DNA of 64,000 nucleotides from a virus (Duplodnaviria; Caudoviricetes): IMG/VR virus record IMGVR_UViG_3300023174_003901, positions 32,001 through 96,000 of that record; one strand, given 5' to 3'. The notes below the pieces were generated by a model that made no database searches, was not told the origin of the DNA, and saw only the letters and a list, made by a program, of their open reading frames with translations. A program made the position numbers and the translations under genes. Numbering within the stretch: position 1 is the first letter of the stretch; each line of letters opens with the position of its first letter. Shown here piece by piece: positions 1-64,000 of this stretch.

Positions 1-413
1 AGATCATAATGACGATGATTTAGGTCAAAAAATCTATCTCCAATGTCTTGAACATACTTGCTTGATAGTATGATGTTGGGATGAACTTTACAATCATCCT
101 GTACCCGTCCTCCGTTCTCAACATAAATTCTTGTTGGGTAAGTTTCGACACTGGGGTTCACCCAGATTCGCTTGGGTTGAGTGAATGCCACAAAAAGATA
201 ACTGCATTTTTTGTTGATAATTGTATCCAAGGCAGATAAAAATATATCTTCATTGGTTGCACCATTTACTCCGGCATTGATCAACTGCTTGCTTGATAAT
301 TCAGGTATTGACCGATGTACGATATTAACCCATAGGTTTGGATCAATCTGTTCTAGATCAAGCCCGCAGCCTTTGGTATAAGAACAACCACAAAAAACTA
401 CACTATCAAGCAA
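1..413 (-). CDS. SGNH/GDSL-like hydrolase, partial (runs off the window start; absent from the ORF track)
   Basis: Manual translation from TTG at 413, overlapping the gp46 stop: MLDSVVFCGCSYTKG...LINAGVNGATNEDIF. This resembles SGNH block I (G-x-S) and block II (N-x-G-x-x-G). I saw no stop before position 1. Confidence 0.55.
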   Translation of the reverse strand, partial: MLDSVVFCGCSYTKGCGLDLEQIDPNLWVNIVHRSIPELSSKQLINAGVNGATNEDIFLSALDTIINKKCSYLFVAFTQPKRIWVNPSVETYPTRIYVENGGRVQDDCKVHPNIILSSKYVQDIGDRFFDLNHRHYD

Positions 414-2169
414 TTTCTACATCCGTGTTATAACTAGTGAAGCCGTTCTCTTTGATCACTTTGAGAATGTTCTCCACACGTCCGGCCAGTTCATCACGAT
501 GTGACACAAGCCAGATACTCTTGTGACGCTCTCTGCTCATCTTTTTCAGCAAGGCCAGTGCATTCTCCACACCTTGTGTGTCTAGGCCGTTGTCAATCAG
601 TTCGTCAATGAACAACAAGTTGATGGGTGAATACAAACTTTCCCATACATCACGGAATGCCCACGACATTGATAAAATCAGTCTGTTACGTTCACCTCGA
701 CTCAAGTTGTCAAAGTCCAGTTCACGGCCCAGTTCTTCGATGCTCACAGTCAGATCGTTTTGGAACTTCACAGTGTGTGGCAGGCCAATACGATCCAGGT
801 AGTGTGTGAGTCGTGCGTTTAGATAACTCAAATTTTGATCAATGATCTTCTTGCGTACAAAACTGTCTTTGCTTGTCAACAGTTTGAGCAGGAAGTCTTG
901 ATGATCTTGCAAACGAGTGAGTTCATTCAGGGTGTCATATGACACAACTTGCAAGGCCTGGCCTTGCATGTCTGAGATTTGTTCTTCGTAAGGATCCACA
1001 TCTGCTTGACGTGCAGTTAAATCTTTGCGCAGGGTTTCTACAGTATTACGATGATTCAGTGCGTGTTCTAGCGAATCATAAAACACAGTGGGTGCAGTAC
1101 CTAATGTACCAATCTGGGCAACAGTATCTTCATGCCCTTGACGTTGTGTGTCGTTGGCCAAGAGTTGCAGTGCTGTTTCTTGTACCAAGGCCTGTTTGGC
1201 CTGCTTCAACTCATCCTGTTTGTCATCATGCAAGTCTTGTCCACATGAGTGACACTGGTGCGCATCCAGGGCCGTAATTTCTGTTTTGAGTTTATCTAAT
1301 AACTTGTTTAGTTTGGCACTATCTGAGTCAATTTGACGAATGTAACGGTTAGCATCGTCTAAGGCTTTTTTCTTCACATGAAATGCTTCTAGGTCTCTGT
1401 GTGATTGTACTTCAGCATCAATGTCTATGTGTTCAAGATCCGCAATGGCCTGTTCCAGTTTGCCCACATCTTCGTCACGCTTGGCTGTCCAAAGACGTTG
1501 ACGTTTACGCAGACTTTCGATCTGTTCTTCAATACGCTTGTTGGCTTCTTGAACAGCACGTATGCGGAACTCTTCTGCCTGAATAGCATCTTTGGTCTGC
1601 CGGTTGAGTTCCTTGATTGCATCAGCACGTTCTGATAGCAAGGTAATTCCCAGCAACTGTTCAATAATAGTTCGCTGATCATTGGCCTTCAAACTCAGGA
1701 ATGGTTCCGTATAAGTGTTCAAGGCCAGTACATGTTTGAACATGTCATGACTCATGTTCATCACACGCTCAATAGCGTCCTGTGTTTCACGACTGTCGCC
1801 TTGGGCTTCGTCTTCGGCAGCCTTGTGTTCGTTGTTGATGTAGAATCGCAACACATTGGGTTTACGTCCACGTTCAATTCTGTAATCTTGACTGTTGACA
1901 CTGAAGTCCAAACTGACCAGCATGTTTTTGCCATTGGTCTTGTTTACCAGATTGTCTTTGCGGATGTTACTCAGTGCTTGTCCATACAAGGCATAACTTA
2001 GAGCATTGATGATTGTGGTCTTGCCTGTGCCATTGCGTGATCCGTCACCGCCTAGATCCAAGTTTTCGCCTAGTACCAGAGTCAAGTCATTGCGGTCAAA
2101 GTCGATGCCTTGAGTGGCCGCACCCACACTCATAAAGTTTTTAACAGTTAAATTTTTAATTTGTATCAT
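406..2169 (-). CDS. gp46: Recombination endonuclease ATPase subunit (T4 gp46 / SbcC / Rad50-like)
   Basis: Walker A NGTGKTT, coiled coil with zinc hook CHSC, signature LSRGE, Walker B LLFIDE, H-loop SHR. Confidence 0.95.
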   Translation of the reverse strand: MIQIKNLTVKNFMSVGAATQGIDFDRNDLTLVLGENLDLGGDGSRNGTGKTTIINALSYALYGQALSNIRKDNLVNKTNGKNMLVSLDFSVNSQDYRIERGRKPNVLRFYINNEHKAAEDEAQGDSRETQDAIERVMNMSHDMFKHVLALNTYTEPFLSLKANDQRTIIEQLLGITLLSERADAIKELNRQTKDAIQAEEFRIRAVQEANKRIEEQIESLRKRQRLWTAKRDEDVGKLEQAIADLEHIDIDAEVQSHRDLEAFHVKKKALDDANRYIRQIDSDSAKLNKLLDKLKTEITALDAHQCHSCGQDLHDDKQDELKQAKQALVQETALQLLANDTQRQGHEDTVAQIGTLGTAPTVFYDSLEHALNHRNTVETLRKDLTARQADVDPYEEQISDMQGQALQVVSYDTLNELTRLQDHQDFLLKLLTSKDSFVRKKIIDQNLSYLNARLTHYLDRIGLPHTVKFQNDLTVSIEELGRELDFDNLSRGERNRLILSMSWAFRDVWESLYSPINLLFIDELIDNGLDTQGVENALALLKKMSRERHKSIWLVSHRDELAGRVENILKVIKENGFTSYNTDVEIA

Positions 2170-2177
2170 GCTGATTG

Positions 2178-2206
2178 ATTATAGCAAATTATTTGCAAAA
2201 ACGCAA
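2178..2206 (-). promoter_or_regulatory. Sigma70-type promoter for gp46 (near-leaderless)
   Basis: TTGCGT-17nt-TATAAT with a TGn extended -10; 8 nt between the -10 box and the ATG at 2169. Confidence 0.65.
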
Positions 2207-2973
2207 ATATCTGCCCATTTTTCGTTTATTTTTTGATCACGAAAGTTTGGGTTGAACCAATCCATTTGATCATTGCCTGTTATCAAAGTACCAATGTAGG
2301 CAGTCTCTAGTATATCAAAATCCCTGCTGTTCAATAATATTTTTTGCACAAAATTTTGACGTAGGTTGAGATACCTTTTGTTGCGTTGACTTAGTAGACT
2401 GTACATATGGTCAAAGTGATCAACGTCAAATTGTTCCAATTTTAAAAATTTACTTTTAAGCAGATCTCGGTTTTCAAATTCCGCATATTCTACATTCAAA
2501 AAAGATGGATCTGTGAATATAGATTGTGTTTTAAAAAAAGTGTTTTGGTCCAGCAGTAAAAAATAAAAATATTCAATAGCGGCATTTTTACGGTATTGAT
2601 AATCTCGGTGATCAGTAAGGTCGTAAGTTTTAAACAAATGTTCAAGCATAAAATTAAACGCTTTTGTTCCTGATGCTTTGGTTTCTAGATCTTCTATCAG
2701 TGAGTCCACCGATATACCTACTCCGTCAGTCTTTTCCAAAAAGTTATACAAAAACCAAACAAAGTTTTGGTCATTGACGTAGGTGTTTATAGTGTCAGCA
2801 GGAAAAACAGCAGTACCGAAATCAATGTCATTCTTGTCGAGACACTGGTATCTACTTTGTTTGCACAAAAAATTGTGTTCAAGATCTAGAGAAAATGTTG
2901 ACTCTGGATCAAGTGCGGCACTCAACCAGTTTCGATACAATCCCGGTAATCCCAGAAGCAAAGGTTTTGTCAT
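2179..2973 (-). CDS. Hypothetical protein (AT-rich cargo)
   Basis: 264-aa ORF coupled to the upstream gene by an ATGA overlap; no motif I recognise confidently. Confidence 0.7.
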   Translation of the reverse strand: MTKPLLLGLPGLYRNWLSAALDPESTFSLDLEHNFLCKQSRYQCLDKNDIDFGTAVFPADTINTYVNDQNFVWFLYNFLEKTDGVGISVDSLIEDLETKASGTKAFNFMLEHLFKTYDLTDHRDYQYRKNAAIEYFYFLLLDQNTFFKTQSIFTDPSFLNVEYAEFENRDLLKSKFLKLEQFDVDHFDHMYSLLSQRNKRYLNLRQNFVQKILLNSRDFDILETAYIGTLITGNDQMDWFNPNFRDQKINEKWADICVFANNLL

Positions 2974-4553
2974 ACTAAATTTTTTATTTCTGGTAATACA
3001 CGCACCAATGATTCATTTCGATGATTGTCCATAATTTGTGTCAGTCTCTTAAATTCCGGCAAATGATGACTGTCATCCTGTGCCCACATGTATGTTAACA
3101 CATCATGCCATTGTTTTGCAAGAGATCTAGCATCGACAGATTCACACCAGACCATATGGCTCTTGATCAATTGATCTAACCAATTTTTATGATCCAAAGA
3201 CAATGCGGCCACGGTGAGATGTGGTGGACTAATCATTATAGTCTGTGAAAATTTTGAGATATCTAACTTTTTTTCTGTATGCCAGTTTTTTTGCAGTTCC
3301 ATCAAACTGGTTGCATTTAATAATCCCACCGTTGAAGTCACAGTCAATCGAACATGGGGGCAGGTGCTCTTGACCAGTTCAAGATTTTTTTCTATCTTTT
3401 GCCAGTTTGTGCCATGTCTAACATATTCAGCAACCGCACCGTGAGCATCTAGGCTAGCCCCAACAGTTATGTTTGAAAACTTATGCCATAGATCCAAAAC
3501 ATTTCGATTTCGGTAAGAGAGTGTGGTAAAATTAGTATTGTACGTGATTTCTAGATTGGTATTCCCGCATGCAATCAATGCATCTAGGATCACATAGTGT
3601 TCGGCGGTCAACAAAGGTTCACCACCGGCAAAATATATTTTTTCAACGTCGGGCAAATAGTCAAGTATTTCATCTATGTTCTGGCTTCTTTGTTTTGCGT
3701 CAAGACCAGATGCAACAAACTTGCGGTTACCAAACAATTCAACATCTTCTTGTGCAATAGCACTGCTGAAATAGCCACTGCACATGCGACATTTGAGATT
3801 GCATATGTTGTTCAGTCTTATGTCTAGATATCTAGGTTTAAAGTTTTGTATGGTACCTGAAGAATCAACTGTGTTTTTTGTTATTTTGGGCCAACGCCGA
3901 TTATGATCCATCCTGGCACTTGATATTCCTGCGTCCTCCTGAGCATAACATCTTGAACATTCCTTGCTACGTTGACCGTTCAACATGTTTGATCTCAAAC
4001 GATTGAAACTTGTAGACTTTATAATAGAGTCCACAGATTGTTCTTGTATGTTGCCCATGGCAAAATCATGATCAGACAAACAGCATGGCAATACATTTCC
4101 ATCTGTGCCAACATACAGATGCGTCCAGGGCAAGGCACAAAATGTATCTTGCTTGAAATATTGTATTTTGTAATCAGAGTCAGCAACAATATGGCTCTGT
4201 ATTTCACAATCATCTGTGGAATACAAGTTTTTGACTTGTGCAAGTTCGTGTTGGATATTTTTATTATTTGTCACAACCAATACAAAAAAGTTGCTGATAT
4301 CAATCTGAGCAAGATGTTTTTGTAACGCATTTATGCCACGTCCGGGTAGATCATCGTAGTCATAGATGTCTACACAATCTTGCACTATCACGATGCGGAA
4401 ATTGTCTTGATATTCTGGACGATAGGCGGACTTCAAAAAATTATGTAATTTTTGATCTCCGCTTGATTCATAAAATTCTGACAGATAAAACGGACCGGCG
4501 GTTTTGTACTGCTGTTGTATTTTGAGTATTTGTTCTGCGAATAAATCTTTCAT
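2970..4553 (-). CDS. Radical SAM protein with N-terminal twitch domain and an extra N-terminal domain
   Basis: FCALPW...GNVLPCC...CSRC twitch motif precedes CxxxCxxC (CNLKCRMC) and GGEP. Confidence 0.9.
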   Translation of the reverse strand: MKDLFAEQILKIQQQYKTAGPFYLSEFYESSGDQKLHNFLKSAYRPEYQDNFRIVIVQDCVDIYDYDDLPGRGINALQKHLAQIDISNFFVLVVTNNKNIQHELAQVKNLYSTDDCEIQSHIVADSDYKIQYFKQDTFCALPWTHLYVGTDGNVLPCCLSDHDFAMGNIQEQSVDSIIKSTSFNRLRSNMLNGQRSKECSRCYAQEDAGISSARMDHNRRWPKITKNTVDSSGTIQNFKPRYLDIRLNNICNLKCRMCSGYFSSAIAQEDVELFGNRKFVASGLDAKQRSQNIDEILDYLPDVEKIYFAGGEPLLTAEHYVILDALIACGNTNLEITYNTNFTTLSYRNRNVLDLWHKFSNITVGASLDAHGAVAEYVRHGTNWQKIEKNLELVKSTCPHVRLTVTSTVGLLNATSLMELQKNWHTEKKLDISKFSQTIMISPPHLTVAALSLDHKNWLDQLIKSHMVWCESVDARSLAKQWHDVLTYMWAQDDSHHLPEFKRLTQIMDNHRNESLVRVLPEIKNLV

Positions 4554-5566
4554 AGAGTCTGATAAATCTTCAACAGTAGTTTGTTGTCGTAGAATTCTGA
4601 CTCAATGTTTGTGATTTGGTCTGTGACAATTTGATCTACGGATTCAAATTTAACTTCACCCGGTGCCATGTCAGTGTCTACAGAACTGTTCTTGTTGGGT
4701 ATCAAGGCCATCTCTCTCAGGCCATATTCTTTGATATACTTCTCTTTGATGAAGTTGGCTTCTTCGTATGAAATCTCAATGTCCAACTGCACCCGAACAT
4801 GCATGCCTGGTGCAAGCAAGGTGGGTGCATTGTCAATGATACTGGCCAGCCCCAGCACACGATATCTCGGTTGGTCAGGCCAGGCATGAAACTCAGGTTC
4901 CTGCCCCCATTCCAGGATCATCATGCCACGATTATCATCTCCGGCATCGGCATAGTTGTGCGGGAAGCAGTTGCCAATGTATGTGATGTTTTTCTTGGTC
5001 TGACGTTTGTGGAAGTGTCCGGTGAACACATGTTCAAAGTTACCAAAGTCTTCTCTGCGTACTTCGCCGTGATCCGGCATTTCTACCATGGCGTTCATTA
5101 GATATCCGGGCAGTTCAAAGTGCCCAAACATGTACCGGCCCTTTAGTTTGGGAATACGCTTGTGATCATCTCCGCAAAGCCAAGGTGCAATAACGACATC
5201 ACCATCACTGAACCAATCGTTACATATAGTAACGTTCGGAAGATGGCGGGCCCATTCCACGCTTTGTATATCACGTTTGTCGCGATAATACAAGTCGTGA
5301 TTACCAGGAATGAAAAAAACATGTTCAAAGTTTGCATTCATGTGCTCCAGTGCCCGCAGGCTGTAGTTTAGGGTAACAATGTTTAGACTGGCACGGTTGT
5401 TGTGCCAGTCGCCCAGGAACATGCAGATTTCGCAACCTTCCTCTCGGGCTTTGGCAGTTGCCCACTTGACAAAGTTTAAACAGTCCTCGTTGTGTTGAGT
5501 GCTGTTTGATTTGAGTCCAAAGTGAATGTCTGTGAAGATCGCGGCTTTACGAAATAGATTAGTCAT
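4550..5566 (-). CDS. gp47: Recombination endonuclease nuclease subunit (T4 gp47 / SbcD / Mre11-like)
   Basis: Metallophosphoesterase motifs DIH, GD, GNHD and GHFH. Start moved to the ATG at 5566 because 5573-5578 is a -10 box. Confidence 0.93.
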   Translation of the reverse strand: MTNLFRKAAIFTDIHFGLKSNSTQHNEDCLNFVKWATAKAREEGCEICMFLGDWHNNRASLNIVTLNYSLRALEHMNANFEHVFFIPGNHDLYYRDKRDIQSVEWARHLPNVTICNDWFSDGDVVIAPWLCGDDHKRIPKLKGRYMFGHFELPGYLMNAMVEMPDHGEVRREDFGNFEHVFTGHFHKRQTKKNITYIGNCFPHNYADAGDDNRGMMILEWGQEPEFHAWPDQPRYRVLGLASIIDNAPTLLAPGMHVRVQLDIEISYEEANFIKEKYIKEYGLREMALIPNKNSSVDTDMAPGEVKFESVDQIVTDQITNIESEFYDNKLLLKIYQTL

Positions 5567-5572
5567 CCTACT

Positions 5573-5601
5573 AGTATACAATCTTTAAGTGTACAGGTCA
5601 A
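5573..5601 (-). promoter_or_regulatory. Sigma70-type promoter for gp47 (leaderless)
   Basis: TTGACC-17nt-TATACT, then 6 nt, then ATG at 5566. Confidence 0.75.
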
Positions 5602-6896
5602 TCTTTAATTTGCTCAAGCCACGGAAACACTTGTTGCCAATTGGTTCTGCGTCTTTTATCAATTTGGTCAAGATAATTTTTTAAATTGGATACTCTTTCT
5701 TTGTTGCCCGAACACAAACTACTTTTATTTGCAATGCCTTGCATTAGATCTTTGTGATTTTTTTGTAGTTCGGTATCTGTGGGCATCAATGCCAGGGTTT
5801 TTTCAAAATCAGATTCAAACACATCCCCAGGAAAATTATACGGATCATCTTCACCCCAAGGTGTGATGAAAGTATGTTGTATCAAGTTAGAATAAGACCT
5901 CCACTCATCTACTACGTCTTGTTGATGCACATTCCAGGCGTTGATCTTTTCAACAAGTTTTGGCAAACACTTGATGGTCAATGCCGAAATAACACTGTTG
6001 ACAGACAAACTGGCCCAGGGCTTGTTGAGAAGATACTCAAAGTTTTTTTCCCATAAAGATAGATCCAAGCCATACCGCACATATTCTTGTTCAGCACCCC
6101 AACCGTCTAGACTGGCTGTGAGTTGTAATTGCCATATTTTATTTTTGCTTGCCAAAAGTTCAAATTTTTTCATGTATTTTTTGAATCTTTCGTGTGGTAT
6201 GTTTAGATTGGTAATGACACTGATGATCAAATCAGGGTGACCGTGCTTGGCCCAAAACTTTATGCTTTGATCCATCTCGTCCAGTAAAAAAGGTTCCCCA
6301 CCTAAAATATGATATCTCTGAATCTTTTTTGCATTGTTGTCTTTGGCCAAATAAACCCATAAGTCATTGACCATCTTTTGATAATGTGGATTTTTTTGAT
6401 TCAGTTTAGTACTGTATTTGTTTTTATCCTCGATGGTGGTATAAATTTTTCCATGTCGACGATTCTCATCTTCCCATTTACTGCTGTGAGCCGGACCACA
6501 GTATGTACATGCCATGTTACAAACATTAGAAAACCAAACTTCCAAGATAGTTGGGCTGACATTCACTGCTTGATTGTCTGACAGAACTTCTGGAGGAATA
6601 AGATTTATATTTTCTAATTGTTTAAGTTGCAGTGTTCTATCACTTAGTCCATTTGACTCTTCTATGTTTTTACAGTATGCACAACCCCCGTCGGGCCACT
6701 CACCTTCGAGCATGGTCTTTCTTGCTTCAACTTTGTCAGGAAGGTTATGAAAATTATCAAAATTATCTGGGTCAATTTTGTATTTTTGTGTTCTATGACA
6801 GGACGCAGATGTGCCACTCTGAAAAAAAATACTGCTCCAGTTCCATTTTAATAAACATGCTGTCTCTGTTTGAATAGGAAATATTACCTTTGACAT
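5598..6896 (-). CDS. Radical SAM protein with N-terminal twitch-like domain (KW/SCH subtype)
   Basis: CLLKW...SCH...CAYC, then CNMACTYC and GGEP. Confidence 0.9.
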   Translation of the reverse strand: MSKVIFPIQTETACLLKWNWSSIFFQSGTSASCHRTQKYKIDPDNFDNFHNLPDKVEARKTMLEGEWPDGGCAYCKNIEESNGLSDRTLQLKQLENINLIPPEVLSDNQAVNVSPTILEVWFSNVCNMACTYCGPAHSSKWEDENRRHGKIYTTIEDKNKYSTKLNQKNPHYQKMVNDLWVYLAKDNNAKKIQRYHILGGEPFLLDEMDQSIKFWAKHGHPDLIISVITNLNIPHERFKKYMKKFELLASKNKIWQLQLTASLDGWGAEQEYVRYGLDLSLWEKNFEYLLNKPWASLSVNSVISALTIKCLPKLVEKINAWNVHQQDVVDEWRSYSNLIQHTFITPWGEDDPYNFPGDVFESDFEKTLALMPTDTELQKNHKDLMQGIANKSSLCSGNKERVSNLKNYLDQIDKRRRTNWQQVFPWLEQIKD

Positions 6897-6926
6897 TTTT
6901 TAACTATCTCCATGTTGGTTCTAGTA

Positions 6927-6932
6927 TATTTA
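6927..6932 (-). promoter_or_regulatory. Putative T4-type late promoter core TAAATA
   Basis: TAAATA in the intergenic gap, with a GGAG SD before the ATG at 6896. Confidence 0.45.
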
Positions 6933-6946
6933 AGATCTTTGTCATG

Positions 6947-7840
6947 CTACTCATCAAGACTACTTACTACCGGTCCGCTCATGGCAGCCATGGAATGTTT
7001 ACCTGAGTTCTGACGAGTCCAGGATGGATTCAGTCCGTTCATCTCCAAAATGTCGTCACGGATGTTTTGATTTTTCTTTTCGATGTTTAGGATACGAGTG
7101 AAACTATTAGTGATAGCGGCAGTATAATACGCAAAAGGGTTCTGCGATTTTGACTCGTCAAATTGCAGTCCGATTTGACTGAGTTGTAGCAAGGCTTGTC
7201 CTCGCATTTCTTCGTTGTAGGTGTATCCACGCCAGTTACTCCTTGTAGCATATCTTTCGCATAATTTCATAAACATGTTGGCCAAAGTTCTGGTCATTTT
7301 GCCATGATCTTTGGAGAACTCGCCGCTATCTAAGGCACCCCGCCAGTGGCTTTTGCCCACCACAAACGGCACTTTATTGTTGTCAATTCGGTAATGCCAG
7401 AACGGCGGAAAGTTAACTCTCATGTGTGTGGGATTCAAGATAGGCTCCTCCACAAGGTCCGCCAGTGGATCTTCCGTAACATCATCCAGTTCCAACAAGT
7501 CTTCTAACTTGCGTTTTTTGGCTTCAGCCTTGGTGATCTTTTTGGCTGCCATTGGAATGTGTTCCCAACAGGTGATACGGAACACAATGTCTGTATTGGG
7601 TATTTTTTTAGGGTCTACAATAGTACCTTCTCGCTTGAGCCTGTCTGCTCGATTGCGACGGGCTTCGGCTATGGTCTTTTGATTGATCTTGCTCACAGAA
7701 GGCAGGATAATATCAAATTGGTGATCTAGCGCAGGATCTTGAAAAGAGCAGTAGGTGTTTTTGCTTAGGTGTATCTCTTTGAGAATATCTCTATTGTTGA
7801 GATAGTTGGTTTTGGGTGTGGCACGGATAGTTGCAGTCAT
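6947..7840 (-). CDS. gp55: Late-transcription sigma factor, T4 gp55-like
   Basis: NWRGYTYNEEM...FDESKSQNPFAYYT matches the gp55 pattern; it lies upstream of gp47-gp46, as in T4-like phages. Confidence 0.85.
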   Translation of the reverse strand: MTATIRATPKTNYLNNRDILKEIHLSKNTYCSFQDPALDHQFDIILPSVSKINQKTIAEARRNRADRLKREGTIVDPKKIPNTDIVFRITCWEHIPMAAKKITKAEAKKRKLEDLLELDDVTEDPLADLVEEPILNPTHMRVNFPPFWHYRIDNNKVPFVVGKSHWRGALDSGEFSKDHGKMTRTLANMFMKLCERYATRSNWRGYTYNEEMRGQALLQLSQIGLQFDESKSQNPFAYYTAAITNSFTRILNIEKKNQNIRDDILEMNGLNPSWTRQNSGKHSMAAMSGPVVSSLDE

Positions 7841-7869
7841 TGACTGGGGATTCCTTTAAAATATTACTT

Positions 7870-7897
7870 ATTGTAACACATTCTTAGTAGTTGTCAA
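7870..7897 (-). promoter_or_regulatory. Sigma70-type promoter for gp55
   Basis: TTGACA-16nt-TACAAT with a TGn extended -10. Confidence 0.7.
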
Positions 7898-7929
7898 CCT
7901 TTTATAAACGGCTCAGTTAATTTTTTGGT

Positions 7930-7935
7930 TAAATA
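7930..7935 (+). promoter_or_regulatory. Late promoter core TAAATA heading the baseplate module
   Basis: TAAATA after a T-tract; AAGGA SD before the ATG at 7955. Confidence 0.6.
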
Positions 7936-7954
7936 CAGGGTCAAGGAACAAAAC

Positions 7955-10111
7955 ATGGATGAAGAAAATTTTATCTGGACCGCACCCGAAGATGTACCCG
8001 CAGAGATACAAATTGATGGCGAAGTAACAGAAACCTACACTGGTGAACAGGTTGCTGATGAGGCTGGCAATCCTGCATGGTGGGATGATAATTATCCAGG
8101 ACAAATAACAGACACAGCCGCTAGTCCCACTCAAGATGCGTATGGACTAAACATTCTCAATGCTGAACAAACAGCACAACTAACAAGAAATATCAATCCT
8201 GCATTCATTAATAATTTTGTTGATCCTAATGCACCAATAGCAAAAAATGTCGCAAATGCAGTTAATAAATCTGCTACCGCACAACCTGCATATGTTGATC
8301 AAACTGGACTTGCATTTGATTCAAGGACAGGAGTATCTTATCCAGTTGACAAAGCCTCAGGCAAACAACTAATACCTGCGGATGTATTGGCAGTAACTGA
8401 TTCAGCGGCTCAGGTAAGGCTTGAGATGTTAGGGGCAGGAGCCAAGTCAGTTGCTACCCCAGTAAATCCAGGTCAAAGCAATCTTGCTGGGCCGCCAGAC
8501 ACATTTATTAAAAATGCTGCCGGTGACTGGGTAGAAAATCCCAAGTATCCTGTAAACATATCTGCCACACCAGTTGCCACAAAATTGCCATACACAGACT
8601 ATCGCCAGACAGTGGCTGAGGCGGCCCGCCTTAATTCATATTCAGAAACGCCCAATCCTTTCCTAACTGAAATTGACAAAGCCGGTACAAATATCGCCGT
8701 AGGTACTGCAGGCATAGCCAGGTCTAAAGAAAATATTCAAACAGCACAACAATATATTGTCGATGCAGAAAGTTACATTGCACAGAACAATACTGAACTA
8801 GCCAATCCTGACATAAGTGCAGAACGCCGAGCAGAGTTAGAAGCCAACAATGCAGAAAATGCTCAAATTATCTTTGATTCAAATCAAAACATAACTAACC
8901 AAGAAACCTACATTGCACAAACTCAAGATACCATCCAACTTAGTGAAGCAAGCATCAATGAGAACGCCGCAGTCTATCGAGACAGTACTTCTCCCACCAA
9001 CAGTACTAGTGTTGACATCAACACTGATCCTAGTATCAGCCTAGTGGATCGTGTGAGATCGTTGTTTTCAGGTCAGCCGACTAGAACAGCCGCACCAGTT
9101 AATGTGCAAGACGGGCAGGCATTTGGTACTGTGTTACTAGATCCTAATGGCAGTGGTGGATTTGTTGACACCGCGGGAAACCCAGTCAACGCCGACGGCA
9201 CACCAATTCCTCCGGTGGCACGATTTACCACAGCCGCTCAAGACTCAGCAATCCAAACACAAGTGGGCCGTCAGTTTGCACAACAGCAGGCAGTCACAGC
9301 CGCACAAAGAAAAATATCCAACAACGGTGATTGGCGGGTGCGACTCAGCCTGGCACCGGGCGCACGATATTTGTACAATGTAGATGGCGATCCTGGGATA
9401 CTACAACCATTGGCTGTCACTGGTGGCGTGATATTTCCATACACTCCCAGTATTGAAATGAGTTACAAGGCCGACTATGAAAGTTATGCATTGACTCACA
9501 GCAACTACAAAGGATATTTTTACAAGAGTAGTTCTGTGGACGCTGTGAACATGAGAGCAACATTCACCGCACAGGACAGCAACGAAGCCAACTATCTCCT
9601 GGCCGTGATACATTTTTTCCGTTCAGTGACCAAAATGTTTTACGGACAAGATGCTGAACGTGGTGCTCCTCCTCCCTTGGTATACCTGACAGGGCTAGGA
9701 CAATATCAATTCAACGGTCATCCTTGTGTGGTAACCAGTTTTAATTACAACCTACCTGGTGATGTAGACTACATACGAGCAAGATCACCCAACATCAATG
9801 GTACAGATATGTTAACACGCAGAAGCAGACAAAATTTACCAACCAACCCTATTTCGGGTGCTGTGTCTCGATTGCAAAATCTTTTCAGTGGCCAAGGCAT
9901 AAGTTATGGTGCAGAAATTAATAGACGCCCACCACCCACACTGGGACTTAACAACCCTACTTATGTGCCTACCAAACTAGAGATCTCGCTGAGTCTGTTA
10001 CCGGTACAAACTCGCAGTCAAGTTACCAATCAATTTAGCCTTCAACAGTATGCCACTGGTGCCTTGCTAGGTGGATCACCGGGCACTTCGGGCCAAGGAG
10101 GATTCTGGTAA
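7955..10111 (+). CDS. Baseplate tail-tube cap/initiator-like protein (gp48/gp54-like) with long N-terminal extension
   Basis: C-terminal GVIFPYTP...PPPLVYLTGLG...PCVVTSFNYNLP resembles a tube-initiator fold; first gene of the baseplate module. Start at 7955 is supported by the SD. Confidence 0.6.
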   Translation: MDEENFIWTAPEDVPAEIQIDGEVTETYTGEQVADEAGNPAWWDDNYPGQITDTAASPTQDAYGLNILNAEQTAQLTRNINPAFINNFVDPNAPIAKNVANAVNKSATAQPAYVDQTGLAFDSRTGVSYPVDKASGKQLIPADVLAVTDSAAQVRLEMLGAGAKSVATPVNPGQSNLAGPPDTFIKNAAGDWVENPKYPVNISATPVATKLPYTDYRQTVAEAARLNSYSETPNPFLTEIDKAGTNIAVGTAGIARSKENIQTAQQYIVDAESYIAQNNTELANPDISAERRAELEANNAENAQIIFDSNQNITNQETYIAQTQDTIQLSEASINENAAVYRDSTSPTNSTSVDINTDPSISLVDRVRSLFSGQPTRTAAPVNVQDGQAFGTVLLDPNGSGGFVDTAGNPVNADGTPIPPVARFTTAAQDSAIQTQVGRQFAQQQAVTAAQRKISNNGDWRVRLSLAPGARYLYNVDGDPGILQPLAVTGGVIFPYTPSIEMSYKADYESYALTHSNYKGYFYKSSSVDAVNMRATFTAQDSNEANYLLAVIHFFRSVTKMFYGQDAERGAPPPLVYLTGLGQYQFNGHPCVVTSFNYNLPGDVDYIRARSPNINGTDMLTRRSRQNLPTNPISGAVSRLQNLFSGQGISYGAEINRRPPPTLGLNNPTYVPTKLEISLSLLPVQTRSQVTNQFSLQQYATGALLGGSPGTSGQGGFW

Positions 10112-10410
10112 TGGCCACATATAACGCAGTAAGTCCTTACTATACCACAGGATATAGCCAGTTCTTTTTGGATACAATGACCAACCGTCCTATACCCAAA
10201 AACATTGATGACCAACTGATGTTGATCAATCAAACCTATCAATACAGGCCAGATCTCTTGGCCTTTGACTTGTACAGCACTCCGGCCTTGTGGTGGGTGT
10301 TTTATCAACGCAACCCCAACACACTCACTGCTCCTCCATTGGACTTCAAGACTGGAACACAAATTTATCTGCCCAAACTCAGTACATTACGCAGTACGTT
10401 AGGATTCTAA
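10111..10410 (+). CDS. gp53: Baseplate wedge protein, gp53/LysM-like
   Basis: YQYRPDLLAFDLYSTPALWWVF motif; size and synteny fit. Confidence 0.75.
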   Translation: MATYNAVSPYYTTGYSQFFLDTMTNRPIPKNIDDQLMLINQTYQYRPDLLAFDLYSTPALWWVFYQRNPNTLTAPPLDFKTGTQIYLPKLSTLRSTLGF

Positions 10411-10414
10411 TACA

Positions 10415-11983
10415 ATGGCCACTCAAGCGCAGATTGATCTTTTCTTACAGTATTTTTTCCAGTCTTGGAACAACTCAGACCAAAGTCGTGGTGCCTACAA
10501 CAATGCCATAGCCATAGCAGAAACAAGAACAGGTTTATTAGTTGGAAGATCAATTGGTCCTGATGGCCAAATATTAAATATTCCTGGCGTAATCGATTCG
10601 TCACTGATTCCTACTTTTCAAAGTTTAACAGGAGGCCGGGCTGTGGTCAGTTCGGGTGCCATTGTAGGTAATGCTAATTTGGCTCGAGATGAAGGAGCCA
10701 ACGCCACACGCCCACCGGTAGGACAGGAAATAGTTACTCCTACCGGCCGTATTGAACCTGCAGGAGAGGGATCAGGCACAAATGCTACAACTACCCCTAC
10801 TACTGAAAACAATCCCACAGCAGGCACAGATGCCAATGTGCGACCAATTAGTCAAACACAGGCAATTAACAATCAAAGCAATAGAGCCACAGCCGGTGCA
10901 GGACAGGCCACAGCCGGTTTTGCCGCAAGTGATCCTCGTAGAACAGATACAGGTGGTCCAGGTGCCGGCGCAAGAGGAGATGACAATACTCCACAAACAC
11001 CAAGTGTTGTGGTCAACAGATTGAATGATCTTTACGCTGCCAAAAACAATTACATACGCGAACGATCAAACGTGCTCGACGACTATTTTAGTTACACATA
11101 TTCTCTCAGTTGGTATCTAACCACGCCTGTTTCTTATAACTCAACTATTGATAGTATCAAACAAAGTCTCAACGGATATTACTTGTTGGCGCAAAGTGGA
11201 GGAGCAGGTACTGCACCGGGTGTAAGAAAACCAGCACCTGGAATTGATATTTATTTTCCGGCATACGATAAAAAATATCAAGACACGGTGCCTGGAAGCA
11301 CAGTAACTGGAGCGGAACGCAGTCCTTATTTTAACCTGGACTATTATCTGGATAATCTAACAATTGAAACTGCCTATTCAGCCGGTATCAATTCTGGTGG
11401 TCCAATGACCTATAAAAATATATCATTTACTGTCAGTGAGCCCAATGGAGTTACACTGCCATTAAATCTTTATCGTGCTGTCAATGAAGTATATGCCCAA
11501 ACAGTTACAAAAAGTTCTGATGCTGGTTCTTTTGTAAATTATGCATCTGCAATGTACTGCCTGGTCATACGTTTCTATGGCTATGACGAACAAGGAAACT
11601 TAGCACTACCAATAAAGAACGGTGTGGGGAGTACCGATCCCAATGCCGCTGTGGAAAAATTTATATTCTACCAACAAACCAGTTTGAATTATTCAGTGGG
11701 TAGCAAGTTGACAGAATATCGAATTACTGGAGCCTCGCCATCTACCAATATTGGATTCAGTGTTAACCGGGGTAGTATTCCTTTCAACATGCAGTTTACG
11801 GGGGCCACAGTAAAAGATGTGTTAGTTGGTCAAGTGAAACAACAGACAGCAAGTCAGGCTGCAGGAGACAATACTAGAAATGGTAAGCCGATTGCCTCAG
11901 CACCACCAGGAAATTCAAACCCAACACCAACCGATTCTCAACTACCCGCAATTGATGTTGCAACCGCAGGAGGAAATTTTTAA
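10415..11983 (+). CDS. Baseplate hub protein, N-terminal part (gp27-like)
   Basis: NVLDDYFSYTYSLSWY...ISFTVSEPNG...LVIRFYGYD; lies between gp53 and gp5. Confidence 0.55.
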   Translation: MATQAQIDLFLQYFFQSWNNSDQSRGAYNNAIAIAETRTGLLVGRSIGPDGQILNIPGVIDSSLIPTFQSLTGGRAVVSSGAIVGNANLARDEGANATRPPVGQEIVTPTGRIEPAGEGSGTNATTTPTTENNPTAGTDANVRPISQTQAINNQSNRATAGAGQATAGFAASDPRRTDTGGPGAGARGDDNTPQTPSVVVNRLNDLYAAKNNYIRERSNVLDDYFSYTYSLSWYLTTPVSYNSTIDSIKQSLNGYYLLAQSGGAGTAPGVRKPAPGIDIYFPAYDKKYQDTVPGSTVTGAERSPYFNLDYYLDNLTIETAYSAGINSGGPMTYKNISFTVSEPNGVTLPLNLYRAVNEVYAQTVTKSSDAGSFVNYASAMYCLVIRFYGYDEQGNLALPIKNGVGSTDPNAAVEKFIFYQQTSLNYSVGSKLTEYRITGASPSTNIGFSVNRGSIPFNMQFTGATVKDVLVGQVKQQTASQAAGDNTRNGKPIASAPPGNSNPTPTDSQLPAIDVATAGGNF

Positions 11984-13653
11984 TGGCTGATGTAGTTTTT
12001 GCTGAAAATGGTGGCGGTGCGGCATTTGGTAATCCTAGTATTACCAGGCAAGGTCGTGCCGGTGGTGCCACACAAGTGGCCTCTACTGCTACTACTGCCC
12101 CGCCCAATGCCAGCGCGGCACCAAAACCTTCTACACCTACTGTGGGCACCGGACTTGTGGCAGCCCTGAACAATTTTCAATTAAACTTATTGAAGGGTGG
12201 ACAGATTGAGATTGCTGACATTTATGAAATTCAATTTCCTGATGTACGTTTTGGTAAAATTATTTCTGATGCATCAATTGTACCCCCAGGCGGTCTTGAC
12301 AAGGGACTGGCTGTTGGTGCCGCAGGCGGCTCTGCCGCTGATAAACTTTTGCCTAACAAGCAAAGTATGGATCCAAAATCTCGGGCTCGGGCAGCCAGTG
12401 CAGGACAACAGATTGTGCAATTTATTGACCAGGTCATAAGAAGTAGCAGTTACATACAAGATCAATCTGGAGAAATTTGGAATCAATCAATTGGCAAATG
12501 GGAAAAGTCCACTGCAAGAGCACAACAGTTTGCTTGGTTTCAAGTGCTTTGTAATATAGACATACTGGGATATGATTACAAAAGAAAAGATCATGCCTAT
12601 CGCATGGTGTTTACTGTTGTACCTTTTGAAACTCCTATGTTGAGCACCTACTTCCCATCAGGCAAATACAGAGGAGTTCACAAGTCATATCGATACTGGT
12701 TCACAGGCGAAAACAATTCAATTATAAGTTTTGAACAGTCATTTAACAATCAATGGACACAGGCCATTACAGGAACCACCTCACCAGACACGCGAGTACA
12801 AAAAGCCAATTTCCAAGCCAATCCAAATTATCAAGAAACTTGGAAAACCAATGTGTTTCCTGCCAGTGGTCAAAGTAATCAAGGTGGCGACAAATATACC
12901 AATGAGCCAGGTGCCAACGCCGCAGATTTTTTGTACACTGCGGACCTGGCCACAGCAAAAATAACCATAGTGGGAGATCCTGCATGGTTACCTAGTCCAT
13001 TGACAGATTATGTGTCCCCAGAAATGTTTACAACATCACCTTTCCTGGCTGACGGAACCATTAACTCAGTAGCAAGTGGAGCATATTTTCAAATTACATT
13101 CAACACCCCGGCTGATTACAATTTACAAACAGGATTAATAGATCCTTCTACTGCACCTAGTGGCACTGGTAATAGTAACACAGTGTCAACTGTATATGTC
13201 GCAACCAAAGCAACACATATATTTAAAAGTGGTAAATTTACCCAAGAACTCGAAGGTGCTTGGGTCACATACGATGCAAGTGTACAAACCAGCGCATCGT
13301 CTTCTGCATCTTCTGCTGTTCGAGAAACAAAAACCCCAATTGACAAGGCGTCTCGACAACGACAACAGCAACAGGAAACACAAAATCGAGCAGTTGGATC
13401 TCAGCAAACAAGTTTGGGCAAAGGCGTACAACAAATTCTACATCCTGTTGACGTGCCGCCCACTGCCAGTGATGCTGAGTTACGTGGATCACCTGCTTAT
13501 ATTGAAGCCCGCAAGGCAGGCAAGATTGATGCGCAAGCATTAGAGATTGCAAGAGCCGCGTCGGCTGCTGGTACAAACAATAATCAGGGCACCGCACTTC
13601 CTGGCATACGTACAGGACCACAGAGAATAGTTAAAGATGGTAATCCCGGATAA
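11983..13653 (+). CDS. Baseplate hub protein, C-terminal part (gp27-like)
   Basis: KSYRYWFTGEN...ITIVGDPAWL...HIFKSGKFTQELEG; has its own GGAGG SD and a TAATG overlap. Confidence 0.55.
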   Translation: MADVVFAENGGGAAFGNPSITRQGRAGGATQVASTATTAPPNASAAPKPSTPTVGTGLVAALNNFQLNLLKGGQIEIADIYEIQFPDVRFGKIISDASIVPPGGLDKGLAVGAAGGSAADKLLPNKQSMDPKSRARAASAGQQIVQFIDQVIRSSSYIQDQSGEIWNQSIGKWEKSTARAQQFAWFQVLCNIDILGYDYKRKDHAYRMVFTVVPFETPMLSTYFPSGKYRGVHKSYRYWFTGENNSIISFEQSFNNQWTQAITGTTSPDTRVQKANFQANPNYQETWKTNVFPASGQSNQGGDKYTNEPGANAADFLYTADLATAKITIVGDPAWLPSPLTDYVSPEMFTTSPFLADGTINSVASGAYFQITFNTPADYNLQTGLIDPSTAPSGTGNSNTVSTVYVATKATHIFKSGKFTQELEGAWVTYDASVQTSASSSASSAVRETKTPIDKASRQRQQQQETQNRAVGSQQTSLGKGVQQILHPVDVPPTASDAELRGSPAYIEARKAGKIDAQALEIARAASAAGTNNNQGTALPGIRTGPQRIVKDGNPG

Positions 13654-13662
13654 GGAAAAGCA

Positions 13663-15174
13663 ATGGCAGAAAATCTAGAGCGAAGTTCAGGAAGAGCAGA
13701 AAATTTTAAATTTGATCGCGGCGGCCAAATTGCCGACGTGGGTCCGTTTGTGGGCGTGGTCAAAAACAATGTGGACAGCATTCGATCTGGTAGACTATGG
13801 GTATACATTGAGCAGTTCAGCGGAGACAATCCAGAAGACAATGCCAGCGGCTGGCGCCTGGTCAACTACTTGCCTCCTTTCTACGGTGTTACAGAAAAAA
13901 CCAGTACCAGTGTGGGCACAGGAACCTATCCAGGCAATCAACAAAGTTATGGCATGTGGTTTACTCCCCCAGACATTGGCACACGAGTGCTGTGTTTCTT
14001 TGTGAATGGTGATCCTAACCTTGGCTACTACCTAGGGTGTATACCAGACCCTGGTGTGAATCGCATGATTCCAGCCATTGGTGCTGTTCCTAAAAGTCAA
14101 TATGTTCCTGGCAACAAAGCACAGACTGCTTATTTTGCAAACTCACCACAATTGCCAGTGACCGAAATCAACAATGAAAACGAACAGATTGATAAAAATC
14201 CCAAGTTCTATGAGCAACCTAAACCAGTTCATTCAGTACAGGCCGCAATATATTTTCAGCAAGGGTTAAACAACGATCCTGAACGTGGTCCCATTGGATC
14301 AAGCGCACAACGAGAAAGCCCTAGCACGGTTTATGGTATATCAACTCCAGGAACACCCATTTATGCTGGTGGTCAAGATCCCAACACAATTCGTAAACAA
14401 CTGAGCGAAGGCGGAGTGAGAGATGCTGACGTTCAAGTGATCGGTCGCTATGGTGGCCACACTCTGGTCATGGACGACGGCGACCTTGATGGCAACAATG
14501 CGTTGTTCCGCATGAGATCGGCCAAAGGTCATCAGGTCATGATGAACGACTCAGCAGACTTTATCTACATTGCTCATGCCAATGGTCAAACCTGGATTGA
14601 ACTAGGAGTTGAAGGCACAGTGGATGTGTATTCCACAAACAGTGTAAACGTTCGCACAGAAGGCACAATTAACTTACACGCTGACAAAGACATCAACATG
14701 TATGCTGGAGGCAACATCAGTATGAAGAGTGGCGCGGCCACCAACATTGGTGCAGTGACCACAATGAATCTAGCCGCTGAAGCAGGCATGACCTTATACA
14801 GCACAGCCGCTCTAGGAGTTCGCAGTGATGGTAGTTTGAGTCTGCAAGGTGCAACCAGTTCCTGGCAAGGCGGAACAAAACTAGCACTCAAGGCAGGACG
14901 TATTGATCTCAACGGTGGGTCAGCCAAAACGGTAACACCTCCTAAACTGTATCCCAAGCGTACTCTTGATGATACTACTTTTAACAACAGCACAGGTTGG
15001 CAAGTTAAAACAGGTGCTCTAGAAAGTATTGTCACCCGGGCACCCACACATGAGCCCTATCGATATCACAACCAAGGGGTGAGTGTGGTAGTAGATTTTG
15101 TTGATGGACAGCCTACACCACCGCCCACGGCCGAACCTGTGCCCGCAGGATGGAATTTTCAAGTCAAGTCATGA
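13663..15174 (+). CDS. gp5: Baseplate central spike, gp5/VgrG-like, with no lysozyme domain
   Basis: OB-fold N-terminus (GPFVGVVKNNVD...GRLWVYI, YGMWFTPPDIGTRVLCFF) and C-terminal beta-strand repeats. Confidence 0.8.
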   Translation: MAENLERSSGRAENFKFDRGGQIADVGPFVGVVKNNVDSIRSGRLWVYIEQFSGDNPEDNASGWRLVNYLPPFYGVTEKTSTSVGTGTYPGNQQSYGMWFTPPDIGTRVLCFFVNGDPNLGYYLGCIPDPGVNRMIPAIGAVPKSQYVPGNKAQTAYFANSPQLPVTEINNENEQIDKNPKFYEQPKPVHSVQAAIYFQQGLNNDPERGPIGSSAQRESPSTVYGISTPGTPIYAGGQDPNTIRKQLSEGGVRDADVQVIGRYGGHTLVMDDGDLDGNNALFRMRSAKGHQVMMNDSADFIYIAHANGQTWIELGVEGTVDVYSTNSVNVRTEGTINLHADKDINMYAGGNISMKSGAATNIGAVTTMNLAAEAGMTLYSTAALGVRSDGSLSLQGATSSWQGGTKLALKAGRIDLNGGSAKTVTPPKLYPKRTLDDTTFNNSTGWQVKTGALESIVTRAPTHEPYRYHNQGVSVVVDFVDGQPTPPPTAEPVPAGWNFQVKS

Positions 15175-16625
15175 ACGTTTTTAAGTTTATTACCCCAACA
15201 GGTCAACAAGTTGAATTGACAGGACCAGCCGGGTCCACCTACGATCAAGCCCTGGCTGTTTTTAATCAACAATCAGCGACTGGTAGCCTAACAGGACTAC
15301 GAGCCGGTGATGTGTTGAACAGTTTAATACAGGCCAAAGGTGGTCTTGCTACAGCCTTGAGTCAAGTTACAGGATCGATCACCCCCGGCACGCTGTCACA
15401 AATTGCTGGGGCTGTAACAAAAATACCAAATTTGCCAGCATTGAATCCCACTACAATATCAACTTTTGTTAACACGCCAGTACTGGCAGGCAGTACAGTA
15501 GGTCCACTATCAACAACACAAGTACAAGGATTACTTTCGTCTACTGCCGCTTCAGTGAATCAGCCGGCTACAGAAATTACCAACGAAAAAGGTCTGGGCA
15601 CATACGGACTCACACCAGACCAATTGCAACAGGCAGGCTTAATCAAGCCCGGCACAGCAGAATTGATCAATCAAGACCCTGCAACCTTGGTCAGCACTCT
15701 CAGTAGTCCCACAGTATGGACTGGAGTAGGTGGTGCAGACAGTCTGGATTCTGTACTAGCAAATCCAGTCCTACAAAGTGCGGCGCAACAAAGCACATTA
15801 GCAACCAGTTACAACAACCTATCTGATTTAGGAATTGTATCTACCACTACAAATAACCTACTGAGTTCCAACACAGATCTGGGTGCAGTGGTCAACAATG
15901 CGGCCAACTATGGTGTTAGTGCTACTACTGCCTGGTTAAACAACACAGTGGGCGGTAGTGAAATTGGTCAATTGACCACATCTGCTATTCAATCTGTGTT
16001 TGGTATAAATTTTAGCACAGTGAACCAATCTGTCAGCGGCGGAGGTAATCCTTTACAAACAGGTGTTCAAACTCCTAGAGGATTTTCCAACACAGTGAAT
16101 CGTTCAGTGATAGATGCTAGTTTTAACAGTATTATTGGCAACAACAAAATCCCCAGAAATATATTTGCCAATCCCAGTTTGGGAATTGACATACGAACAC
16201 AGGCTACCCAACTCAGCACAATCAATCAATCAGCATCAATACTACTCACACAGTTGGCATCAACTGCTGCCGGTGTTGCCGCGTTGTCTCAAATACCAGG
16301 AGCAGATAATATCCTGAGTCTGCTCAAATCAGGTCAGGGACTTGTGAGTGAAATAAAAGGTGCCGCCAACTTGCTTGATCAAGCAAAAAACTTACCCGGT
16401 GTTGGTGCACTGTTAAAAGATGTACCTGGATCAGGAGAAGTGTTAGCAGGCCTCCAGCAGTACGGAACAGCAATATTCACAGAAGGACTCGATGCGTTAG
16501 GTTTGGATGTTACATCAATCACAAACTTTGATGTTTCGGAGTTGCTGGGAGGTGCAGATCAAGTGATAGAAATTGCACAAGAGTATGCCGCTGAGGCCTT
16601 TGAGTTTATTAGTAGTTTCTGGTAA
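15171..16625 (+). CDS. Baseplate-associated protein with a possible degenerate lysozyme-like domain
   Basis: ATGA-coupled start at 15171; GLGTYGLTPDQLQQAGLIKPG...WTG...LANPVLQ resembles phage tail-lysozyme segments. Confidence 0.45.
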   Translation: MNVFKFITPTGQQVELTGPAGSTYDQALAVFNQQSATGSLTGLRAGDVLNSLIQAKGGLATALSQVTGSITPGTLSQIAGAVTKIPNLPALNPTTISTFVNTPVLAGSTVGPLSTTQVQGLLSSTAASVNQPATEITNEKGLGTYGLTPDQLQQAGLIKPGTAELINQDPATLVSTLSSPTVWTGVGGADSLDSVLANPVLQSAAQQSTLATSYNNLSDLGIVSTTTNNLLSSNTDLGAVVNNAANYGVSATTAWLNNTVGGSEIGQLTTSAIQSVFGINFSTVNQSVSGGGNPLQTGVQTPRGFSNTVNRSVIDASFNSIIGNNKIPRNIFANPSLGIDIRTQATQLSTINQSASILLTQLASTAAGVAALSQIPGADNILSLLKSGQGLVSEIKGAANLLDQAKNLPGVGALLKDVPGSGEVLAGLQQYGTAIFTEGLDALGLDVTSITNFDVSELLGGADQVIEIAQEYAAEAFEFISSFW

Positions 16626-16635
16626 TTTAGGAACA

Positions 16636-16641
16636 TAAATA
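16636..16641 (+). promoter_or_regulatory. Late promoter core TAAATA (leaderless gp25 mRNA)
   Basis: CATAAATA, then 5 nt, then ATG at 16647; no SD. Confidence 0.65.
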
Positions 16642-16646
16642 CTTGT

Positions 16647-17021
16647 ATGGCCACATTTATCGGTTATAGCACCATCAATCAATACAAGAAATTTACTCTC
16701 ACTGACGGTGAATTAGTCAAACGTGATCTTCTCAATGCCTTTAATATTCGTCAAGGCTCTTTGCCTGGGCGACCTGACTACGGATCTACGTTGCTGGACT
16801 ATATTTTTGAAAATCAAGACACAACCACAGAACGTGCCATCATAGCAGAAATACAACGAATTGCCGCTGGCGATCCAAGAATTTACATTAGTGATTTGAA
16901 CTTTTATCCTCAAGAAAACGGAGTCTTGATAGAATTGCAAGTGCAGATTGTTCCAGGTACTAACACTGAACAATTGAGCATATTTTTTGACCAAGCAACA
17001 AGACAAGCCGGCTTTGTATAA
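16647..17021 (+). CDS. gp25: Baseplate wedge subunit gp25-like
   Basis: LLNAFNIRQG...RPDYGS...DPRI motif; 124 aa. Confidence 0.9.
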   Translation: MATFIGYSTINQYKKFTLTDGELVKRDLLNAFNIRQGSLPGRPDYGSTLLDYIFENQDTTTERAIIAEIQRIAAGDPRIYISDLNFYPQENGVLIELQVQIVPGTNTEQLSIFFDQATRQAGFV

Positions 17022-17048
17022 CTACGCCGTTTATTTTTGCAATAAATA
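17017..17048 (+). promoter_or_regulatory. Late promoter TAAATA with upstream TATAACTACG element
   Basis: TATAACTACG (17017-17026), T-tract, TAAATA (17043-17048), ahead of gp6. Confidence 0.55.
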
Positions 17049-17064
17049 AAAGAAACGGACTACT

Positions 17065-20000
17065 ATGGCACGAACTACTAGACAAACAGTTGTATTTGGC
17101 GTTGAAGATTGGAAAAGAATCTATCAAACCTATCGCGAAGCAGACTTCCAAAGTTATGACTTTGAGACCCTGCGCAAGAGTTTTGTAGACTACATACGTC
17201 AATACTATCCTGAAAGTTTCAATGACTACATTGAAAGTTCAGAATTTATTGCCATGCTAGATGTGATTGCATTCATGGGTCAAGCCATGAGTTTCCGCAA
17301 TGATTTAAACACCAGAGAGAACTATCTAGGCACAGCCGAACGCAGAGACAGCGTGGTCAAACTGGCCGAACTGGTCAGTTACACTCCCAAACGCAACCAG
17401 GCCGCACAAGGGTATCTCAAAGTATTCAGCGCACAAACTACAGAAAACGTCACTGACTTTAATGGCGTTAATCTAGCCAACGTTACCATAAACTGGAATG
17501 ATCCTACCAACTTCAATTGGGTTGAGCAGTTTACCGCTATTCTCAATGCAGCCTTGGTCAACACACAACGTGTGGGTCGTCCAGGCGCTAAACAAACTGT
17601 TGTAGGAGTTGATACATCCGAATACAGTATCAATCTTGTGCCAGGATTTTTGCCAGTGATTCCTTACACTGCCACTGTAGATGGCATCAACATGCCATTT
17701 GAGGCAGTGAACTCAACATCTGTAGGTCGTGATTATGTGTATGAGCCTAGTCCTTTACCCAACGGCATTTTTAATGTGCTGTTCCGTAATGATCAACTGG
17801 GTTTTGCCAGTGCCAACACCGGTTACTTTTTTTACTTCAAACAAGGTGTATTACAAAGTCAAGATTTTAATCTTGGCGAGCGCATTGCCAATCGCACAGT
17901 CAACATCAATATTGAAGGAGTCAACAACGAAGACCGTTGGTTGTATCAGTTAGACACTGTGGGCAATGTACAATACGAATGGCAGTATGTACAAAGTGTG
18001 TATGCCGCTGCCACAGAACAACTAGCCCCTGATCAAAGAAAACTATTTTCAGTAGTCAGTAGAACCAATGACCAAATTACGCTGACCTTTGGTGATGGTG
18101 TATTCAGCACTATACCAGTGGGAACGTTCCGTGCTTATGTTCGCGCTTCAAATGGATTACAGTATATTATCAATCCTGAAGAAATGCAAAGTGTGATCAT
18201 ACCTATCAGTTATGTAAGCCGCACTGGACAACTTGAAACAATCACATTCACCTGTGGTATCACACAACCTGTGTCAAATGCACAGCCTCGAGAAACCATT
18301 GACGAAATCAAACAACGTGCTCCTGCTAGATACTACACACAGAACCGCATGGTCAACGGCGAAGACTATGTTAATTTTCCCTTCACACTTTACAATTCTA
18401 TTATCAAGAGTAATGCAGTAAATCGTGCCAGTATCGGAACGTCAAGATATCTTGAGTTAGTGGACAACACCGGCAAATACTCAAGTACCAATACTTTTGG
18501 CAGCGATGGTGCCTTATGGGAAGAAAATCAATTGCCAACTTTTGATTTCACCTGGCTAACACGCAACGACATTGCCACTGTGATTACCAACAATGTTCAA
18601 CCTTTACTGGCCTCCACTGGGTTGAATCAATTCTATTATGCAAACTTTCCAAGACCTGATCTTGTTGTACTGAATTTTACCTGGAATCAAAGCACAACGT
18701 TGGCCAACGAAACCACAGGTTATTTTGTAAATGCATCAGGAAACCCTGCAGCCATCGGAACCTACAGTAGCACTGTTAGCAAATACATACAAATTGGATC
18801 TTTGGTGCAATTTGTTCCTCCTGCTGGTTACTACTTTGACAGCAACAATCGACTCAAATTAGGAACACCTTCACAAGACAATGACAAGTTGGTCATCTGG
18901 GCCAGCCCCATGGCAATTGTGACAGACGGAACCAATCAAGGTCAAGGCAACTTTAGCAACGGCACAGGTCCAGTTACACTCAACAACTTTGTGCCCACAG
19001 GTGCTATTCCTGTTGCAGTTATTCCGCTGTTTGTGACCAACTTGCCTAACACCGTAGTCACCAGTATTACTGATCAAATTTTATTGTATCGCAATTTTGG
19101 CCTGGGCTACGACAACGAAACTGCTACCTGGTATGTAATTACCAGCACCAATTTAGCAGTAGATGCACCGTTCAGTTTGGCCAATGCACAAAACACATCA
19201 GGAACCAATCAGGATGCTAGTTGGCTAATTGAGTTTGTGACCAATGGAAGCACGTACACAGTGACTAGCCGGGCGCTGTTTTATTTGTTTGGCTCAGTGC
19301 TACAAACTAGATTCTTCTTTGAAACTGATCAACGCATCTATGACAGCCGCACAGGCACAGTAATTGCTGACTTTGTGAATGTATTAAAAACCAATTCTAG
19401 ACCTGATGTAAATATTCCTTTGCCTGGTGATATAAAAATGGCCATTGTCGGCCAACCAGTAGAAAGCGATGGTTATGTTGATGACTATCAGGTGTTTGTG
19501 AGTTATCAAGACTCAGACAATGACGGAGTACCCGATGATCCAGATTTCTTTGATGAAATTGTAGCCCCTAGCGTGAACCCTAGTACCAAGTGGGTTTTCT
19601 TTGAAAAGACCGTGGACTTTGACAATCTACAACGCTATCTTTTGGTTGACCCTGGGCGGGTAAATTCTGAATATGCTACCAAAGATGATGTTGAAGCGGT
19701 ACTGTTGCAGTTTGTACCTGGACAGATATTTTATGCATACGATCAGGTCATAACAGTTGGACCATTGGCCGGCCAAACAGGTGCCTTCTATGAACTAGTT
19801 ATCAGTGGAACAGGTGTGCGTAGCCTGGTTGAAGCGTCAGGCGACTGGCTGGCAAGAGTTGGCCGACAGAGCCTATATTATCAATACAGACACAATGCCG
19901 CATTGACCAGTAGAATTGATCCAGGTACCACCAATATCATTGATGTGTATGTGGTCAATCAAGCCTACTATACTGCCTATCAAAATTGGTTAAGAGATGT

Positions 20001-20505
20001 CACAAACACGGTACCCAAGCCCGCAGTTCCTACCATAGATGAACTTAGCACAGCATATCAAGGACTCAATGACTACAAAATGATCAGCGACAACGTGGTT
20101 GTAAACAGCGTGGTTTTCAAGCCATTGTTTGGACCCAAAGCAGCCAAAGAGTTGCAGGCCACCATCAAGGTCATCCGTGCCGCAGATAGCACTGCCAGCG
20201 AAAGCGAAATAAGAAATCTAGTGGTTGCAAATTTAAACGATTATTTTAGCATTGACAAGTGGGAATTTGGACAGACATTTTACTTCTCAGAATTGGCAGC
20301 ATATATCCACTCTAATATGGGCGGCGTGGTAAGTTCAGTGGTACTGGTGCCACTAGACCCATTAAAAAGTTTTGGTGATTTGTATGAAATACGCAGTGCC
20401 CCTAGTGAAATATTTGTCAACGGCGCCGGAGTCACCAGTGTGGAAGTAATTACTGCATTGACCAGTACCAATATTAGAACTGCATCCGGCAGTGGAGTAA
20501 TTTAA
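17065..20505 (+). CDS. gp6: Baseplate wedge subunit gp6-like
   Basis: DFQSYDFETLR...SSEFIAMLD...AERRDSV; FGDGVF; ETIDEIKQRAP...RMVNGEDY. Confidence 0.9.
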   Translation: MARTTRQTVVFGVEDWKRIYQTYREADFQSYDFETLRKSFVDYIRQYYPESFNDYIESSEFIAMLDVIAFMGQAMSFRNDLNTRENYLGTAERRDSVVKLAELVSYTPKRNQAAQGYLKVFSAQTTENVTDFNGVNLANVTINWNDPTNFNWVEQFTAILNAALVNTQRVGRPGAKQTVVGVDTSEYSINLVPGFLPVIPYTATVDGINMPFEAVNSTSVGRDYVYEPSPLPNGIFNVLFRNDQLGFASANTGYFFYFKQGVLQSQDFNLGERIANRTVNINIEGVNNEDRWLYQLDTVGNVQYEWQYVQSVYAAATEQLAPDQRKLFSVVSRTNDQITLTFGDGVFSTIPVGTFRAYVRASNGLQYIINPEEMQSVIIPISYVSRTGQLETITFTCGITQPVSNAQPRETIDEIKQRAPARYYTQNRMVNGEDYVNFPFTLYNSIIKSNAVNRASIGTSRYLELVDNTGKYSSTNTFGSDGALWEENQLPTFDFTWLTRNDIATVITNNVQPLLASTGLNQFYYANFPRPDLVVLNFTWNQSTTLANETTGYFVNASGNPAAIGTYSSTVSKYIQIGSLVQFVPPAGYYFDSNNRLKLGTPSQDNDKLVIWASPMAIVTDGTNQGQGNFSNGTGPVTLNNFVPTGAIPVAVIPLFVTNLPNTVVTSITDQILLYRNFGLGYDNETATWYVITSTNLAVDAPFSLANAQNTSGTNQDASWLIEFVTNGSTYTVTSRALFYLFGSVLQTRFFFETDQRIYDSRTGTVIADFVNVLKTNSRPDVNIPLPGDIKMAIVGQPVESDGYVDDYQVFVSYQDSDNDGVPDDPDFFDEIVAPSVNPSTKWVFFEKTVDFDNLQRYLLVDPGRVNSEYATKDDVEAVLLQFVPGQIFYAYDQVITVGPLAGQTGAFYELVISGTGVRSLVEASGDWLARVGRQSLYYQYRHNAALTSRIDPGTTNIIDVYVVNQAYYTAYQNWLRDVTNTVPKPAVPTIDELSTAYQGLNDYKMISDNVVVNSVVFKPLFGPKAAKELQATIKVIRAADSTASESEIRNLVVANLNDYFSIDKWEFGQTFYFSELAAYIHSNMGGVVSSVVLVPLDPLKSFGDLYEIRSAPSEIFVNGAGVTSVEVITALTSTNIRTASGSGVI

Positions 20506-23500
20506 TGGCTATACGCACCGTTGATTTTTTACCTGATATATTTCAGACTACTCCTAACAAACAATTTTTAAATGCCACACTAGACCAATTGGTTCAGGAA
20601 CCTGCATTTAAGAAAACACAAGGTTATATAGGACGCCGAGTTGGTCCTGGAGTTAACCCCAATGACTACTATGTGTTAGAGCCCGATGCTACCAGAGCCA
20701 ACTATCAGTTGGAACCTGGGGTTATCAGCCTCAAGCCAGACACTGAAGAGATACAAGATGCTATCACATACCCTGGTATCACAGACGCCTTGGCTGTTCA
20801 AGGTGCCAACACTACCAAGAGTGATAGACTGTATACCAGTGAATACTACACCTGGGATCCGTTTGTTAGTTTTGACAAATTTGTAAATTACAGTCAGTAT
20901 TACTGGTTGCCAGCAGGCCCAGATGCTGTGGATGTTTATGCTACTGCAATACCTTTAACTGACAACTTTGCAGTTACTCGTACTAGCACAGCCTATGAGT
21001 TCAGTGGAGTACCCGGCAATAATCCGGTGATAACCTTGGTGCGTGGTGGTAACTATACATTTGAATTAAGTCAAACAGGCAACAACTTTTGGATACAAAC
21101 AGATCCAGGAGCAAATGGTCAATTACCTTATGCTCCTAACATCAGCAGTAGAGATGTACTAGGGGTAATCAACAACGGTGAAGATCTTGGCACAGTGAGT
21201 TTTTATGTGCCGTTCAAGAACGCACAACAATTCTACTATGATTTAACCAGCATCGGCAACGTAGACTTGTTGAGTGAGTTGAGTTACGATCAACTGAATG
21301 GAGTTTACCTTAGTGATATAATTGCTGACTACGGTGGCATAGATGGAATTACCAATCTCAACAACAAGACTTTGGTATTCACAACTTCCCCCTCTTTCCC
21401 AACCAACAACCTTTGGCAGATACAATACACTTATGATATAGACGGTTTGCCAATTGTTAACTTGGCACCTATTGCTACCATAAACACACTGACCAAATTT
21501 AATATTTTATTTGGTACCAAGTGGGCCAGTACAACATGGTATAATGACGCAAGCAGTGTGATCGTTGAAGTTCCTTTGTTGACTGCTATTAAAGATGTGC
21601 TATGGTATCAGGATGGAACCAATCCAGATATCTTTGGTCAGATTAGACTGATTGATCAAGCAGACAGTTCTACCATCAATGTTGTTACTGACATTTTAGG
21701 CAAGCAAAACTACACTAGTCCTAACGGTGTGGTGTTTACCAACAACCTCAAAGTGCAGTTTCTTGCACCAGTGGTACCAACCAGTTATGCCAATCAATCA
21801 TATTATGTGGCTGGGGTAGGCACGGCTATACAACTGTTATCTGTGACCAATTATGTCACTCCGGAAACCTATACTCAAAGTGCCACAGTACCATTTGATT
21901 CAACACCATTTGATGTGGGCAACTTTGATTCCAGCCTAAATCAACCATTAATACCTGACTACTTGACCATGGCGTTGGACTCACCAGATCTCAATGCCTG
22001 GAGCCGTAGTAATCGTTGGTTCCATATTGATGTAATCAATGCGTCAGCCACCTACAACAACACCACGCCAGTTCTGGACAATGCATTCAGAGCACGTCGT
22101 CCTATTCTGGAATTCCGCGGTGGTACCAGACTGTATGAAATGGGCACACAAGGCAAACAGCCAGTGGACATCATTGACTTTGTGACCACCGATGCCTTCA
22201 GTACCATTAATGGAACCGTGGGCTACGGAGTAGATGGATACACCTTCATTGCTGGAACCAGAGTTATTTTTGCTCGCGATACAGACCCAGATGTGAGAGA
22301 TAAAATTTATGTGGTTGAGTTTGTGACACTCAGCGACGATGGTAGTTCATTCTTGGAACCTGTTATCAATCTAGTGCCTGCGTCAGACGCTGATGTATTT
22401 GTTGACCAAACAGTGGTCTGTCTCAGCGGTACTACACTGCAAGGCATAAGTTTTTACTATGACGGAATACAATGGATTCGAGCACAGCAAAAGACCAGTA
22501 CAAACCAAGCACCGTTGTTTGATGTTTATGATAGCAATGGTTATAGTCTCAGCAACCCAGTGGCATATCCCAGTAGCACATTTGCAGGATCCAAGTTATT
22601 CAGTTATGCACTTGGTCCTGGCCTAGATGACACCGTGTTGGGATTTCCATTAAGGTATCTCAGCATCAACAATATTGGCGACATTGTATTTGATAACAAT
22701 CTCTATGCAGACACTTTCCTCTATGTCAAAGACAATGTGAGTCTTACAAAAAATATCAGCATAGGCTTTGTGAGACAATATGCCGATCGCACAATATATC
22801 AAAGAGAAATTGGTTGGCAAACAGCCGCAGTCAAGAGCAAGATCTATCAACAGTTTAGTTTTGTATATGCAGAGAATACTCCGTTGTTGTTGGATGTGGC
22901 AGCCCTGCCGGTGGATACTGTGCCCTCAGTCAAAGTTTATATAGATAGTACCTTTCAGGATCCGGGTACATATACCTATGTCACAACTAGCAATACCACA
23001 ACCATAACATTCCCTAGCACCACTGTTATTGTGCCTGGACAGATAATTGAAGTTTTGGTCTTGAGTGATCAAGCCAGTGCCGTGGCGTTTTATCAAGTGC
23101 CAATCAATCTTGAAAACAATCCGCTAAATCAAAATGCCGACAATCTTACGCTGGGTACTATTAGAAGTCATTATGACACTATTGGTCAAAACCTTGTTGG
23201 ACTTACGGGCAAGATTAATGGGGCCAACAACAGTCGAGACCTTGGTAATATCATACCGTTTGGATTGAATATACTGCAACAAAGTTCTCCAATGACCTTG
23301 GCTGGATATTTCTTGCGTAGTCCCAATTATAACATTTTTGCCAGTCTTGAATACAACTCTAGAGAGTACGAAAAATACAAAGCACAGTTGTTGAACACAG
23401 CAATCAGCAATGACTATGTGAATATGACTGTGCCTGAAATACTAACAGCAGTCATAACAGATCTCATTGCTGGACGCACAAGTTCAAATCCTTTCTACTG

Positions 23501-26500
23501 GAGTGACATGCTGCCTGGCGGCAATGTCTACACAGAATCAACCACTGTGGTTGGACCGATCACCGGCAACACATTTGACACTACACAGGTTTACAATTAC
23601 ACCTCAGCCAATTATTTGGGATTGTTGGTTTATATAAATGATCGCCTGCTCACCAGAGACATTGAATACGTAGTTTCTACTGATTCCTCAACTTTGACAA
23701 TCACAATTCCCCTGGTAGTAGGCGACACAGTGGTCATACAAGAATACGCAGACACTTACGGAACCTTTATACCTAACACTCCTACCAAACTAGGGCTGTA
23801 TCCTGCATATGTTCCTGAGATATATCTAGACACAACTTATGTCACGCCCAGACGAGTGATTCGTGGCCACGATGGTTCAATCACCGTGGCATTTGATGAT
23901 TTTAGAGATCAGTTGTTGCTAGAATTTGAAACTAGAATTTACAACAACTTGAAATTGGATGGCAATCCAATACCCCTTAACGCCACGGAAGTTGTGCCAG
24001 GACAATTCCGTACAACAGATTACACACTAGGAGAAATAACTGATATAGAAAGTCAGGATTTCTTGACCTGGGTTGGCTGGAATAAATTAGATTACAAATC
24101 TCAAGATTACTTGGCCAACAATGGGTTTACCTGGAATTACAGCACAGCCGGTAACAAACTAAGCAACAATGAACCATTAGTAGTGGGTGCCTGGCGCGGC
24201 ATTTACAATTATTTTTATGATACCATAAGCCCCAACACAAGACCCTGGGAGATGTTGGGGTTCACTGTGATGCCTGCCTGGTGGGAGGCCGAATATGGTC
24301 CTGCTCCTTATACTTCAGGCAACTTGGTTCTGTGGGACGACTTGGCTGCAGGTCTAGTAAGAGATCCTGTTGCACCTTATGTGTTGCCTCAATATGCAAG
24401 ACCCGAACTTACACAAGTAATCCCCTCGGGTAGCGAAGGTGCATTGTTACCACCTATTGAAACAGTTGTTGGCAACTTTAACAGCAACAATTTCCAAAGA
24501 AATTGGACTGTAGGCGACGATGCTCCTGTGGAAAATGCCTGGAGAACCAGTAGCGCCTATCCTTTTGCCATCATGCGAATGTTGGTATTAACACGCCCTG
24601 CAGAGTTCTTTAGTTTGTTTGCTGATCGTGACTTATACAAATACGATGCTGAACTTAGTCAATACCTCTACAACGGTCGTTATAGACTAGATGCCAATGG
24701 CATTGAAATTTATGGCAATGGAGTTAGCAAGGCTAGTTACATTGACTGGATTGTGGACTACAATCGCATAAGTGGAATCAATTCAACTGACGCACTCACA
24801 CTAGATCTTAAAAATCTTGATGTTCGACTGTGCTATAGAATGGCAGCCTTTACAGGTAAAAACTTATTAGAAATTTACACTGAAAAATCCAGCCCTAACA
24901 GTCTCAATTCAAGTTTGTTGTTACCCGACGAAAGTTACAATCTACTGTTTTACAAGAATGTGCCTTTTGACCAATTGACCTACAGTAGTATTATTGTACA
25001 ATCAACTGCAAATGGTTGGGCAGTATATGGTTACAGTACCACACAGCCTTATTTCAATATCTTGGTCAGCCAAGTCAACGGGGTGTTGGGTACAATCAGT
25101 GCTGGTGGATTTGAAGTTCGAGTTCCAGTGACCTACAGCAATCAAGTGGTGCAAGTTCCTTACGGATATACCTTTACCAACAGAACTTTGGTAGCAGACT
25201 TCTTGCTGAGTTACGGAGCATTGTTACAACAGCAAGGTCTAATATTTGACCAAATGGAAAATGGTTATCAACTGGACTGGAATCAGATGGTCAGTGAATT
25301 CCTGTACTGGAGTGGTCAAGGCTGGGCCGAAGGAAGCATTATTAATCTGAATCCTGGTGCAACACAAGTTATTGTAGAGCGTCCTGGAGCCATAGTTGAC
25401 AGTATTGCGTTACAAACCACAGAGAACATGGTATTGAATGCTGATCGTACCCCGTTTGCCACTAGGGATCTTGTGGTTGAAAGACTAGATAACACATTTA
25501 CTCTCAAGAGTCTAACAGCAGACACCATCAACTATTTTCAGATAAAATTCACGTCATATGAAAATATGATTGTGTTAGATAATGAAAGTATCTTTGCTGA
25601 TTTGATATATTATCCTGCCACAGGAGCCAGACAAAGTAGAATTAGAATGATAGGATCAACCACCGAGGAGTGGAACGGTCAACTGAATGCTCCAGGCTTT
25701 ATCTTGAATCAAGACAACGTAAAAGAGTGGCAACCCCTACGCAAATATGCTCGCGGCGAAATTGTCCTGTACAAAAATTTCTATTACAGCGCAGTTGACA
25801 TTGTACAACCCAAACCAAAATTTGATTTCAATGACTGGACCCGTAGTGACTATACCAGGATACAGCAGGGACTGTTGCCCAACCTGTCCAACAAGAGTGA
25901 TCAGTTGTCCAACACATACAATGTATACAATGCCAATCTTGAACTCAATCAAGATTTGTTTGCTTATAATCTAATTGGATTCAAGCCTAGAGAGTACATG
26001 GTGGCTCTCAACTTAGACAGTACCAGCCAGGTAAATCTGTATCGTCAATTTCTTGGAACCAAAGGCACTGTACGTGCCGCTGAAATTTTTACCTTTGCCG
26101 ATCTTGGGCGCGGCGTTAACGAATACCAAATTTATGAAAACTGGGCGGTACAACGTGGTGTATATGGTGCCAACGCCAACAGAAGTTTTTACGAGATGAG
26201 GCTAAATGAAGCACTGTTAACTTCTAATCCTAGCCTTGTTCAAGTGGTCATTCCTGGCGAATCAAGTCAGGCCGAACAAACAGTGTTACTAAGTGATCTA
26301 TGGAATCAAAGTTACAAAATAACTAGTCCCGACATTTTGACCACTATCCTGACTAAAATAACAGACACAGCCTTACCGTCAGCAGGCTATGTCAACATCA
26401 ACGACGTTGATATCACAGTGTTCGACATTGATAATACTGCTTCGTTGGCAGGAAACTTAAACAATGTTAATGTGGGATCCATAATATGGGTGGCCAAAAT

Positions 26501-29500
26501 TAATGACTACGACTGGAACATTTACAGAACAGCCCAGGTACCAGGAATTATCACACAGGTTGACACAAATCTTAATGGCACCGCGGTGCTCACTTTTAAT
26601 CAGGCACACGGATTAGTAGCAGATAATATTTTGTTGATCAAGTATTTTGGATCCGGCATTGATGGTGTGTATCGAGTTTTAAATGTGCCAAGTATTTTCC
26701 AGGTCACTATTGCTTTTTCTTTCTTGCAAACCGATCAGATTGTGGCCACAGGTACAGGAACCGCGTTTACTCTACAAACTCAACGAATTGCACAAGGCAG
26801 TGACATTATCACTCTGCCATATGTCAATGATTTGATTCCGGGCAGCCGCGCCTGGATTGACGACAACGGCGCAGGACTATGGCAAGTGGTAGAAAAACAA
26901 GAAGTCTTCCAGACCAGCGGACAACTCCAAGTAACAACTCCTGTGGCCAACAGTCAATTTGGCGCAAGTGTTGCACAGGCCCATGACAATTTGTTTGCAT
27001 TTGTAGGAGCACCTGGTTACGGCGATACTGAATCAGGCGCAATTTACACTTATGTAAGAACATCTCAAAATCCATTCACTCAAAACAGTATAATAGAGTG
27101 TAATAATCCCGGAGCATATGGATTTGGTTCATCAGTCTCAATTGGCTATCAAACCTGGGGTGCGGTGGGCGCACCTACCAGCATTGGATCAGATTCTAGT
27201 GCAAATTCTGGATATGTGGGCGTTGTTTATAAATTCCCAAATAGTCCCACTTTCACGTTGTCAACATTGTTAACAGTGCCAGATGATACTTACATAGATT
27301 CAGGCAGTGCATTTGGTACCAGTGTTGTGGTCAGTCCAGATGAACGTTGGATGTACATTGGTGCCCCAGGCATTAATCAAGTGTTTGCATATGGACAGGT
27401 AGAGATAGAAGAACAACTGGTTGAGTATGTGACTGACGGCATACAAAGCAACTATCTATACAGCAATGATATAATAATTGATTCTGGTGAGTATGAACAG
27501 TTGTTTGTGGTGCTCAACGATCAACTATTGACTTACATCACTGATTACACAGTAACCAGCACCACAGTTGTGTTAAATTCAACGCCAGTGGAAGATCTTG
27601 TGTTGCGTATTGGTCGACGAGTTTCTCAAACATTTACAGGTGACGGTAGCACAGTGGGATTTTCGTTGAATGAATATTTGTACAGTGCTATCAACATCTA
27701 TAGTTTTAAAGTAGACGTAGATGGCATAATTCAACGTCCCAATATAGATTATACATTTAATAACAGTACTAGAAATCTAACATTTGATTCTGCACACATA
27801 CCAACCGGCACAATCAATGTCAGTACACAAAGTTACTATACCTATGTTGAAACACTAAGTCCGTCTGGACTTGTTGGCGGAGAAAGATTTGGTCAATCAA
27901 TCAGTTGTTCCACAGATGGTAGACAAATCATGATTGGGTGTCCAAACGACACATATGATTCAGTTGCTGATGCAGGAGCAGTTTACATATATGATCGATC
28001 TGTCCAAAGATTTATTGTGACAGATTCTACTCAAACAGTATATGTGGCCAATATCTCTACGTCGTTGGTGTCGCCAACATCGGTTATTTTAAGTAATCAG
28101 TTTCTAACAAACACTGCCGGTAACCCAACAGGGCAATTTACAGTTACCGCTAACCCTTCAACTCCAACAGTTTATAATCAAATTACCTTGACCACCCCTG
28201 CCGCAGTGGGAGATATATTAGAAATTGATGTCAACACCTTTACTCTCCTCCAAGTAGTTGGGGCCAATGTGCCATTCCAAGGTGCAAACTTTGGTCAGGC
28301 CGTAGACCTTTGCGTCAATAACTGTAGTTTATACACCGGTGCACCTCAAGACAGCAGTGTTTTACCTGAAGCCGGGTTGGTAGACCGTCAAGTAAACCAA
28401 AGCAGAGTATATGGCATAACAACGTCAACTGTAAACGCCAGACTGAATCCAGGAAATACCATTAGAATAAACAACATGGAAGTGGCACTGAGTACACCAA
28501 CGGCCTGGAACAGTGCTCTAACTTACACCATTGGTACCATTGTTGAATACAATCAAGGTCTTTGGATTGCAATCAGAGCGGTACCAATAGGGACAGCATT
28601 GAGTGACACTGCTTATTGGCAGCCCAGCAGTTGGGGTGCCGTACTGGCTCAAGATATTAACTCTAGCACAGTTCCCAACGTGATTGCATATGCTGGCGCT
28701 GTTCCAGGAACGCAAACATTTGGATTGCTTACTATCAGCGTCAAGAACACAGATGCCGCAATACCTGGTAATAAGTTATCGGTGCTTCCTGGATTGATTG
28801 GCAACATTTTTCAAAGTCTAGTATTTGAAACATTTGTTTATACACAGACTATTAACAGTCCATACCCAGTGGCCTATGCTGGATTTGGCGGTGCTGTAAA
28901 CATTGATACTAGTGCTCTCACTCTTACTGTGGGCGCACCACGGGGTAACTTGTATCGCCCCACAACCTTTGATGCTGGACTCACATATTTTGACAGCAAA
29001 ACCACAATATTCAATGGCCCATTGATTCAAAGCGGTGCAGTATACACATACGATTACTTTGCCAGTGCAGAAAGTTCAGTTACAAATCCTGGCAAGTTTG
29101 CATTTGGTCAACAGGTGTATGACAACACAGTATCTAATTTAGACCAATATGGAGCATCGATCGACTACACTGGTGGTATATTATTAGCCGGTAGCCCCAA
29201 AGACGATCTTGGTGACAGTTCATTGATTGCTCAGGACTACGGAGCGGTTAGTATTTTCAATAACCCAGACCTATCACCTGCTTGGGTAGTAACCAATGTG
29301 CAACTGCCAGTGGTGGACATTTCATTGATCAACGGTGTATTCACATACGATCGTGTGACCAGTGCCAAGACTGCCTTCTTTGACTTTATTGATCCATTGC
29401 AAGGAAAAATACTAGGAGCCGCACGTCAGAACATCGACTATATTGGTGCAGTTGATCCTGCTGCCTACAACGTGGGTGCCAAGAACAACAACGGCAGAAT

Positions 29501-32500
29501 CTGGGCTGCCACACATGAAGGCGAGATGTGGTGGGACACTAATTCGGTAAGATTTATCGATCCCAATCAGGATGATATTGTGTATGCCGCACGTAGATGG
29601 GCACAGATATTCCCGGGCAGTAGTATAGATGTTTATCAATGGGTTGCCAGCACAGTTCCTCCTGCCAACTATGCTGGTCCCGGTATACCTAGAAATCTAG
29701 TCAACTACTGTGTGACCACTGGATTGAATATCACAGGAGTGTTTGGAACCACGTATTATTTCTGGGTCAAGAACATTGTTACAATCAACACTGCCATAGG
29801 TAAAACCCTCAGCCCAAGCGGGGTTGCAAGATACATTGCTGATCCTCGTAGTAGTGGCATTCCTTATGTGGCATTTGTGAGCCCCAGCGCCACTGCCATT
29901 TATAATGGAGCAGACCAACTCAGTGCATTTGATACTGTAATCAATATTGAATTCGACAGACAACTTACAGATGACAATGTTCACGTGCAATATGATCTGT
30001 TGCCACAAGATCGTGCAGATGGTTTCTTGCCTGACAATTTGTACCAAAAATTACAAGACAGTTTCTGTGGAGTAAACATCCAGGGCGCTCTTGTGCCTGA
30101 CCCTTCCCTGAGTCCAGCACAACGTTATGGAGTGCTATTCCGTCCACGACAAAGTATGTTTGAAGACCGGTTCCTGGCCTTGCAAAACTACCTAGAGTAT
30201 GTTAATGCAGTACTATTGCAGTTTCCTATATCAGAAATTAGAAACTTTAGTTTGTTAAACAGCAGTGAAGCAGAACCACAGGCAAACACCGGCGCCTGGA
30301 ACAAGCGTGTGGCCAACATTGAAGAACTTAGTTATCAGGACCTGGCCCAAGTTTCAGTGGGTTACAAGTATCTTGTGGCCAGTGACAGCACACAAAACGG
30401 TTCGTGGACAATTTACACTGTGACAGCAACCAAAACATTTGAGACTTTGTTTTTGAGCCGAGTGCAGAATTATGATACCAGAAACTATTGGGAGTATGTG
30501 ACTTGGTATCTACCAGGATACAATCCCAGCGTAAAAATCATTGCCGAGGTGGCCAATGTAGCCACTCTCGACACTCTTAGTTTGGCGGCTGCACCTGTGG
30601 GCAGTAGTGTAAAAGTCACGGCCAACAGTCAAGGTAAATTTGAAATTTATTTGAGAACCAACACAGGGTGGGATCGCGTGGGTCTGCAGGACGGGACCAT
30701 TCAATTCCTGGCAGAACTTTGGGACTACGCACTAGGACGTTATGGTTTTGACGTTGAAGTGTTTGATTTACAGCACTTTGATCAAGAACCTGTAACCGAA
30801 ACACGCAAGATCATACAGGCAATCAATGAACAACTATTGATTGGCGACCTATTGATTGAACGCAATCGTGCGTTGATTTTGATGTTTAACTTTGTACTAA
30901 GCGAATTTGAAGCACCTGAGTGGCTGACCAAGACCAGTTTGATTGATGTTGATCACAAGATTCGACAACTGGTCCCTTATCAAACATACCAAAGAGACAA
31001 TCAAGATTTTGTACTGAACTATATTCAAGAAGTCAAACCATACCATGTGCAGATACGTGAATTTAACTTGATCTACAACGGGTTTGACGTTTACCAAGGT
31101 AGTATGGCTGATTTTGATTTGCCAGCGTTTTACAACACTGCTGAAGTGCCCAACCAGTACATGAGTCCAATATTGACTCCGTATACTTTGAGCACAGCAA
31201 CAGGAACTGGACATCCCAGCACTTATAGTGATGTAGCACCCGACAGTACGCTATGGCAAACACAACCATACAGTTTTTGGTATGACAATCATACTCTCAG
31301 CATACAAAATGTTGTGATTGCTGATGGTGGCAGCGGATATACAGTAGCGCCACAACTCACTGTGACAGGCAACTGTGTTACCCAAGCAACCATGACAGCA
31401 ATTGTCAACAGCGCAGGTCAAATCAGTCAGGTAATTGTAGATACTCCTGGTTCAGGTTATATCAGCACAGCCATTGTCACTGTATCGGGCGGTAATGGAA
31501 CAGGCGGGCAAATTATTGCTGTGATGGGCAATAACTTGGTACGTAGTATCAACACCACTATCAAATACGATCGTTATCAGTATGTGAGCACTATCTTACC
31601 TTGGGAAGCCAATGTATCATACGACAATGGTACACAAGTGCGTTATGACAACCGAGTATGGCAAGCCGATAGTGGAGACAGTTCGCCGGTGCAATCTGCC
31701 ACATTTGACCCTGATCAATGGATACTGGTTGCAGCCAGTTCATTGAGTGGTGTTGATCGTACCATGGGCTTTTATGTGCCAGGACCTGACCAACCAGGAT
31801 TAGATTTACCATTGCTGATTGATGGAGTAGACTATCCTGGTGTGCAAGTCGCCGCACCCACGTTCTCTCAGAATACCGGCTTTGATGTGGGCAACTTTGA
31901 CATCAATCCATTTGACAACATCAGTTATGGCCCAGAAGGTCGCCCCACATACGATCCTGCCATATTGGATGCCATCTATGAAAGTTCTTTCCTTGATCCT
32001 TACCTGGGAACCCGAGCAACTGACATCAACGTGGATGGTGGTGAGTTTATTGGACCTTACGAAAGCCATGCACCTGAAGAATTGGTGCCATGTTCAATGT
32101 TTGATACCATGGACTTGCGTGTGTATTCGCGTCAATTTAATGTTTCTTACGGGGATGGCACTACCACCGGGCCTTACTATGCACCCACAGCATCATTGGA
32201 CGTAGAAGTAGCGGTCAACAACATTATAATTTCTCCTGATGAATATACTGTTGATTATGGTGATAGCACAACCGCGGCAGTTACTTTTGATACTGCTCCA
32301 GCATCGGGTGCTGTAATTGTAGTACTTGAATCTGATCCAATTACTGGTCTAGAATTACGTATCTTCCAAGACATGCGTGGAGTACAAGCCACCTACAGAA
32401 TGACTTCAGCAACTACCACTACATTGACTCAGACTTTGTATACAAACAGTGACATTGTATATGTGGCCGATGCTGGTGCCCTGGCAGCGCCCGATTTGGC

Positions 32501-33008
32501 CAACAACATCTGGGGTGTGTTAACAGTAAATGGTGAGCGTATCATGTATCGTGAACGCAATACCATAACAAATACTGTGAGCAGTCTACTCAGAGGTACT
32601 GCTGGAACCGCAGTTGATCTGCATTCTACAGGCTCAATTGTTTATAATCTAAACCGAGATAATCTAGCACCAGAGATATACCAAGATCGCATTGTGGGAT
32701 CTAGTGTGGTGGCAGATGGAACTACTACCATCTTTACAGCAGATGTTGATTTAAGTTTAGAAGATTCAACCTTTGATCAACAGGCTATTTTGGTAGCAGT
32801 TGGTGGCATATTGCAAACCAGTGGATACACAGTGACTGGTGACAACCCAATCACAGTGGAATTTGATACAGCACCCACCGCAGGCTATCGAGTTGCAGTC
32901 TTTTGCCGTCAGGGATTGGGCTGGTACGGCGCCGGCTCAACCACAGCATACGATGGCATAGGCCTGCAATATACCGATACACTGGCCGCACAGTTTTTTA
33001 GAGGCTAA
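20505..33008 (+). CDS. Giant (4167 aa) baseplate wedge/adhesin protein, at the gp7 position
   Basis: Directly follows gp6. Contains seven FG-GAP-like repeats, Trp/Tyr CBM-like modules, GDGxT Ig-like repeats and GSGY repeats. Confidence 0.75.
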   Translation: MAIRTVDFLPDIFQTTPNKQFLNATLDQLVQEPAFKKTQGYIGRRVGPGVNPNDYYVLEPDATRANYQLEPGVISLKPDTEEIQDAITYPGITDALAVQGANTTKSDRLYTSEYYTWDPFVSFDKFVNYSQYYWLPAGPDAVDVYATAIPLTDNFAVTRTSTAYEFSGVPGNNPVITLVRGGNYTFELSQTGNNFWIQTDPGANGQLPYAPNISSRDVLGVINNGEDLGTVSFYVPFKNAQQFYYDLTSIGNVDLLSELSYDQLNGVYLSDIIADYGGIDGITNLNNKTLVFTTSPSFPTNNLWQIQYTYDIDGLPIVNLAPIATINTLTKFNILFGTKWASTTWYNDASSVIVEVPLLTAIKDVLWYQDGTNPDIFGQIRLIDQADSSTINVVTDILGKQNYTSPNGVVFTNNLKVQFLAPVVPTSYANQSYYVAGVGTAIQLLSVTNYVTPETYTQSATVPFDSTPFDVGNFDSSLNQPLIPDYLTMALDSPDLNAWSRSNRWFHIDVINASATYNNTTPVLDNAFRARRPILEFRGGTRLYEMGTQGKQPVDIIDFVTTDAFSTINGTVGYGVDGYTFIAGTRVIFARDTDPDVRDKIYVVEFVTLSDDGSSFLEPVINLVPASDADVFVDQTVVCLSGTTLQGISFYYDGIQWIRAQQKTSTNQAPLFDVYDSNGYSLSNPVAYPSSTFAGSKLFSYALGPGLDDTVLGFPLRYLSINNIGDIVFDNNLYADTFLYVKDNVSLTKNISIGFVRQYADRTIYQREIGWQTAAVKSKIYQQFSFVYAENTPLLLDVAALPVDTVPSVKVYIDSTFQDPGTYTYVTTSNTTTITFPSTTVIVPGQIIEVLVLSDQASAVAFYQVPINLENNPLNQNADNLTLGTIRSHYDTIGQNLVGLTGKINGANNSRDLGNIIPFGLNILQQSSPMTLAGYFLRSPNYNIFASLEYNSREYEKYKAQLLNTAISNDYVNMTVPEILTAVITDLIAGRTSSNPFYWSDMLPGGNVYTESTTVVGPITGNTFDTTQVYNYTSANYLGLLVYINDRLLTRDIEYVVSTDSSTLTITIPLVVGDTVVIQEYADTYGTFIPNTPTKLGLYPAYVPEIYLDTTYVTPRRVIRGHDGSITVAFDDFRDQLLLEFETRIYNNLKLDGNPIPLNATEVVPGQFRTTDYTLGEITDIESQDFLTWVGWNKLDYKSQDYLANNGFTWNYSTAGNKLSNNEPLVVGAWRGIYNYFYDTISPNTRPWEMLGFTVMPAWWEAEYGPAPYTSGNLVLWDDLAAGLVRDPVAPYVLPQYARPELTQVIPSGSEGALLPPIETVVGNFNSNNFQRNWTVGDDAPVENAWRTSSAYPFAIMRMLVLTRPAEFFSLFADRDLYKYDAELSQYLYNGRYRLDANGIEIYGNGVSKASYIDWIVDYNRISGINSTDALTLDLKNLDVRLCYRMAAFTGKNLLEIYTEKSSPNSLNSSLLLPDESYNLLFYKNVPFDQLTYSSIIVQSTANGWAVYGYSTTQPYFNILVSQVNGVLGTISAGGFEVRVPVTYSNQVVQVPYGYTFTNRTLVADFLLSYGALLQQQGLIFDQMENGYQLDWNQMVSEFLYWSGQGWAEGSIINLNPGATQVIVERPGAIVDSIALQTTENMVLNADRTPFATRDLVVERLDNTFTLKSLTADTINYFQIKFTSYENMIVLDNESIFADLIYYPATGARQSRIRMIGSTTEEWNGQLNAPGFILNQDNVKEWQPLRKYARGEIVLYKNFYYSAVDIVQPKPKFDFNDWTRSDYTRIQQGLLPNLSNKSDQLSNTYNVYNANLELNQDLFAYNLIGFKPREYMVALNLDSTSQVNLYRQFLGTKGTVRAAEIFTFADLGRGVNEYQIYENWAVQRGVYGANANRSFYEMRLNEALLTSNPSLVQVVIPGESSQAEQTVLLSDLWNQSYKITSPDILTTILTKITDTALPSAGYVNINDVDITVFDIDNTASLAGNLNNVNVGSIIWVAKINDYDWNIYRTAQVPGIITQVDTNLNGTAVLTFNQAHGLVADNILLIKYFGSGIDGVYRVLNVPSIFQVTIAFSFLQTDQIVATGTGTAFTLQTQRIAQGSDIITLPYVNDLIPGSRAWIDDNGAGLWQVVEKQEVFQTSGQLQVTTPVANSQFGASVAQAHDNLFAFVGAPGYGDTESGAIYTYVRTSQNPFTQNSIIECNNPGAYGFGSSVSIGYQTWGAVGAPTSIGSDSSANSGYVGVVYKFPNSPTFTLSTLLTVPDDTYIDSGSAFGTSVVVSPDERWMYIGAPGINQVFAYGQVEIEEQLVEYVTDGIQSNYLYSNDIIIDSGEYEQLFVVLNDQLLTYITDYTVTSTTVVLNSTPVEDLVLRIGRRVSQTFTGDGSTVGFSLNEYLYSAINIYSFKVDVDGIIQRPNIDYTFNNSTRNLTFDSAHIPTGTINVSTQSYYTYVETLSPSGLVGGERFGQSISCSTDGRQIMIGCPNDTYDSVADAGAVYIYDRSVQRFIVTDSTQTVYVANISTSLVSPTSVILSNQFLTNTAGNPTGQFTVTANPSTPTVYNQITLTTPAAVGDILEIDVNTFTLLQVVGANVPFQGANFGQAVDLCVNNCSLYTGAPQDSSVLPEAGLVDRQVNQSRVYGITTSTVNARLNPGNTIRINNMEVALSTPTAWNSALTYTIGTIVEYNQGLWIAIRAVPIGTALSDTAYWQPSSWGAVLAQDINSSTVPNVIAYAGAVPGTQTFGLLTISVKNTDAAIPGNKLSVLPGLIGNIFQSLVFETFVYTQTINSPYPVAYAGFGGAVNIDTSALTLTVGAPRGNLYRPTTFDAGLTYFDSKTTIFNGPLIQSGAVYTYDYFASAESSVTNPGKFAFGQQVYDNTVSNLDQYGASIDYTGGILLAGSPKDDLGDSSLIAQDYGAVSIFNNPDLSPAWVVTNVQLPVVDISLINGVFTYDRVTSAKTAFFDFIDPLQGKILGAARQNIDYIGAVDPAAYNVGAKNNNGRIWAATHEGEMWWDTNSVRFIDPNQDDIVYAARRWAQIFPGSSIDVYQWVASTVPPANYAGPGIPRNLVNYCVTTGLNITGVFGTTYYFWVKNIVTINTAIGKTLSPSGVARYIADPRSSGIPYVAFVSPSATAIYNGADQLSAFDTVINIEFDRQLTDDNVHVQYDLLPQDRADGFLPDNLYQKLQDSFCGVNIQGALVPDPSLSPAQRYGVLFRPRQSMFEDRFLALQNYLEYVNAVLLQFPISEIRNFSLLNSSEAEPQANTGAWNKRVANIEELSYQDLAQVSVGYKYLVASDSTQNGSWTIYTVTATKTFETLFLSRVQNYDTRNYWEYVTWYLPGYNPSVKIIAEVANVATLDTLSLAAAPVGSSVKVTANSQGKFEIYLRTNTGWDRVGLQDGTIQFLAELWDYALGRYGFDVEVFDLQHFDQEPVTETRKIIQAINEQLLIGDLLIERNRALILMFNFVLSEFEAPEWLTKTSLIDVDHKIRQLVPYQTYQRDNQDFVLNYIQEVKPYHVQIREFNLIYNGFDVYQGSMADFDLPAFYNTAEVPNQYMSPILTPYTLSTATGTGHPSTYSDVAPDSTLWQTQPYSFWYDNHTLSIQNVVIADGGSGYTVAPQLTVTGNCVTQATMTAIVNSAGQISQVIVDTPGSGYISTAIVTVSGGNGTGGQIIAVMGNNLVRSINTTIKYDRYQYVSTILPWEANVSYDNGTQVRYDNRVWQADSGDSSPVQSATFDPDQWILVAASSLSGVDRTMGFYVPGPDQPGLDLPLLIDGVDYPGVQVAAPTFSQNTGFDVGNFDINPFDNISYGPEGRPTYDPAILDAIYESSFLDPYLGTRATDINVDGGEFIGPYESHAPEELVPCSMFDTMDLRVYSRQFNVSYGDGTTTGPYYAPTASLDVEVAVNNIIISPDEYTVDYGDSTTAAVTFDTAPASGAVIVVLESDPITGLELRIFQDMRGVQATYRMTSATTTTLTQTLYTNSDIVYVADAGALAAPDLANNIWGVLTVNGERIMYRERNTITNTVSSLLRGTAGTAVDLHSTGSIVYNLNRDNLAPEIYQDRIVGSSVVADGTTTIFTADVDLSLEDSTFDQQAILVAVGGILQTSGYTVTGDNPITVEFDTAPTAGYRVAVFCRQGLGWYGAGSTTAYDGIGLQYTDTLAAQFFRG
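21909..31900 (+). repeat. Exact 20-nt direct repeat TTTGATGTGGGCAACTTTGA at 21909-21928 and 31881-31900
   Basis: Read directly; both copies encode FDVGNFD in the same frame, 9972 nt apart. Confidence 0.85.
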
Positions 33009-33017
33009 AGAACAAGG

Positions 33018-33023
33018 TAAATA
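33018..33023 (+). promoter_or_regulatory. Late promoter core TAAATA
   Basis: GGTAAATA immediately before ATGs at 33025, 33028 and 33031. Confidence 0.6.
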
Positions 33024-33024
33024 A

Positions 33025-33183
33025 ATGATGATGCAAAAAGATCAACCTATCAAACAACAAACAAATTCAGTGCCACAAGCACAACCCAAACGCCCCAATG
33101 AGACAGGGTCAGTTTCGGTTACAGGTTTTGTAAAGATTTTTGATCCAAAAACCAAAGAAACCTTTGTGGAGACTAGAGCATGA
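33025..33183 (+). CDS. Small protein (50-52 aa; absent from the ORF track), paralogous to the N-terminus of the next gene
   Basis: MMMQKDQ...KRPNETGSVSVTGFVKIFDPKTKETFVETRA; fills the gap and is ATGA-coupled to 33180. Confidence 0.8.
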   Translation: MMMQKDQPIKQQTNSVPQAQPKRPNETGSVSVTGFVKIFDPKTKETFVETRA

Positions 33184-33797
33184 TTTCTACAGGCTTGGTA
33201 AAAATTGAAGGATTTGTCAAAATATTTGATCCCAATAACGGCGAAATTTTTGTGGACAAAAAGAACGCCATTCATTATGAAAACATGAGTATTAGTCTTG
33301 CTGAAACTCTCAGCAACCGTACCAGTGCCCAAGGTGGCGGCTGGATTTACGAAATGGCATTTGGCAACGGTGGGTCCAGCGTTGACCCAACTGGTATTAT
33401 TACCTACTTGCCCCCAAACACCACCGGCATCAATGCTGATCTCTACAACGAAACCTACGCCAAAGTAGTCAATGATAACTCGGCAGCCGACACAGATCCT
33501 ACCAACAACTACATGGAAGTGATACACACATCAGGTAAGGTTTACACTGATATTTTGGTCAGTTGTTTGCTGGACTACGGCGAGCCACCAGGACAGCAGG
33601 CATTTGATAATTCAACCAATTTCAACGGGGAATACGTGTTTGATGAACTAGGGCTCAAGGCCTGGGCAGGAAGTGCAACGGATCTGAGATTGCTAACCCA
33701 CGTGATCTTTCACCCTGTGCAAAAGAGTTTGAACCGTCAGATACAGATTGACTATACTGTGCGTATACAAACGCTGACTAACTTGAGCACGGCATAA
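33180..33797 (+). CDS. Virion structural protein, likely baseplate/fibre attachment
   Basis: Lies between the giant wedge protein and the fibre genes; NAIHYENMS...FGNGG...FDELGL...LLTHVIFHPVQKSLNR. Confidence 0.6.
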   Translation: MISTGLVKIEGFVKIFDPNNGEIFVDKKNAIHYENMSISLAETLSNRTSAQGGGWIYEMAFGNGGSSVDPTGIITYLPPNTTGINADLYNETYAKVVNDNSAADTDPTNNYMEVIHTSGKVYTDILVSCLLDYGEPPGQQAFDNSTNFNGEYVFDELGLKAWAGSATDLRLLTHVIFHPVQKSLNRQIQIDYTVRIQTLTNLSTA

Positions 33798-33800
33798 ATA
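33795..33800 (+). promoter_or_regulatory. Late promoter core TAAATA
   Basis: CATAAATA overlapping the upstream stop codon; GGAG SD before 33816. Confidence 0.6.
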
Positions 33801-33815
33801 CATATGGAGTAACAC

Positions 33816-35018
33816 ATGTCATATACAATTACATTAACTGATGGCGCAATTTTTGCTGTTATAGCAGATGGTACCATCAACACTGATTCCAGCATGACCC
33901 TGGTGGGTAAAAACTGGGCAGGTTATGGACAATTCTTGGACGATAACTTTATTCGTCTATTGGAAAATGGCGCCAACACCACTGCACCTGGAGCACCGCT
34001 GACTGGTCAACTTTGGTGGAACTCAACTGCAGGTACAATGCAAGTGTACAACGGCACTGCATTCAAGACCATTGGCGGCGCCGCTGCCAGTTCAACTGCT
34101 CCAACTTCAAATGTTGCCGGTGATTTATGGTACGATACTGTGAATCAACAGTTGAATGTTTACACAGGTACTGCCTTTATTGTGGTAGGTCCTGCATTTA
34201 CTCCGGGTACAGGCACAACAGGCGCTATTGTTGCCACAATTGTAGACAACACAGCAACGTCACATTTTGTAATTGAATTATATGCCAACAACAGTATTGT
34301 GGGTATCATCAGCAAGGATCAAACATTTACTCCTTTGTCGGCTGTTGCCGGTGGATGGGGCATACAACCAGTCAATCCAGGATTGACTTTGGCCACTGGC
34401 ATTGCTAATAACGCTGTTTGGGGCAACTCAACAAATTCATTGCGTCTGAACAGTTTGACCAGTAGTCAATTCATGCGCAGTGATGCCAACACTGCTTGTT
34501 CCGGCACAATCACAGTAAATACCGGCGGTGCTGTTACTGGTATCATCAACGGTGCAGGCAACGCAATTGGTAACATTGGATCATCAGGCAGTTACTTCAA
34601 CACAATTTTTGCCACAGCAACCACAGCACTGTATGCTGACGTTGCAGAACGCTTTGCGTCAGACGAAGCGTACACACCAGGTACTGTGGTCGAACTGGGC
34701 GGTTCAGCCGAAATTACCATGGTTCGTACAGATGCCAGCAACAATGTGTTTGGTGTGATTTCTACACGCCCTGCATTTACCATGAACGGTGGCGCAGGTG
34801 AAAACGACACACACCCTCCAGTGGCCATGACAGGTCGTGTGCCTGTGCGTGTGACAGGTGCGGTACGCAAAGGCGACAGACTGATTTCAGCAGGTGACGG
34901 TATTGCTAGATCTGCTCGTCCAGAAGAAGCAAATGCATTTAATGTTATTGGCCGTGCATTGGTTGATAAATTAGATGTAGGACTTGGCACAGTAGAAGCC
35001 ATTGTCACAATTAAATAA
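33816..35018 (+). CDS. Tail fibre protein with C-terminal intramolecular chaperone (peptidase G2-like)
   Basis: N-terminal LVGKN..GYG...ENG and GQLWW/GDLWYD repeats; C-terminal YADVAE...GVIST...VAMTGRVPV...KGDRL. Confidence 0.7.
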   Translation: MSYTITLTDGAIFAVIADGTINTDSSMTLVGKNWAGYGQFLDDNFIRLLENGANTTAPGAPLTGQLWWNSTAGTMQVYNGTAFKTIGGAAASSTAPTSNVAGDLWYDTVNQQLNVYTGTAFIVVGPAFTPGTGTTGAIVATIVDNTATSHFVIELYANNSIVGIISKDQTFTPLSAVAGGWGIQPVNPGLTLATGIANNAVWGNSTNSLRLNSLTSSQFMRSDANTACSGTITVNTGGAVTGIINGAGNAIGNIGSSGSYFNTIFATATTALYADVAERFASDEAYTPGTVVELGGSAEITMVRTDASNNVFGVISTRPAFTMNGGAGENDTHPPVAMTGRVPVRVTGAVRKGDRLISAGDGIARSARPEEANAFNVIGRALVDKLDVGLGTVEAIVTIK

Positions 35019-35030
35019 CAGGAAACAGCA

Positions 35031-36029
35031 ATGACTTATTCATCAGGATCACAAATACTAGCCGCAGATTACAATACCTTTGCAGGTAATACCACAGCAG
35101 GTTTGAATCGTGTGTGGAGCACAGGTGCAGGTGATGCAGGCTGGGGACAAACTGACATTGCCACAGTGACCGCTGGTACCAATACAGTAACAGCCACACA
35201 ATGGGCCACAATAGTCAACAACTTGGCCACATCAGGCACCCAAACCAGCACAACTCTTACATCAAGAACAGCACCTACCGCAGGAAACATTATTGGTATT
35301 TTGGCCAACGTACAAACAGATATTACCAGTGTCACAACCAATCGTGGCAATGCTGTGACCTCGGGCGCTGAGTACGGAACATTTACAGGCACCACAAGCC
35401 AGATTAATCCTACAGGTTCAGGACAAGCCGCCTGGACCATTACATTTACACACACTATTACATTTCCGTCAGCCAACCAAGCACGTTATTTCTGGAACGC
35501 AGGCGGAATTGTGCGTCTCAAGTATGGCAAGAGTTCTACAGGAACTGACAGTGATCCAGACTGGAATACCTTGGCTGGACAGTGCGGCACAATCAACCTA
35601 ACTGGTCGTGTGAACGGTGCGGCTCAAACTATTGCGGCTCAAAGTTACACAGGAACCACCAGACTCAGTGGCACCGGCGGCACACAAACAACACTGGCCA
35701 CCACCACAGGCTGGTACAACCTTACTGGCGTGGCCACTACAATATTCCAATTAAACAATGCCACCGCTCCATATTCAGGCGAGTACATCAGAACCACCGC
35801 CACAGCCACTTCGACCACAGTGTTGACCTTGGTCACAACCTGGGTCAGTGATGGATCATCGGGTGCAGGTACCACTGCTAACATTTCGGGCGGAACAGCA
35901 ACTGGCAGTCCTTCGACCACTATCTCAGGCACAGCACCCACAACCTTGGTCACATACCTTCCGCCATCTACTGCACAAGGTTTAAGCAACAGTTGGGGTA
36001 CCCCCACAATTGCTGCCAGCGTAGCCTAA
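35031..36029 (+). CDS. Thr/Gly/Ser-rich virion fibre protein
   Basis: About 78 Thr in 332 aa by my count, very few charged residues; ARYFWNAGG motif; last gene of the tail module. Confidence 0.65.
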   Translation: MTYSSGSQILAADYNTFAGNTTAGLNRVWSTGAGDAGWGQTDIATVTAGTNTVTATQWATIVNNLATSGTQTSTTLTSRTAPTAGNIIGILANVQTDITSVTTNRGNAVTSGAEYGTFTGTTSQINPTGSGQAAWTITFTHTITFPSANQARYFWNAGGIVRLKYGKSSTGTDSDPDWNTLAGQCGTINLTGRVNGAAQTIAAQSYTGTTRLSGTGGTQTTLATTTGWYNLTGVATTIFQLNNATAPYSGEYIRTTATATSTTVLTLVTTWVSDGSSGAGTTANISGGTATGSPSTTISGTAPTTLVTYLPPSTAQGLSNSWGTPTIAASVA

Positions 36030-36044
36030 TTGGCAAACTCAATC

Positions 36045-36078
36045 AGGGCAAAAGGTAGACTTTTGCCCTTTTTTCTTT
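36045..36078 (+). terminator. Rho-independent terminator ending the tail module
   Basis: Perfect 10-bp stem AGGGCAAAAG / CTTTTGCCCT, 5-nt loop, then a T-run. Confidence 0.85.
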
Positions 36079-36084
36079 TATAAT
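36056..36084 (+). promoter_or_regulatory. Sigma70-type promoter for the GT/rSAM island, embedded in the terminator (leaderless)
   Basis: TAGACT-17nt-TATAAT, then 6 nt, then ATG at 36091; no SD. Confidence 0.65.
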
Positions 36085-36090
36085 ACTACA

Positions 36091-36399
36091 ATGAATACCG
36101 ATGCGTTAATTGCTCATGCACGAGCACGTTTTGATCATGTGGCCGCACGTCGTGTACTAAAAGAAAAGTACGAAGCCAAGATGTTGTTTGCTCATGCCGG
36201 CGGCATGTGGCGTGCCGGTCCTGAACTGCAATGTACTTTGTTGAGTTGTGCGCAAGACAAGGACGTGGTGCTGTTAGACTTGTACGAAACTCCTGTGCGA
36301 GTAAACGTTCCGGAACTGTTTGCTCGGGCACATGGCCACTGGCAAGAACAAATGAACGCTTGGCTGGTAGAATATGAAGAACAAAGTAAGAAACGATGA
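36091..36399 (+). CDS. Hypothetical protein, first gene of the island
   Basis: 102-aa ORF, ATGA-coupled to the next gene. Confidence 0.75.
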   Translation: MNTDALIAHARARFDHVAARRVLKEKYEAKMLFAHAGGMWRAGPELQCTLLSCAQDKDVVLLDLYETPVRVNVPELFARAHGHWQEQMNAWLVEYEEQSKKR

Positions 36400-37205
36400 C
36401 AACGGGCGCATTGATATTTGCGTTCAACAATGAACAAACCGACTACGTTGCTATGGCTGGATGGAGTGCTGAAAGAATTCGTAGGCACCTCAAGATCCCT
36501 ACAGCCATTGTCACGGACGCAAATCCAACAGATCGACGACTGGCTGCCGCAGATCAAGTCATTAATGCGACGCCAGTTTCCGGAGGAACACGTTGGTTTG
36601 AGGATTATCAAGCGACTGTGTCTTGGCACAACGCAGGTAGAACTGATTCATATTCACTTACACCTTGGGATCAAACTCTAGTACTAGACGCTGATTATGT
36701 GGTGTGCGGCAATGAATTGCAAACGGTGATCAACAGCCCACAAGATTTTATGTGCCATAGATTGGCCTGGGACATGACCAGCATGAATGACTTCGACGGA
36801 CTCAACTGGTTTGGCAACAATCGCATGCCCATGTGGTGGGCCACAGTAATGATGTTCCGTAAAAGCAACACAGCACAATATATCTTTGATTGCATGAACA
36901 TGATACGTGCAAACTGGCGTCACTACAAAGACTTGTATCATATTGCAGGACCTACCTATCGTAACGACTATGCTCTCAGCATTGCCATGGGCATTGTGAG
37001 TGGACATACATTACAAGTAGACAACATACCATTTGGCTTGGCCAGTGTCATGCCTGAGCACACTCTTAAACAACTAGACACAGACTACTTTGAAATTGGG
37101 TACACAGGACAGGACGGGAAACCCAAAACAATGGGTTGGCACGGTATGGACTTTCATGCCATGGGCAAAAAGCACCTAGGAGACATAGTTGCCAATCCTC
37201 GCTGA
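36396..37205 (+). CDS. Putative GT-A fold glycosyltransferase (GT8-like)
   Basis: Hydrophobic strand followed by DxD (TLVLDADY); WATVMMF; RNDYALSIA. Confidence 0.6.
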   Translation: MTTGALIFAFNNEQTDYVAMAGWSAERIRRHLKIPTAIVTDANPTDRRLAAADQVINATPVSGGTRWFEDYQATVSWHNAGRTDSYSLTPWDQTLVLDADYVVCGNELQTVINSPQDFMCHRLAWDMTSMNDFDGLNWFGNNRMPMWWATVMMFRKSNTAQYIFDCMNMIRANWRHYKDLYHIAGPTYRNDYALSIAMGIVSGHTLQVDNIPFGLASVMPEHTLKQLDTDYFEIGYTGQDGKPKTMGWHGMDFHAMGKKHLGDIVANPR

Positions 37206-37956
37206 ACGTGGCTACCTCATACCGGCTATTGACACCGACACAGTGGACTACCTTGGCTGTGCTATACAATTGGCACGATCTATTAGGCAGTGGCATCCAG
37301 ACGCCAATATTTCTGTTATATCTGTCAAACGCTGTGACAACCCAGTGTTCAATCATGTTATTCCTTTGCCTTATGGCGACCTTGGCGGTTTTGCCAATGA
37401 TTGGCAATGTTTTGCGGCCAGCCCTTACAGACAAACAATCAAACTGGAAGCAGATATGGTTATAGCCAGTCCCGTTGACCATTGGTGGACTATGTTTGAA
37501 CATCAAGATCTTGTGATATCTACTGGTGCTAGAGACTTTTATGATCAACCTGCTGACAGTAGATACTATAGAAAAACTTTTGATGCCAACCATTTGCCTG
37601 ACGTTTACAATGCTATAACTTATTGGCGAGTGAGTCGAACAGCACAAGAGTTTTTTCAACTGGTTCGAAACATTTTTGAAAACTGGACAGAGTACAAAAC
37701 ATTATTGAAGTTTCCAGATGAAAATCCCACAACTGATTTAGTATATGCCATGGCTGCACAGATCATTGGGCCAGAATTAGTTACCTTACCATTTGCAAGT
37801 TATCCTAAGATCGTGCATATGAAACGTCATATGATCGCGTCTCATACACCAAATTGGACACAGGAACTAGTATGGGAAAATAATCCCTTGAGATTCAACA
37901 CAGTGGCTCAATGGGGTGCTGTACATTATCATCAAAAGGACTGGCGCAGTGACTGA
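37189..37956 (+). CDS. Putative GT-A fold glycosyltransferase (GT8-like), paralog of 36396
   Basis: TIKLEADM (ExD); aligns by eye with the 36396 protein over its C-terminal half; HMK/HYH motifs. Confidence 0.55.
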   Translation: MPILAERGYLIPAIDTDTVDYLGCAIQLARSIRQWHPDANISVISVKRCDNPVFNHVIPLPYGDLGGFANDWQCFAASPYRQTIKLEADMVIASPVDHWWTMFEHQDLVISTGARDFYDQPADSRYYRKTFDANHLPDVYNAITYWRVSRTAQEFFQLVRNIFENWTEYKTLLKFPDENPTTDLVYAMAAQIIGPELVTLPFASYPKIVHMKRHMIASHTPNWTQELVWENNPLRFNTVAQWGAVHYHQKDWRSD

Positions 37957-38290
37957 ACAAGAATTTTTAAACTTTTGGAAAAACATTGAATGGCCTGAAA
38001 TCAAGCCGGTTTATCTTAGACTTTACCACGATGATTCGGGTCTGCCATTGTTTTACAGTCATGAAGATCAGCCCGGTAAGTATATTGACCTTACTCCTGA
38101 ACAGTTTGCATTGAGAGACCTGCAGGTACGTGTAGTTGATGGTGTGTTAAAACCACGCAAGCGACCGGTGCCACCTAAGTTAGTGCCCAGTGATCAAGGA
38201 ACACCTTGCGACCCTAATGATGTTGCTGTTGTAGTAAGCGCACAAGAACCCAACCAACAATGGAAATTAAAACAACATGAGCAAGATTGA
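37949..38290 (+). CDS. Hypothetical protein
   Basis: GTG start overlapping the upstream stop; RLYHDDSGLPLFYS. Confidence 0.65.
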   Translation: MTEQEFLNFWKNIEWPEIKPVYLRLYHDDSGLPLFYSHEDQPGKYIDLTPEQFALRDLQVRVVDGVLKPRKRPVPPKLVPSDQGTPCDPNDVAVVVSAQEPNQQWKLKQHEQD

Positions 38291-39203
38291 CATAGCAGAT
38301 TTAGACTGCATTTACCTAAGTTATGATGAACCGCAACAAGAAGAATTTTGGGTCAAGATTAAGAACATGGTGCCTTGGGCCCGACGGGTCAGCAATATAC
38401 GCGGAAGCGATGCGGCACACAAAGCCGCGGCCCTGGCTTCTGACACAGAACGATTTATCCTCGTGGATGGAGACAATCTCCCCGACCCAGCGTTTTTTAA
38501 CCAAACGCTTGATCTTCCTACATCTGAATATGAAAAGGCTGTGTTCCGCTGGAGAGCACGTAATCACATTAACGGATTGATGTATGGTAACGGTGGCTTG
38601 AGTTCATGGACAAAGACGCATGTGATGAACATGCGCACCCATGAAAACACCGATGGCGCAACAGAAACACAGATAGAGTTTTGCTTTGATCCCTTATACT
38701 GGGCCATGCATGACTGCTACAGTGTAACATATCCCAATGGATCAGCATTCCAAGCCTGGCGTGCCGGATTCCGTGAAGGGGTCAAGATGTGTTTGAATCG
38801 TGGTGCAAGACCTACTGTGGCAGAGTTTCGTGATCGTGTACACCAACGAAATCTAGATCACTTGACCATATGGCACAATGTGGGTGGAGATGTAGACTAT
38901 GGTTACTGGTCGATCGCTGGCGCAAGGCAAGGAACTTACATGACCATGCTCACTAACTGGGACTATCTACAGGTACAAAACTTTGAAGCACTTGCTGAAC
39001 TGTTTGAAACAGTAAAGAACGATCAACCTGAAATCATTGCCAATCGACTGGCAGACGAACTTGCTACACAACTAGACTTGCCCATGCACATGCTCACAGG
39101 AGAAGCCAGCAGATTCTTCAAACATCACTATCGTAGCAACTGGCATAACCAAGGCATCATGGTCAGAGAAATTGATGTCATTAGAGTACAAGAAGGTTGG
39201 TGA
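38277..39203 (+). CDS. Putative GT-A fold glycosyltransferase
   Basis: DCIYLSYDEP...GSDAAHKAAA...FILVDGDN (DxD)...NGLMYGNGG...AWRAGFREGVK. Confidence 0.55.
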   Translation: MSKIDIADLDCIYLSYDEPQQEEFWVKIKNMVPWARRVSNIRGSDAAHKAAALASDTERFILVDGDNLPDPAFFNQTLDLPTSEYEKAVFRWRARNHINGLMYGNGGLSSWTKTHVMNMRTHENTDGATETQIEFCFDPLYWAMHDCYSVTYPNGSAFQAWRAGFREGVKMCLNRGARPTVAEFRDRVHQRNLDHLTIWHNVGGDVDYGYWSIAGARQGTYMTMLTNWDYLQVQNFEALAELFETVKNDQPEIIANRLADELATQLDLPMHMLTGEASRFFKHHYRSNWHNQGIMVREIDVIRVQEGW

Positions 39204-39204
39204 T

Positions 39205-40293
39205 ATGTGGGAGTGTCCTGCTATTGATCACGGAGTGACTATTTTTCCAGACGGAAGAATAAGGCCATGTTGCCAAACATCAGCAGAATATAGTAAACCA
39301 CTGAGTGAAATTAAAAATCCTGCCCGATTTCAAGATCTAAAATCTCTTGACAACCCTAATGCTTGTAAATCTTGTTGGCACAAAGAACAACAAGGTTTTG
39401 ATAGTTATCGAAAGATGTATCAAACAAAAGTTACAAACGCCGACGGCATTCAATTTTTAGATGTAAGACACAGCAATCAGTGCAATCTCAAATGCCGATA
39501 TTGTAATCCTCACTTTAGTAATCAGTGGGCAAAAGAATTATCCTACCCTATAACTTTACAACAAAGCAAGTTTGATGACTATTTAGATCACTTGCTCACA
39601 AAGGATCTGGTAGAAATTTACTGGTGTGGTGGTGAGCCATTGATCAACAGCGATCATTACAACATGCTGGAGACATTAATTGCAAATGGTCTTAGCAAAA
39701 ATATCAAATTACGATACAATACTAATTTTACAGTAATACAATACAAAGATAAAAATGTGTTTGATCTCTGGCAAGAATTTAAATCCGTTAGTATTTCTAT
39801 CAGTGTAGATGCAGTTGGTGAAATATCCAATTATATTAGATCGGGCAGTAACTGGGATACCATATCTACTAATATAGATTTGGCACTAGAAAAAATTCAG
39901 AAGAATCATAAAATATCTATTAGTCTTTCGCCGGTGGTAAGTTTGCTCAGTATATGGACACTGCCCGAGTTATACAGGTACGCTGAACATAAAAAAATAT
40001 CAGTCAGCCCAATCTTATTGCACGGACCGGACTATTTGTCATTGATGGCAATACACACCAAACTGAAGCCATTGGCAATATCTACATTAAATTCCATACG
40101 CAATCAACTTGGACAAAACTACGATCAATTCATGTTACAATTAACTGAAGACGATAATGAATATCTGTTCAATCATGCAGTAAGGCATATATTGCTATTA
40201 GACAAGTTGAGACAAGAAAAATTATTTGATTTGCTACCATTTCAACAATTAGCAATAGAACTTACATTAAAAAATTATGACTACGAATTATAA
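39205..40293 (+). CDS. Radical SAM protein with N-terminal twitch domain (AT-rich)
   Basis: C...GRIRPCC...CKSCW, then CNLKCRYC and GGEP; start at the ATG just after the upstream stop. Confidence 0.9.
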   Translation: MWECPAIDHGVTIFPDGRIRPCCQTSAEYSKPLSEIKNPARFQDLKSLDNPNACKSCWHKEQQGFDSYRKMYQTKVTNADGIQFLDVRHSNQCNLKCRYCNPHFSNQWAKELSYPITLQQSKFDDYLDHLLTKDLVEIYWCGGEPLINSDHYNMLETLIANGLSKNIKLRYNTNFTVIQYKDKNVFDLWQEFKSVSISISVDAVGEISNYIRSGSNWDTISTNIDLALEKIQKNHKISISLSPVVSLLSIWTLPELYRYAEHKKISVSPILLHGPDYLSLMAIHTKLKPLAISTLNSIRNQLGQNYDQFMLQLTEDDNEYLFNHAVRHILLLDKLRQEKLFDLLPFQQLAIELTLKNYDYEL

Positions 40294-41659
40294 AAGTGTG
40301 TTTATGGGGGCAGCAGAACAAATGAAAGACCAACTTGGACACGCTTTATGTTTGGCCAAATGGAAACAAGTGAGTTTGCACTTGCCCACTGGACTCAACA
40401 ACTCCTGTTATCATCCGCCCTTGCATGCTATTCCTCAAGAGAATCTCACAAACAATCCCAGCAGTTTGCACAACACACCACACAAAAAAGAACAACGTAA
40501 AATCATGTTGCGTCAGGAGCGACCTACAGAGTGTAGTTATTGCTGGAACATGGAAGATCAGGGCAAACTGTCAGATAGGCATTATCGTTCAGGCGAACCC
40601 TGGGCCGCAGTGGACTTTGAACAAATAAAAAATTCAACAGGAGCCGAAGATGACATTATCCCTAGTTATGTTGAAGTTAATTTTAATAACGCTTGCAATC
40701 TCAAGTGTAGTTATTGTAGTCCTCAATTTAGTAGCAGTTGGGCAGATGAAGCCCAGAGAATGGGGCCTTATGCTACCAGTACTCCGCACAACAGCATGGA
40801 TCATTTTACCGGGAATAGGCGCATTATTCCTGCCCGAGAGCATAACCCTTATGTAGAAGCATTTTGGAAGTGGTGGCCCACGCTATACCCTGAATTAGAA
40901 CACTTTAGAATGACCGGTGGCGAGCCCCTAATGGACAAAAATACATATCGGGTATTTGATTATGTGTTGGCCAATCCATCTAAGAAACTGCACCTAAACG
41001 TTACCAGTAACTTTTCAGTAGAGCCAGAGTTGTTCAAACGGTATCTTGACTCGGTAAAAAACATCTGTGACGGCCGTATTGAACACTTTATGCAGTATGT
41101 GAGTGTGGACTCAGGCATACCCGCGCAGGCTGAGTACATAAGGCATGGACTTGACTACATGCGAATGTTTGAGAATGCCAACCGTTATTTAAAAGAGGTA
41201 CCATCCTATAATAGCCTCACATTTATCATTACCATGAACAATCTTTCAGTAACAGGATTAAAATCTTTACTGGGTTGGATACTGTTTCTAAGAAGAACAC
41301 ACAGTCGAACCTATCAACGGGTATGGTTTGACACCCCTGTGTTACGCACACCCACGTGGCAGAGTTTGCAAATTTTGCCCGAAAGTTATGCACTTAAACT
41401 TGAAGAAGTCAAACAGTTCATGCTGGAACACATGGAAGATCCACGGTACCCACATCAAGGATTCAAAGACTACGAAGTAGCAAGACTAGATCGAGACATT
41501 GCCTGGATGCGCAGTGCGCAGACACAAGATCATAGTCAAGCACGAGCAGACTTTTATAGATTCTTTGCGGAACATGATCAACGCCGAGGCACAGACTTCT
41601 TGGCCGCCTTTCCTGAGATGCGGTCGTGGTGGGAAGAGTGTAGATATCATGCTAGGTAA
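40277..41659 (+). CDS. Radical SAM protein with N-terminal twitch-like domain (KW/SCYH subtype)
   Basis: CLAKW...SCYHP...CSYCW, then CNLKCSYC and TGGEP. Confidence 0.9.
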   Translation: MTTNYKSVFMGAAEQMKDQLGHALCLAKWKQVSLHLPTGLNNSCYHPPLHAIPQENLTNNPSSLHNTPHKKEQRKIMLRQERPTECSYCWNMEDQGKLSDRHYRSGEPWAAVDFEQIKNSTGAEDDIIPSYVEVNFNNACNLKCSYCSPQFSSSWADEAQRMGPYATSTPHNSMDHFTGNRRIIPAREHNPYVEAFWKWWPTLYPELEHFRMTGGEPLMDKNTYRVFDYVLANPSKKLHLNVTSNFSVEPELFKRYLDSVKNICDGRIEHFMQYVSVDSGIPAQAEYIRHGLDYMRMFENANRYLKEVPSYNSLTFIITMNNLSVTGLKSLLGWILFLRRTHSRTYQRVWFDTPVLRTPTWQSLQILPESYALKLEEVKQFMLEHMEDPRYPHQGFKDYEVARLDRDIAWMRSAQTQDHSQARADFYRFFAEHDQRRGTDFLAAFPEMRSWWEECRYHAR

Positions 41660-42758
41660 TCGCCGACTGGTGTGCGACACTTCCTGTGAGATACATGCAG
41701 AAATACAGCATCTGACAGATGATACATTTTGGGACTTTGAGCAATACAATCCTTGTGCCAACGATATTGTTGTACTGGCTAGACAAACTGTAAATCGCTA
41801 TGCAGACCGTGTAAAAAAAATAACTGAAATCTGTTTGCCTGTGTTGGCCAATCCTTCAGAAGGATCACAAACTCTTAAACTACAATGTCAACGATTGGGT
41901 CTATTAGATTTGATTCAACAAAAGAAGTTGCTGTTGGTAGGATGTGGAGATATGGAGCCTGAACTCAACTGCATGGTCTACGATCATTATGCTTACAGAG
42001 CAACTTGTTATGCAAGTAATACAGAACAGGGTGCCAGAGCAGACGAAATCTATAGCAAGTTGCACAAGCCCTACAAATTTTTGTTTCTAAATGGTCGCAC
42101 AAGACCGCACAGAAAATACATGATAGAACTCATGCGTGATGCTGGACTGTTGGATCACGCACTATGGACCAACTTGGATACTACCCCGGTATACAATCAT
42201 ACCTATTCAACTGACCTGTTTGAAAGGCCCAGTGAGATACGTCTGTTGCCCTCTGAATACGAAGTAGAACAATTTCATGCAGGGCAGAAAGATCAATATC
42301 AACATGCCTTTGTCAAGCACGAATTGTTTGATAATACCTGGGGTGACGTGTATATTCGTGCAGAGCCTTACATAGATACCTACTTCAGTTTGGTGTCAGA
42401 AACTGTGTGCGATTATCCTTACAGCCTACGCAGTGAAAAGATCTACAAACCCATTGCTATGGCACATCCGTTTGTGGCTGTGGCCAATTGTGGCTTTTAT
42501 CGAGACCTGCACAATGCAGGATTTCAAACATTTGGGCACTTGATTGATGAATCATTTGACACAATAGACAACAATCAAGACCGATTGAATCGAATTGCAC
42601 AAGTAGTACAAGACTTGTGTGCCAGTGATCTGGCAGAATTTCTGGTTGCAAGTCGAGCCGTAACTAAGTATAATCAACAACACTTGGCGGTAGAAGGAAT
42701 CCGAATCTTTCGAGAATTTCCTGACCGTTTTGTCAATTTTATCCAAAACAATTTGTGA
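41649..42758 (+). CDS. Putative GT-B fold glycosyltransferase-like protein (GT10-like C-terminus)
   Basis: FLFLNGRTRPHR...YFSLVSET...SEKIYKPI...HPF...GFQTF...IDESFD; ATG at 41649. Confidence 0.45.
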   Translation: MLGNRRLVCDTSCEIHAEIQHLTDDTFWDFEQYNPCANDIVVLARQTVNRYADRVKKITEICLPVLANPSEGSQTLKLQCQRLGLLDLIQQKKLLLVGCGDMEPELNCMVYDHYAYRATCYASNTEQGARADEIYSKLHKPYKFLFLNGRTRPHRKYMIELMRDAGLLDHALWTNLDTTPVYNHTYSTDLFERPSEIRLLPSEYEVEQFHAGQKDQYQHAFVKHELFDNTWGDVYIRAEPYIDTYFSLVSETVCDYPYSLRSEKIYKPIAMAHPFVAVANCGFYRDLHNAGFQTFGHLIDESFDTIDNNQDRLNRIAQVVQDLCASDLAEFLVASRAVTKYNQQHLAVEGIRIFREFPDRFVNFIQNNL

Positions 42759-44086
42759 ACGATTTAGATTTTAAACAAGAAGTATTAGACCGATTCTCAG
42801 CCAGTTTCTGTGCGGCAAAATGGTATAACGCAACCATTTGGTTAGGAAGTGGGCAGACCACAAGTTGCCATCACCCGCCAGCCCATTTGGTGGATCTGGA
42901 TCAAGTCCGCGCCAACCCTAGGCTGTTGCACAACACTGATCAAAAGAAACAGGATCGTCGCAAGATGCTTCTCGGGGAGCGTCCCTCTGGCTGTGAGTAT
43001 TGTTGGAAGATTGAAGACATGGGGTCAGATGCAATCAGTGACCGTGTGTACAAAAGCAAAATATATCCTATAGAGGCCTTGAATGAAGCATTTAATACTG
43101 CACCCGATGCCGACGTCAATCTCCGTACCTTGGAAATTGCTTTTGATCGCACTTGTCAATTTGCTTGCAGTTATTGCAACCCTGCTTTTAGCACAACTTG
43201 GGCTAATGATATCAAACGTAACGGACCCTACACTAATTTGGTCAGTGATGGCCGCAACCATTTTACTCACACTCACGACAGTGCTCAGTTGTTTAAGATC
43301 ACAGAGAGTAATCCCTATATTGATGCATTTTTTGAATGGTGGGAAACGGATCTACATCATACCCTGCAGGAACTCAGAATCACCGGAGGAGAGCCCCTCA
43401 TGTCCCACCACACCTGGCGGCTTATTGACTGGTTTAAGAGTAATACGGGCAAGAGTCACACACGCCTGGCAATCAACAGTAATCTGGGCACCGAAGTTGA
43501 TATTGACCGACTGCTTGCCAGCACACAAGGAATGGCCATTGACCTATACACCAGCAATGAGGCAACGTCAACTCAGGCAGAATACATCCGTGACGGACTT
43601 GTCTGGGACGACTGGGCCAACAACGTAGAACGCTTGCTGGACTCCGGTCAGTTCCGCGGCATACATTTGATGTGTACCATTAACGCACTATGCTTGACAA
43701 CACTGGATCAACTGTTGGAAACCATGCTACAATGGAAAACAGAATATGGAAAGGATGCGGTGAGTTTCACATTAAACATCTTGCGTTTTCCGTCATTTCA
43801 ATCGCCATTGATTTTGCCCGATGATATTCGCACTGGATACATGTTGTTACTACGTGACTGGCTGTTAAACAACTGCGGCAGCGAATTCTTGCACGAGCAT
43901 GAGATTAATCATCTACAACGTCTGATAGACTATTTGGATGTGGTCAAAACTCCGCACTCAGAAGCATTTGATCGTCCCCGGTTGCTGAACGATTTTCGTC
44001 AGTTCTACACGCAGTATGATCAACGCAGGGGCAAGAACTTTACGGCGACATTCCCTGAACTAAAAGAATGGTACAACTCATTATGA
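42755..44086 (+). CDS. Radical SAM protein with N-terminal twitch-like domain (KW/SCHH subtype)
   Basis: CAAKW...SCHHP...CEYCW, then CQFACSYC and TGGEP; GTGA overlap. Confidence 0.9.
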   Translation: MNDLDFKQEVLDRFSASFCAAKWYNATIWLGSGQTTSCHHPPAHLVDLDQVRANPRLLHNTDQKKQDRRKMLLGERPSGCEYCWKIEDMGSDAISDRVYKSKIYPIEALNEAFNTAPDADVNLRTLEIAFDRTCQFACSYCNPAFSTTWANDIKRNGPYTNLVSDGRNHFTHTHDSAQLFKITESNPYIDAFFEWWETDLHHTLQELRITGGEPLMSHHTWRLIDWFKSNTGKSHTRLAINSNLGTEVDIDRLLASTQGMAIDLYTSNEATSTQAEYIRDGLVWDDWANNVERLLDSGQFRGIHLMCTINALCLTTLDQLLETMLQWKTEYGKDAVSFTLNILRFPSFQSPLILPDDIRTGYMLLLRDWLLNNCGSEFLHEHEINHLQRLIDYLDVVKTPHSEAFDRPRLLNDFRQFYTQYDQRRGKNFTATFPELKEWYNSL

Positions 44087-45747
44087 AAATATTAGGCACA
44101 ATAGATCTTGCACAGTTTTCAAAACAAGATTATGACACTGGAAAAAAATGGTTGCGAGACCAATTAAAAAATTTACGTAAAGATCATTTTGAAACAGACG
44201 AAAGAATCATTGTTGTTCATTCTTGGGATTACTATGTGAAAGAACACGAGCAGGCTGGGTTGATATTAAAAAATTTGCAAGTGATACTCAATGAAGAAGA
44301 TATATCCTGTTGTTTTGTTCAGTTACAAACTACCAACCCCAACATCGAACAAGAACTCACAGAGATACAAAAGATAAATGTAGATTATAACACCATAGAA
44401 CATCAGATAATTCCCGGACCATACGATCGTCAACTGTTGAATCGTTATCCCTACAGTAGAGAAGAAGAATATCAATATGGTTCAGCCAATCCAGTCAAGG
44501 TAAATCTTGCCAGTTTGTCTTTAAAAGAACAGCATCTATTGAGCCAAAGCAAGACTTTCTGTATGTATCCTTGGGTACACTTACACGCTTGGCCCAATGG
44601 GCAAGCATATCCTTGCTGTCACGCTGAATCAACTCCGCAATTTGGATCCACTAGAACACAGTCACTGGCAGAGATCTGGAATGGCCAGCCAATGAAAAAA
44701 TTACGTCAAGACATGCTGACAGAAACGCCCAACAGCACATGCACACGTTGTTATGAACAGGAAGAGTCAGGGTTCTTTTCTGGCAGACAAAGCAGTAACA
44801 AGCACCACGGACATCACGTGGATCGAGTTGCAAAAACTTTGCCTGACGGGCATGTTGAACAATTTGAAATGACATATTGGGACATTCGTTTTTCAAACTT
44901 ATGTAACTTAAAGTGTAGATCATGCGGGCATATATTTTCAAGCCAGTGGTATCAAGATCAAGCAAAACTTGCAGGACCCGAATGGAAAGACCGCAACACA
45001 GTTCTCAACTATGCAGGCCGCACAGAAACAGACATGTGGACGCAGTTAGAGCCACATTTGGACTATGTAGAACAAATTTACTTTGCAGGTGGTGAGCCAT
45101 TGTTAATGGAAGAACACTACAACATTCTTGAAGAACTGGTCAAGCGCAAACGTTTTGATGTACGACTGATCTACAACACCAACTTCACGCACACCGATCT
45201 AAAGGGCAGGTCAGTATTTGAATACTGGCGGCAGTTTGAAAGCGTGGCCGTAGGTGCCAGTCTAGATGGCATGGGACTGCCTGCTGAATATATTAGAAAA
45301 GGCACCAAGTGGTACGACGTTGTTCAAAATCGTCATCGAATGATTGCAACATGTCCCAATGTGGACTTTTATATTAGCCCCACACTCAGCATAATGAATG
45401 CATGGCACTTGCCGGACTTTCATAGAGAATGGGTAGCACATGGACTGATTCGCGCACAGGATTTAAATGTAAATATATTGCAAGATCCCCCACACTATAG
45501 AATAGATATTGCACCAACTGAATACAAACAACGCTTGGAAGAAAAGTATTTGAAACACCTATCCTGGATGAGCGACAGAGATTCGTTAAGCCGTGCCACA
45601 CAAGGATTCCGAAGCGCCATTGCCTTTATGAACGCAACAGACAACACACAACTAATAGACACATTCTGGCGCAAAACAAATGAGTTGGACGAAATTAGAA
45701 ATGAATCGTGGCGTCACGCATTGCCAGAATTGGCGGCATTAAAATGA
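44083..45747 (+). CDS. Radical SAM protein with twitch domain and an extra AT-rich N-terminal domain
   Basis: CMYPW...PCC...CTRC, then CNLKCRSC and GGEP; ATGA-coupled start at 44083. Confidence 0.9.
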   Translation: MKILGTIDLAQFSKQDYDTGKKWLRDQLKNLRKDHFETDERIIVVHSWDYYVKEHEQAGLILKNLQVILNEEDISCCFVQLQTTNPNIEQELTEIQKINVDYNTIEHQIIPGPYDRQLLNRYPYSREEEYQYGSANPVKVNLASLSLKEQHLLSQSKTFCMYPWVHLHAWPNGQAYPCCHAESTPQFGSTRTQSLAEIWNGQPMKKLRQDMLTETPNSTCTRCYEQEESGFFSGRQSSNKHHGHHVDRVAKTLPDGHVEQFEMTYWDIRFSNLCNLKCRSCGHIFSSQWYQDQAKLAGPEWKDRNTVLNYAGRTETDMWTQLEPHLDYVEQIYFAGGEPLLMEEHYNILEELVKRKRFDVRLIYNTNFTHTDLKGRSVFEYWRQFESVAVGASLDGMGLPAEYIRKGTKWYDVVQNRHRMIATCPNVDFYISPTLSIMNAWHLPDFHREWVAHGLIRAQDLNVNILQDPPHYRIDIAPTEYKQRLEEKYLKHLSWMSDRDSLSRATQGFRSAIAFMNATDNTQLIDTFWRKTNELDEIRNESWRHALPELAALK

Positions 45748-46949
45748 ATTTGCCACATAGCAAATTTTGTGTGTTGCCTTGGGTCAGTTTAGAAGCATCT
45801 CCCATTGGGACTGTGCGCCCGTGTTGTTTGGCCGATGACGAAATTTTAGACAACACTGGTAACAAATTTAATCTTACTACTGCTAACTTTGCAGACATAC
45901 AATCTAGCAGTCACATGCAGAGCCTACGACAACAGTTTCTTGATGGAAACCAACCTGCTACTTGTCGCAAATGCTGGTCAGAAGAAGATGCTGGACGCAC
46001 CTCAAAACGCATGCACACCTTGGATAGACTCAAACACATGGGCATCACGGCCGAGTGGACTCACGACGCCAAGCCACTCATGTTCTTGGATCTCAAACTG
46101 GGCAACATCTGCAACTTGAAATGTCGTATATGCGGATCATGGTCCAGCAGTAGTTTTGCTGTGGAAGAAATTGCCAACTCAGTAGAAGCACATAGTAAGA
46201 CAAGTTTTGCTTATCAGATGTTAAAAGCCGGACGCTGGCCCAGAGAGAACGATACCTTTTGGGCAGAGATTGATACAGTTGTTGATGACATACGCTATAT
46301 TGAATTCACGGGTGGCGAGCCATTCATGATTGCAGAGCATTTTGATATGTTGCAGGGCATGGTGGATCGCGGTATTGCACAGCAGGTAGAAATACACTAC
46401 AACACAAATGGCACACAGTATCCTGAACACGCCATTGAAATCTGGAAGCATTTTAAAACAGTAGAAATAGCATTCTCCATTGACGACTTGTGTGAACGAT
46501 TTGAATATCAGAGGTCAGGCGCCAAGTGGGTAGACGTGCAAAGAAACATTGAATTGTTTCGTCAAATGCGCCAGACGCATAAAAACATTCAATTGCAATG
46601 TTGCTCCACAGTAAACATATTCAATGTGCGTTACATAGATCAATTGGCACACTGGATCAGTGTTCAAGGCTTTGACTTTGTGTACTGGAATATCATGCAT
46701 GACGCACCGTATTTTTCCATTGCAGCCTTGCCTGACTCGGCCAAGCAGGCCGTTGCTGAATATTTGTCAACAGCGCGGACAGGATACCAAAAAGACTTTG
46801 AGGGCATTGTAGATTTCATGATGCAAGGCCAATCAACTGATGGAGTTGAAACATGCCAGCAAATACAAAAACTAGATCGCTGGCGTAATCAGAACTTGAC
46901 AGATGTTGCACCCGAACTAGCCAAACTGCTAAATTATGTCAAAGCCTGA
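45744..46949 (+). CDS. Radical SAM protein with N-terminal twitch domain
   Basis: CVLPW...PCC...CRKCW, then CNLKCRIC and TGGEP; ATGA-coupled start at 45744. Confidence 0.9.
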   Translation: MNLPHSKFCVLPWVSLEASPIGTVRPCCLADDEILDNTGNKFNLTTANFADIQSSSHMQSLRQQFLDGNQPATCRKCWSEEDAGRTSKRMHTLDRLKHMGITAEWTHDAKPLMFLDLKLGNICNLKCRICGSWSSSSFAVEEIANSVEAHSKTSFAYQMLKAGRWPRENDTFWAEIDTVVDDIRYIEFTGGEPFMIAEHFDMLQGMVDRGIAQQVEIHYNTNGTQYPEHAIEIWKHFKTVEIAFSIDDLCERFEYQRSGAKWVDVQRNIELFRQMRQTHKNIQLQCCSTVNIFNVRYIDQLAHWISVQGFDFVYWNIMHDAPYFSIAALPDSAKQAVAEYLSTARTGYQKDFEGIVDFMMQGQSTDGVETCQQIQKLDRWRNQNLTDVAPELAKLLNYVKA

Positions 46950-48225
46950 TACCATGTGTTTGGCACCCTGGGTGCATACATATCTTTCACCGCAAACCGA
47001 GCGCAGAATATGTTGTGCGTCACGTGAACCTGCACAGAACTTTAAACAGTACATAGATACGTCAGCAGGCACAGGTCAGTACATACCCGTGACTCTTGAG
47101 GCGCATTGGAATTCAGAGCATATGAAAAGTGTGCGTCGTAGAATGATGGCTGGAGAAACTCTTCCAGAATGCGAAGTATGCAATGATAAACTACTTAACA
47201 CATCCGTATATCGCGATTATTTTTCACAATTGTTCGGCAGAAGACTTGATCGAGTATGGGATAGTACTGACCCAGATGGATCGACTACTATGCGCCCTGT
47301 GTCGTGGGATTATAGGTTCAGCAACCTGTGCAACTTTAAATGCAGAACCTGTGGAGACATGTTATCCTCGGCCTGGGAAAGTGAGCAGAAACAACATAAT
47401 ATGGTCAACTGGGCTGATCCAAAAAATAATTGGATGCGAGCAGATATACGCGGAGAAATACAATCATTCCAGCAAGATCAAATTGAAAGCGAATTCAGTA
47501 GTGCTGTGGAGCAACACCTGGTAGAAGAAGTATACTGGGTGGGCGGCGAGCCGCTGATGTATGAACAGCACTGGCGTTATATGAAAAGAATTGTGGAGTT
47601 AGGAGATGGATCTAAACTATATGCCAGATACAATACCAACCTTAGCAGAATTAATTATCGCGGCACTGATCTTTTTGGTGATATTCTCAGCCATGTCCGA
47701 GACTGGCAAATATGTGCTAGCCTGGATGGAACTAACGAGATTGGGGAATATATTCGTACAGGATTGAATTATGAACAGTTCTGTCGTAATTTTGAACACG
47801 GCCTACAGTACGCAACACACCCCAGACAAATGCGTCTTGATTTTACACTCACTCTCCCTGGAATGTTCGAAGTTGATGCAATGGAGGCATTATCACAGAA
47901 GTATGGAGTACAACTGTTAGCCAAAGTTATATTCAGTTTCTCACCAGATATCATTATGAGTCCATTGGCCCTGCCTAGAGAGTTATTAGATTCATGGGTT
48001 GACGAACTAGCAGGCCGCTCCGCAGGTGCCATGCGTGATGTACTGCTACAATTAAAACAGCGTCCGACATTTGAGGAACAATGGCCGGATCAATACCAAG
48101 CAGGGCTGAGTAAAGGCAAAGCCCGTGTGTTACGACTAGAGCAAATAAGAACACAAAGTGTGACAATGACAGATATCCTGGGCGCACGTCCAGAAGTACT
48201 AGAATGGTGGATGAAAATTGCTTGA
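46936..48225 (+). CDS. Radical SAM protein with N-terminal twitch domain
   Basis: CLAPW...ICC...CEVC, then CNFKCRTC and GGEP. Confidence 0.9.
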   Translation: MSKPDTMCLAPWVHTYLSPQTERRICCASREPAQNFKQYIDTSAGTGQYIPVTLEAHWNSEHMKSVRRRMMAGETLPECEVCNDKLLNTSVYRDYFSQLFGRRLDRVWDSTDPDGSTTMRPVSWDYRFSNLCNFKCRTCGDMLSSAWESEQKQHNMVNWADPKNNWMRADIRGEIQSFQQDQIESEFSSAVEQHLVEEVYWVGGEPLMYEQHWRYMKRIVELGDGSKLYARYNTNLSRINYRGTDLFGDILSHVRDWQICASLDGTNEIGEYIRTGLNYEQFCRNFEHGLQYATHPRQMRLDFTLTLPGMFEVDAMEALSQKYGVQLLAKVIFSFSPDIIMSPLALPRELLDSWVDELAGRSAGAMRDVLLQLKQRPTFEEQWPDQYQAGLSKGKARVLRLEQIRTQSVTMTDILGARPEVLEWWMKIA

Positions 48226-49255
48226 CCAAATTGAAATAGACTTATGTGGTAATAACGATCAATTATTGACTGTGTACATAGACGTTGCGGACAACAGTCT
48301 CAGCCGTAAATGGCTGGCCGCACTGAATGATATTGTTCAGAATGATCTACATTTAGAAAAGAATTATTGTTGGCTGGGCTGGGCAGAAAGTGCTCGTTCG
48401 GCAGAGTATTTGTGTACACAGATCAACCGATCAATTAATGTCATCAACTCCAGCAGTTTAGATTATCGCATACAAGACTTCTTTAGTCCCAGCAACGTGA
48501 TCGAAACAAATTTAGGCATCAATCACAGCAAAATGAATCAGTTGCATCGTTACTTTGAAGACTTACAAGGTACAGCAGGTGCAATGAGCCCTTACTACAA
48601 TCAAGCAGATGATTACACACGATGGCATATACGCCAATTAAATTTGTTGTGCCATGAACTAGAAAGTTTGGTCCTCAGCATGCGTAAAGCAAAAACTGCT
48701 CCAGAGTGGCGCAGGCCTAGCCAACTCATGTGTTGGTTAAATGCTCCGAGATTTGAATTAGAGGCGGAAGATTATGATCTCTTTGGTATCGATACTATTA
48801 ATCGTTGTATGGGCGGTGTGTATGTGGGAGTTAACAAAGCAGTGGGCAAGCACCATTGGGAAGTGTTCCAGGATGAAGGAAGGGATAGCCGTATTGGCGA
48901 ACTTATTACTACAAGTTTGCGGTCGCAAACTCAAGCCGCTGGGGACTTTGATATTGAATGGTCACGTGATCCCGGCGCATACCCTTGGCAAATCCAACAT
49001 CTGGCAGAGTTTCGAGAATGGCTTGAACGGAATGGATTCGACCCAGATGAACCGAGTCTTACAATCGGCCACCCTCAAGTCGGGTCGGTTGATCTCCAGA
49101 GGTCGTTTGGTACAGAAAACTGGGAAAACATATACTCGCAATTGAGTCAGCATCAAGACGTGTATAAAATACGTACCAGCACAGCCGAGGCTACATACAA
49201 CTACCACTGGAGTGATCCAGATTATACCGAACAACAAATTAGGAGTTTAAAATGA
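48218..49255 (+). CDS. Hypothetical protein within the island
   Basis: 345-aa ORF; TTG start overlaps the upstream stop; Trp/His-rich; no recognised motif. Confidence 0.75.
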   Translation: MLDQIEIDLCGNNDQLLTVYIDVADNSLSRKWLAALNDIVQNDLHLEKNYCWLGWAESARSAEYLCTQINRSINVINSSSLDYRIQDFFSPSNVIETNLGINHSKMNQLHRYFEDLQGTAGAMSPYYNQADDYTRWHIRQLNLLCHELESLVLSMRKAKTAPEWRRPSQLMCWLNAPRFELEAEDYDLFGIDTINRCMGGVYVGVNKAVGKHHWEVFQDEGRDSRIGELITTSLRSQTQAAGDFDIEWSRDPGAYPWQIQHLAEFREWLERNGFDPDEPSLTIGHPQVGSVDLQRSFGTENWENIYSQLSQHQDVYKIRTSTAEATYNYHWSDPDYTEQQIRSLK

Positions 49256-49353
49256 ATTGGTTTAAAAGACTTTGGTCAAGAATTACACTAGAAATACGCT
49301 ATCGTAAAAAACTAAAAGAACTACGCAAACGAGATCCATTTATCTACAAATGA
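49252..49353 (+). CDS. 33-aa basic peptide (absent from the ORF track)
   Basis: MNWFKRLWSRITLEIRYRKKLKELRKRDPFIYK; AGGAG SD at 49241-49245; ATGA overlaps at both ends. Confidence 0.85.
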   Translation: MNWFKRLWSRITLEIRYRKKLKELRKRDPFIYK

Positions 49354-50825
49354 ATATCTTAGGTATTTCGGCAGGCTTTCATGATGCGGCTGCCACAGTC
49401 ATAAGTCCCGACGGGGAGATACTGTTCGCTGGCCATTCGGAGCGATATAGCAAAAAGAAAAATGACCCTGACCTACATGCGCATCTATTGCAAGATGCAT
49501 ATTTTTGCGGGCTGGTTGGACATACTGCCTATTACGAACGCCCTTGGAACAAACAATTTAGACAATGGTACGCAGGTCAAGGCATTGAATGGCACAAGAT
49601 AACAACACGACAAATACTTGAACAGCAACTGGGATCGGTTCCGCGTAGTTACAGCAGTCATAATCATCATTTGAGCCATGCGGCAGCAGGGTTTCAAACC
49701 AGCCCATTTGAACGTGCCACAGTTGTGGTCGTAGACGCTATAGGTGAATGGGATACCATCAGCATATGGGGTGCAACGTATGATCAACAGGGTCGAGCAC
49801 GGTATAAGAGACTATGGCGGCAGGTTTATCCGCACAGCATTGGACTGTTCTATAGTGCTGTTACTCAACGAGTTGGCCTGCACCCACTGGACGAAGAATA
49901 CATCACCATGGGCATGGCTGCCTGGGGCAAAAATCTCTGGTATCATGACATGCGTGAGCACGTGATTGCCAACGAGCGTGATATTGAATTACGACACAAC
50001 TTTCACACAGGCATGAGCGAAGATTTTCTAGTGGGTGCCAGCAATGAAAACATTGCGGCCGCTGGGCAAATGGTAGCAGAGGATCTTATTCGACAAGTAA
50101 TGATTCGTGCTAGAAACACGGGTTTTAGTCAAAATCTGGTATATATGGGTGGAGTGGCTTTGAACTGCACAGCCAATCGTATGCTAGGAGAATACTTTGA
50201 GAATATTTGGATTATGCCTTGTCCTGGTGATGCCGGTAGTAGCCTTGGTGCTGCCGCTTTGGCTCTTGGACGTAGAATTAACTGGACCAGTGCTAGTCTC
50301 GGGCATGATATTCCTGGGCCTTATCCCGTTAATGGCCTTTTGGATCGGTTACTTACTGAACAGATTGTGGGAGTTGCCTCCGGAAGAGCCGAGTTCGGTC
50401 CCCGCGCACTGGGAAACCGTAGCCTCCTTGCAGACCCTAGAGGCAGCACGATCAAGGAGAAAGTAAATGAAATCAAACGTAGACAACAGTTCAGACCCTT
50501 TGCGCCTGTTATTCTGGAGGAGTTGGCTGACACTTACTTTGACATGCCTTGCGGCTTCGGTCACAGTAGGTATATGCAGTCAATCGCTCGTTGTAGGGTT
50601 CCTGAGTTATTTCCTGCTATCGTTCATGTTGACAATACCAGTCGTGTACAGACTGTGCCAAAGGACGGATCTGGCATTAGAGAACTGCTGGAAAAATGGT
50701 ATGTGTTAACTGGTTGTCCTATGTTGCTTAACACGTCATTGAACATACGTGGAGAACCCATGGTCAACGATCGAGCAGATGCTGATCGTTTTGAACAGTT
50801 GTACGGCGTCAAAGTTTGTAGTTGA
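49350..50825 (+). CDS. Carbamoyltransferase, NodU/CmcH family
   Basis: ILGISAGFHDAAA, HHLSHAA, EFGPRALGNRSLLADPR, FRPFAP, RVQTV, LLNTSLN..GEP. Confidence 0.93.
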   Translation: MNILGISAGFHDAAATVISPDGEILFAGHSERYSKKKNDPDLHAHLLQDAYFCGLVGHTAYYERPWNKQFRQWYAGQGIEWHKITTRQILEQQLGSVPRSYSSHNHHLSHAAAGFQTSPFERATVVVVDAIGEWDTISIWGATYDQQGRARYKRLWRQVYPHSIGLFYSAVTQRVGLHPLDEEYITMGMAAWGKNLWYHDMREHVIANERDIELRHNFHTGMSEDFLVGASNENIAAAGQMVAEDLIRQVMIRARNTGFSQNLVYMGGVALNCTANRMLGEYFENIWIMPCPGDAGSSLGAAALALGRRINWTSASLGHDIPGPYPVNGLLDRLLTEQIVGVASGRAEFGPRALGNRSLLADPRGSTIKEKVNEIKRRQQFRPFAPVILEELADTYFDMPCGFGHSRYMQSIARCRVPELFPAIVHVDNTSRVQTVPKDGSGIRELLEKWYVLTGCPMLLNTSLNIRGEPMVNDRADADRFEQLYGVKVCS

Positions 50826-51996
50826 TACGATCGACCACTGCTTGTAGTCTATGCCGCATGCCTGCCGCAAACACCTGATGATTGTGTTGTATTTCGGGTC
50901 TTAATTCATGGTAGATTGAGTGCAACTCTGACAAAGGTTTTGCACACAAACTCTTGGTAAGTGCCAGCACAGCCTCAAATCTTTCTTGATTGTTTTCAAT
51001 TGAATCGTAGTGTTCATCTATCACACGTCCAAATGTTTTGTATCCTAGATTACGCAGGTGCGCCAGGTGATTGTGACTACTCACCGCCACAAAGAATTGA
51101 TTGTTGAATATGGGCTTGAATGTTTTTTCTGTTATAAATTGACCACCTGAGTTGTCTATATCAATCATGGTCTCCAACACAATGTTAAAATAACTGTTAT
51201 TATAAAGGTCAGTCATGTTTGCAGTATAGTTGTTGTGAGCATCTGCATCTAGGTCATCCACACGAAATGGACCTGCTGTAATAAATTGATCGACTTGAGT
51301 TTGTTTGCTGGCCAAATAATCATTGCGCAACGCACAACCAAAGTAGTCATCCTCTCCGCCTAGCAAGTGCTGAGTGTAACTAAAGTATCCATTATGATGT
51401 AATCCATTGGTCCACAATTCACTCATGAACACTTTACGCCATAGTTTATCTATTCTACACAGGCCAGTGAACGCTTGGCTTCTTGGTTGTGAATGATATT
51501 GGGCACCTGCTGATTGATCCACAGTGCGCCAGTACATAAATTCCAGTTCAGGCCAATACACACAACCAGGCACTGAATCTGCTGAACTGTTGCCGCTTAT
51601 TAACCATACTTGTTCAGGATCTATTCCATGATTTGCACACAGTTGATTGATGCGTTCTCGCATGTGAACAGGATTATCGCCCTCGTGATAGGTAAACACC
51701 AACTGCATTTGTTTTTGTTGTATGCGAGTATATGCTGTAGAACTGATCATTGCAAGATAATCTGCGTAAAAATCAAAAAACCCAATTACCACTGGATACC
51801 AGGCACCGGGCGGTGCTTGCTCAGTTTCTACTATTTGTTGAGGAATACGGCACTGATGTAGATAATATATGATTCTAGGATAATCCAGTCGATGTCCGTC
51901 CATCTGTTCAATCAAATGATGTTGCTCTAATGGAATACCATTGGGCATGGGCCTGCCTGTCGCAGGATCTCTATGATCAATTGCTAGATAGATCAC
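50809..51996 (-). CDS. Putative GT-B fold glycosyltransferase-like protein, paralog of 41649
   Basis: YFNIVLET...ITEKTFKPI...GYKTF...IDEHYD. Confidence 0.45.
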   Translation of the reverse strand: MIYLAIDHRDPATGRPMPNGIPLEQHHLIEQMDGHRLDYPRIIYYLHQCRIPQQIVETEQAPPGAWYPVVIGFFDFYADYLAMISSTAYTRIQQKQMQLVFTYHEGDNPVHMRERINQLCANHGIDPEQVWLISGNSSADSVPGCVYWPELEFMYWRTVDQSAGAQYHSQPRSQAFTGLCRIDKLWRKVFMSELWTNGLHHNGYFSYTQHLLGGEDDYFGCALRNDYLASKQTQVDQFITAGPFRVDDLDADAHNNYTANMTDLYNNSYFNIVLETMIDIDNSGGQFITEKTFKPIFNNQFFVAVSSHNHLAHLRNLGYKTFGRVIDEHYDSIENNQERFEAVLALTKSLCAKPLSELHSIYHELRPEIQHNHQVFAAGMRHRLQAVVDRINYKL

Positions 51997-53137
51997 CGTT
52001 TATTGCTGCCTTGAGATTGTGTAACATTGTGGTAAGTTCTGTCCATAACATTTTTTCAAACCCGCCATTATAAAAGTGATTCCAGTTATGCTCAATAATC
52101 GGAATGCATTTTTTAAACATTTTGTTTTTTTCTTGTTCACTTTGTTGATCGAGTTTTTTTAATAATCGAGTTAGCATTGCGATTCGGATAGTGTCATCAG
52201 TTACTGTATCGTAATGCTCATCCCAAATAGTGTCAAACGTTTTGAAACCATATTGTCGAAGATACGCTAGACTGCCTGCAGGCGCACTCAATACAAAAGG
52301 CATACCCATAGCAATGGGTTTGAAAGTTTTTTCGGTTAGATGCTGTCTACGACCAAAAAATACAGTCTCACTCACATGGTATATCATACTTTCGGCACAC
52401 AAGTCAAATTGATCTAGCCAACAACTGCTCATACGTTGTGTGTCCTCTCCAGAGAATAATCTTGGTAAATCCATCTGAGAAATAGTTTCTAGTATGCCAC
52501 CTTTAAATTCCTCTTGTCCTGGAGACCAATTGTCAGGATATCTGTGTCTATAAAATTTTGCAATATCAACGATATCTTTGTTTTCAACAGGACATACTTT
52601 TGGAGCACTAATATGATTATGCATGAGATCAAACAGTTGAAAAAAGTACAGTTGAATCACTCGATGGCTACGCTCCCCTCCAATTATTCGGTTGGCACTA
52701 AAGAAAGTTTTTTTGATATGTCTTTGCTCAGGCGGCGTAATTAGAAATGCTCGATCATATCCTCTATACCAATCCAGTGCGGCCCAACCGTGGAAGAAAT
52801 AATAAAAAGGTTGCAATCCGTACACTTTGCATATATAATCTACATTGTCACTATTGGTTTCGCTTGTGACTAAGAATTTTTTTTCACTATCGTCATATGC
52901 ATGTGTGCTACTTAAATTGAAAGATTGAAAAGTAGGTAAATGAACACTAAGTTGTACAGGTTCTTGATCAAAAAAGAATATGTTATTTTTTTCTCTACCT
53001 TCTGGTGACCCTCTACACAAGATACTATCAGGATCGCTACGCCCAAATGGATCACAGTAAAATATTGCAGTATCAGGACAGTTTTTTCTTACCCAAGGTA
53101 AAAATGTATTTTCATAAATTTCGTCTATTCTAATCAT
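51977..53137 (-). CDS. Putative GT-B fold glycosyltransferase-like protein, paralog of 41649
   Basis: VSETVF...LTEKTFKPIAMGMPF...GFKTF...WDEHYD. Confidence 0.45.
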   Translation of the reverse strand: MIRIDEIYENTFLPWVRKNCPDTAIFYCDPFGRSDPDSILCRGSPEGREKNNIFFFDQEPVQLSVHLPTFQSFNLSSTHAYDDSEKKFLVTSETNSDNVDYICKVYGLQPFYYFFHGWAALDWYRGYDRAFLITPPEQRHIKKTFFSANRIIGGERSHRVIQLYFFQLFDLMHNHISAPKVCPVENKDIVDIAKFYRHRYPDNWSPGQEEFKGGILETISQMDLPRLFSGEDTQRMSSCWLDQFDLCAESMIYHVSETVFFGRRQHLTEKTFKPIAMGMPFVLSAPAGSLAYLRQYGFKTFDTIWDEHYDTVTDDTIRIAMLTRLLKKLDQQSEQEKNKMFKKCIPIIEHNWNHFYNGGFEKMLWTELTTMLHNLKAAINGDLSSN

Positions 53138-54743
53138 GTTTGATGTATTTTACACAGGCACACCGCCCAAATTGTTTCCGCATGAGCAGCAGGTAGACTC
53201 AATCGAGCAAGCACAACAGCAGAGCCGTACTAGATATTTCTGGTGGATAAATTACTTATCGGACTACTCTGCGTTTGATTTTCTTTGGCAACCTGTGCCT
53301 TGGGAAAGTGATCAGATGCATGTGTGGCCCAGCCAGCATCAGTCCAATGGCGGGACTGCATTGGTGCCACGTGAGTACGATCATGTGAATAGATCACACC
53401 CTGTAGTGCCTCGACGAATCGGTGCGCCGCGCTTGCATATTAAACACAACCCAGATAGTGATAATGCTGGTGATATTAATGTGCGTTATGTGTCTGATTA
53501 CCTGGGTACTATGCGTAGGGTATTGAGTAAGACCAAATGGGAATATTGTTGGATCACCAGCGATGTTTGTGATTATGCCGACTTTGACTTCTCCTGGCAT
53601 CCTAGCGAGTGGCAGTTAGATATGCTTCATGTATTTGCCAGCAATGAACAAAAATTCGGGGATACATTCTATGTACATGTGCCCAGTTTCTTGGCCAAGA
53701 CCAAAAATTTAAAAGTGCTAGAATGGTTTGAAACTTTGAACTTTATCAAGGACCGACCAGTACCCAGACTACCAATGCCCCAAGTCAAGTACATAGATGA
53801 TAGTATTGCCACAGCAGTATGGAAACACGAATTTGCAACTCCATTGGTTGAATTCTGTCAAACAGTGACTTTGGGCAACCATGTACCTACAGTAAGTCTA
53901 TGGCAAGAGAGTACTAAAACAGTGATGCCTCTCAGTAAAGGACATGCTACCGCTGTTGTACCCAGAGAGTGCAAGAATTACATCAAGACACAGATTTACG
54001 ATTATCCTTACATTGACAAAACTAAAATCACTCTAAATGAAACTCCGATGGATATTGTGTTTATTTCAAACGGAGAAAACGAAGCCGAAACCAACTATCA
54101 ACGACTCATGCAAAGTACCAAGGCCTGGTACAACAGTAGCCTTAACAAGATACATCGAGTGCAAAATGTTAACGGCCGTGTGGCTGCCTATCATGCAGCC
54201 GCTGAAGTTAGTACAACACCTTGGTTCTTTGCTGTTTTCGCCAAACTACAAGTTGAACAAAACTTTGATTGGTCGTGGCAGCCAGATCGCATGCAACAGG
54301 CCAAGCACTATATCTTTCATGCCAAGAATCCTGTGAATGGTCTGGTATATGGGCACCAGGCCATGATTGCCTACAATCGTCGACTGACCCTGGCCAACAC
54401 AGGACATGGACTAGACTTTACTCTTGACGATTTACACGAAGTTGTGCCTATCTTGTCGGGCACGGCCAACTACTACACAAGTTCATGGATGTGTTGGCGC
54501 ACAGCATTTCGAGAGGTGTTAAAATTACGGGCCAGTTTGCCCGATGTGGAAAATGAGTATAGATTGAATCAGTGGCTGACCAAAGATAACACTCCCGACC
54601 AATGGAGTATCAAAGGTGCCCAGGATGCTGTAGAGTACTATGAATCAGTCAGTGGAGACTTTGAACAACTGAGAAAGAGTTATGAGTGGGCTTGGTTGGC
54701 CACTTATGCCTTGATCAAACGAGGTCTAACAACTGATCGATAA
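53136..54743 (+). CDS. Protein with three tandem GT-A-like repeats; C-terminal part paralogous to 38277
   Basis: Three FD(F/W)xWxP motifs; DIVFIS...AYHAAA...NGLVYG...WRTAFREVLK aligns with the 38277 protein. Confidence 0.55.
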   Translation: MFDVFYTGTPPKLFPHEQQVDSIEQAQQQSRTRYFWWINYLSDYSAFDFLWQPVPWESDQMHVWPSQHQSNGGTALVPREYDHVNRSHPVVPRRIGAPRLHIKHNPDSDNAGDINVRYVSDYLGTMRRVLSKTKWEYCWITSDVCDYADFDFSWHPSEWQLDMLHVFASNEQKFGDTFYVHVPSFLAKTKNLKVLEWFETLNFIKDRPVPRLPMPQVKYIDDSIATAVWKHEFATPLVEFCQTVTLGNHVPTVSLWQESTKTVMPLSKGHATAVVPRECKNYIKTQIYDYPYIDKTKITLNETPMDIVFISNGENEAETNYQRLMQSTKAWYNSSLNKIHRVQNVNGRVAAYHAAAEVSTTPWFFAVFAKLQVEQNFDWSWQPDRMQQAKHYIFHAKNPVNGLVYGHQAMIAYNRRLTLANTGHGLDFTLDDLHEVVPILSGTANYYTSSWMCWRTAFREVLKLRASLPDVENEYRLNQWLTKDNTPDQWSIKGAQDAVEYYESVSGDFEQLRKSYEWAWLATYALIKRGLTTDR

Positions 54744-55809
54744 TGTATTCCACTTCCAAGTCTGACAACTCAGGGTAGATAGGCAAACTCAAACAGCGTC
54801 TGCTTAGTGATGATGCTGGACTTAGTAAATCTGGGCCAGTAAGATTTCGATAAGCAGGCAATTCATGCAAAGGCTCAGCATAGTGTACCTTGGTTTCGAT
54901 CTTGCGTATGGCAAGATTACGTTGCACAATATCTCTGGCATCCACCTCAATCACAAACTTGTGATAGCAATGCGTTGAGAAGTTAGTATCGTCGATCAAG
55001 GTGCGTATACCAGTGTTCTTTAATCGTTCGATCCAGTGACGGGCAATCTCAGCCCTGCGTTTTTGCCAAGCATCAATATAACGTGTCTTGATCATCATCT
55101 GAGCACAGTCTGTTTCGCTCATCCTTGAATTTGATCCAGTTTCAGCGTGTCGAGTATGCTTGCCGTTGTTCACCCAGTTTCTTGCATAGTCCAAGAGATT
55201 TCTATCATCTGACACTATGGCACCGCCATTGCCGTAGTTGCCTAAATTTTTCATAGGGTCAAAACTGATGGTCGCGGCACCACCTTGTCTCTTACACCCG
55301 TTGCTTAACCAGTGCTGGGCCGCATCTTCAATCAACAATGCCCGACTTTCGATTAGTTGTATGTCACGCAAGGCCGCACCATACAAGCCCACAGCACACA
55401 CAGCATGGTAGTGTGTGTCCATGTCACTGAGCAACTTTCTCACGTCAATCTGACCGTAGTAGTCAGTATCCGCAATTATGACCTGCCAGCCTGCTCGTAT
55501 GAAAGCATTAGCAGTGGCCGGATAGGTCAAGGCAGGTACAACCACAGTGGGAGGCTTAACAAACGCCAAGTCCTGGTCACGATAGAACCCGGCTATGATC
55601 TCAAGTGCCTGTGTGCCCGAGTGACAAGTCACAGCATAACTCACGTGATTTTTCTTGGCCAGCCAGTTTTCAAATTCAGCAGTATAGTTGCCGCCCATAA
55701 GAATACCCGAACGCAACACTTCATCTGTTGCATCCAGGATTTCTGTTCTCAGGGTATTATACTGCTTTCTTAGACCAGTAAAGGGGATAGTAAGGCCGGT
55801 GGTTGTCAT
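54715..55809 (-). CDS. DegT/DnrJ/EryC1/StrS PLP-dependent sugar aminotransferase
   Basis: IEDAAQ; SFDPMKNLG with the PLP lysine; GxNSRM; LSLPIYPEL. Confidence 0.93.
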   Translation of the reverse strand: MTTTGLTIPFTGLRKQYNTLRTEILDATDEVLRSGILMGGNYTAEFENWLAKKNHVSYAVTCHSGTQALEIIAGFYRDQDLAFVKPPTVVVPALTYPATANAFIRAGWQVIIADTDYYGQIDVRKLLSDMDTHYHAVCAVGLYGAALRDIQLIESRALLIEDAAQHWLSNGCKRQGGAATISFDPMKNLGNYGNGGAIVSDDRNLLDYARNWVNNGKHTRHAETGSNSRMSETDCAQMMIKTRYIDAWQKRRAEIARHWIERLKNTGIRTLIDDTNFSTHCYHKFVIEVDARDIVQRNLAIRKIETKVHYAEPLHELPAYRNLTGPDLLSPASSLSRRCLSLPIYPELSDLEVEYIIDQLLDLV

Positions 55810-56765
55810 TTGTTCCAGTAAGGCGATTCACTCAACCACTTGTAGTAATTTTGGAATCCTTCTTCAACGTCTACTTTGGGATCAAATCCCAAAATCACTC
55901 GTGCGCGATCGATACACAATGCACCACGTGTGGGAAAGTCCGCATCTCTATCACGACATTCAATTGTGCCCTTACCCACAATCTTCACAATCATTTCTGC
56001 GGCTTCTAACAAACTTACCGAGTGTGATTTGGTAATATTATATGTGCGATTTGCCGCCATAATTCTTGTGGCTGCCGCAACAATTCCATCTGCCGCATCA
56101 TCAACATAGGTGAAGTCAAGTGTTTCTGCGGCTCCGTTAACTCGTAGAACATCACCACGCATGGCCTGGAGCATAAACTTTGCAACCACCCGGTCTTCCA
56201 CATCAAGTGGGCCATACACAGCACTAGGGCGAACAATAGCATAATCGAAAGCGCCGCGTCTGTGGTAGTCTTTGACAATGTCTTCTCCTGCCAGTTTCAT
56301 GATGCCGTATTGACCAATGGGTCGGCACTCTGCTTCTTCTTCCACTTGGTCTGCAAAGTCACCATACACCATGCTTGAACTTATATATACCACACGCTCT
56401 ACACCGTGCTTTTTGGCACCCTCACAAATGTTCATCAAACCTTCCATCATGACCCTGGCACCCACAGCAGGGTTGGCATTGACAACTTTCTGTCTAGGGA
56501 AACTCGCCATGTGGATAATAACTTCGGGTTTGTGATTCTTTACAATTTGATCAAACTTGACGCCATCGACGATGTCTGTGTAGTATACATCTGTTGGATT
56601 AATCTTTTTCCAACGTTCCGCCATCAAGTAATCTAGTTCGTCTTGTGGTATGATACCATATGTAGTGCGGTTATCTACAATCACAACATCGTCGCCGCGT
56701 TTTTGCAAACGTTGCACTACATTGTGCCCAATAAGACCTAGTCCACCTGTTACTAAAAATTTCAT
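55806..56765 (-). CDS. NAD-dependent NDP-sugar epimerase/dehydratase (extended SDR)
   Basis: TGGLGLIG, SSSMVYG, YGIMK (YxxxK), DFTYVDD. Confidence 0.93.
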   Translation of the reverse strand: MKFLVTGGLGLIGHNVVQRLQKRGDDVVIVDNRTTYGIIPQDELDYLMAERWKKINPTDVYYTDIVDGVKFDQIVKNHKPEVIIHMASFPRQKVVNANPAVGARVMMEGLMNICEGAKKHGVERVVYISSSMVYGDFADQVEEEAECRPIGQYGIMKLAGEDIVKDYHRRGAFDYAIVRPSAVYGPLDVEDRVVAKFMLQAMRGDVLRVNGAAETLDFTYVDDAADGIVAAATRIMAANRTYNITKSHSVSLLEAAEMIVKIVGKGTIECRDRDADFPTRGALCIDRARVILGFDPKVDVEEGFQNYYKWLSESPYWNK

Positions 56766-57088
56766 TTTATGCTACTCCATTTGAGTTTAAAATAAGTTTG
56801 ATCTGCTTCTTTCAACCTGGCCACAACATAGTAGCGATACCCAAATGATTCCATGTCTGGCTGCCGAGTCCAAAAAGGAGGCTCTACAGCATGCGCCATA
56901 ACCCAGGCACCGGCTTCGCTTTGTTGCCAGTCGTATAAAGGTTGTGACGCATACATGTCCGGATCTTCTACATCGCCCATGGGAAAGTGATGCACAACCA
57001 CATCACTATAGGCAACCGCAACACCATCAATTACTTTGACTTCTCGGGGTTGGGATAGATTGGATTGTTCGGAAAGATATTTGGCCAT
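56762..57088 (-). CDS. Hypothetical protein
   Basis: 108 aa; ATGA-coupled to the epimerase; has its own promoter. Confidence 0.7.
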   Translation of the reverse strand: MAKYLSEQSNLSQPREVKVIDGVAVAYSDVVVHHFPMGDVEDPDMYASQPLYDWQQSEAGAWVMAHAVEPPFWTRQPDMESFGYRYYVVARLKEADQTYFKLKWSSIK

Positions 57089-57093
57089 ACACT

Positions 57094-57122
57094 AGTATAG
57101 CAGATGGATCAAGTTTTTGCAA
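57094..57122 (-). promoter_or_regulatory. Sigma70-type promoter for the hypothetical-epimerase-aminotransferase unit (leaderless)
   Basis: TTGCAA-17nt-TATACT with a TGn extension, then 5 nt, then ATG at 57088. Confidence 0.7.
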
Positions 57123-57780
57123 CTAGATCTTTAGCCATTGGAAAGATTGCGGCAATGGCTCGAGCACATTCAACTGCCACCGCTTGGTGTTCTAGTTGTG
57201 TGCCATTACCTGAACGTAGTTCAATAAAATGAATCCATGATCGTAAGGTGCCGTTCATGTACAAACGGCTTTGAATCAAGCCTTCAGGTAACACTGCACG
57301 TGCCTGTTCTTTGGCAATACCGTTCTTGATAGCCCATTCGTACTCGCGTCTGGCAGCATAGATGACCCGCTGTTGAGCACGATACCATTCGTTCTCCAAC
57401 AAGTTATCGTCGTGCTCTATGCTGTTTTGTCGATTCTTTGCGTCTTGAAGTCTTCCACTGCGGGTAACGAATTCAAGATCCGTTGTCGGGTCAGCATATC
57501 GTTGACTGAATTCTTGGAAACTGAAACTTCTGTGTCTGAGGATTTGCCGTGCAATATCTCGTGTTGTCGTAATTTCCATGCAAGCACTGACCATTTCGAG
57601 TGGACTCCAGTGTTGGTGTCGCACAAGGTATCGGATGAGTTTTTCGCTGGTTTCATTGTTGAACTGGTTGGAGGGATTGGATACTCGTGCGCAGAAAGCG
57701 ATAAGTTCTTGAGCATCGTCAATGCCCTGGGCTCTAAAGTCTTCTGTTGGTTGTGAATAGGAGACAAGTTTGACATTCAT
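57109..57780 (-). CDS. thyX: Flavin-dependent thymidylate synthase
   Basis: ThyX motif RHRSFSFQEFSQRY; ARAVLP; HFIELR...QLEH. Confidence 0.95.
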   Translation of the reverse strand: MNVKLVSYSQPTEDFRAQGIDDAQELIAFCARVSNPSNQFNNETSEKLIRYLVRHQHWSPLEMVSACMEITTTRDIARQILRHRSFSFQEFSQRYADPTTDLEFVTRSGRLQDAKNRQNSIEHDDNLLENEWYRAQQRVIYAARREYEWAIKNGIAKEQARAVLPEGLIQSRLYMNGTLRSWIHFIELRSGNGTQLEHQAVAVECARAIAAIFPMAKDLVAKT

Positions 57781-58079
57781 AGATCTTTTAATAGTTTATC
57801 AGTTTCGGGTTGGATCAGCCGAGCCACAGCATTGACATCAACTGCAAAGTCAATATCACGCACTAGGTCACCAAGTTCAATGAGATTTCTAGTGAGATAC
57901 GATTCAATTTCTTCTAGATCAAAACCATCGCGTTTGAGTCGAGCAAGGTTAATGGTCTTTCGACGACCACTTTGCAGTCGAATAACAATTTTGTTAATAC
58001 ACTCTAACGGAACTTCGGTTTTGTCTACACCGGAAATTATATGATCCCACTGCTTAAGAAATTCATCACTCAGTTGCAT
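57777..58079 (-). CDS. Hypothetical protein
   Basis: MQLSDEFLKQW...; ATGA-coupled to thyX. Confidence 0.65.
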   Translation of the reverse strand: MQLSDEFLKQWDHIISGVDKTEVPLECINKIVIRLQSGRRKTINLARLKRDGFDLEEIESYLTRNLIELGDLVRDIDFAVDVNAVARLIQPETDKLLKDL

Positions 58080-58803
58080 GAGCCACAGCAGGTTTACGTC
58101 CACGCTTTTTGGGCGCAGGTGTTTCTGTTTCTACTGTGGGGATTGGAGACATCTTGGGAAGGTCCATCATCTTCACACCAGGAAACATTCTCTCTGCTTC
58201 TTTGCGCATACGTGCGGCTTCGTTGATCATACCAGTGGCTTCGTTGTGCATGCGCACAGCCTGTGTCAGCATGTTGGCAGCCAGGCTCTTGTCATCCAAG
58301 GCACCATCTGATGGTGCGGCAGTATAACCTGCTTGTGCTTTAGGTGCTTGTTGTTCGGCTTTGTATTGTGCTTCTGCGGCACGTTTTTGTTTGGGATCAA
58401 CCAGGCCTCTTGCGCCGTCAATCTCGGCCATCTTGCGCACAGCGTCTTCGCCTTTTTTCATTTCATTAAGGATCTTGTTGAGTTCAACCAGTTTGACATT
58501 GCTGTTCATAGTAGGTGTCATCAACACTTGTTCGGTGTTCACACGTTTCATCATGCGTTCAGCATGTAATGCATTTAAGATATTGCGACCATCTGGTAGA
58601 AAATTGCGGTTGAGTGCGTCAGCGAACTCTTCAGCGGCTTGTCCTACTGGACTTTCTAACACTCTCATGATGGTGTCGTGCCAGTGTGACGCCAACAGGT
58701 CTGGATAGATGCACAAGCACATGTGATCGTCACCTGGGATTTGTCTAAAAATAATAACAACCTTACGGTCGCCGTGTTTGCCTATGTGTTTTAAAAATGC
58801 CAT
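58066..58803 (-). CDS. Hypothetical protein with coiled coil and basic C-terminal tail (PKKRGRKP)
   Basis: AAGGAG SD before the ATG at 58803. Confidence 0.75.
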   Translation of the reverse strand: MAFLKHIGKHGDRKVVIIFRQIPGDDHMCLCIYPDLLASHWHDTIMRVLESPVGQAAEEFADALNRNFLPDGRNILNALHAERMMKRVNTEQVLMTPTMNSNVKLVELNKILNEMKKGEDAVRKMAEIDGARGLVDPKQKRAAEAQYKAEQQAPKAQAGYTAAPSDGALDDKSLAANMLTQAVRMHNEATGMINEAARMRKEAERMFPGVKMMDLPKMSPIPTVETETPAPKKRGRKPAVAHATE

Positions 58804-58804
58804 G

Positions 58805-59047
58805 CTATTCTCCTTGAGTTGGTGTGGCTGGCTCAGTAGGCTCTTGTTCAGCGTCCGGAGCCTGGGCTTGTGCTTCGGCGGCTTCTTGGGCACTGATAAT
58901 AAAGTTAGTCAGGCGTTCAAATATCAGCCCCACATCCTTCATCTCTTCCCCACGAAAAGCGCCGCGCTGGCAAGCCAGGTCGATGATGTTGCGTATTCCG
59001 GCAAGATCAGCAATAGTGAATTGTGTTGATTCAGTCGTGTCGTTCAT
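58805..59047 (-). CDS. Hypothetical acidic protein
   Basis: 80 aa; starts 5 nt after TAAATA. Confidence 0.7.
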   Translation of the reverse strand: MNDTTESTQFTIADLAGIRNIIDLACQRGAFRGEEMKDVGLIFERLTNFIISAQEAAEAQAQAPDAEQEPTEPATPTQGE

Positions 59048-59052
59048 ATAGA

Positions 59053-59098
59053 TATTTACAACAAAAAATCCCCGTAGTTATATTTTTACAGGGATTTT
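59053..59098 (-). promoter_or_regulatory. Late promoter TAAATA with TATAACTACG element, overlapping an imperfect terminator hairpin
   Basis: Minus strand: AAAATCCC...GGGATTTT stem with a T-run; TATAACTACG at 59073-59082; TAAATA at 59053-59058. Confidence 0.55.
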
Positions 59099-59286
59099 GG
59101 TAAAATTGGCACTGCTGACCTCCATTTGATATATCCACCATTGGTCGCACTCCACGGACAATATTGTTCCCATAGTTCTTGGCCTGTGTCGGAATTCTCT
59201 TTGATCAGTTGGTCTATACCGGGTCGAGTCGTATATCCGTCCAAACTCCAGTTGTGATTTTTCAGCGCAGTTTCAAGTTCATTCAC
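59086..59286 (-). CDS. Small hypothetical protein
   Basis: 66 aa; ATGA-coupled. Confidence 0.55.
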   Translation of the reverse strand: MNELETALKNHNWSLDGYTTRPGIDQLIKENSDTGQELWEQYCPWSATNGGYIKWRSAVPILPKSL

Positions 59287-59513
59287 GATGCAACTCCAAA
59301 ATGTTCTTTAATTCTCATGCCGTTTGTTTTGGTAATATATCCACAACCAACTGAATTGGATCTCTCCGTATCGGAAATCTCAGCACATTCTTCTACAATC
59401 AATCGGGCGAATTTCTCAATATCAAAGTGCTCGTCAATCATGAATGTTCTGTTGCCATACACTTGATTCCAGGCACCGCACTCACGTGCAAATTTTTCTA
59501 TGCGTTGGTTCAT
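59283..59513 (-). CDS. Small hypothetical phage protein
   Basis: Contains IEKFAR twice; coupled to both neighbours. Confidence 0.6.
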   Translation of the reverse strand: MNQRIEKFARECGAWNQVYGNRTFMIDEHFDIEKFARLIVEECAEISDTERSNSVGCGYITKTNGMRIKEHFGVAS

Positions 59514-60781
59514 TACTCGGCCTCGTCATAGTAGGCATATTGACCCCAAGGTGGCTCAATGGTTGTGGTACCATGCAAGATCCAAACAGTATCTGCATAG
59601 TTCTCATCACCCCAAGATCCAAAAGGGTAGCCGTCTGTGAACACAACCAGGCGCTTGGGCTCAATTTCATTGTCCTTTAAATACTTGAACATGCAATCAA
59701 AGTCTGTGCCACCACCACCTTGTATCTCGTATCCAGTAATGTCTTCCAGGTTGTCCGAATCGTATTGCTGTGGGTTGTACACTTCGGTATCAAAACTTGC
59801 CACATGGATTCGGTATGCTGGAAACGATTCCATAATACTGGCAGTCTCGCTTAAAATATCCTTGAGCATGGCATCGTCCATTGAGCCCGAAGCGTCAATC
59901 ATGAGTGCAATATCAATCATGGGATCCAGTTTCATACCGGGCATGACCGCATCCATGTGCCAACCTTTGCGGCTGGCTCTCATCCAGGTGTAGTCACTCT
60001 TGATAGTGCTCTCTAATTGCATGCGCAACAATTCACGCCAGTCCATCTTGGGCTCAGTTAGATCCTTGATCAGTCGCTTGACGCCTGCCGGAATATTGCC
60101 TGCATCTGAAGCACTGGCGGCTGCCAACATGGCCTCTTTGATCTCGTCCTTGATCTGCTGACGATCTTCTTTGCTCAAACGCGGACGACCTTTGCCTTCT
60201 TGGTCGCCAGCACCACTGCCATCTTGCTCGTCGTCACCATCTATATGCTCGTCGATCATCTTGTCCAAAAGGCTACTGATATCAATCTTGTCTGCTTTTT
60301 CGTACAAGATATCATACACTTCTTCGGCACTCATGCCATCATACTTGTGATCGTATAAACATGGAACTGAAGTAATAAACTCACCCACATGGTGCTTCTT
60401 CAAGTCTGCGTTCACACAGAAGTCATCAGCAATGTTCCACAACTGTGGATTACGGTCGCCCCTGCGTCCAAAGTGATCATAAACACAATGCAGGACCTCA
60501 TGACCAAACAAGAACTCAACTTCTTTGGGACGCAACATCTTGATGAAGCGAGCATTGTAGTAGAAATTGCGACCGTCTGTTGCGGCAGTGGCACACCACT
60601 CGTCAGCATTAACCAGTTTCAAACGAGTTGCAAGGTTGCCAAAGAAACTGGCCTTTAATAGCAAACCCACCCGAGCAGTGATCAAGATTTCACGCACCTC
60701 TCGGTCTAGTTTGGGATCAGTTGGACCAATAAGGTCAGCGAACTTTTTAGCGTCTTCTTTTGATACTGTGGTTGTGGTCAT
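59513..60781 (-). CDS. Metallopeptidase-like plus vWA domain protein (DUF2201-type)
   Basis: TAATDG, HEVLH (HExxH), acidic linker, MIDAS DASGS...T...GGGTDF...FTDG. Confidence 0.88.
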   Translation of the reverse strand: MTTTTVSKEDAKKFADLIGPTDPKLDREVREILITARVGLLLKASFFGNLATRLKLVNADEWCATAATDGRNFYYNARFIKMLRPKEVEFLFGHEVLHCVYDHFGRRGDRNPQLWNIADDFCVNADLKKHHVGEFITSVPCLYDHKYDGMSAEEVYDILYEKADKIDISSLLDKMIDEHIDGDDEQDGSGAGDQEGKGRPRLSKEDRQQIKDEIKEAMLAAASASDAGNIPAGVKRLIKDLTEPKMDWRELLRMQLESTIKSDYTWMRASRKGWHMDAVMPGMKLDPMIDIALMIDASGSMDDAMLKDILSETASIMESFPAYRIHVASFDTEVYNPQQYDSDNLEDITGYEIQGGGGTDFDCMFKYLKDNEIEPKRLVVFTDGYPFGSWGDENYADTVWILHGTTTIEPPWGQYAYYDEAE

Positions 60782-60807
60782 TGCAGTCCTCTATTGTCTA
60801 TGTATAT

Positions 60808-60836
60808 ATTATAACACTTCATGAATATGTAGTCAA
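60808..60836 (-). promoter_or_regulatory. Sigma70-type promoter
   Basis: TTGACT-17nt-TATAAT with TGn; GAGG SD. Confidence 0.85.
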
Positions 60837-60840
60837 ACAC

Positions 60841-60867
60841 AATAAAAATAGGACCCAGGGGCCCTAT
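60841..60867 (-). terminator. Rho-independent terminator after the MoxR gene
   Basis: ATAGGGCC / GGTCCTAT stem (one G-U pair) followed by TTTTATT. Confidence 0.65.
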
Positions 60868-60872
60868 CCTGT

Positions 60873-61955
60873 TTAGGCTGATGCCTGCAAAATGTACTTG
60901 CCATAACGCTGATGGAACTCGTCAAAGTTCTTCAACTTGCTGGGCTGAAACGGCAGGTTGTATGTAGTAAGTGCAATTCTGGCACCCATCACAACCAACT
61001 CTGTTTCAAAGTTCTTCATCATGTAACCAAAGAAGTTGTCACTCATCTCGTGGAACTTCTTGTCTTCGACCTTGGTTTCTACTGCACCTTTGAGTTCATA
61101 GCACATGGAGATGACCAAACTGTACATGGCACTGACTTCTTTTACGTTCAAGTCCTTGACCTTGCCTGACAAGATGTCAGTTGGATTGGGCATCTTTGAC
61201 GCAACCTTGCGGTGAGCCATAAACTTAACCGCCAAACCTTCGCCCACAGTACCAGCAATCAAGTTGGTCACAGTATCGTTGTCTTCTTCCTCGTCCAACA
61301 ACTGGCTCACAAAGGTCCACGAACGTGGTGTAGCAAAGGCACGGCTGGCACTCTTTGCATCAAAGTCGTACAGGTCCTGCTTGGCAAAACTCAAGTAACC
61401 CACCACGTCTTTGTGGATGTTATTGTTCACTGCCCACTCTTGCCAACTAGGAAAGTCCACTTTCATCTCTTGGTGGATGAAGCGGTTTGCCAGCGGAGTT
61501 GGCATTCTATAAGTAACACCCTTGTCGCTCTCACGGTTACCTGCGGCAACCATTACAACATTGCTGGGTAACCGATACTTGCCAATGCGTCGATTCAAAA
61601 TTAGTTGATAAGCGGCACTCTGGACAGACGGTGCGGCACTATTCAGTTCGTCCAAGAACAGCACCACAACAGGATACTGGCTGGCAGTGACCTCATCGGG
61701 CAGTTCCACAGGCTCGGCCCAGTCCATCTTGCCAATGTCCTTGTTGTAAAAAGGAATACCGCGGATGTCTGTGGGCTCCATCTGACCCAGACGCAAGTCA
61801 ATCATCAAGCCACCAAGATCTCGGGTAATGCCTTCTACCAATTCGCTTTTGCCAATGCCGGGAGGGCCCCACAAGAACAACGGGCGTTGAACTTTGAATG
61901 CACGGAGCAAACTTTTACGAGCCTGAGCGGCTGTAACGGTGCGTGTTTCTGACAT
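60873..61955 (-). CDS. MoxR-like AAA+ ATPase
   Basis: Walker A GPPGIGKS, Walker B LFLDE, AAGN, arginine finger LANRF; adjacent to a vWA gene. Confidence 0.9.
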   Translation of the reverse strand: MSETRTVTAAQARKSLLRAFKVQRPLFLWGPPGIGKSELVEGITRDLGGLMIDLRLGQMEPTDIRGIPFYNKDIGKMDWAEPVELPDEVTASQYPVVVLFLDELNSAAPSVQSAAYQLILNRRIGKYRLPSNVVMVAAGNRESDKGVTYRMPTPLANRFIHQEMKVDFPSWQEWAVNNNIHKDVVGYLSFAKQDLYDFDAKSASRAFATPRSWTFVSQLLDEEEDNDTVTNLIAGTVGEGLAVKFMAHRKVASKMPNPTDILSGKVKDLNVKEVSAMYSLVISMCYELKGAVETKVEDKKFHEMSDNFFGYMMKNFETELVVMGARIALTTYNLPFQPSKLKNFDEFHQRYGKYILQASA

Positions 61956-61987
61956 TGTGTGTTTCCTTTGTTAGTTAAGATAAGTCA

Positions 61988-62016
61988 ATTATATGCGAAA
62001 TGCAATTTTGTGTCAA
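61988..62016 (-). promoter_or_regulatory. Consensus sigma70 promoter
   Basis: TTGACA-17nt-TATAAT; AAGGA SD before 61955. Confidence 0.9.
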
Positions 62017-62501
62017 ACAGTTTCTGTAGTCTCAACATCTGCTTCTGCAAGGGCTTCGGACAACAGCACCAATTTCTTGTAGAAACGAGCGTCACTTGAG
62101 TATGTGTTGCCACAATACCACACACCATCTTGCATGACATAGTACCACTCACCGCCACCGTTTTCCACTTGTTCAAATAACTCCTCGAAGGTGTGGGCTA
62201 CTTTCCACTCACAGCCAGTCTCGCCGCGATCGCGACCGTAAAAAGTACACCAGTTTTCTGTGAGTGTCTTGAATGCTTCTACTTCATCAGCAAGCAAATC
62301 AAACTGACTGAACGCATGTTTCTCACCAATCTCGGCTCGTAGGCTACTCATGTCGCCCAGGGCTACCAGGTGGTTGGCTTTGGAGGAATCATAATGCTCT
62401 TGCAAAATGGCACCATTGTGTTCCAGATAGCCGTCCCAATGACAGTAAACTGACTTGGCAACTGGACCGTGCATGACTGCAATGCGACTGCGTGTACCCA
62501 T
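62013..62501 (-). CDS. Hypothetical phage protein
   Basis: MGTRSRI...SVYCHWDGY; SD before the ATG at 62501. Confidence 0.8.
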   Translation of the reverse strand: MGTRSRIAVMHGPVAKSVYCHWDGYLEHNGAILQEHYDSSKANHLVALGDMSSLRAEIGEKHAFSQFDLLADEVEAFKTLTENWCTFYGRDRGETGCEWKVAHTFEELFEQVENGGGEWYYVMQDGVWYCGNTYSSDARFYKKLVLLSEALAEADVETTETV

Positions 62502-62531
62502 TTCAAACCCCTTTTTAGTTTCTATACAAGT

Positions 62532-62560
62532 ATTATAGCAAAATGGGTATTTCCAGTCAA
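62532..62560 (-). promoter_or_regulatory. Sigma70-type promoter
   Basis: TTGACT-17nt-TATAAT with TGn. Confidence 0.85.
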
Positions 62561-62562
62561 CC

Positions 62563-62590
62563 AAAAAAATACCCTACATTGCTGTAGGGT
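62563..62590 (-). terminator. Rho-independent terminator after the Bug/TctC gene
   Basis: ACCCTACA-GCAA-TGTAGGGT, 8-bp stem with a GNRA loop, then ATTTTTTT. Confidence 0.85.
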
Positions 62591-62613
62591 TTTGATAGTA
62601 CTTGAGTATTACT

Positions 62614-63531
62614 TTAGTTGACCGTAATGTTTAACCGTTTGATATAGTTAATTTGTTCGTCAACGTAACGTTTTATGTCAACCTTTTTAATACTAAACCC
62701 AGCATCATTTAGACTTTGCACAAATTCAGTGTCGCGTTGTGCTGTGGCAATTGCCTGTTGAACTTTTGTTAATGTTTTTATTTTGTCTGTACGGTTATGA
62801 TAAATCCCCCACCAAACAGGGGTGGGAAATGTTCCTCGACCCAGTTCGGTATAAGCCGGCACTTGCGGCAACTCAGGCAACCGATTGTCTGTCAACACAA
62901 GAATTGGCTTTAAGTTTCCAGTGTTGATGTTCTGAATAGTTGTGCTAATAAAATCAATCATCACATCCACATGCCCGCCCACAACATCAATTTGGACAGG
63001 TGCAAGTCCTTTGTACCCGATTAGATTAAAATCAACACCAATACCTTTTTGCAAACTAATTGCAGCCAACCAGCCACCACTCAGTTGACCTGCATGCCCA
63101 AGAGAAACTGGTTGTTGACGACTTCGATCCACGATTGATTTTACAGTCAACAGGGCTGAATTTTTACTGGTCACCAACACCATTGGGCTGGTTCCTGTAT
63201 AGGCCAGTGGAACTAGGTCTTGATGCATTATCCAAGCAGGTGATGCAACTGCGTAGGTAGTAATAATTTGACTACTGGTATGCAACAACACCAATTCATC
63301 ACTGGACTGCCGTGTTACAAAATTAACACCTACTTGCCCACCACCACCGGGCTTGTAATCAGGAACCAATTTGATGTCATCTTTTTGCAGTGTGGTATTC
63401 AGTCGATCTATCCACATCAGTGCCAGTGATGCAGTGGCCCCACCAGGCGCAAAAGGAACAACCACTTTGACAATTTCTGTTGCATGAACAGAACAACAAA
63501 ACATCAATAATGATAAGAATAATTTTTTCAT
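62614..63531 (-). CDS. Tripartite tricarboxylate transporter substrate-binding protein (Bug/TctC-like)
   Basis: Signal peptide MKKLFLSLLMFCCSVHA; VVVPFAPGG; YKPGGGG; YKG..P...DVVGGHVD; RLPELPQVP. ATGA-coupled start at 63531. Confidence 0.85.
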   Translation of the reverse strand: MKKLFLSLLMFCCSVHATEIVKVVVPFAPGGATASLALMWIDRLNTTLQKDDIKLVPDYKPGGGGQVGVNFVTRQSSDELVLLHTSSQIITTYAVASPAWIMHQDLVPLAYTGTSPMVLVTSKNSALLTVKSIVDRSRQQPVSLGHAGQLSGGWLAAISLQKGIGVDFNLIGYKGLAPVQIDVVGGHVDVMIDFISTTIQNINTGNLKPILVLTDNRLPELPQVPAYTELGRGTFPTPVWWGIYHNRTDKIKTLTKVQQAIATAQRDTEFVQSLNDAGFSIKKVDIKRYVDEQINYIKRLNITVN

Positions 63532-64000
63532 GATAGATAATAAGTTTTTGACCACATGCCTTTGGTACCACGAGTTATTTGATCAACGTCGTTGAGCCAG
63601 TACTCCTGTGCAATTGTTTTGATTGCATCTAAACTGAGTTTGTAAATTTCAAACTCTTTGGAAAATTCACTTTTTGTAAAAAACCATGTGTCCCGAGGAC
63701 TGGCCAGCGGAGTCAGGAATTTGCCAATGGTAAATGTATTGGTATCCCAGGTTGGGTAAATCAACTGGTTCAACGCATGAGATGTTAACCAATATTGCTC
63801 ACCGTTGATCACTTTTGCAGGAAACAATGTTTGTGTTTTGACTAGACCCGGAGTATGCTCGGTTGCACTTTCTAAAAACTTGCGCACTGCATGGGCTTGC
63901 TTGATTATTATTTTAGGCAAGTCCGGAGTCCAATAAAACAGTTCGTGTTGTTCCTCTTGGTTGGTATTACGCATGATCCCAACGTCAATATTGTTTGATA
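63528..64000 (-). CDS. Hypothetical protein, C-terminal part (truncated by the window end)
   Basis: The frame stays open from 63974 to the window edge; ELFYWTPDLPKIIIKQAH. Confidence 0.65.
   Translation of the reverse strand, partial: SNNIDVGIMRNTNQEEQHELFYWTPDLPKIIIKQAHAVRKFLESATEHTPGLVKTQTLFPAKVINGEQYWLTSHALNQLIYPTWDTNTFTIGKFLTPLASPRDTWFFTKSEFSKEFEIYKLSLDAIKTIAQEYWLNDVDQITRGTKGMWSKTYYLS

Follow-up and report, generated by a model that had tools for sequence, protein, structure and literature searches.

In the window, a 64,000-nucleotide stretch of phage DNA, the fibre module closes at an intrinsic terminator and is followed by a 21-kb module of genes for predicted glycosyltransferases, radical SAM proteins and sugar enzymes (Table 1). 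The sequence-only reading had described a tightly coupled gene run after this terminator and the gene calls agree, placing 15 plus-strand genes between 36091 and 50825 downstream of the hairpin, each overlapping its neighbour or no more than 1 nt from it. The hairpin is the sole strong intrinsic terminator in the region. Relatives keep a hairpin, a T-run and a TAtAAT box at this position, with different stem sequences. The module has its own start, downstream of the fibre-module terminator. The promoter is sigma-70-like, with no obvious late promoter, and the terminator divides the module from the fibre genes. Terminator and promoter together leave shared expression of the module with the virion proteins presumptive, a point counted against the best explanation given below.

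Homologs of the 102-aa protein were found in 19 of 35 loci, the remaining loci ending before that position, and the 113-aa protein is conserved in 30 loci at 40–60% identity. The 345-aa protein, an addition to the earlier description, had zero matches in Pfam, PHROG, NCBIfam and PDB profiles. Its gene follows the last radical SAM gene and precedes the carbamoyltransferase gene, from which it is parted only by the gene for a 33-aa protein and sometimes also by an inserted gene. The 108-aa protein is syntenic in relatives and gave no match in the family search. None of the module proteins has a TM-like segment.

Table 1. Features of the module, its upstream boundary and its paralogs in the window.
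Coordinates	Strand	Feature	Remarks
2970..4553	-	Radical SAM paralog outside module, type I, N-terminal extension	NF033640 375 bits
5598..6896	-	Radical SAM paralog outside module, N-twitch type II	NF033640 217 bits
35031..36029	+	Last fibre-module gene, 332 aa, candidate O-glycosylation acceptor	32.5% Ser+Thr
36045..36069	+	Intrinsic terminator hairpin	10-bp stem and T-run; closes fibre module
36056-36084	+	Sigma-70-like promoter, TAGACT-17-TATAAT	Overlaps terminator
36091..36399	+	102-aa conserved protein, first module gene	No family match
36396..37205	+	A1, 269 aa, GT8-like candidate by motifs (N..DY, LVLDADYVV, FHAMGK)	Alignments A1, A8
37189..37956	+	A2, 255-aa A1 paralog, EAD replacing DAD	phrog_1903; alignment A2
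37949..38290	+	113-aa conserved protein	Gene call
38277..39203	+	A3, 308 aa, GT-A (GT2-like) fold, invariant DGD, C-terminal helical domain	
39205..40293	+	Radical SAM, N-terminal twitch, type I (PCC motif), accessory	NF033640 262 bits
40277..41659	+	Radical SAM, N-terminal twitch, type II (SC[YH]HPP motif), core	NF033640 320 bits; alignment A4
41649..42758	+	X1, 369 aa, GT-B fold glycosyltransferase	AF2 pLDDT 94.6
42755..44086	+	Radical SAM, N-terminal twitch, type II, core	NF033640 291 bits
44083..45747	+	Radical SAM, N-terminal twitch, type I, core	NF033640 415 bits; alignment A4
45744..46949	+	Radical SAM, N-terminal twitch, type I, core	NF033640 338 bits
46936..48225	+	Radical SAM, N-terminal twitch, type I, core	NF033640 289 bits
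48218..49255	+	345-aa conserved protein, no recognised fold	Alignment A9, 65% mean identity
49252..49353	+	33-aa basic micro-protein, ends ...LRKRDPFIYK	ATGA overlaps with both flanking genes
49350..50825	+	O-carbamoyltransferase, NodU/CmcH/TobZ family	Pfam Carbam_trans_N and Carbam_trans_C
50809..51996	-	X2, GT-B paralog of X1	hhalign 99.7% to X1; alignment A6
51977..53137	-	X3, GT-B paralog of X1	hhalign 99.2-99.7% to X1 and X2
53136..54743	+	535-aa protein, C-terminal A3-like GT-A domain without DxD (VFAK)	Alignment A7
54715..55809	-	DegT/DnrJ/EryC1 PLP sugar aminotransferase	Pfam 2e-57; SFDPMK lysine motif
55806..56765	-	Extended SDR, UDP-sugar 4-epimerase/UXS-like	Pfam Epimerase 1e-44
56762..57088	-	108-aa conserved protein between ThyX and SDR genes	Module membership uncertain

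No gene of the module is more strongly conserved than A3 (mean identity 82%). In Foldseek its AF2 model (pLDDT 86.6) best matches 2p6w, the capsid glycosyltransferase A64R of PBCV-1 (probability 1.0), and VIA-align gives Z of 8–9 over 130–142 residues; in AFDB its own unnamed homologs come first, followed by GT2-like rows. The predicted GT2-like fold with its DGD upholds the earlier assignment of A3 as a GT-A-like protein. The 535-aa protein had been read as a triple GT-A repeat, of which one GT-A-like domain stands, residues 303–515 matching A3 (hhalign 99%) with VFAK for DGD; the other supposed domains are two N-terminal repeats of ~55 aa with an FDFxWxP motif (repeat 1 against repeat 2, hhalign 95.7%). 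The best 50 Foldseek matches of X1 in the PDB are all GT-B glycosyltransferases, to which it aligns with Z of 11–13.5 over 260–290 residues. Its fold neighbours include WaaG, PglA and TarM, as well as the T4 DNA beta- and alpha-glucosyltransferases (Z 12.3 and 11.3), and it carries a GT10-like motif (...ET...TEK..KP) with E251, E263, K264 and K267 invariant. The three GT-B-like paralogs proposed earlier are supported, X1 by predicted fold and X2 and X3 by homology to X1. The verified glycosyltransferase folds in the module, predicted from models or from homology to a modelled paralog, are four (A3, X1, X2 and X3).

The GT8 label first given to A1 and A2 could not be confirmed: ordered motifs and an ESM-Atlas match speak for it, and Pfam and hhalign were negative. 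The two proteins are related to each other (hhalign 98.3%), and A1 has homologs in 1043 representative clusters of public data. The ESM-Atlas feature score of A1 to a phage cluster is 0.96, with PF11051 in 11% of the members of that cluster. Neither protein matched Pfam, NCBIfam or PDB profiles, PHROG gave no functional match (the function of phrog_1903 is not annotated), and hhalign against E. coli WaaJ/WaaO gave 2% probability. One A1 homolog in related cassettes has inserted CBM5/12-like repeats.

The six twitch radical SAM enzymes counted from the sequence are all confirmed as members of NCBIfam NF033640 (N_Twi_rSAM, in which the twitch domain is N-terminal). They match at 262–415 bits against a cut-off of 170 bits, and all have intact cluster motifs, with CX3CX2C, GGEP and four invariant cysteines upstream of the core. 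The first gene is absent from most relatives, where matches to it are paralog-level (median 29.6%). The second has 35% identity (E 1e-84) to RsoM2USA_349, an ortholog that adjoins A3 in Ralstonia phage RsoM2USA, and is 33% identical to the third. The fourth shares an extra N-terminal domain of ~160 aa, present in only some relatives, with the paralog at 2970–4553. For the fifth there are at least 7787 database homologs (E<=1e-5), and no PDB sequence relative was found at E<=0.01. Besides these six and the two paralogs elsewhere in the window, a ninth is found elsewhere in the genome. In the 2970–4553 paralog Pfam SPASM (139–203) precedes Radical_SAM (248–412), and a homolog of the 5598–6896 paralog lies within the module in some relatives (L014, L016, L020, L029 and L035). 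Both paralogs have SbcC/SbcD-like genes as neighbours. In bacterial MAG contigs, genes of this family are arrayed with other radical SAM genes, without homologs of the GT-like genes of the module. These arrays, and the paralogs near SbcC/SbcD, count against a sugar role, and the radical tailoring of sugars proposed from the sequence is putative. No paper characterising NF033640 was found in the literature searched, and to our knowledge no N-twitch family member has a known substrate.

A carbamoyltransferase with a coupled peptide had also been reported, and both Pfam domains and the overlapping 33-aa gene are indeed present. The closest PDB relatives of the enzyme are NovN (1e-49), GdmN and TobZ, and it has the HHLSH metal motif. 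Across 64 loci the C-terminal 21 aa of the micro-protein are nearly invariant while third codon positions are free to vary, and loci without the carbamoyltransferase also lack the 33-aa gene; the micro-protein is called here its putative obligate partner. The epimerase and DegT aminotransferase said to converge on the run are likewise both found on the minus strand with Pfam matches. The DegT enzyme is closest in the PDB to QdtB, Gln:scyllo-inositol transaminase, 2oga (which we take to be DesV) and WbpE, with QdtB, DesV and WbpE being sugar 3-aminotransferases. The SDR enzyme has UDP-glucose 4-epimerase-like, UXS and MoeE5 relatives, with GGLGLIG and YGIMK motifs. A sugar nucleotidyltransferase, ketoisomerase or dehydratase was not found in the 200-kb fragment, which leaves the amino-sugar route incomplete as written.

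The whole gene order, beginning at the fibre gene and running to the DegT and SDR genes, is kept in ~70 freshwater jumbo-phage contigs. The genes of the module co-occur in related large phages, and the description of the locus as an island does not hold: the locus belongs to the conserved, syntenic genome of a phage clade, with variation in some slots only. The slots that vary hold additional radical SAM or GT-B paralogs and nothing else, a pattern that diversification of a glycan would lead one to expect. Related cassettes hold other nucleotide-sugar genes, such as the UDP-glucose dehydrogenase gene in L100. In the cultured phage RsoM2USA, A1, A2, a small ORF, A3, a type II radical SAM gene and a second A3-like gene lie behind the fibre genes, and the same minimal core is present in the divergent contig L098. 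The virion protein genes ahead of the RsoM2USA core are MS-confirmed (PMC8504454), and the position of the core directly behind them is counted in favour of a glycan on the fibres.

The gene for the 332-aa protein is located directly ahead of the module in relatives also, and its homologs there have 27–33% Ser+Thr versus 11–21% in other structural proteins. RsoM2USA ORF355 has 20% Ser+Thr, a level counted against a fibre acceptor. Among the conceivable targets (virion, host surface and DNA) we infer a cytoplasmic protein acceptor, which is favoured because the module has no membrane protein, flippase or polymerase and lies behind a Ser/Thr-rich protein.

Synthesis and tailoring of a glycan by the module is fairly likely, and the closest solved relatives of the sugar-pathway enzymes, which act on sugars or aminocyclitols, are counted in its favour. 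The sequence-only proposal of glycan synthesis, transfer and tailoring fits the enzyme inventory; it needs correction as regards the island, and its GT8 labels and the sugar role of the radical SAM enzymes are putative. The best explanation, offered tentatively and with chances a little short of even, is a conserved cytoplasmic block for glycan assembly and tailoring in a clade of freshwater jumbo myoviruses, probably acting on fibres. A fibre protein of the virion as acceptor is possible, if somewhat doubtful. BtrN is a twitch radical SAM enzyme that oxidises a sugar-type C-OH to a ketone. In the proposed scheme the SDR enzyme would convert host UDP-sugars, radical SAM enzymes might, by analogy with BtrN, oxidise sugar C-OH groups to ketones, and the DegT enzyme would transaminate these. 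The glycosyltransferases would assemble an oligosaccharide on a soluble acceptor, each remaining radical SAM paralog may act at a single position, by epimerisation, oxidation or deoxygenation, and the carbamoyltransferase would cap a hydroxyl with carbamoyl phosphate as donor. Among acceptors, fibre proteins of the virion would be likeliest, the 332-aa protein foremost. If so, the product would be a decorated tail fibre, altering host recognition or shielding the fibre.

The same enzymes could instead make a soluble, aminoglycoside-like small molecule during infection, a carbamoylated amino sugar or aminocyclitol with no protein-linked glycan, which could serve to hold back competitors or to re-tune the host. 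For three kinds of enzyme the nearest characterised relatives belong to antibiotic pathways, namely the TobZ, NovN and GdmN carbamoyltransferases, a Gln:scyllo-inositol transaminase and enzymes with BtrN-type twitch radical SAM chemistry, and all module proteins are soluble. A similar cyanophage trio of aminotransferase, amidinotransferase and radical SAM genes has been named 'antibiotic synthesis genes' (PMC12801897). Such a product is nevertheless unlikely, since no cyclase (DHQ-synthase-like, for example, by Pfam) or resistance gene is seen in the module, the lack of TM-like segments leaves no obvious exporter, and seven glycosyltransferase-like proteins are many for one small molecule; nor would it explain why phage lineages unrelated to one another share this fixed place after the fibre genes. 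Likened to SPASM/twitch RiPP enzymes, the radical SAM proteins might be protein or peptide maturases that cross-link or otherwise mark a small precursor or the fibre proteins, with the glycosyltransferases separate. This is quite improbable. After NF033640, most weak NCBIfam matches of the accessory enzyme are peptide maturases (PapB, YhhB and DynA among them), as are some of those of the other paralogs, which are mainly viperin, MoaA and QueE; however, these score 15–40 bits against cut-offs of 129–855 and reflect the shared core. Only Radical_SAM, SPASM and Fer4_12 domains are found by Pfam, hence no recognisable RRE-type domain. The run does contain small conserved ORFs (102, 113 and 33 aa), but a Cys-rich or repeat-rich precursor was not seen, and the 33-aa protein accompanies the carbamoyltransferase rather than radical SAM arrays.

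Modification of O-antigen by glycosyltransferases that phages encode is well established, and this precedent, together with WaaG, PglA and TarM among the fold neighbours of X1, would fit remodelling of a glycan of the host envelope (precursors of LPS, capsule or EPS at the cytoplasmic face) for superinfection block or surface change. The module is, however, without a membrane protein, flippase, polymerase or polyprenyl-phosphate transferase, and, adjoining the fibres, it belongs to the syntenic core of a jumbo phage clade of lytic type, which makes this an improbable role. There is only a slight chance that the target is phage DNA or its nucleotides, with a modified base glycosylated and carbamoylated through radical SAM steps. 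The T4 glucosyltransferase matches that suggest it are equalled by dozens of other GT-B enzymes. ThyX, encoded three genes away on the converging strand, is counted for this target by its position, yet it implies ordinary dTMP supply. A ThyA-like hydroxymethylase was not found in the 200-kb fragment, which is 58% complete as a genome, so that its absence is weak evidence. Two radical SAM paralogs do lie among SbcC/SbcD-like genes, but the module itself is in the structural arm, outside the replication arm.

Glycan assembly and tailoring, the preferred reading, has parallels in several known systems. Among PDB entries, A3 is closest in predicted fold to A64R, a capsid-glycosylating enzyme of the chlorovirus PBCV-1, and the carbamoyltransferase resembles the sugar-acting NovN/TobZ kind. 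In mycobacteriophages, phage glycosyltransferases add glycans to the virion (Freeman 2023, cited in PMC11256854), and pelagimyophages carry radical SAM cassettes within their host-recognition cluster, beside the tail fibres (PMC7029224). Within the literature searched, no characterised phage pathway was found to combine this many radical SAM enzymes with glycosyltransferases, as the sequence-only reading had supposed.

The virus record of 200,246 bp is estimated by CheckV to be 58% complete. Its baseplate wedge protein has 34% identity to those of the ~350-kb Rak2/GAP32-type jumbo myoviruses and, by this protein, the phage is a distant relative of that group. Near-identical DNA is present in lake and freshwater metagenomes from at least four studies, and no near-identical sequence was found in RNA runs. 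A megablast search with the 21-kb block against 50,697 phage records returned zero matches.

On its 5' side the module is preceded by baseplate genes, a gene encoding a fibre-like protein of 4167 aa and another three, smaller genes of the fibre module. A fibre-module protein encoded at 33816-35018 on the plus strand has a weak Peptidase_G2 / intramolecular-chaperone autoproteolysis match (E 0.0015) at residues 246-324, a kind of domain present in self-cleaving tailspike and fibre C-termini. Within 36091-50825 there are fifteen plus-strand genes, in which neighbours overlap by 4-17 nt or are separated by a 1-nt gap; this is the tightly coupled run that the sequence-only reading placed directly after the fibre terminator. 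The only convincing intrinsic terminator within 33000-52900 is at 36045-36069, with a 10-bp stem and a T-run, and the module starts 22 nt 3' of it. A promoter-like TAGACT-17-TATAAT sequence overlaps this terminator. In relatives, a hairpin and T-run followed by a TAtAAT box occupy the same position with different stem sequences. Since a terminator and a promoter-like site precede position 36091, the module appears to be transcribed as a unit of its own and not as the 3'-terminal part of the fibre operon. On the other side, the minus-strand stretch 57109-63555 prolongs the DegT/SDR strand that converges on the module.

Features of the module and of its surroundings in the window
Feature	Position	Strand	Remark
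SbcC-like gene	406-2169	-	
Outlying radical SAM paralog	2970-4553	-	N-twitch, NF033640
Metallophosphoesterase	4550-5581	-	Probably SbcD-like
Outlying radical SAM paralog	5598-6896	-	N-twitch, NF033640
Ser/Thr-rich 332-aa protein	35031-36029	+	
A1	36396-37205	+	GT8-like candidate
A2	37189-37956	+	GT8-like candidate
A3	38277-39203	+	DGD motif, predicted GT-A
Module radical SAM gene	39205-40293	+	NF033640, 262 bits
Module radical SAM gene	40277-41659	+	NF033640, 320 bits
X1	41649-42758	+	Predicted GT-B
Module radical SAM gene	42755-44086	+	NF033640, 291 bits
Module radical SAM gene	44083-45747	+	NF033640, 415 bits
Module radical SAM gene	45744-46949	+	NF033640, 338 bits
Module radical SAM gene	46936-48225	+	NF033640, 289 bits
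345-aa protein	48218-49255	+	
33-aa protein	49252-49353	+	
Carbamoyltransferase	49350-50825	+	
X2	50809-51996	-	X1 paralog
X3	51977-53137	-	X1 paralog
535-aa protein	53136-54743	+	
DegT	54715-55809	-	
SDR	55806-56765	-	
ThyX	57109-57780	-	Strand converging on module, beyond DegT/SDR; syntenic in relatives
DUF2201 metallopeptidase-VWA protein	59513-60781	-	Syntenic in relatives
MoxR-type AAA ATPase	60873-61955	-	Syntenic in relatives
TctC-like periplasmic binding protein, N-terminal hydrophobic segment	62614-63555	-	Syntenic in relatives

Two scans of viral contigs gave a set of 73 loci for the comparison of gene order. The conserved order begins with the Ser/Thr-rich fibre gene, a 102-aa ORF, A1, A2, a 113-aa ORF, A3 and a radical SAM gene. 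It continues with an X gene, four radical SAM genes, the 345-aa and 33-aa genes, the carbamoyltransferase, two minus-strand X genes and the 535-aa gene, and then passes through the minus-strand DegT and SDR genes to ThyX and beyond. The genes thus co-occur in relatives from the fibre gene to DegT/SDR, and with its order conserved across the 73 loci the block is a core syntenic region of the genome, not the island that it had been called. The number of genes varies, with 5-6 radical SAM genes and 2-5 GT-B paralogs per locus, inserted in three or four slots; the first radical SAM gene of the module (39205-40293) is such an accessory copy. The DegT/SDR pair is occasionally missing or replaced (loci L042, L024 and L073). 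The complete block, at 70-85% protein identity, is also found on two contigs of 148 kb and 183 kb (L077, NZ_JBBAKG010000003.1, and L078, NZ_JBBAKG010000001.1) that are binned as a Haliscomenobacter MAG. These are probably two related jumbo phages that have been mis-binned, and the binning may at most point to the host.

Among 50,697 GenBank phage records, homologs of A3 (37% identity) and of the type II radical SAM protein (35% identity) were found only in Ralstonia phage RsoM2USA. The locus there consists of the fibre-like ORF355, ORF354, the A1 homolog ORF353, the A2 homolog ORF352, ORF351, the A3 homolog ORF350, the radical SAM gene ORF349 and a second A3-like gene, ORF348. The published description leaves these ORFs without annotation; for the neighbouring ORFs 356, 359 and 361, mass spectrometry confirmed that they are virion proteins (PMC8504454). 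The core is likewise present in a divergent metagenomic contig (L098), where three radical SAM genes follow it. By these two loci the minimal unit is (small ORF)-A1-A2-(small ORF)-A3-radical SAM, of which the window contains the most elaborate version among those examined.

The six radical SAM genes of the module are paralogs with pairwise identities of 21-33%. All six, previously proposed as twitch enzymes, score 262-415 bits with the NCBIfam HMM NF033640 (N_Twi_rSAM, 'twitch domain-containing radical SAM protein'), for which the curated cut-off is 170 bits. There are nine full-length members in the 200-kb fragment: six in the module, two elsewhere in the window and one outside the window, far from the module (G000:C1:189852-190979, minus strand, 237 bits). 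In Pfam searches the SPASM-type domain precedes the Radical_SAM core rather than following it. Alignment of the eight window paralogs shows an invariant C-x(17-18)-C-x(41-51)-C-x2-C pattern N-terminal to the CX3CX2C motif, an invariant GGEP and no conserved cysteine downstream of CX3CX2C. The invariant cysteines are C21, C40, C86 and C89, then C135/C139/C142 (45708 numbering, alignment A4). Members therefore have in common an N-terminal four-cysteine twitch domain, a CX3CX2C core and a C-terminal helical region. Differences at the second ligand define two subtypes, PCC (type I) and SC[YH]HPP (type II). No radical SAM relative was found among all PDB sequences by phmmer at E<=0.01, and the literature search found no characterised NF033640 member. 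An extra N-terminal domain of ~160 aa with the motif RI[IV]VV.. is common to two of the paralogs (44083-44562 and, on the minus strand, 4077-4553); it is present in some orthologs of 44083-45747 only.

The two outlying paralogs of the window are in the minus-strand region 406-7840, interleaved with the SbcC-like gene and the metallophosphoesterase. The ORFs flanking them (2179-2973 and 6947-7840) are not GT-like and do not match the module families. The family has thousands of metagenomic members with the inverted domain order; the matches listed in a homolog search with one of the radical SAM proteins were all near-orthologs. Genome contigs were scanned for the family with a three-paralog alignment. 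In Vibrio phages K566, K567 and F86, N-twitch radical SAM genes form arrays of up to four, with no A1, A2, A3 or X homologs. MAG contigs of Bdellovibrionota, Verrucomicrobiales and Spirochaetota contain one to six copies, whose neighbours are further radical SAM genes, one of them B12-binding, and in a single case an integrase; homologs of the module GT-like genes are absent from these contigs. Association with glycosyltransferases is thus not a general feature of the N-twitch family. On a 936-kb contig of a Bdellovibrionia MAG (L087), a tyrosine integrase is followed within 1461-17506 by seven radical SAM genes of several kinds, N-twitch and B12-binding among them, together with a QueC-like fragment; the arrangement resembles a mobile island of multiple radical SAM genes within a bacterial chromosome.

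None of the putative glycosyltransferases, nor any other non-radical-SAM unknown, has a match in the Pfam, PHROGs, NCBIfam or PDB sequence profiles, and homolog alignments from related contigs and structure prediction were therefore used. The X1 model, built with 55 orthologs and paralogs, has a pLDDT of 94.6. Its top 50 Foldseek matches in the PDB are all GT-B glycosyltransferases, including WaaG, PglA, TarM, SenB, SdgB and fucosyltransferases, and VIA-align places it on GT-B enzymes with Z 11-13.5 over 260-290 residues. X1 is predicted from this model to have the GT-B fold, with two Rossmann-like domains. X2 and X3 are homologous to it (hhalign 99.2-99.7%), in keeping with the three GT-B-like paralogs proposed earlier. 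All three retain a GT10-like ET...TEK..KP motif. Further leads to GT10 are an ESM-Atlas value of 0.78 and the presence of H. pylori FucT among the fold matches (Z 12.5); a six-frame search of the phage genome with the GT10 HMM (PF00852) gave no candidate even at E<=10.

A3 is the most conserved gene of the module, with a mean identity of 82%. In its model (pLDDT 86.6), residues 3-155 align to GT-A enzymes with Z 8-9 in VIA-align, and the best Foldseek match in the PDB is PBCV-1 A64R with a probability of 1.0. In AFDB its own unnamed homologs come first, followed by GT2-like glycosyltransferases. The Pfam GT2 HMM does not match A3, and it gives equal scores with nucleotidyltransferases that share this fold (MobA, IspD). 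The assignment as a glycosyltransferase is therefore based on D64-G-D66, which is invariant among orthologs, and on the GT2-like neighbours. A3 is predicted to be a GT-A enzyme, GT2-like, with its DxD after beta-4, and the fold searches thus bear out the proposed GT-A and GT-B proteins for A3 and X1 respectively. The sole canonical Pfam GT2 (Glycos_transf_2) match of the 200-kb record is in a 310-aa frame outside the window (G000:C1:119476-119793, minus strand). The 535-aa protein, described earlier as a triple GT-A repeat, has one A3-like domain at residues 303-515 (hhalign 99%), with VFAK instead of DGD. Its two N-terminal repeats of ~55 aa are related to each other (95.7%) and only weakly to the third, therefore the description is partly right.

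A1 and A2 are paralogous (98.3%) and belong to a large family with 1043 representative clusters. The proposal that they are GT8-like is supported by three GT8-like motifs in the correct order, and not by the profile comparisons. The GT8 HMM (PF01501) had no match at E<=10 in a six-frame search of the phage genome, none of 72 diverse A1-family members taken from the full HMMER scan matches any GT family in Pfam, and hhalign of A1 against E. coli WaaJ/WaaO gave a probability of 2% and was also negative against A3. No GT8 templates were found in the five genomes in which they were sought. In one ESM-Atlas feature neighbour of A1, 11% of members have PF11051. The 345-aa protein is conserved and has no database match anywhere in profile searches. 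In another locus (L100:26-2245, P0235), an A1-family protein has an insert of ~490 aa after its first 42 residues, composed of four tandem W-Y-P-N-L-P-Y...W-Y-E-N-x-L-Y-R-C repeats with a faint CBM_5_12 match. A fusion of fibre and A1 was considered for this protein and rejected in favour of a homolog of A1 into which CBM5/12-like repeats have been inserted. The same cassette contains a UDP-glucose/GDP-mannose dehydrogenase and a faint GT8 match.

The carbamoyltransferase recognised in the sequence-only reading has both domains above the Pfam cut-offs (Carbam_trans_N, 117 bits; Carbam_trans_C, 159 bits) and an HHxxH motif. Its nearest solved relatives are NovN (1e-49), GdmN (5e-43) and TobZ (2.5e-33). 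Against the NodU equivalog NF041651 it scores 141 bits, with a cut-off of 1000 bits, and by sequence it is placed in the NodU superfamily and is not NodU itself. The coupled peptide noted with it is the 33-aa ORF, which has ATGA overlaps on both sides and a C-terminus of ...LRKRDPFIYK, and which was found in 64 loci. Third codon positions are free to vary, yet the 21 C-terminal residues hardly change, which shows that selection acts on the protein. The ORF is absent from all loci without the carbamoyltransferase, and the protein is therefore read as a partner of this enzyme rather than as a substrate of the radical SAM enzymes. On the same grounds its product was rejected as a possible RiPP precursor acted on by the radical SAM enzymes.

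The DegT aminotransferase (Pfam, 195 bits) and the epimerase (Pfam Epimerase, 153 bits) that were proposed to converge on the run are likewise recovered with their motifs intact. DegT has the PLP-lysine motif SFDPMKNL, and its nearest PDB entries are QdtB (7e-42), a Gln:scyllo-inositol transaminase, 2oga, which we take to be DesV, and WbpE. The SDR has GGLGLIG at residue 7 and YGIMK at residue 153, so that both GxxGxxG and YxxxK are intact, and its PDB relatives are UDP-glucose 4-epimerase/UXS/MoeE5-like. Overall, the observation made in the sequence-only reading is largely confirmed. Its interpretation is plausible and needs correction on three points, namely the GT8-like pair, which is only a candidate, the triple repeat and the island.

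The module proteins have no TM-like segment, the maximum Kyte-Doolittle mean over 19 residues being 1.43, and no flippase, polymerase or polyprenyl-phosphate transferase is present in the module. Glycan assembly would therefore take place in the cytoplasm, with a soluble acceptor. Immediately upstream of the module, the product of 35031-36029 contains 32.5% Ser+Thr, and its homologs 27-33% at 43-68% identity; other structural proteins have 11-21%. The location behind fibre genes recurs in RsoM2USA, and in pelagimyophages radical SAM cassettes are within the host-recognition cluster beside the tail fibres (PMC7029224). The module might instead act on DNA, as two radical SAM paralogs are positioned among SbcC/SbcD-like genes. 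Against this, no ThyA-like hydroxymethylase is present in the 200-kb fragment (58% complete), and ThyX is ordinary.

With the fibre protein as acceptor, the SDR would interconvert a host UDP-sugar, a twitch radical SAM enzyme would oxidise a sugar hydroxyl to the ketone, and DegT would then transaminate it, following the logic of BtrN/BtrS. The GT-A and GT-B enzymes would assemble the oligosaccharide on Ser/Thr of the fibre protein, the remaining radical SAM paralogs would each edit single positions, and the carbamoyltransferase and its 33-aa partner would cap a hydroxyl. Folds, families, motifs, gene coupling and synteny are established directly here, and a module for glycan synthesis, transfer and tailoring is a plausible reading of them. 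No nucleotidyltransferase or ketoisomerase for the sugar route was found in the 200-kb fragment. A more speculative and rather doubtful extension is that the N-twitch radical SAM enzymes are new oxygen-independent glycan editors acting on the fibre-attached oligosaccharide, with one paralog per position (epimerisation, oxidation and then transamination, or deoxygenation). They would generate a variable, radically tailored, carbamoylated glycan code on the receptor-binding organelle, and the same chemistry would have its cellular equivalent in the Bdellovibrionota arrays.

The system is uncharacterised in the literature searched and is present beyond this genome. If the reading is true, phage-encoded virion glycosylation extends well beyond a few actinophages and giant viruses, as a widespread and elaborate property of jumbo phages from water and soil, and the large N-twitch radical SAM family gains a substrate class. 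Experiments are made possible by RsoM2USA, which is cultured and has the six-gene core after virion genes confirmed by mass spectrometry. The 33-aa partner may also be relevant to the small ORFs of unexplained role next to other O-carbamoyltransferases.

TobZ, NovN, GdmN and NodU have the same two-domain architecture and HHxxH motif as the module carbamoyltransferase. Of the relatives with solved structures, NovN and TobZ act on a sugar hydroxyl, which they carbamoylate. The SxtI carbamoyltransferase is flanked by small unexplained ORFs, in the order sxtI-sxtJ-sxtK (PMC2885083). This resembles the coupling of the 33-aa ORF to the module enzyme, and there is no detectable homology between the 33-aa protein and SxtK-type proteins. 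In 2-deoxystreptamine biosynthesis, BtrN, a twitch radical SAM dehydrogenase, is followed by BtrS, a DegT-family transaminase. The module likewise pairs twitch radical SAM enzymes with a DegT aminotransferase, and has a single auxiliary cluster with four Cys ligands. However, the twitch domain is C-terminal in BtrN and N-terminal in the module enzymes, which have neither the C-terminal twitch nor, by phmmer at E<=0.01, the sequence kinship of BtrN-type dehydrogenases.

Glycosyltransferases encoded by the mycobacteriophages Che8 and Rita are reported to glycosylate proteins of the virion (Freeman et al. 2023, PMC10527164, cited by PMC11256854), with the capsid named as the acceptor (PMC11256854). 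The module resembles these in its predicted phage glycosyltransferases and has a Ser/Thr-rich candidate acceptor alongside. We know of no radical SAM enzymes or carbamoyltransferase described in these two phages. A64R of PBCV-1 is a GT-A encoded by the virus, and it acts in the cytoplasm to glycosylate the capsid protein. At ~10% sequence identity its likeness to A3 is at the fold level only, and A3 has an additional C-terminal helical domain. NF033640 is a family known by its sequence definition, to which the module adds a fixed array of two ligand subtypes beside glycosyltransferases.
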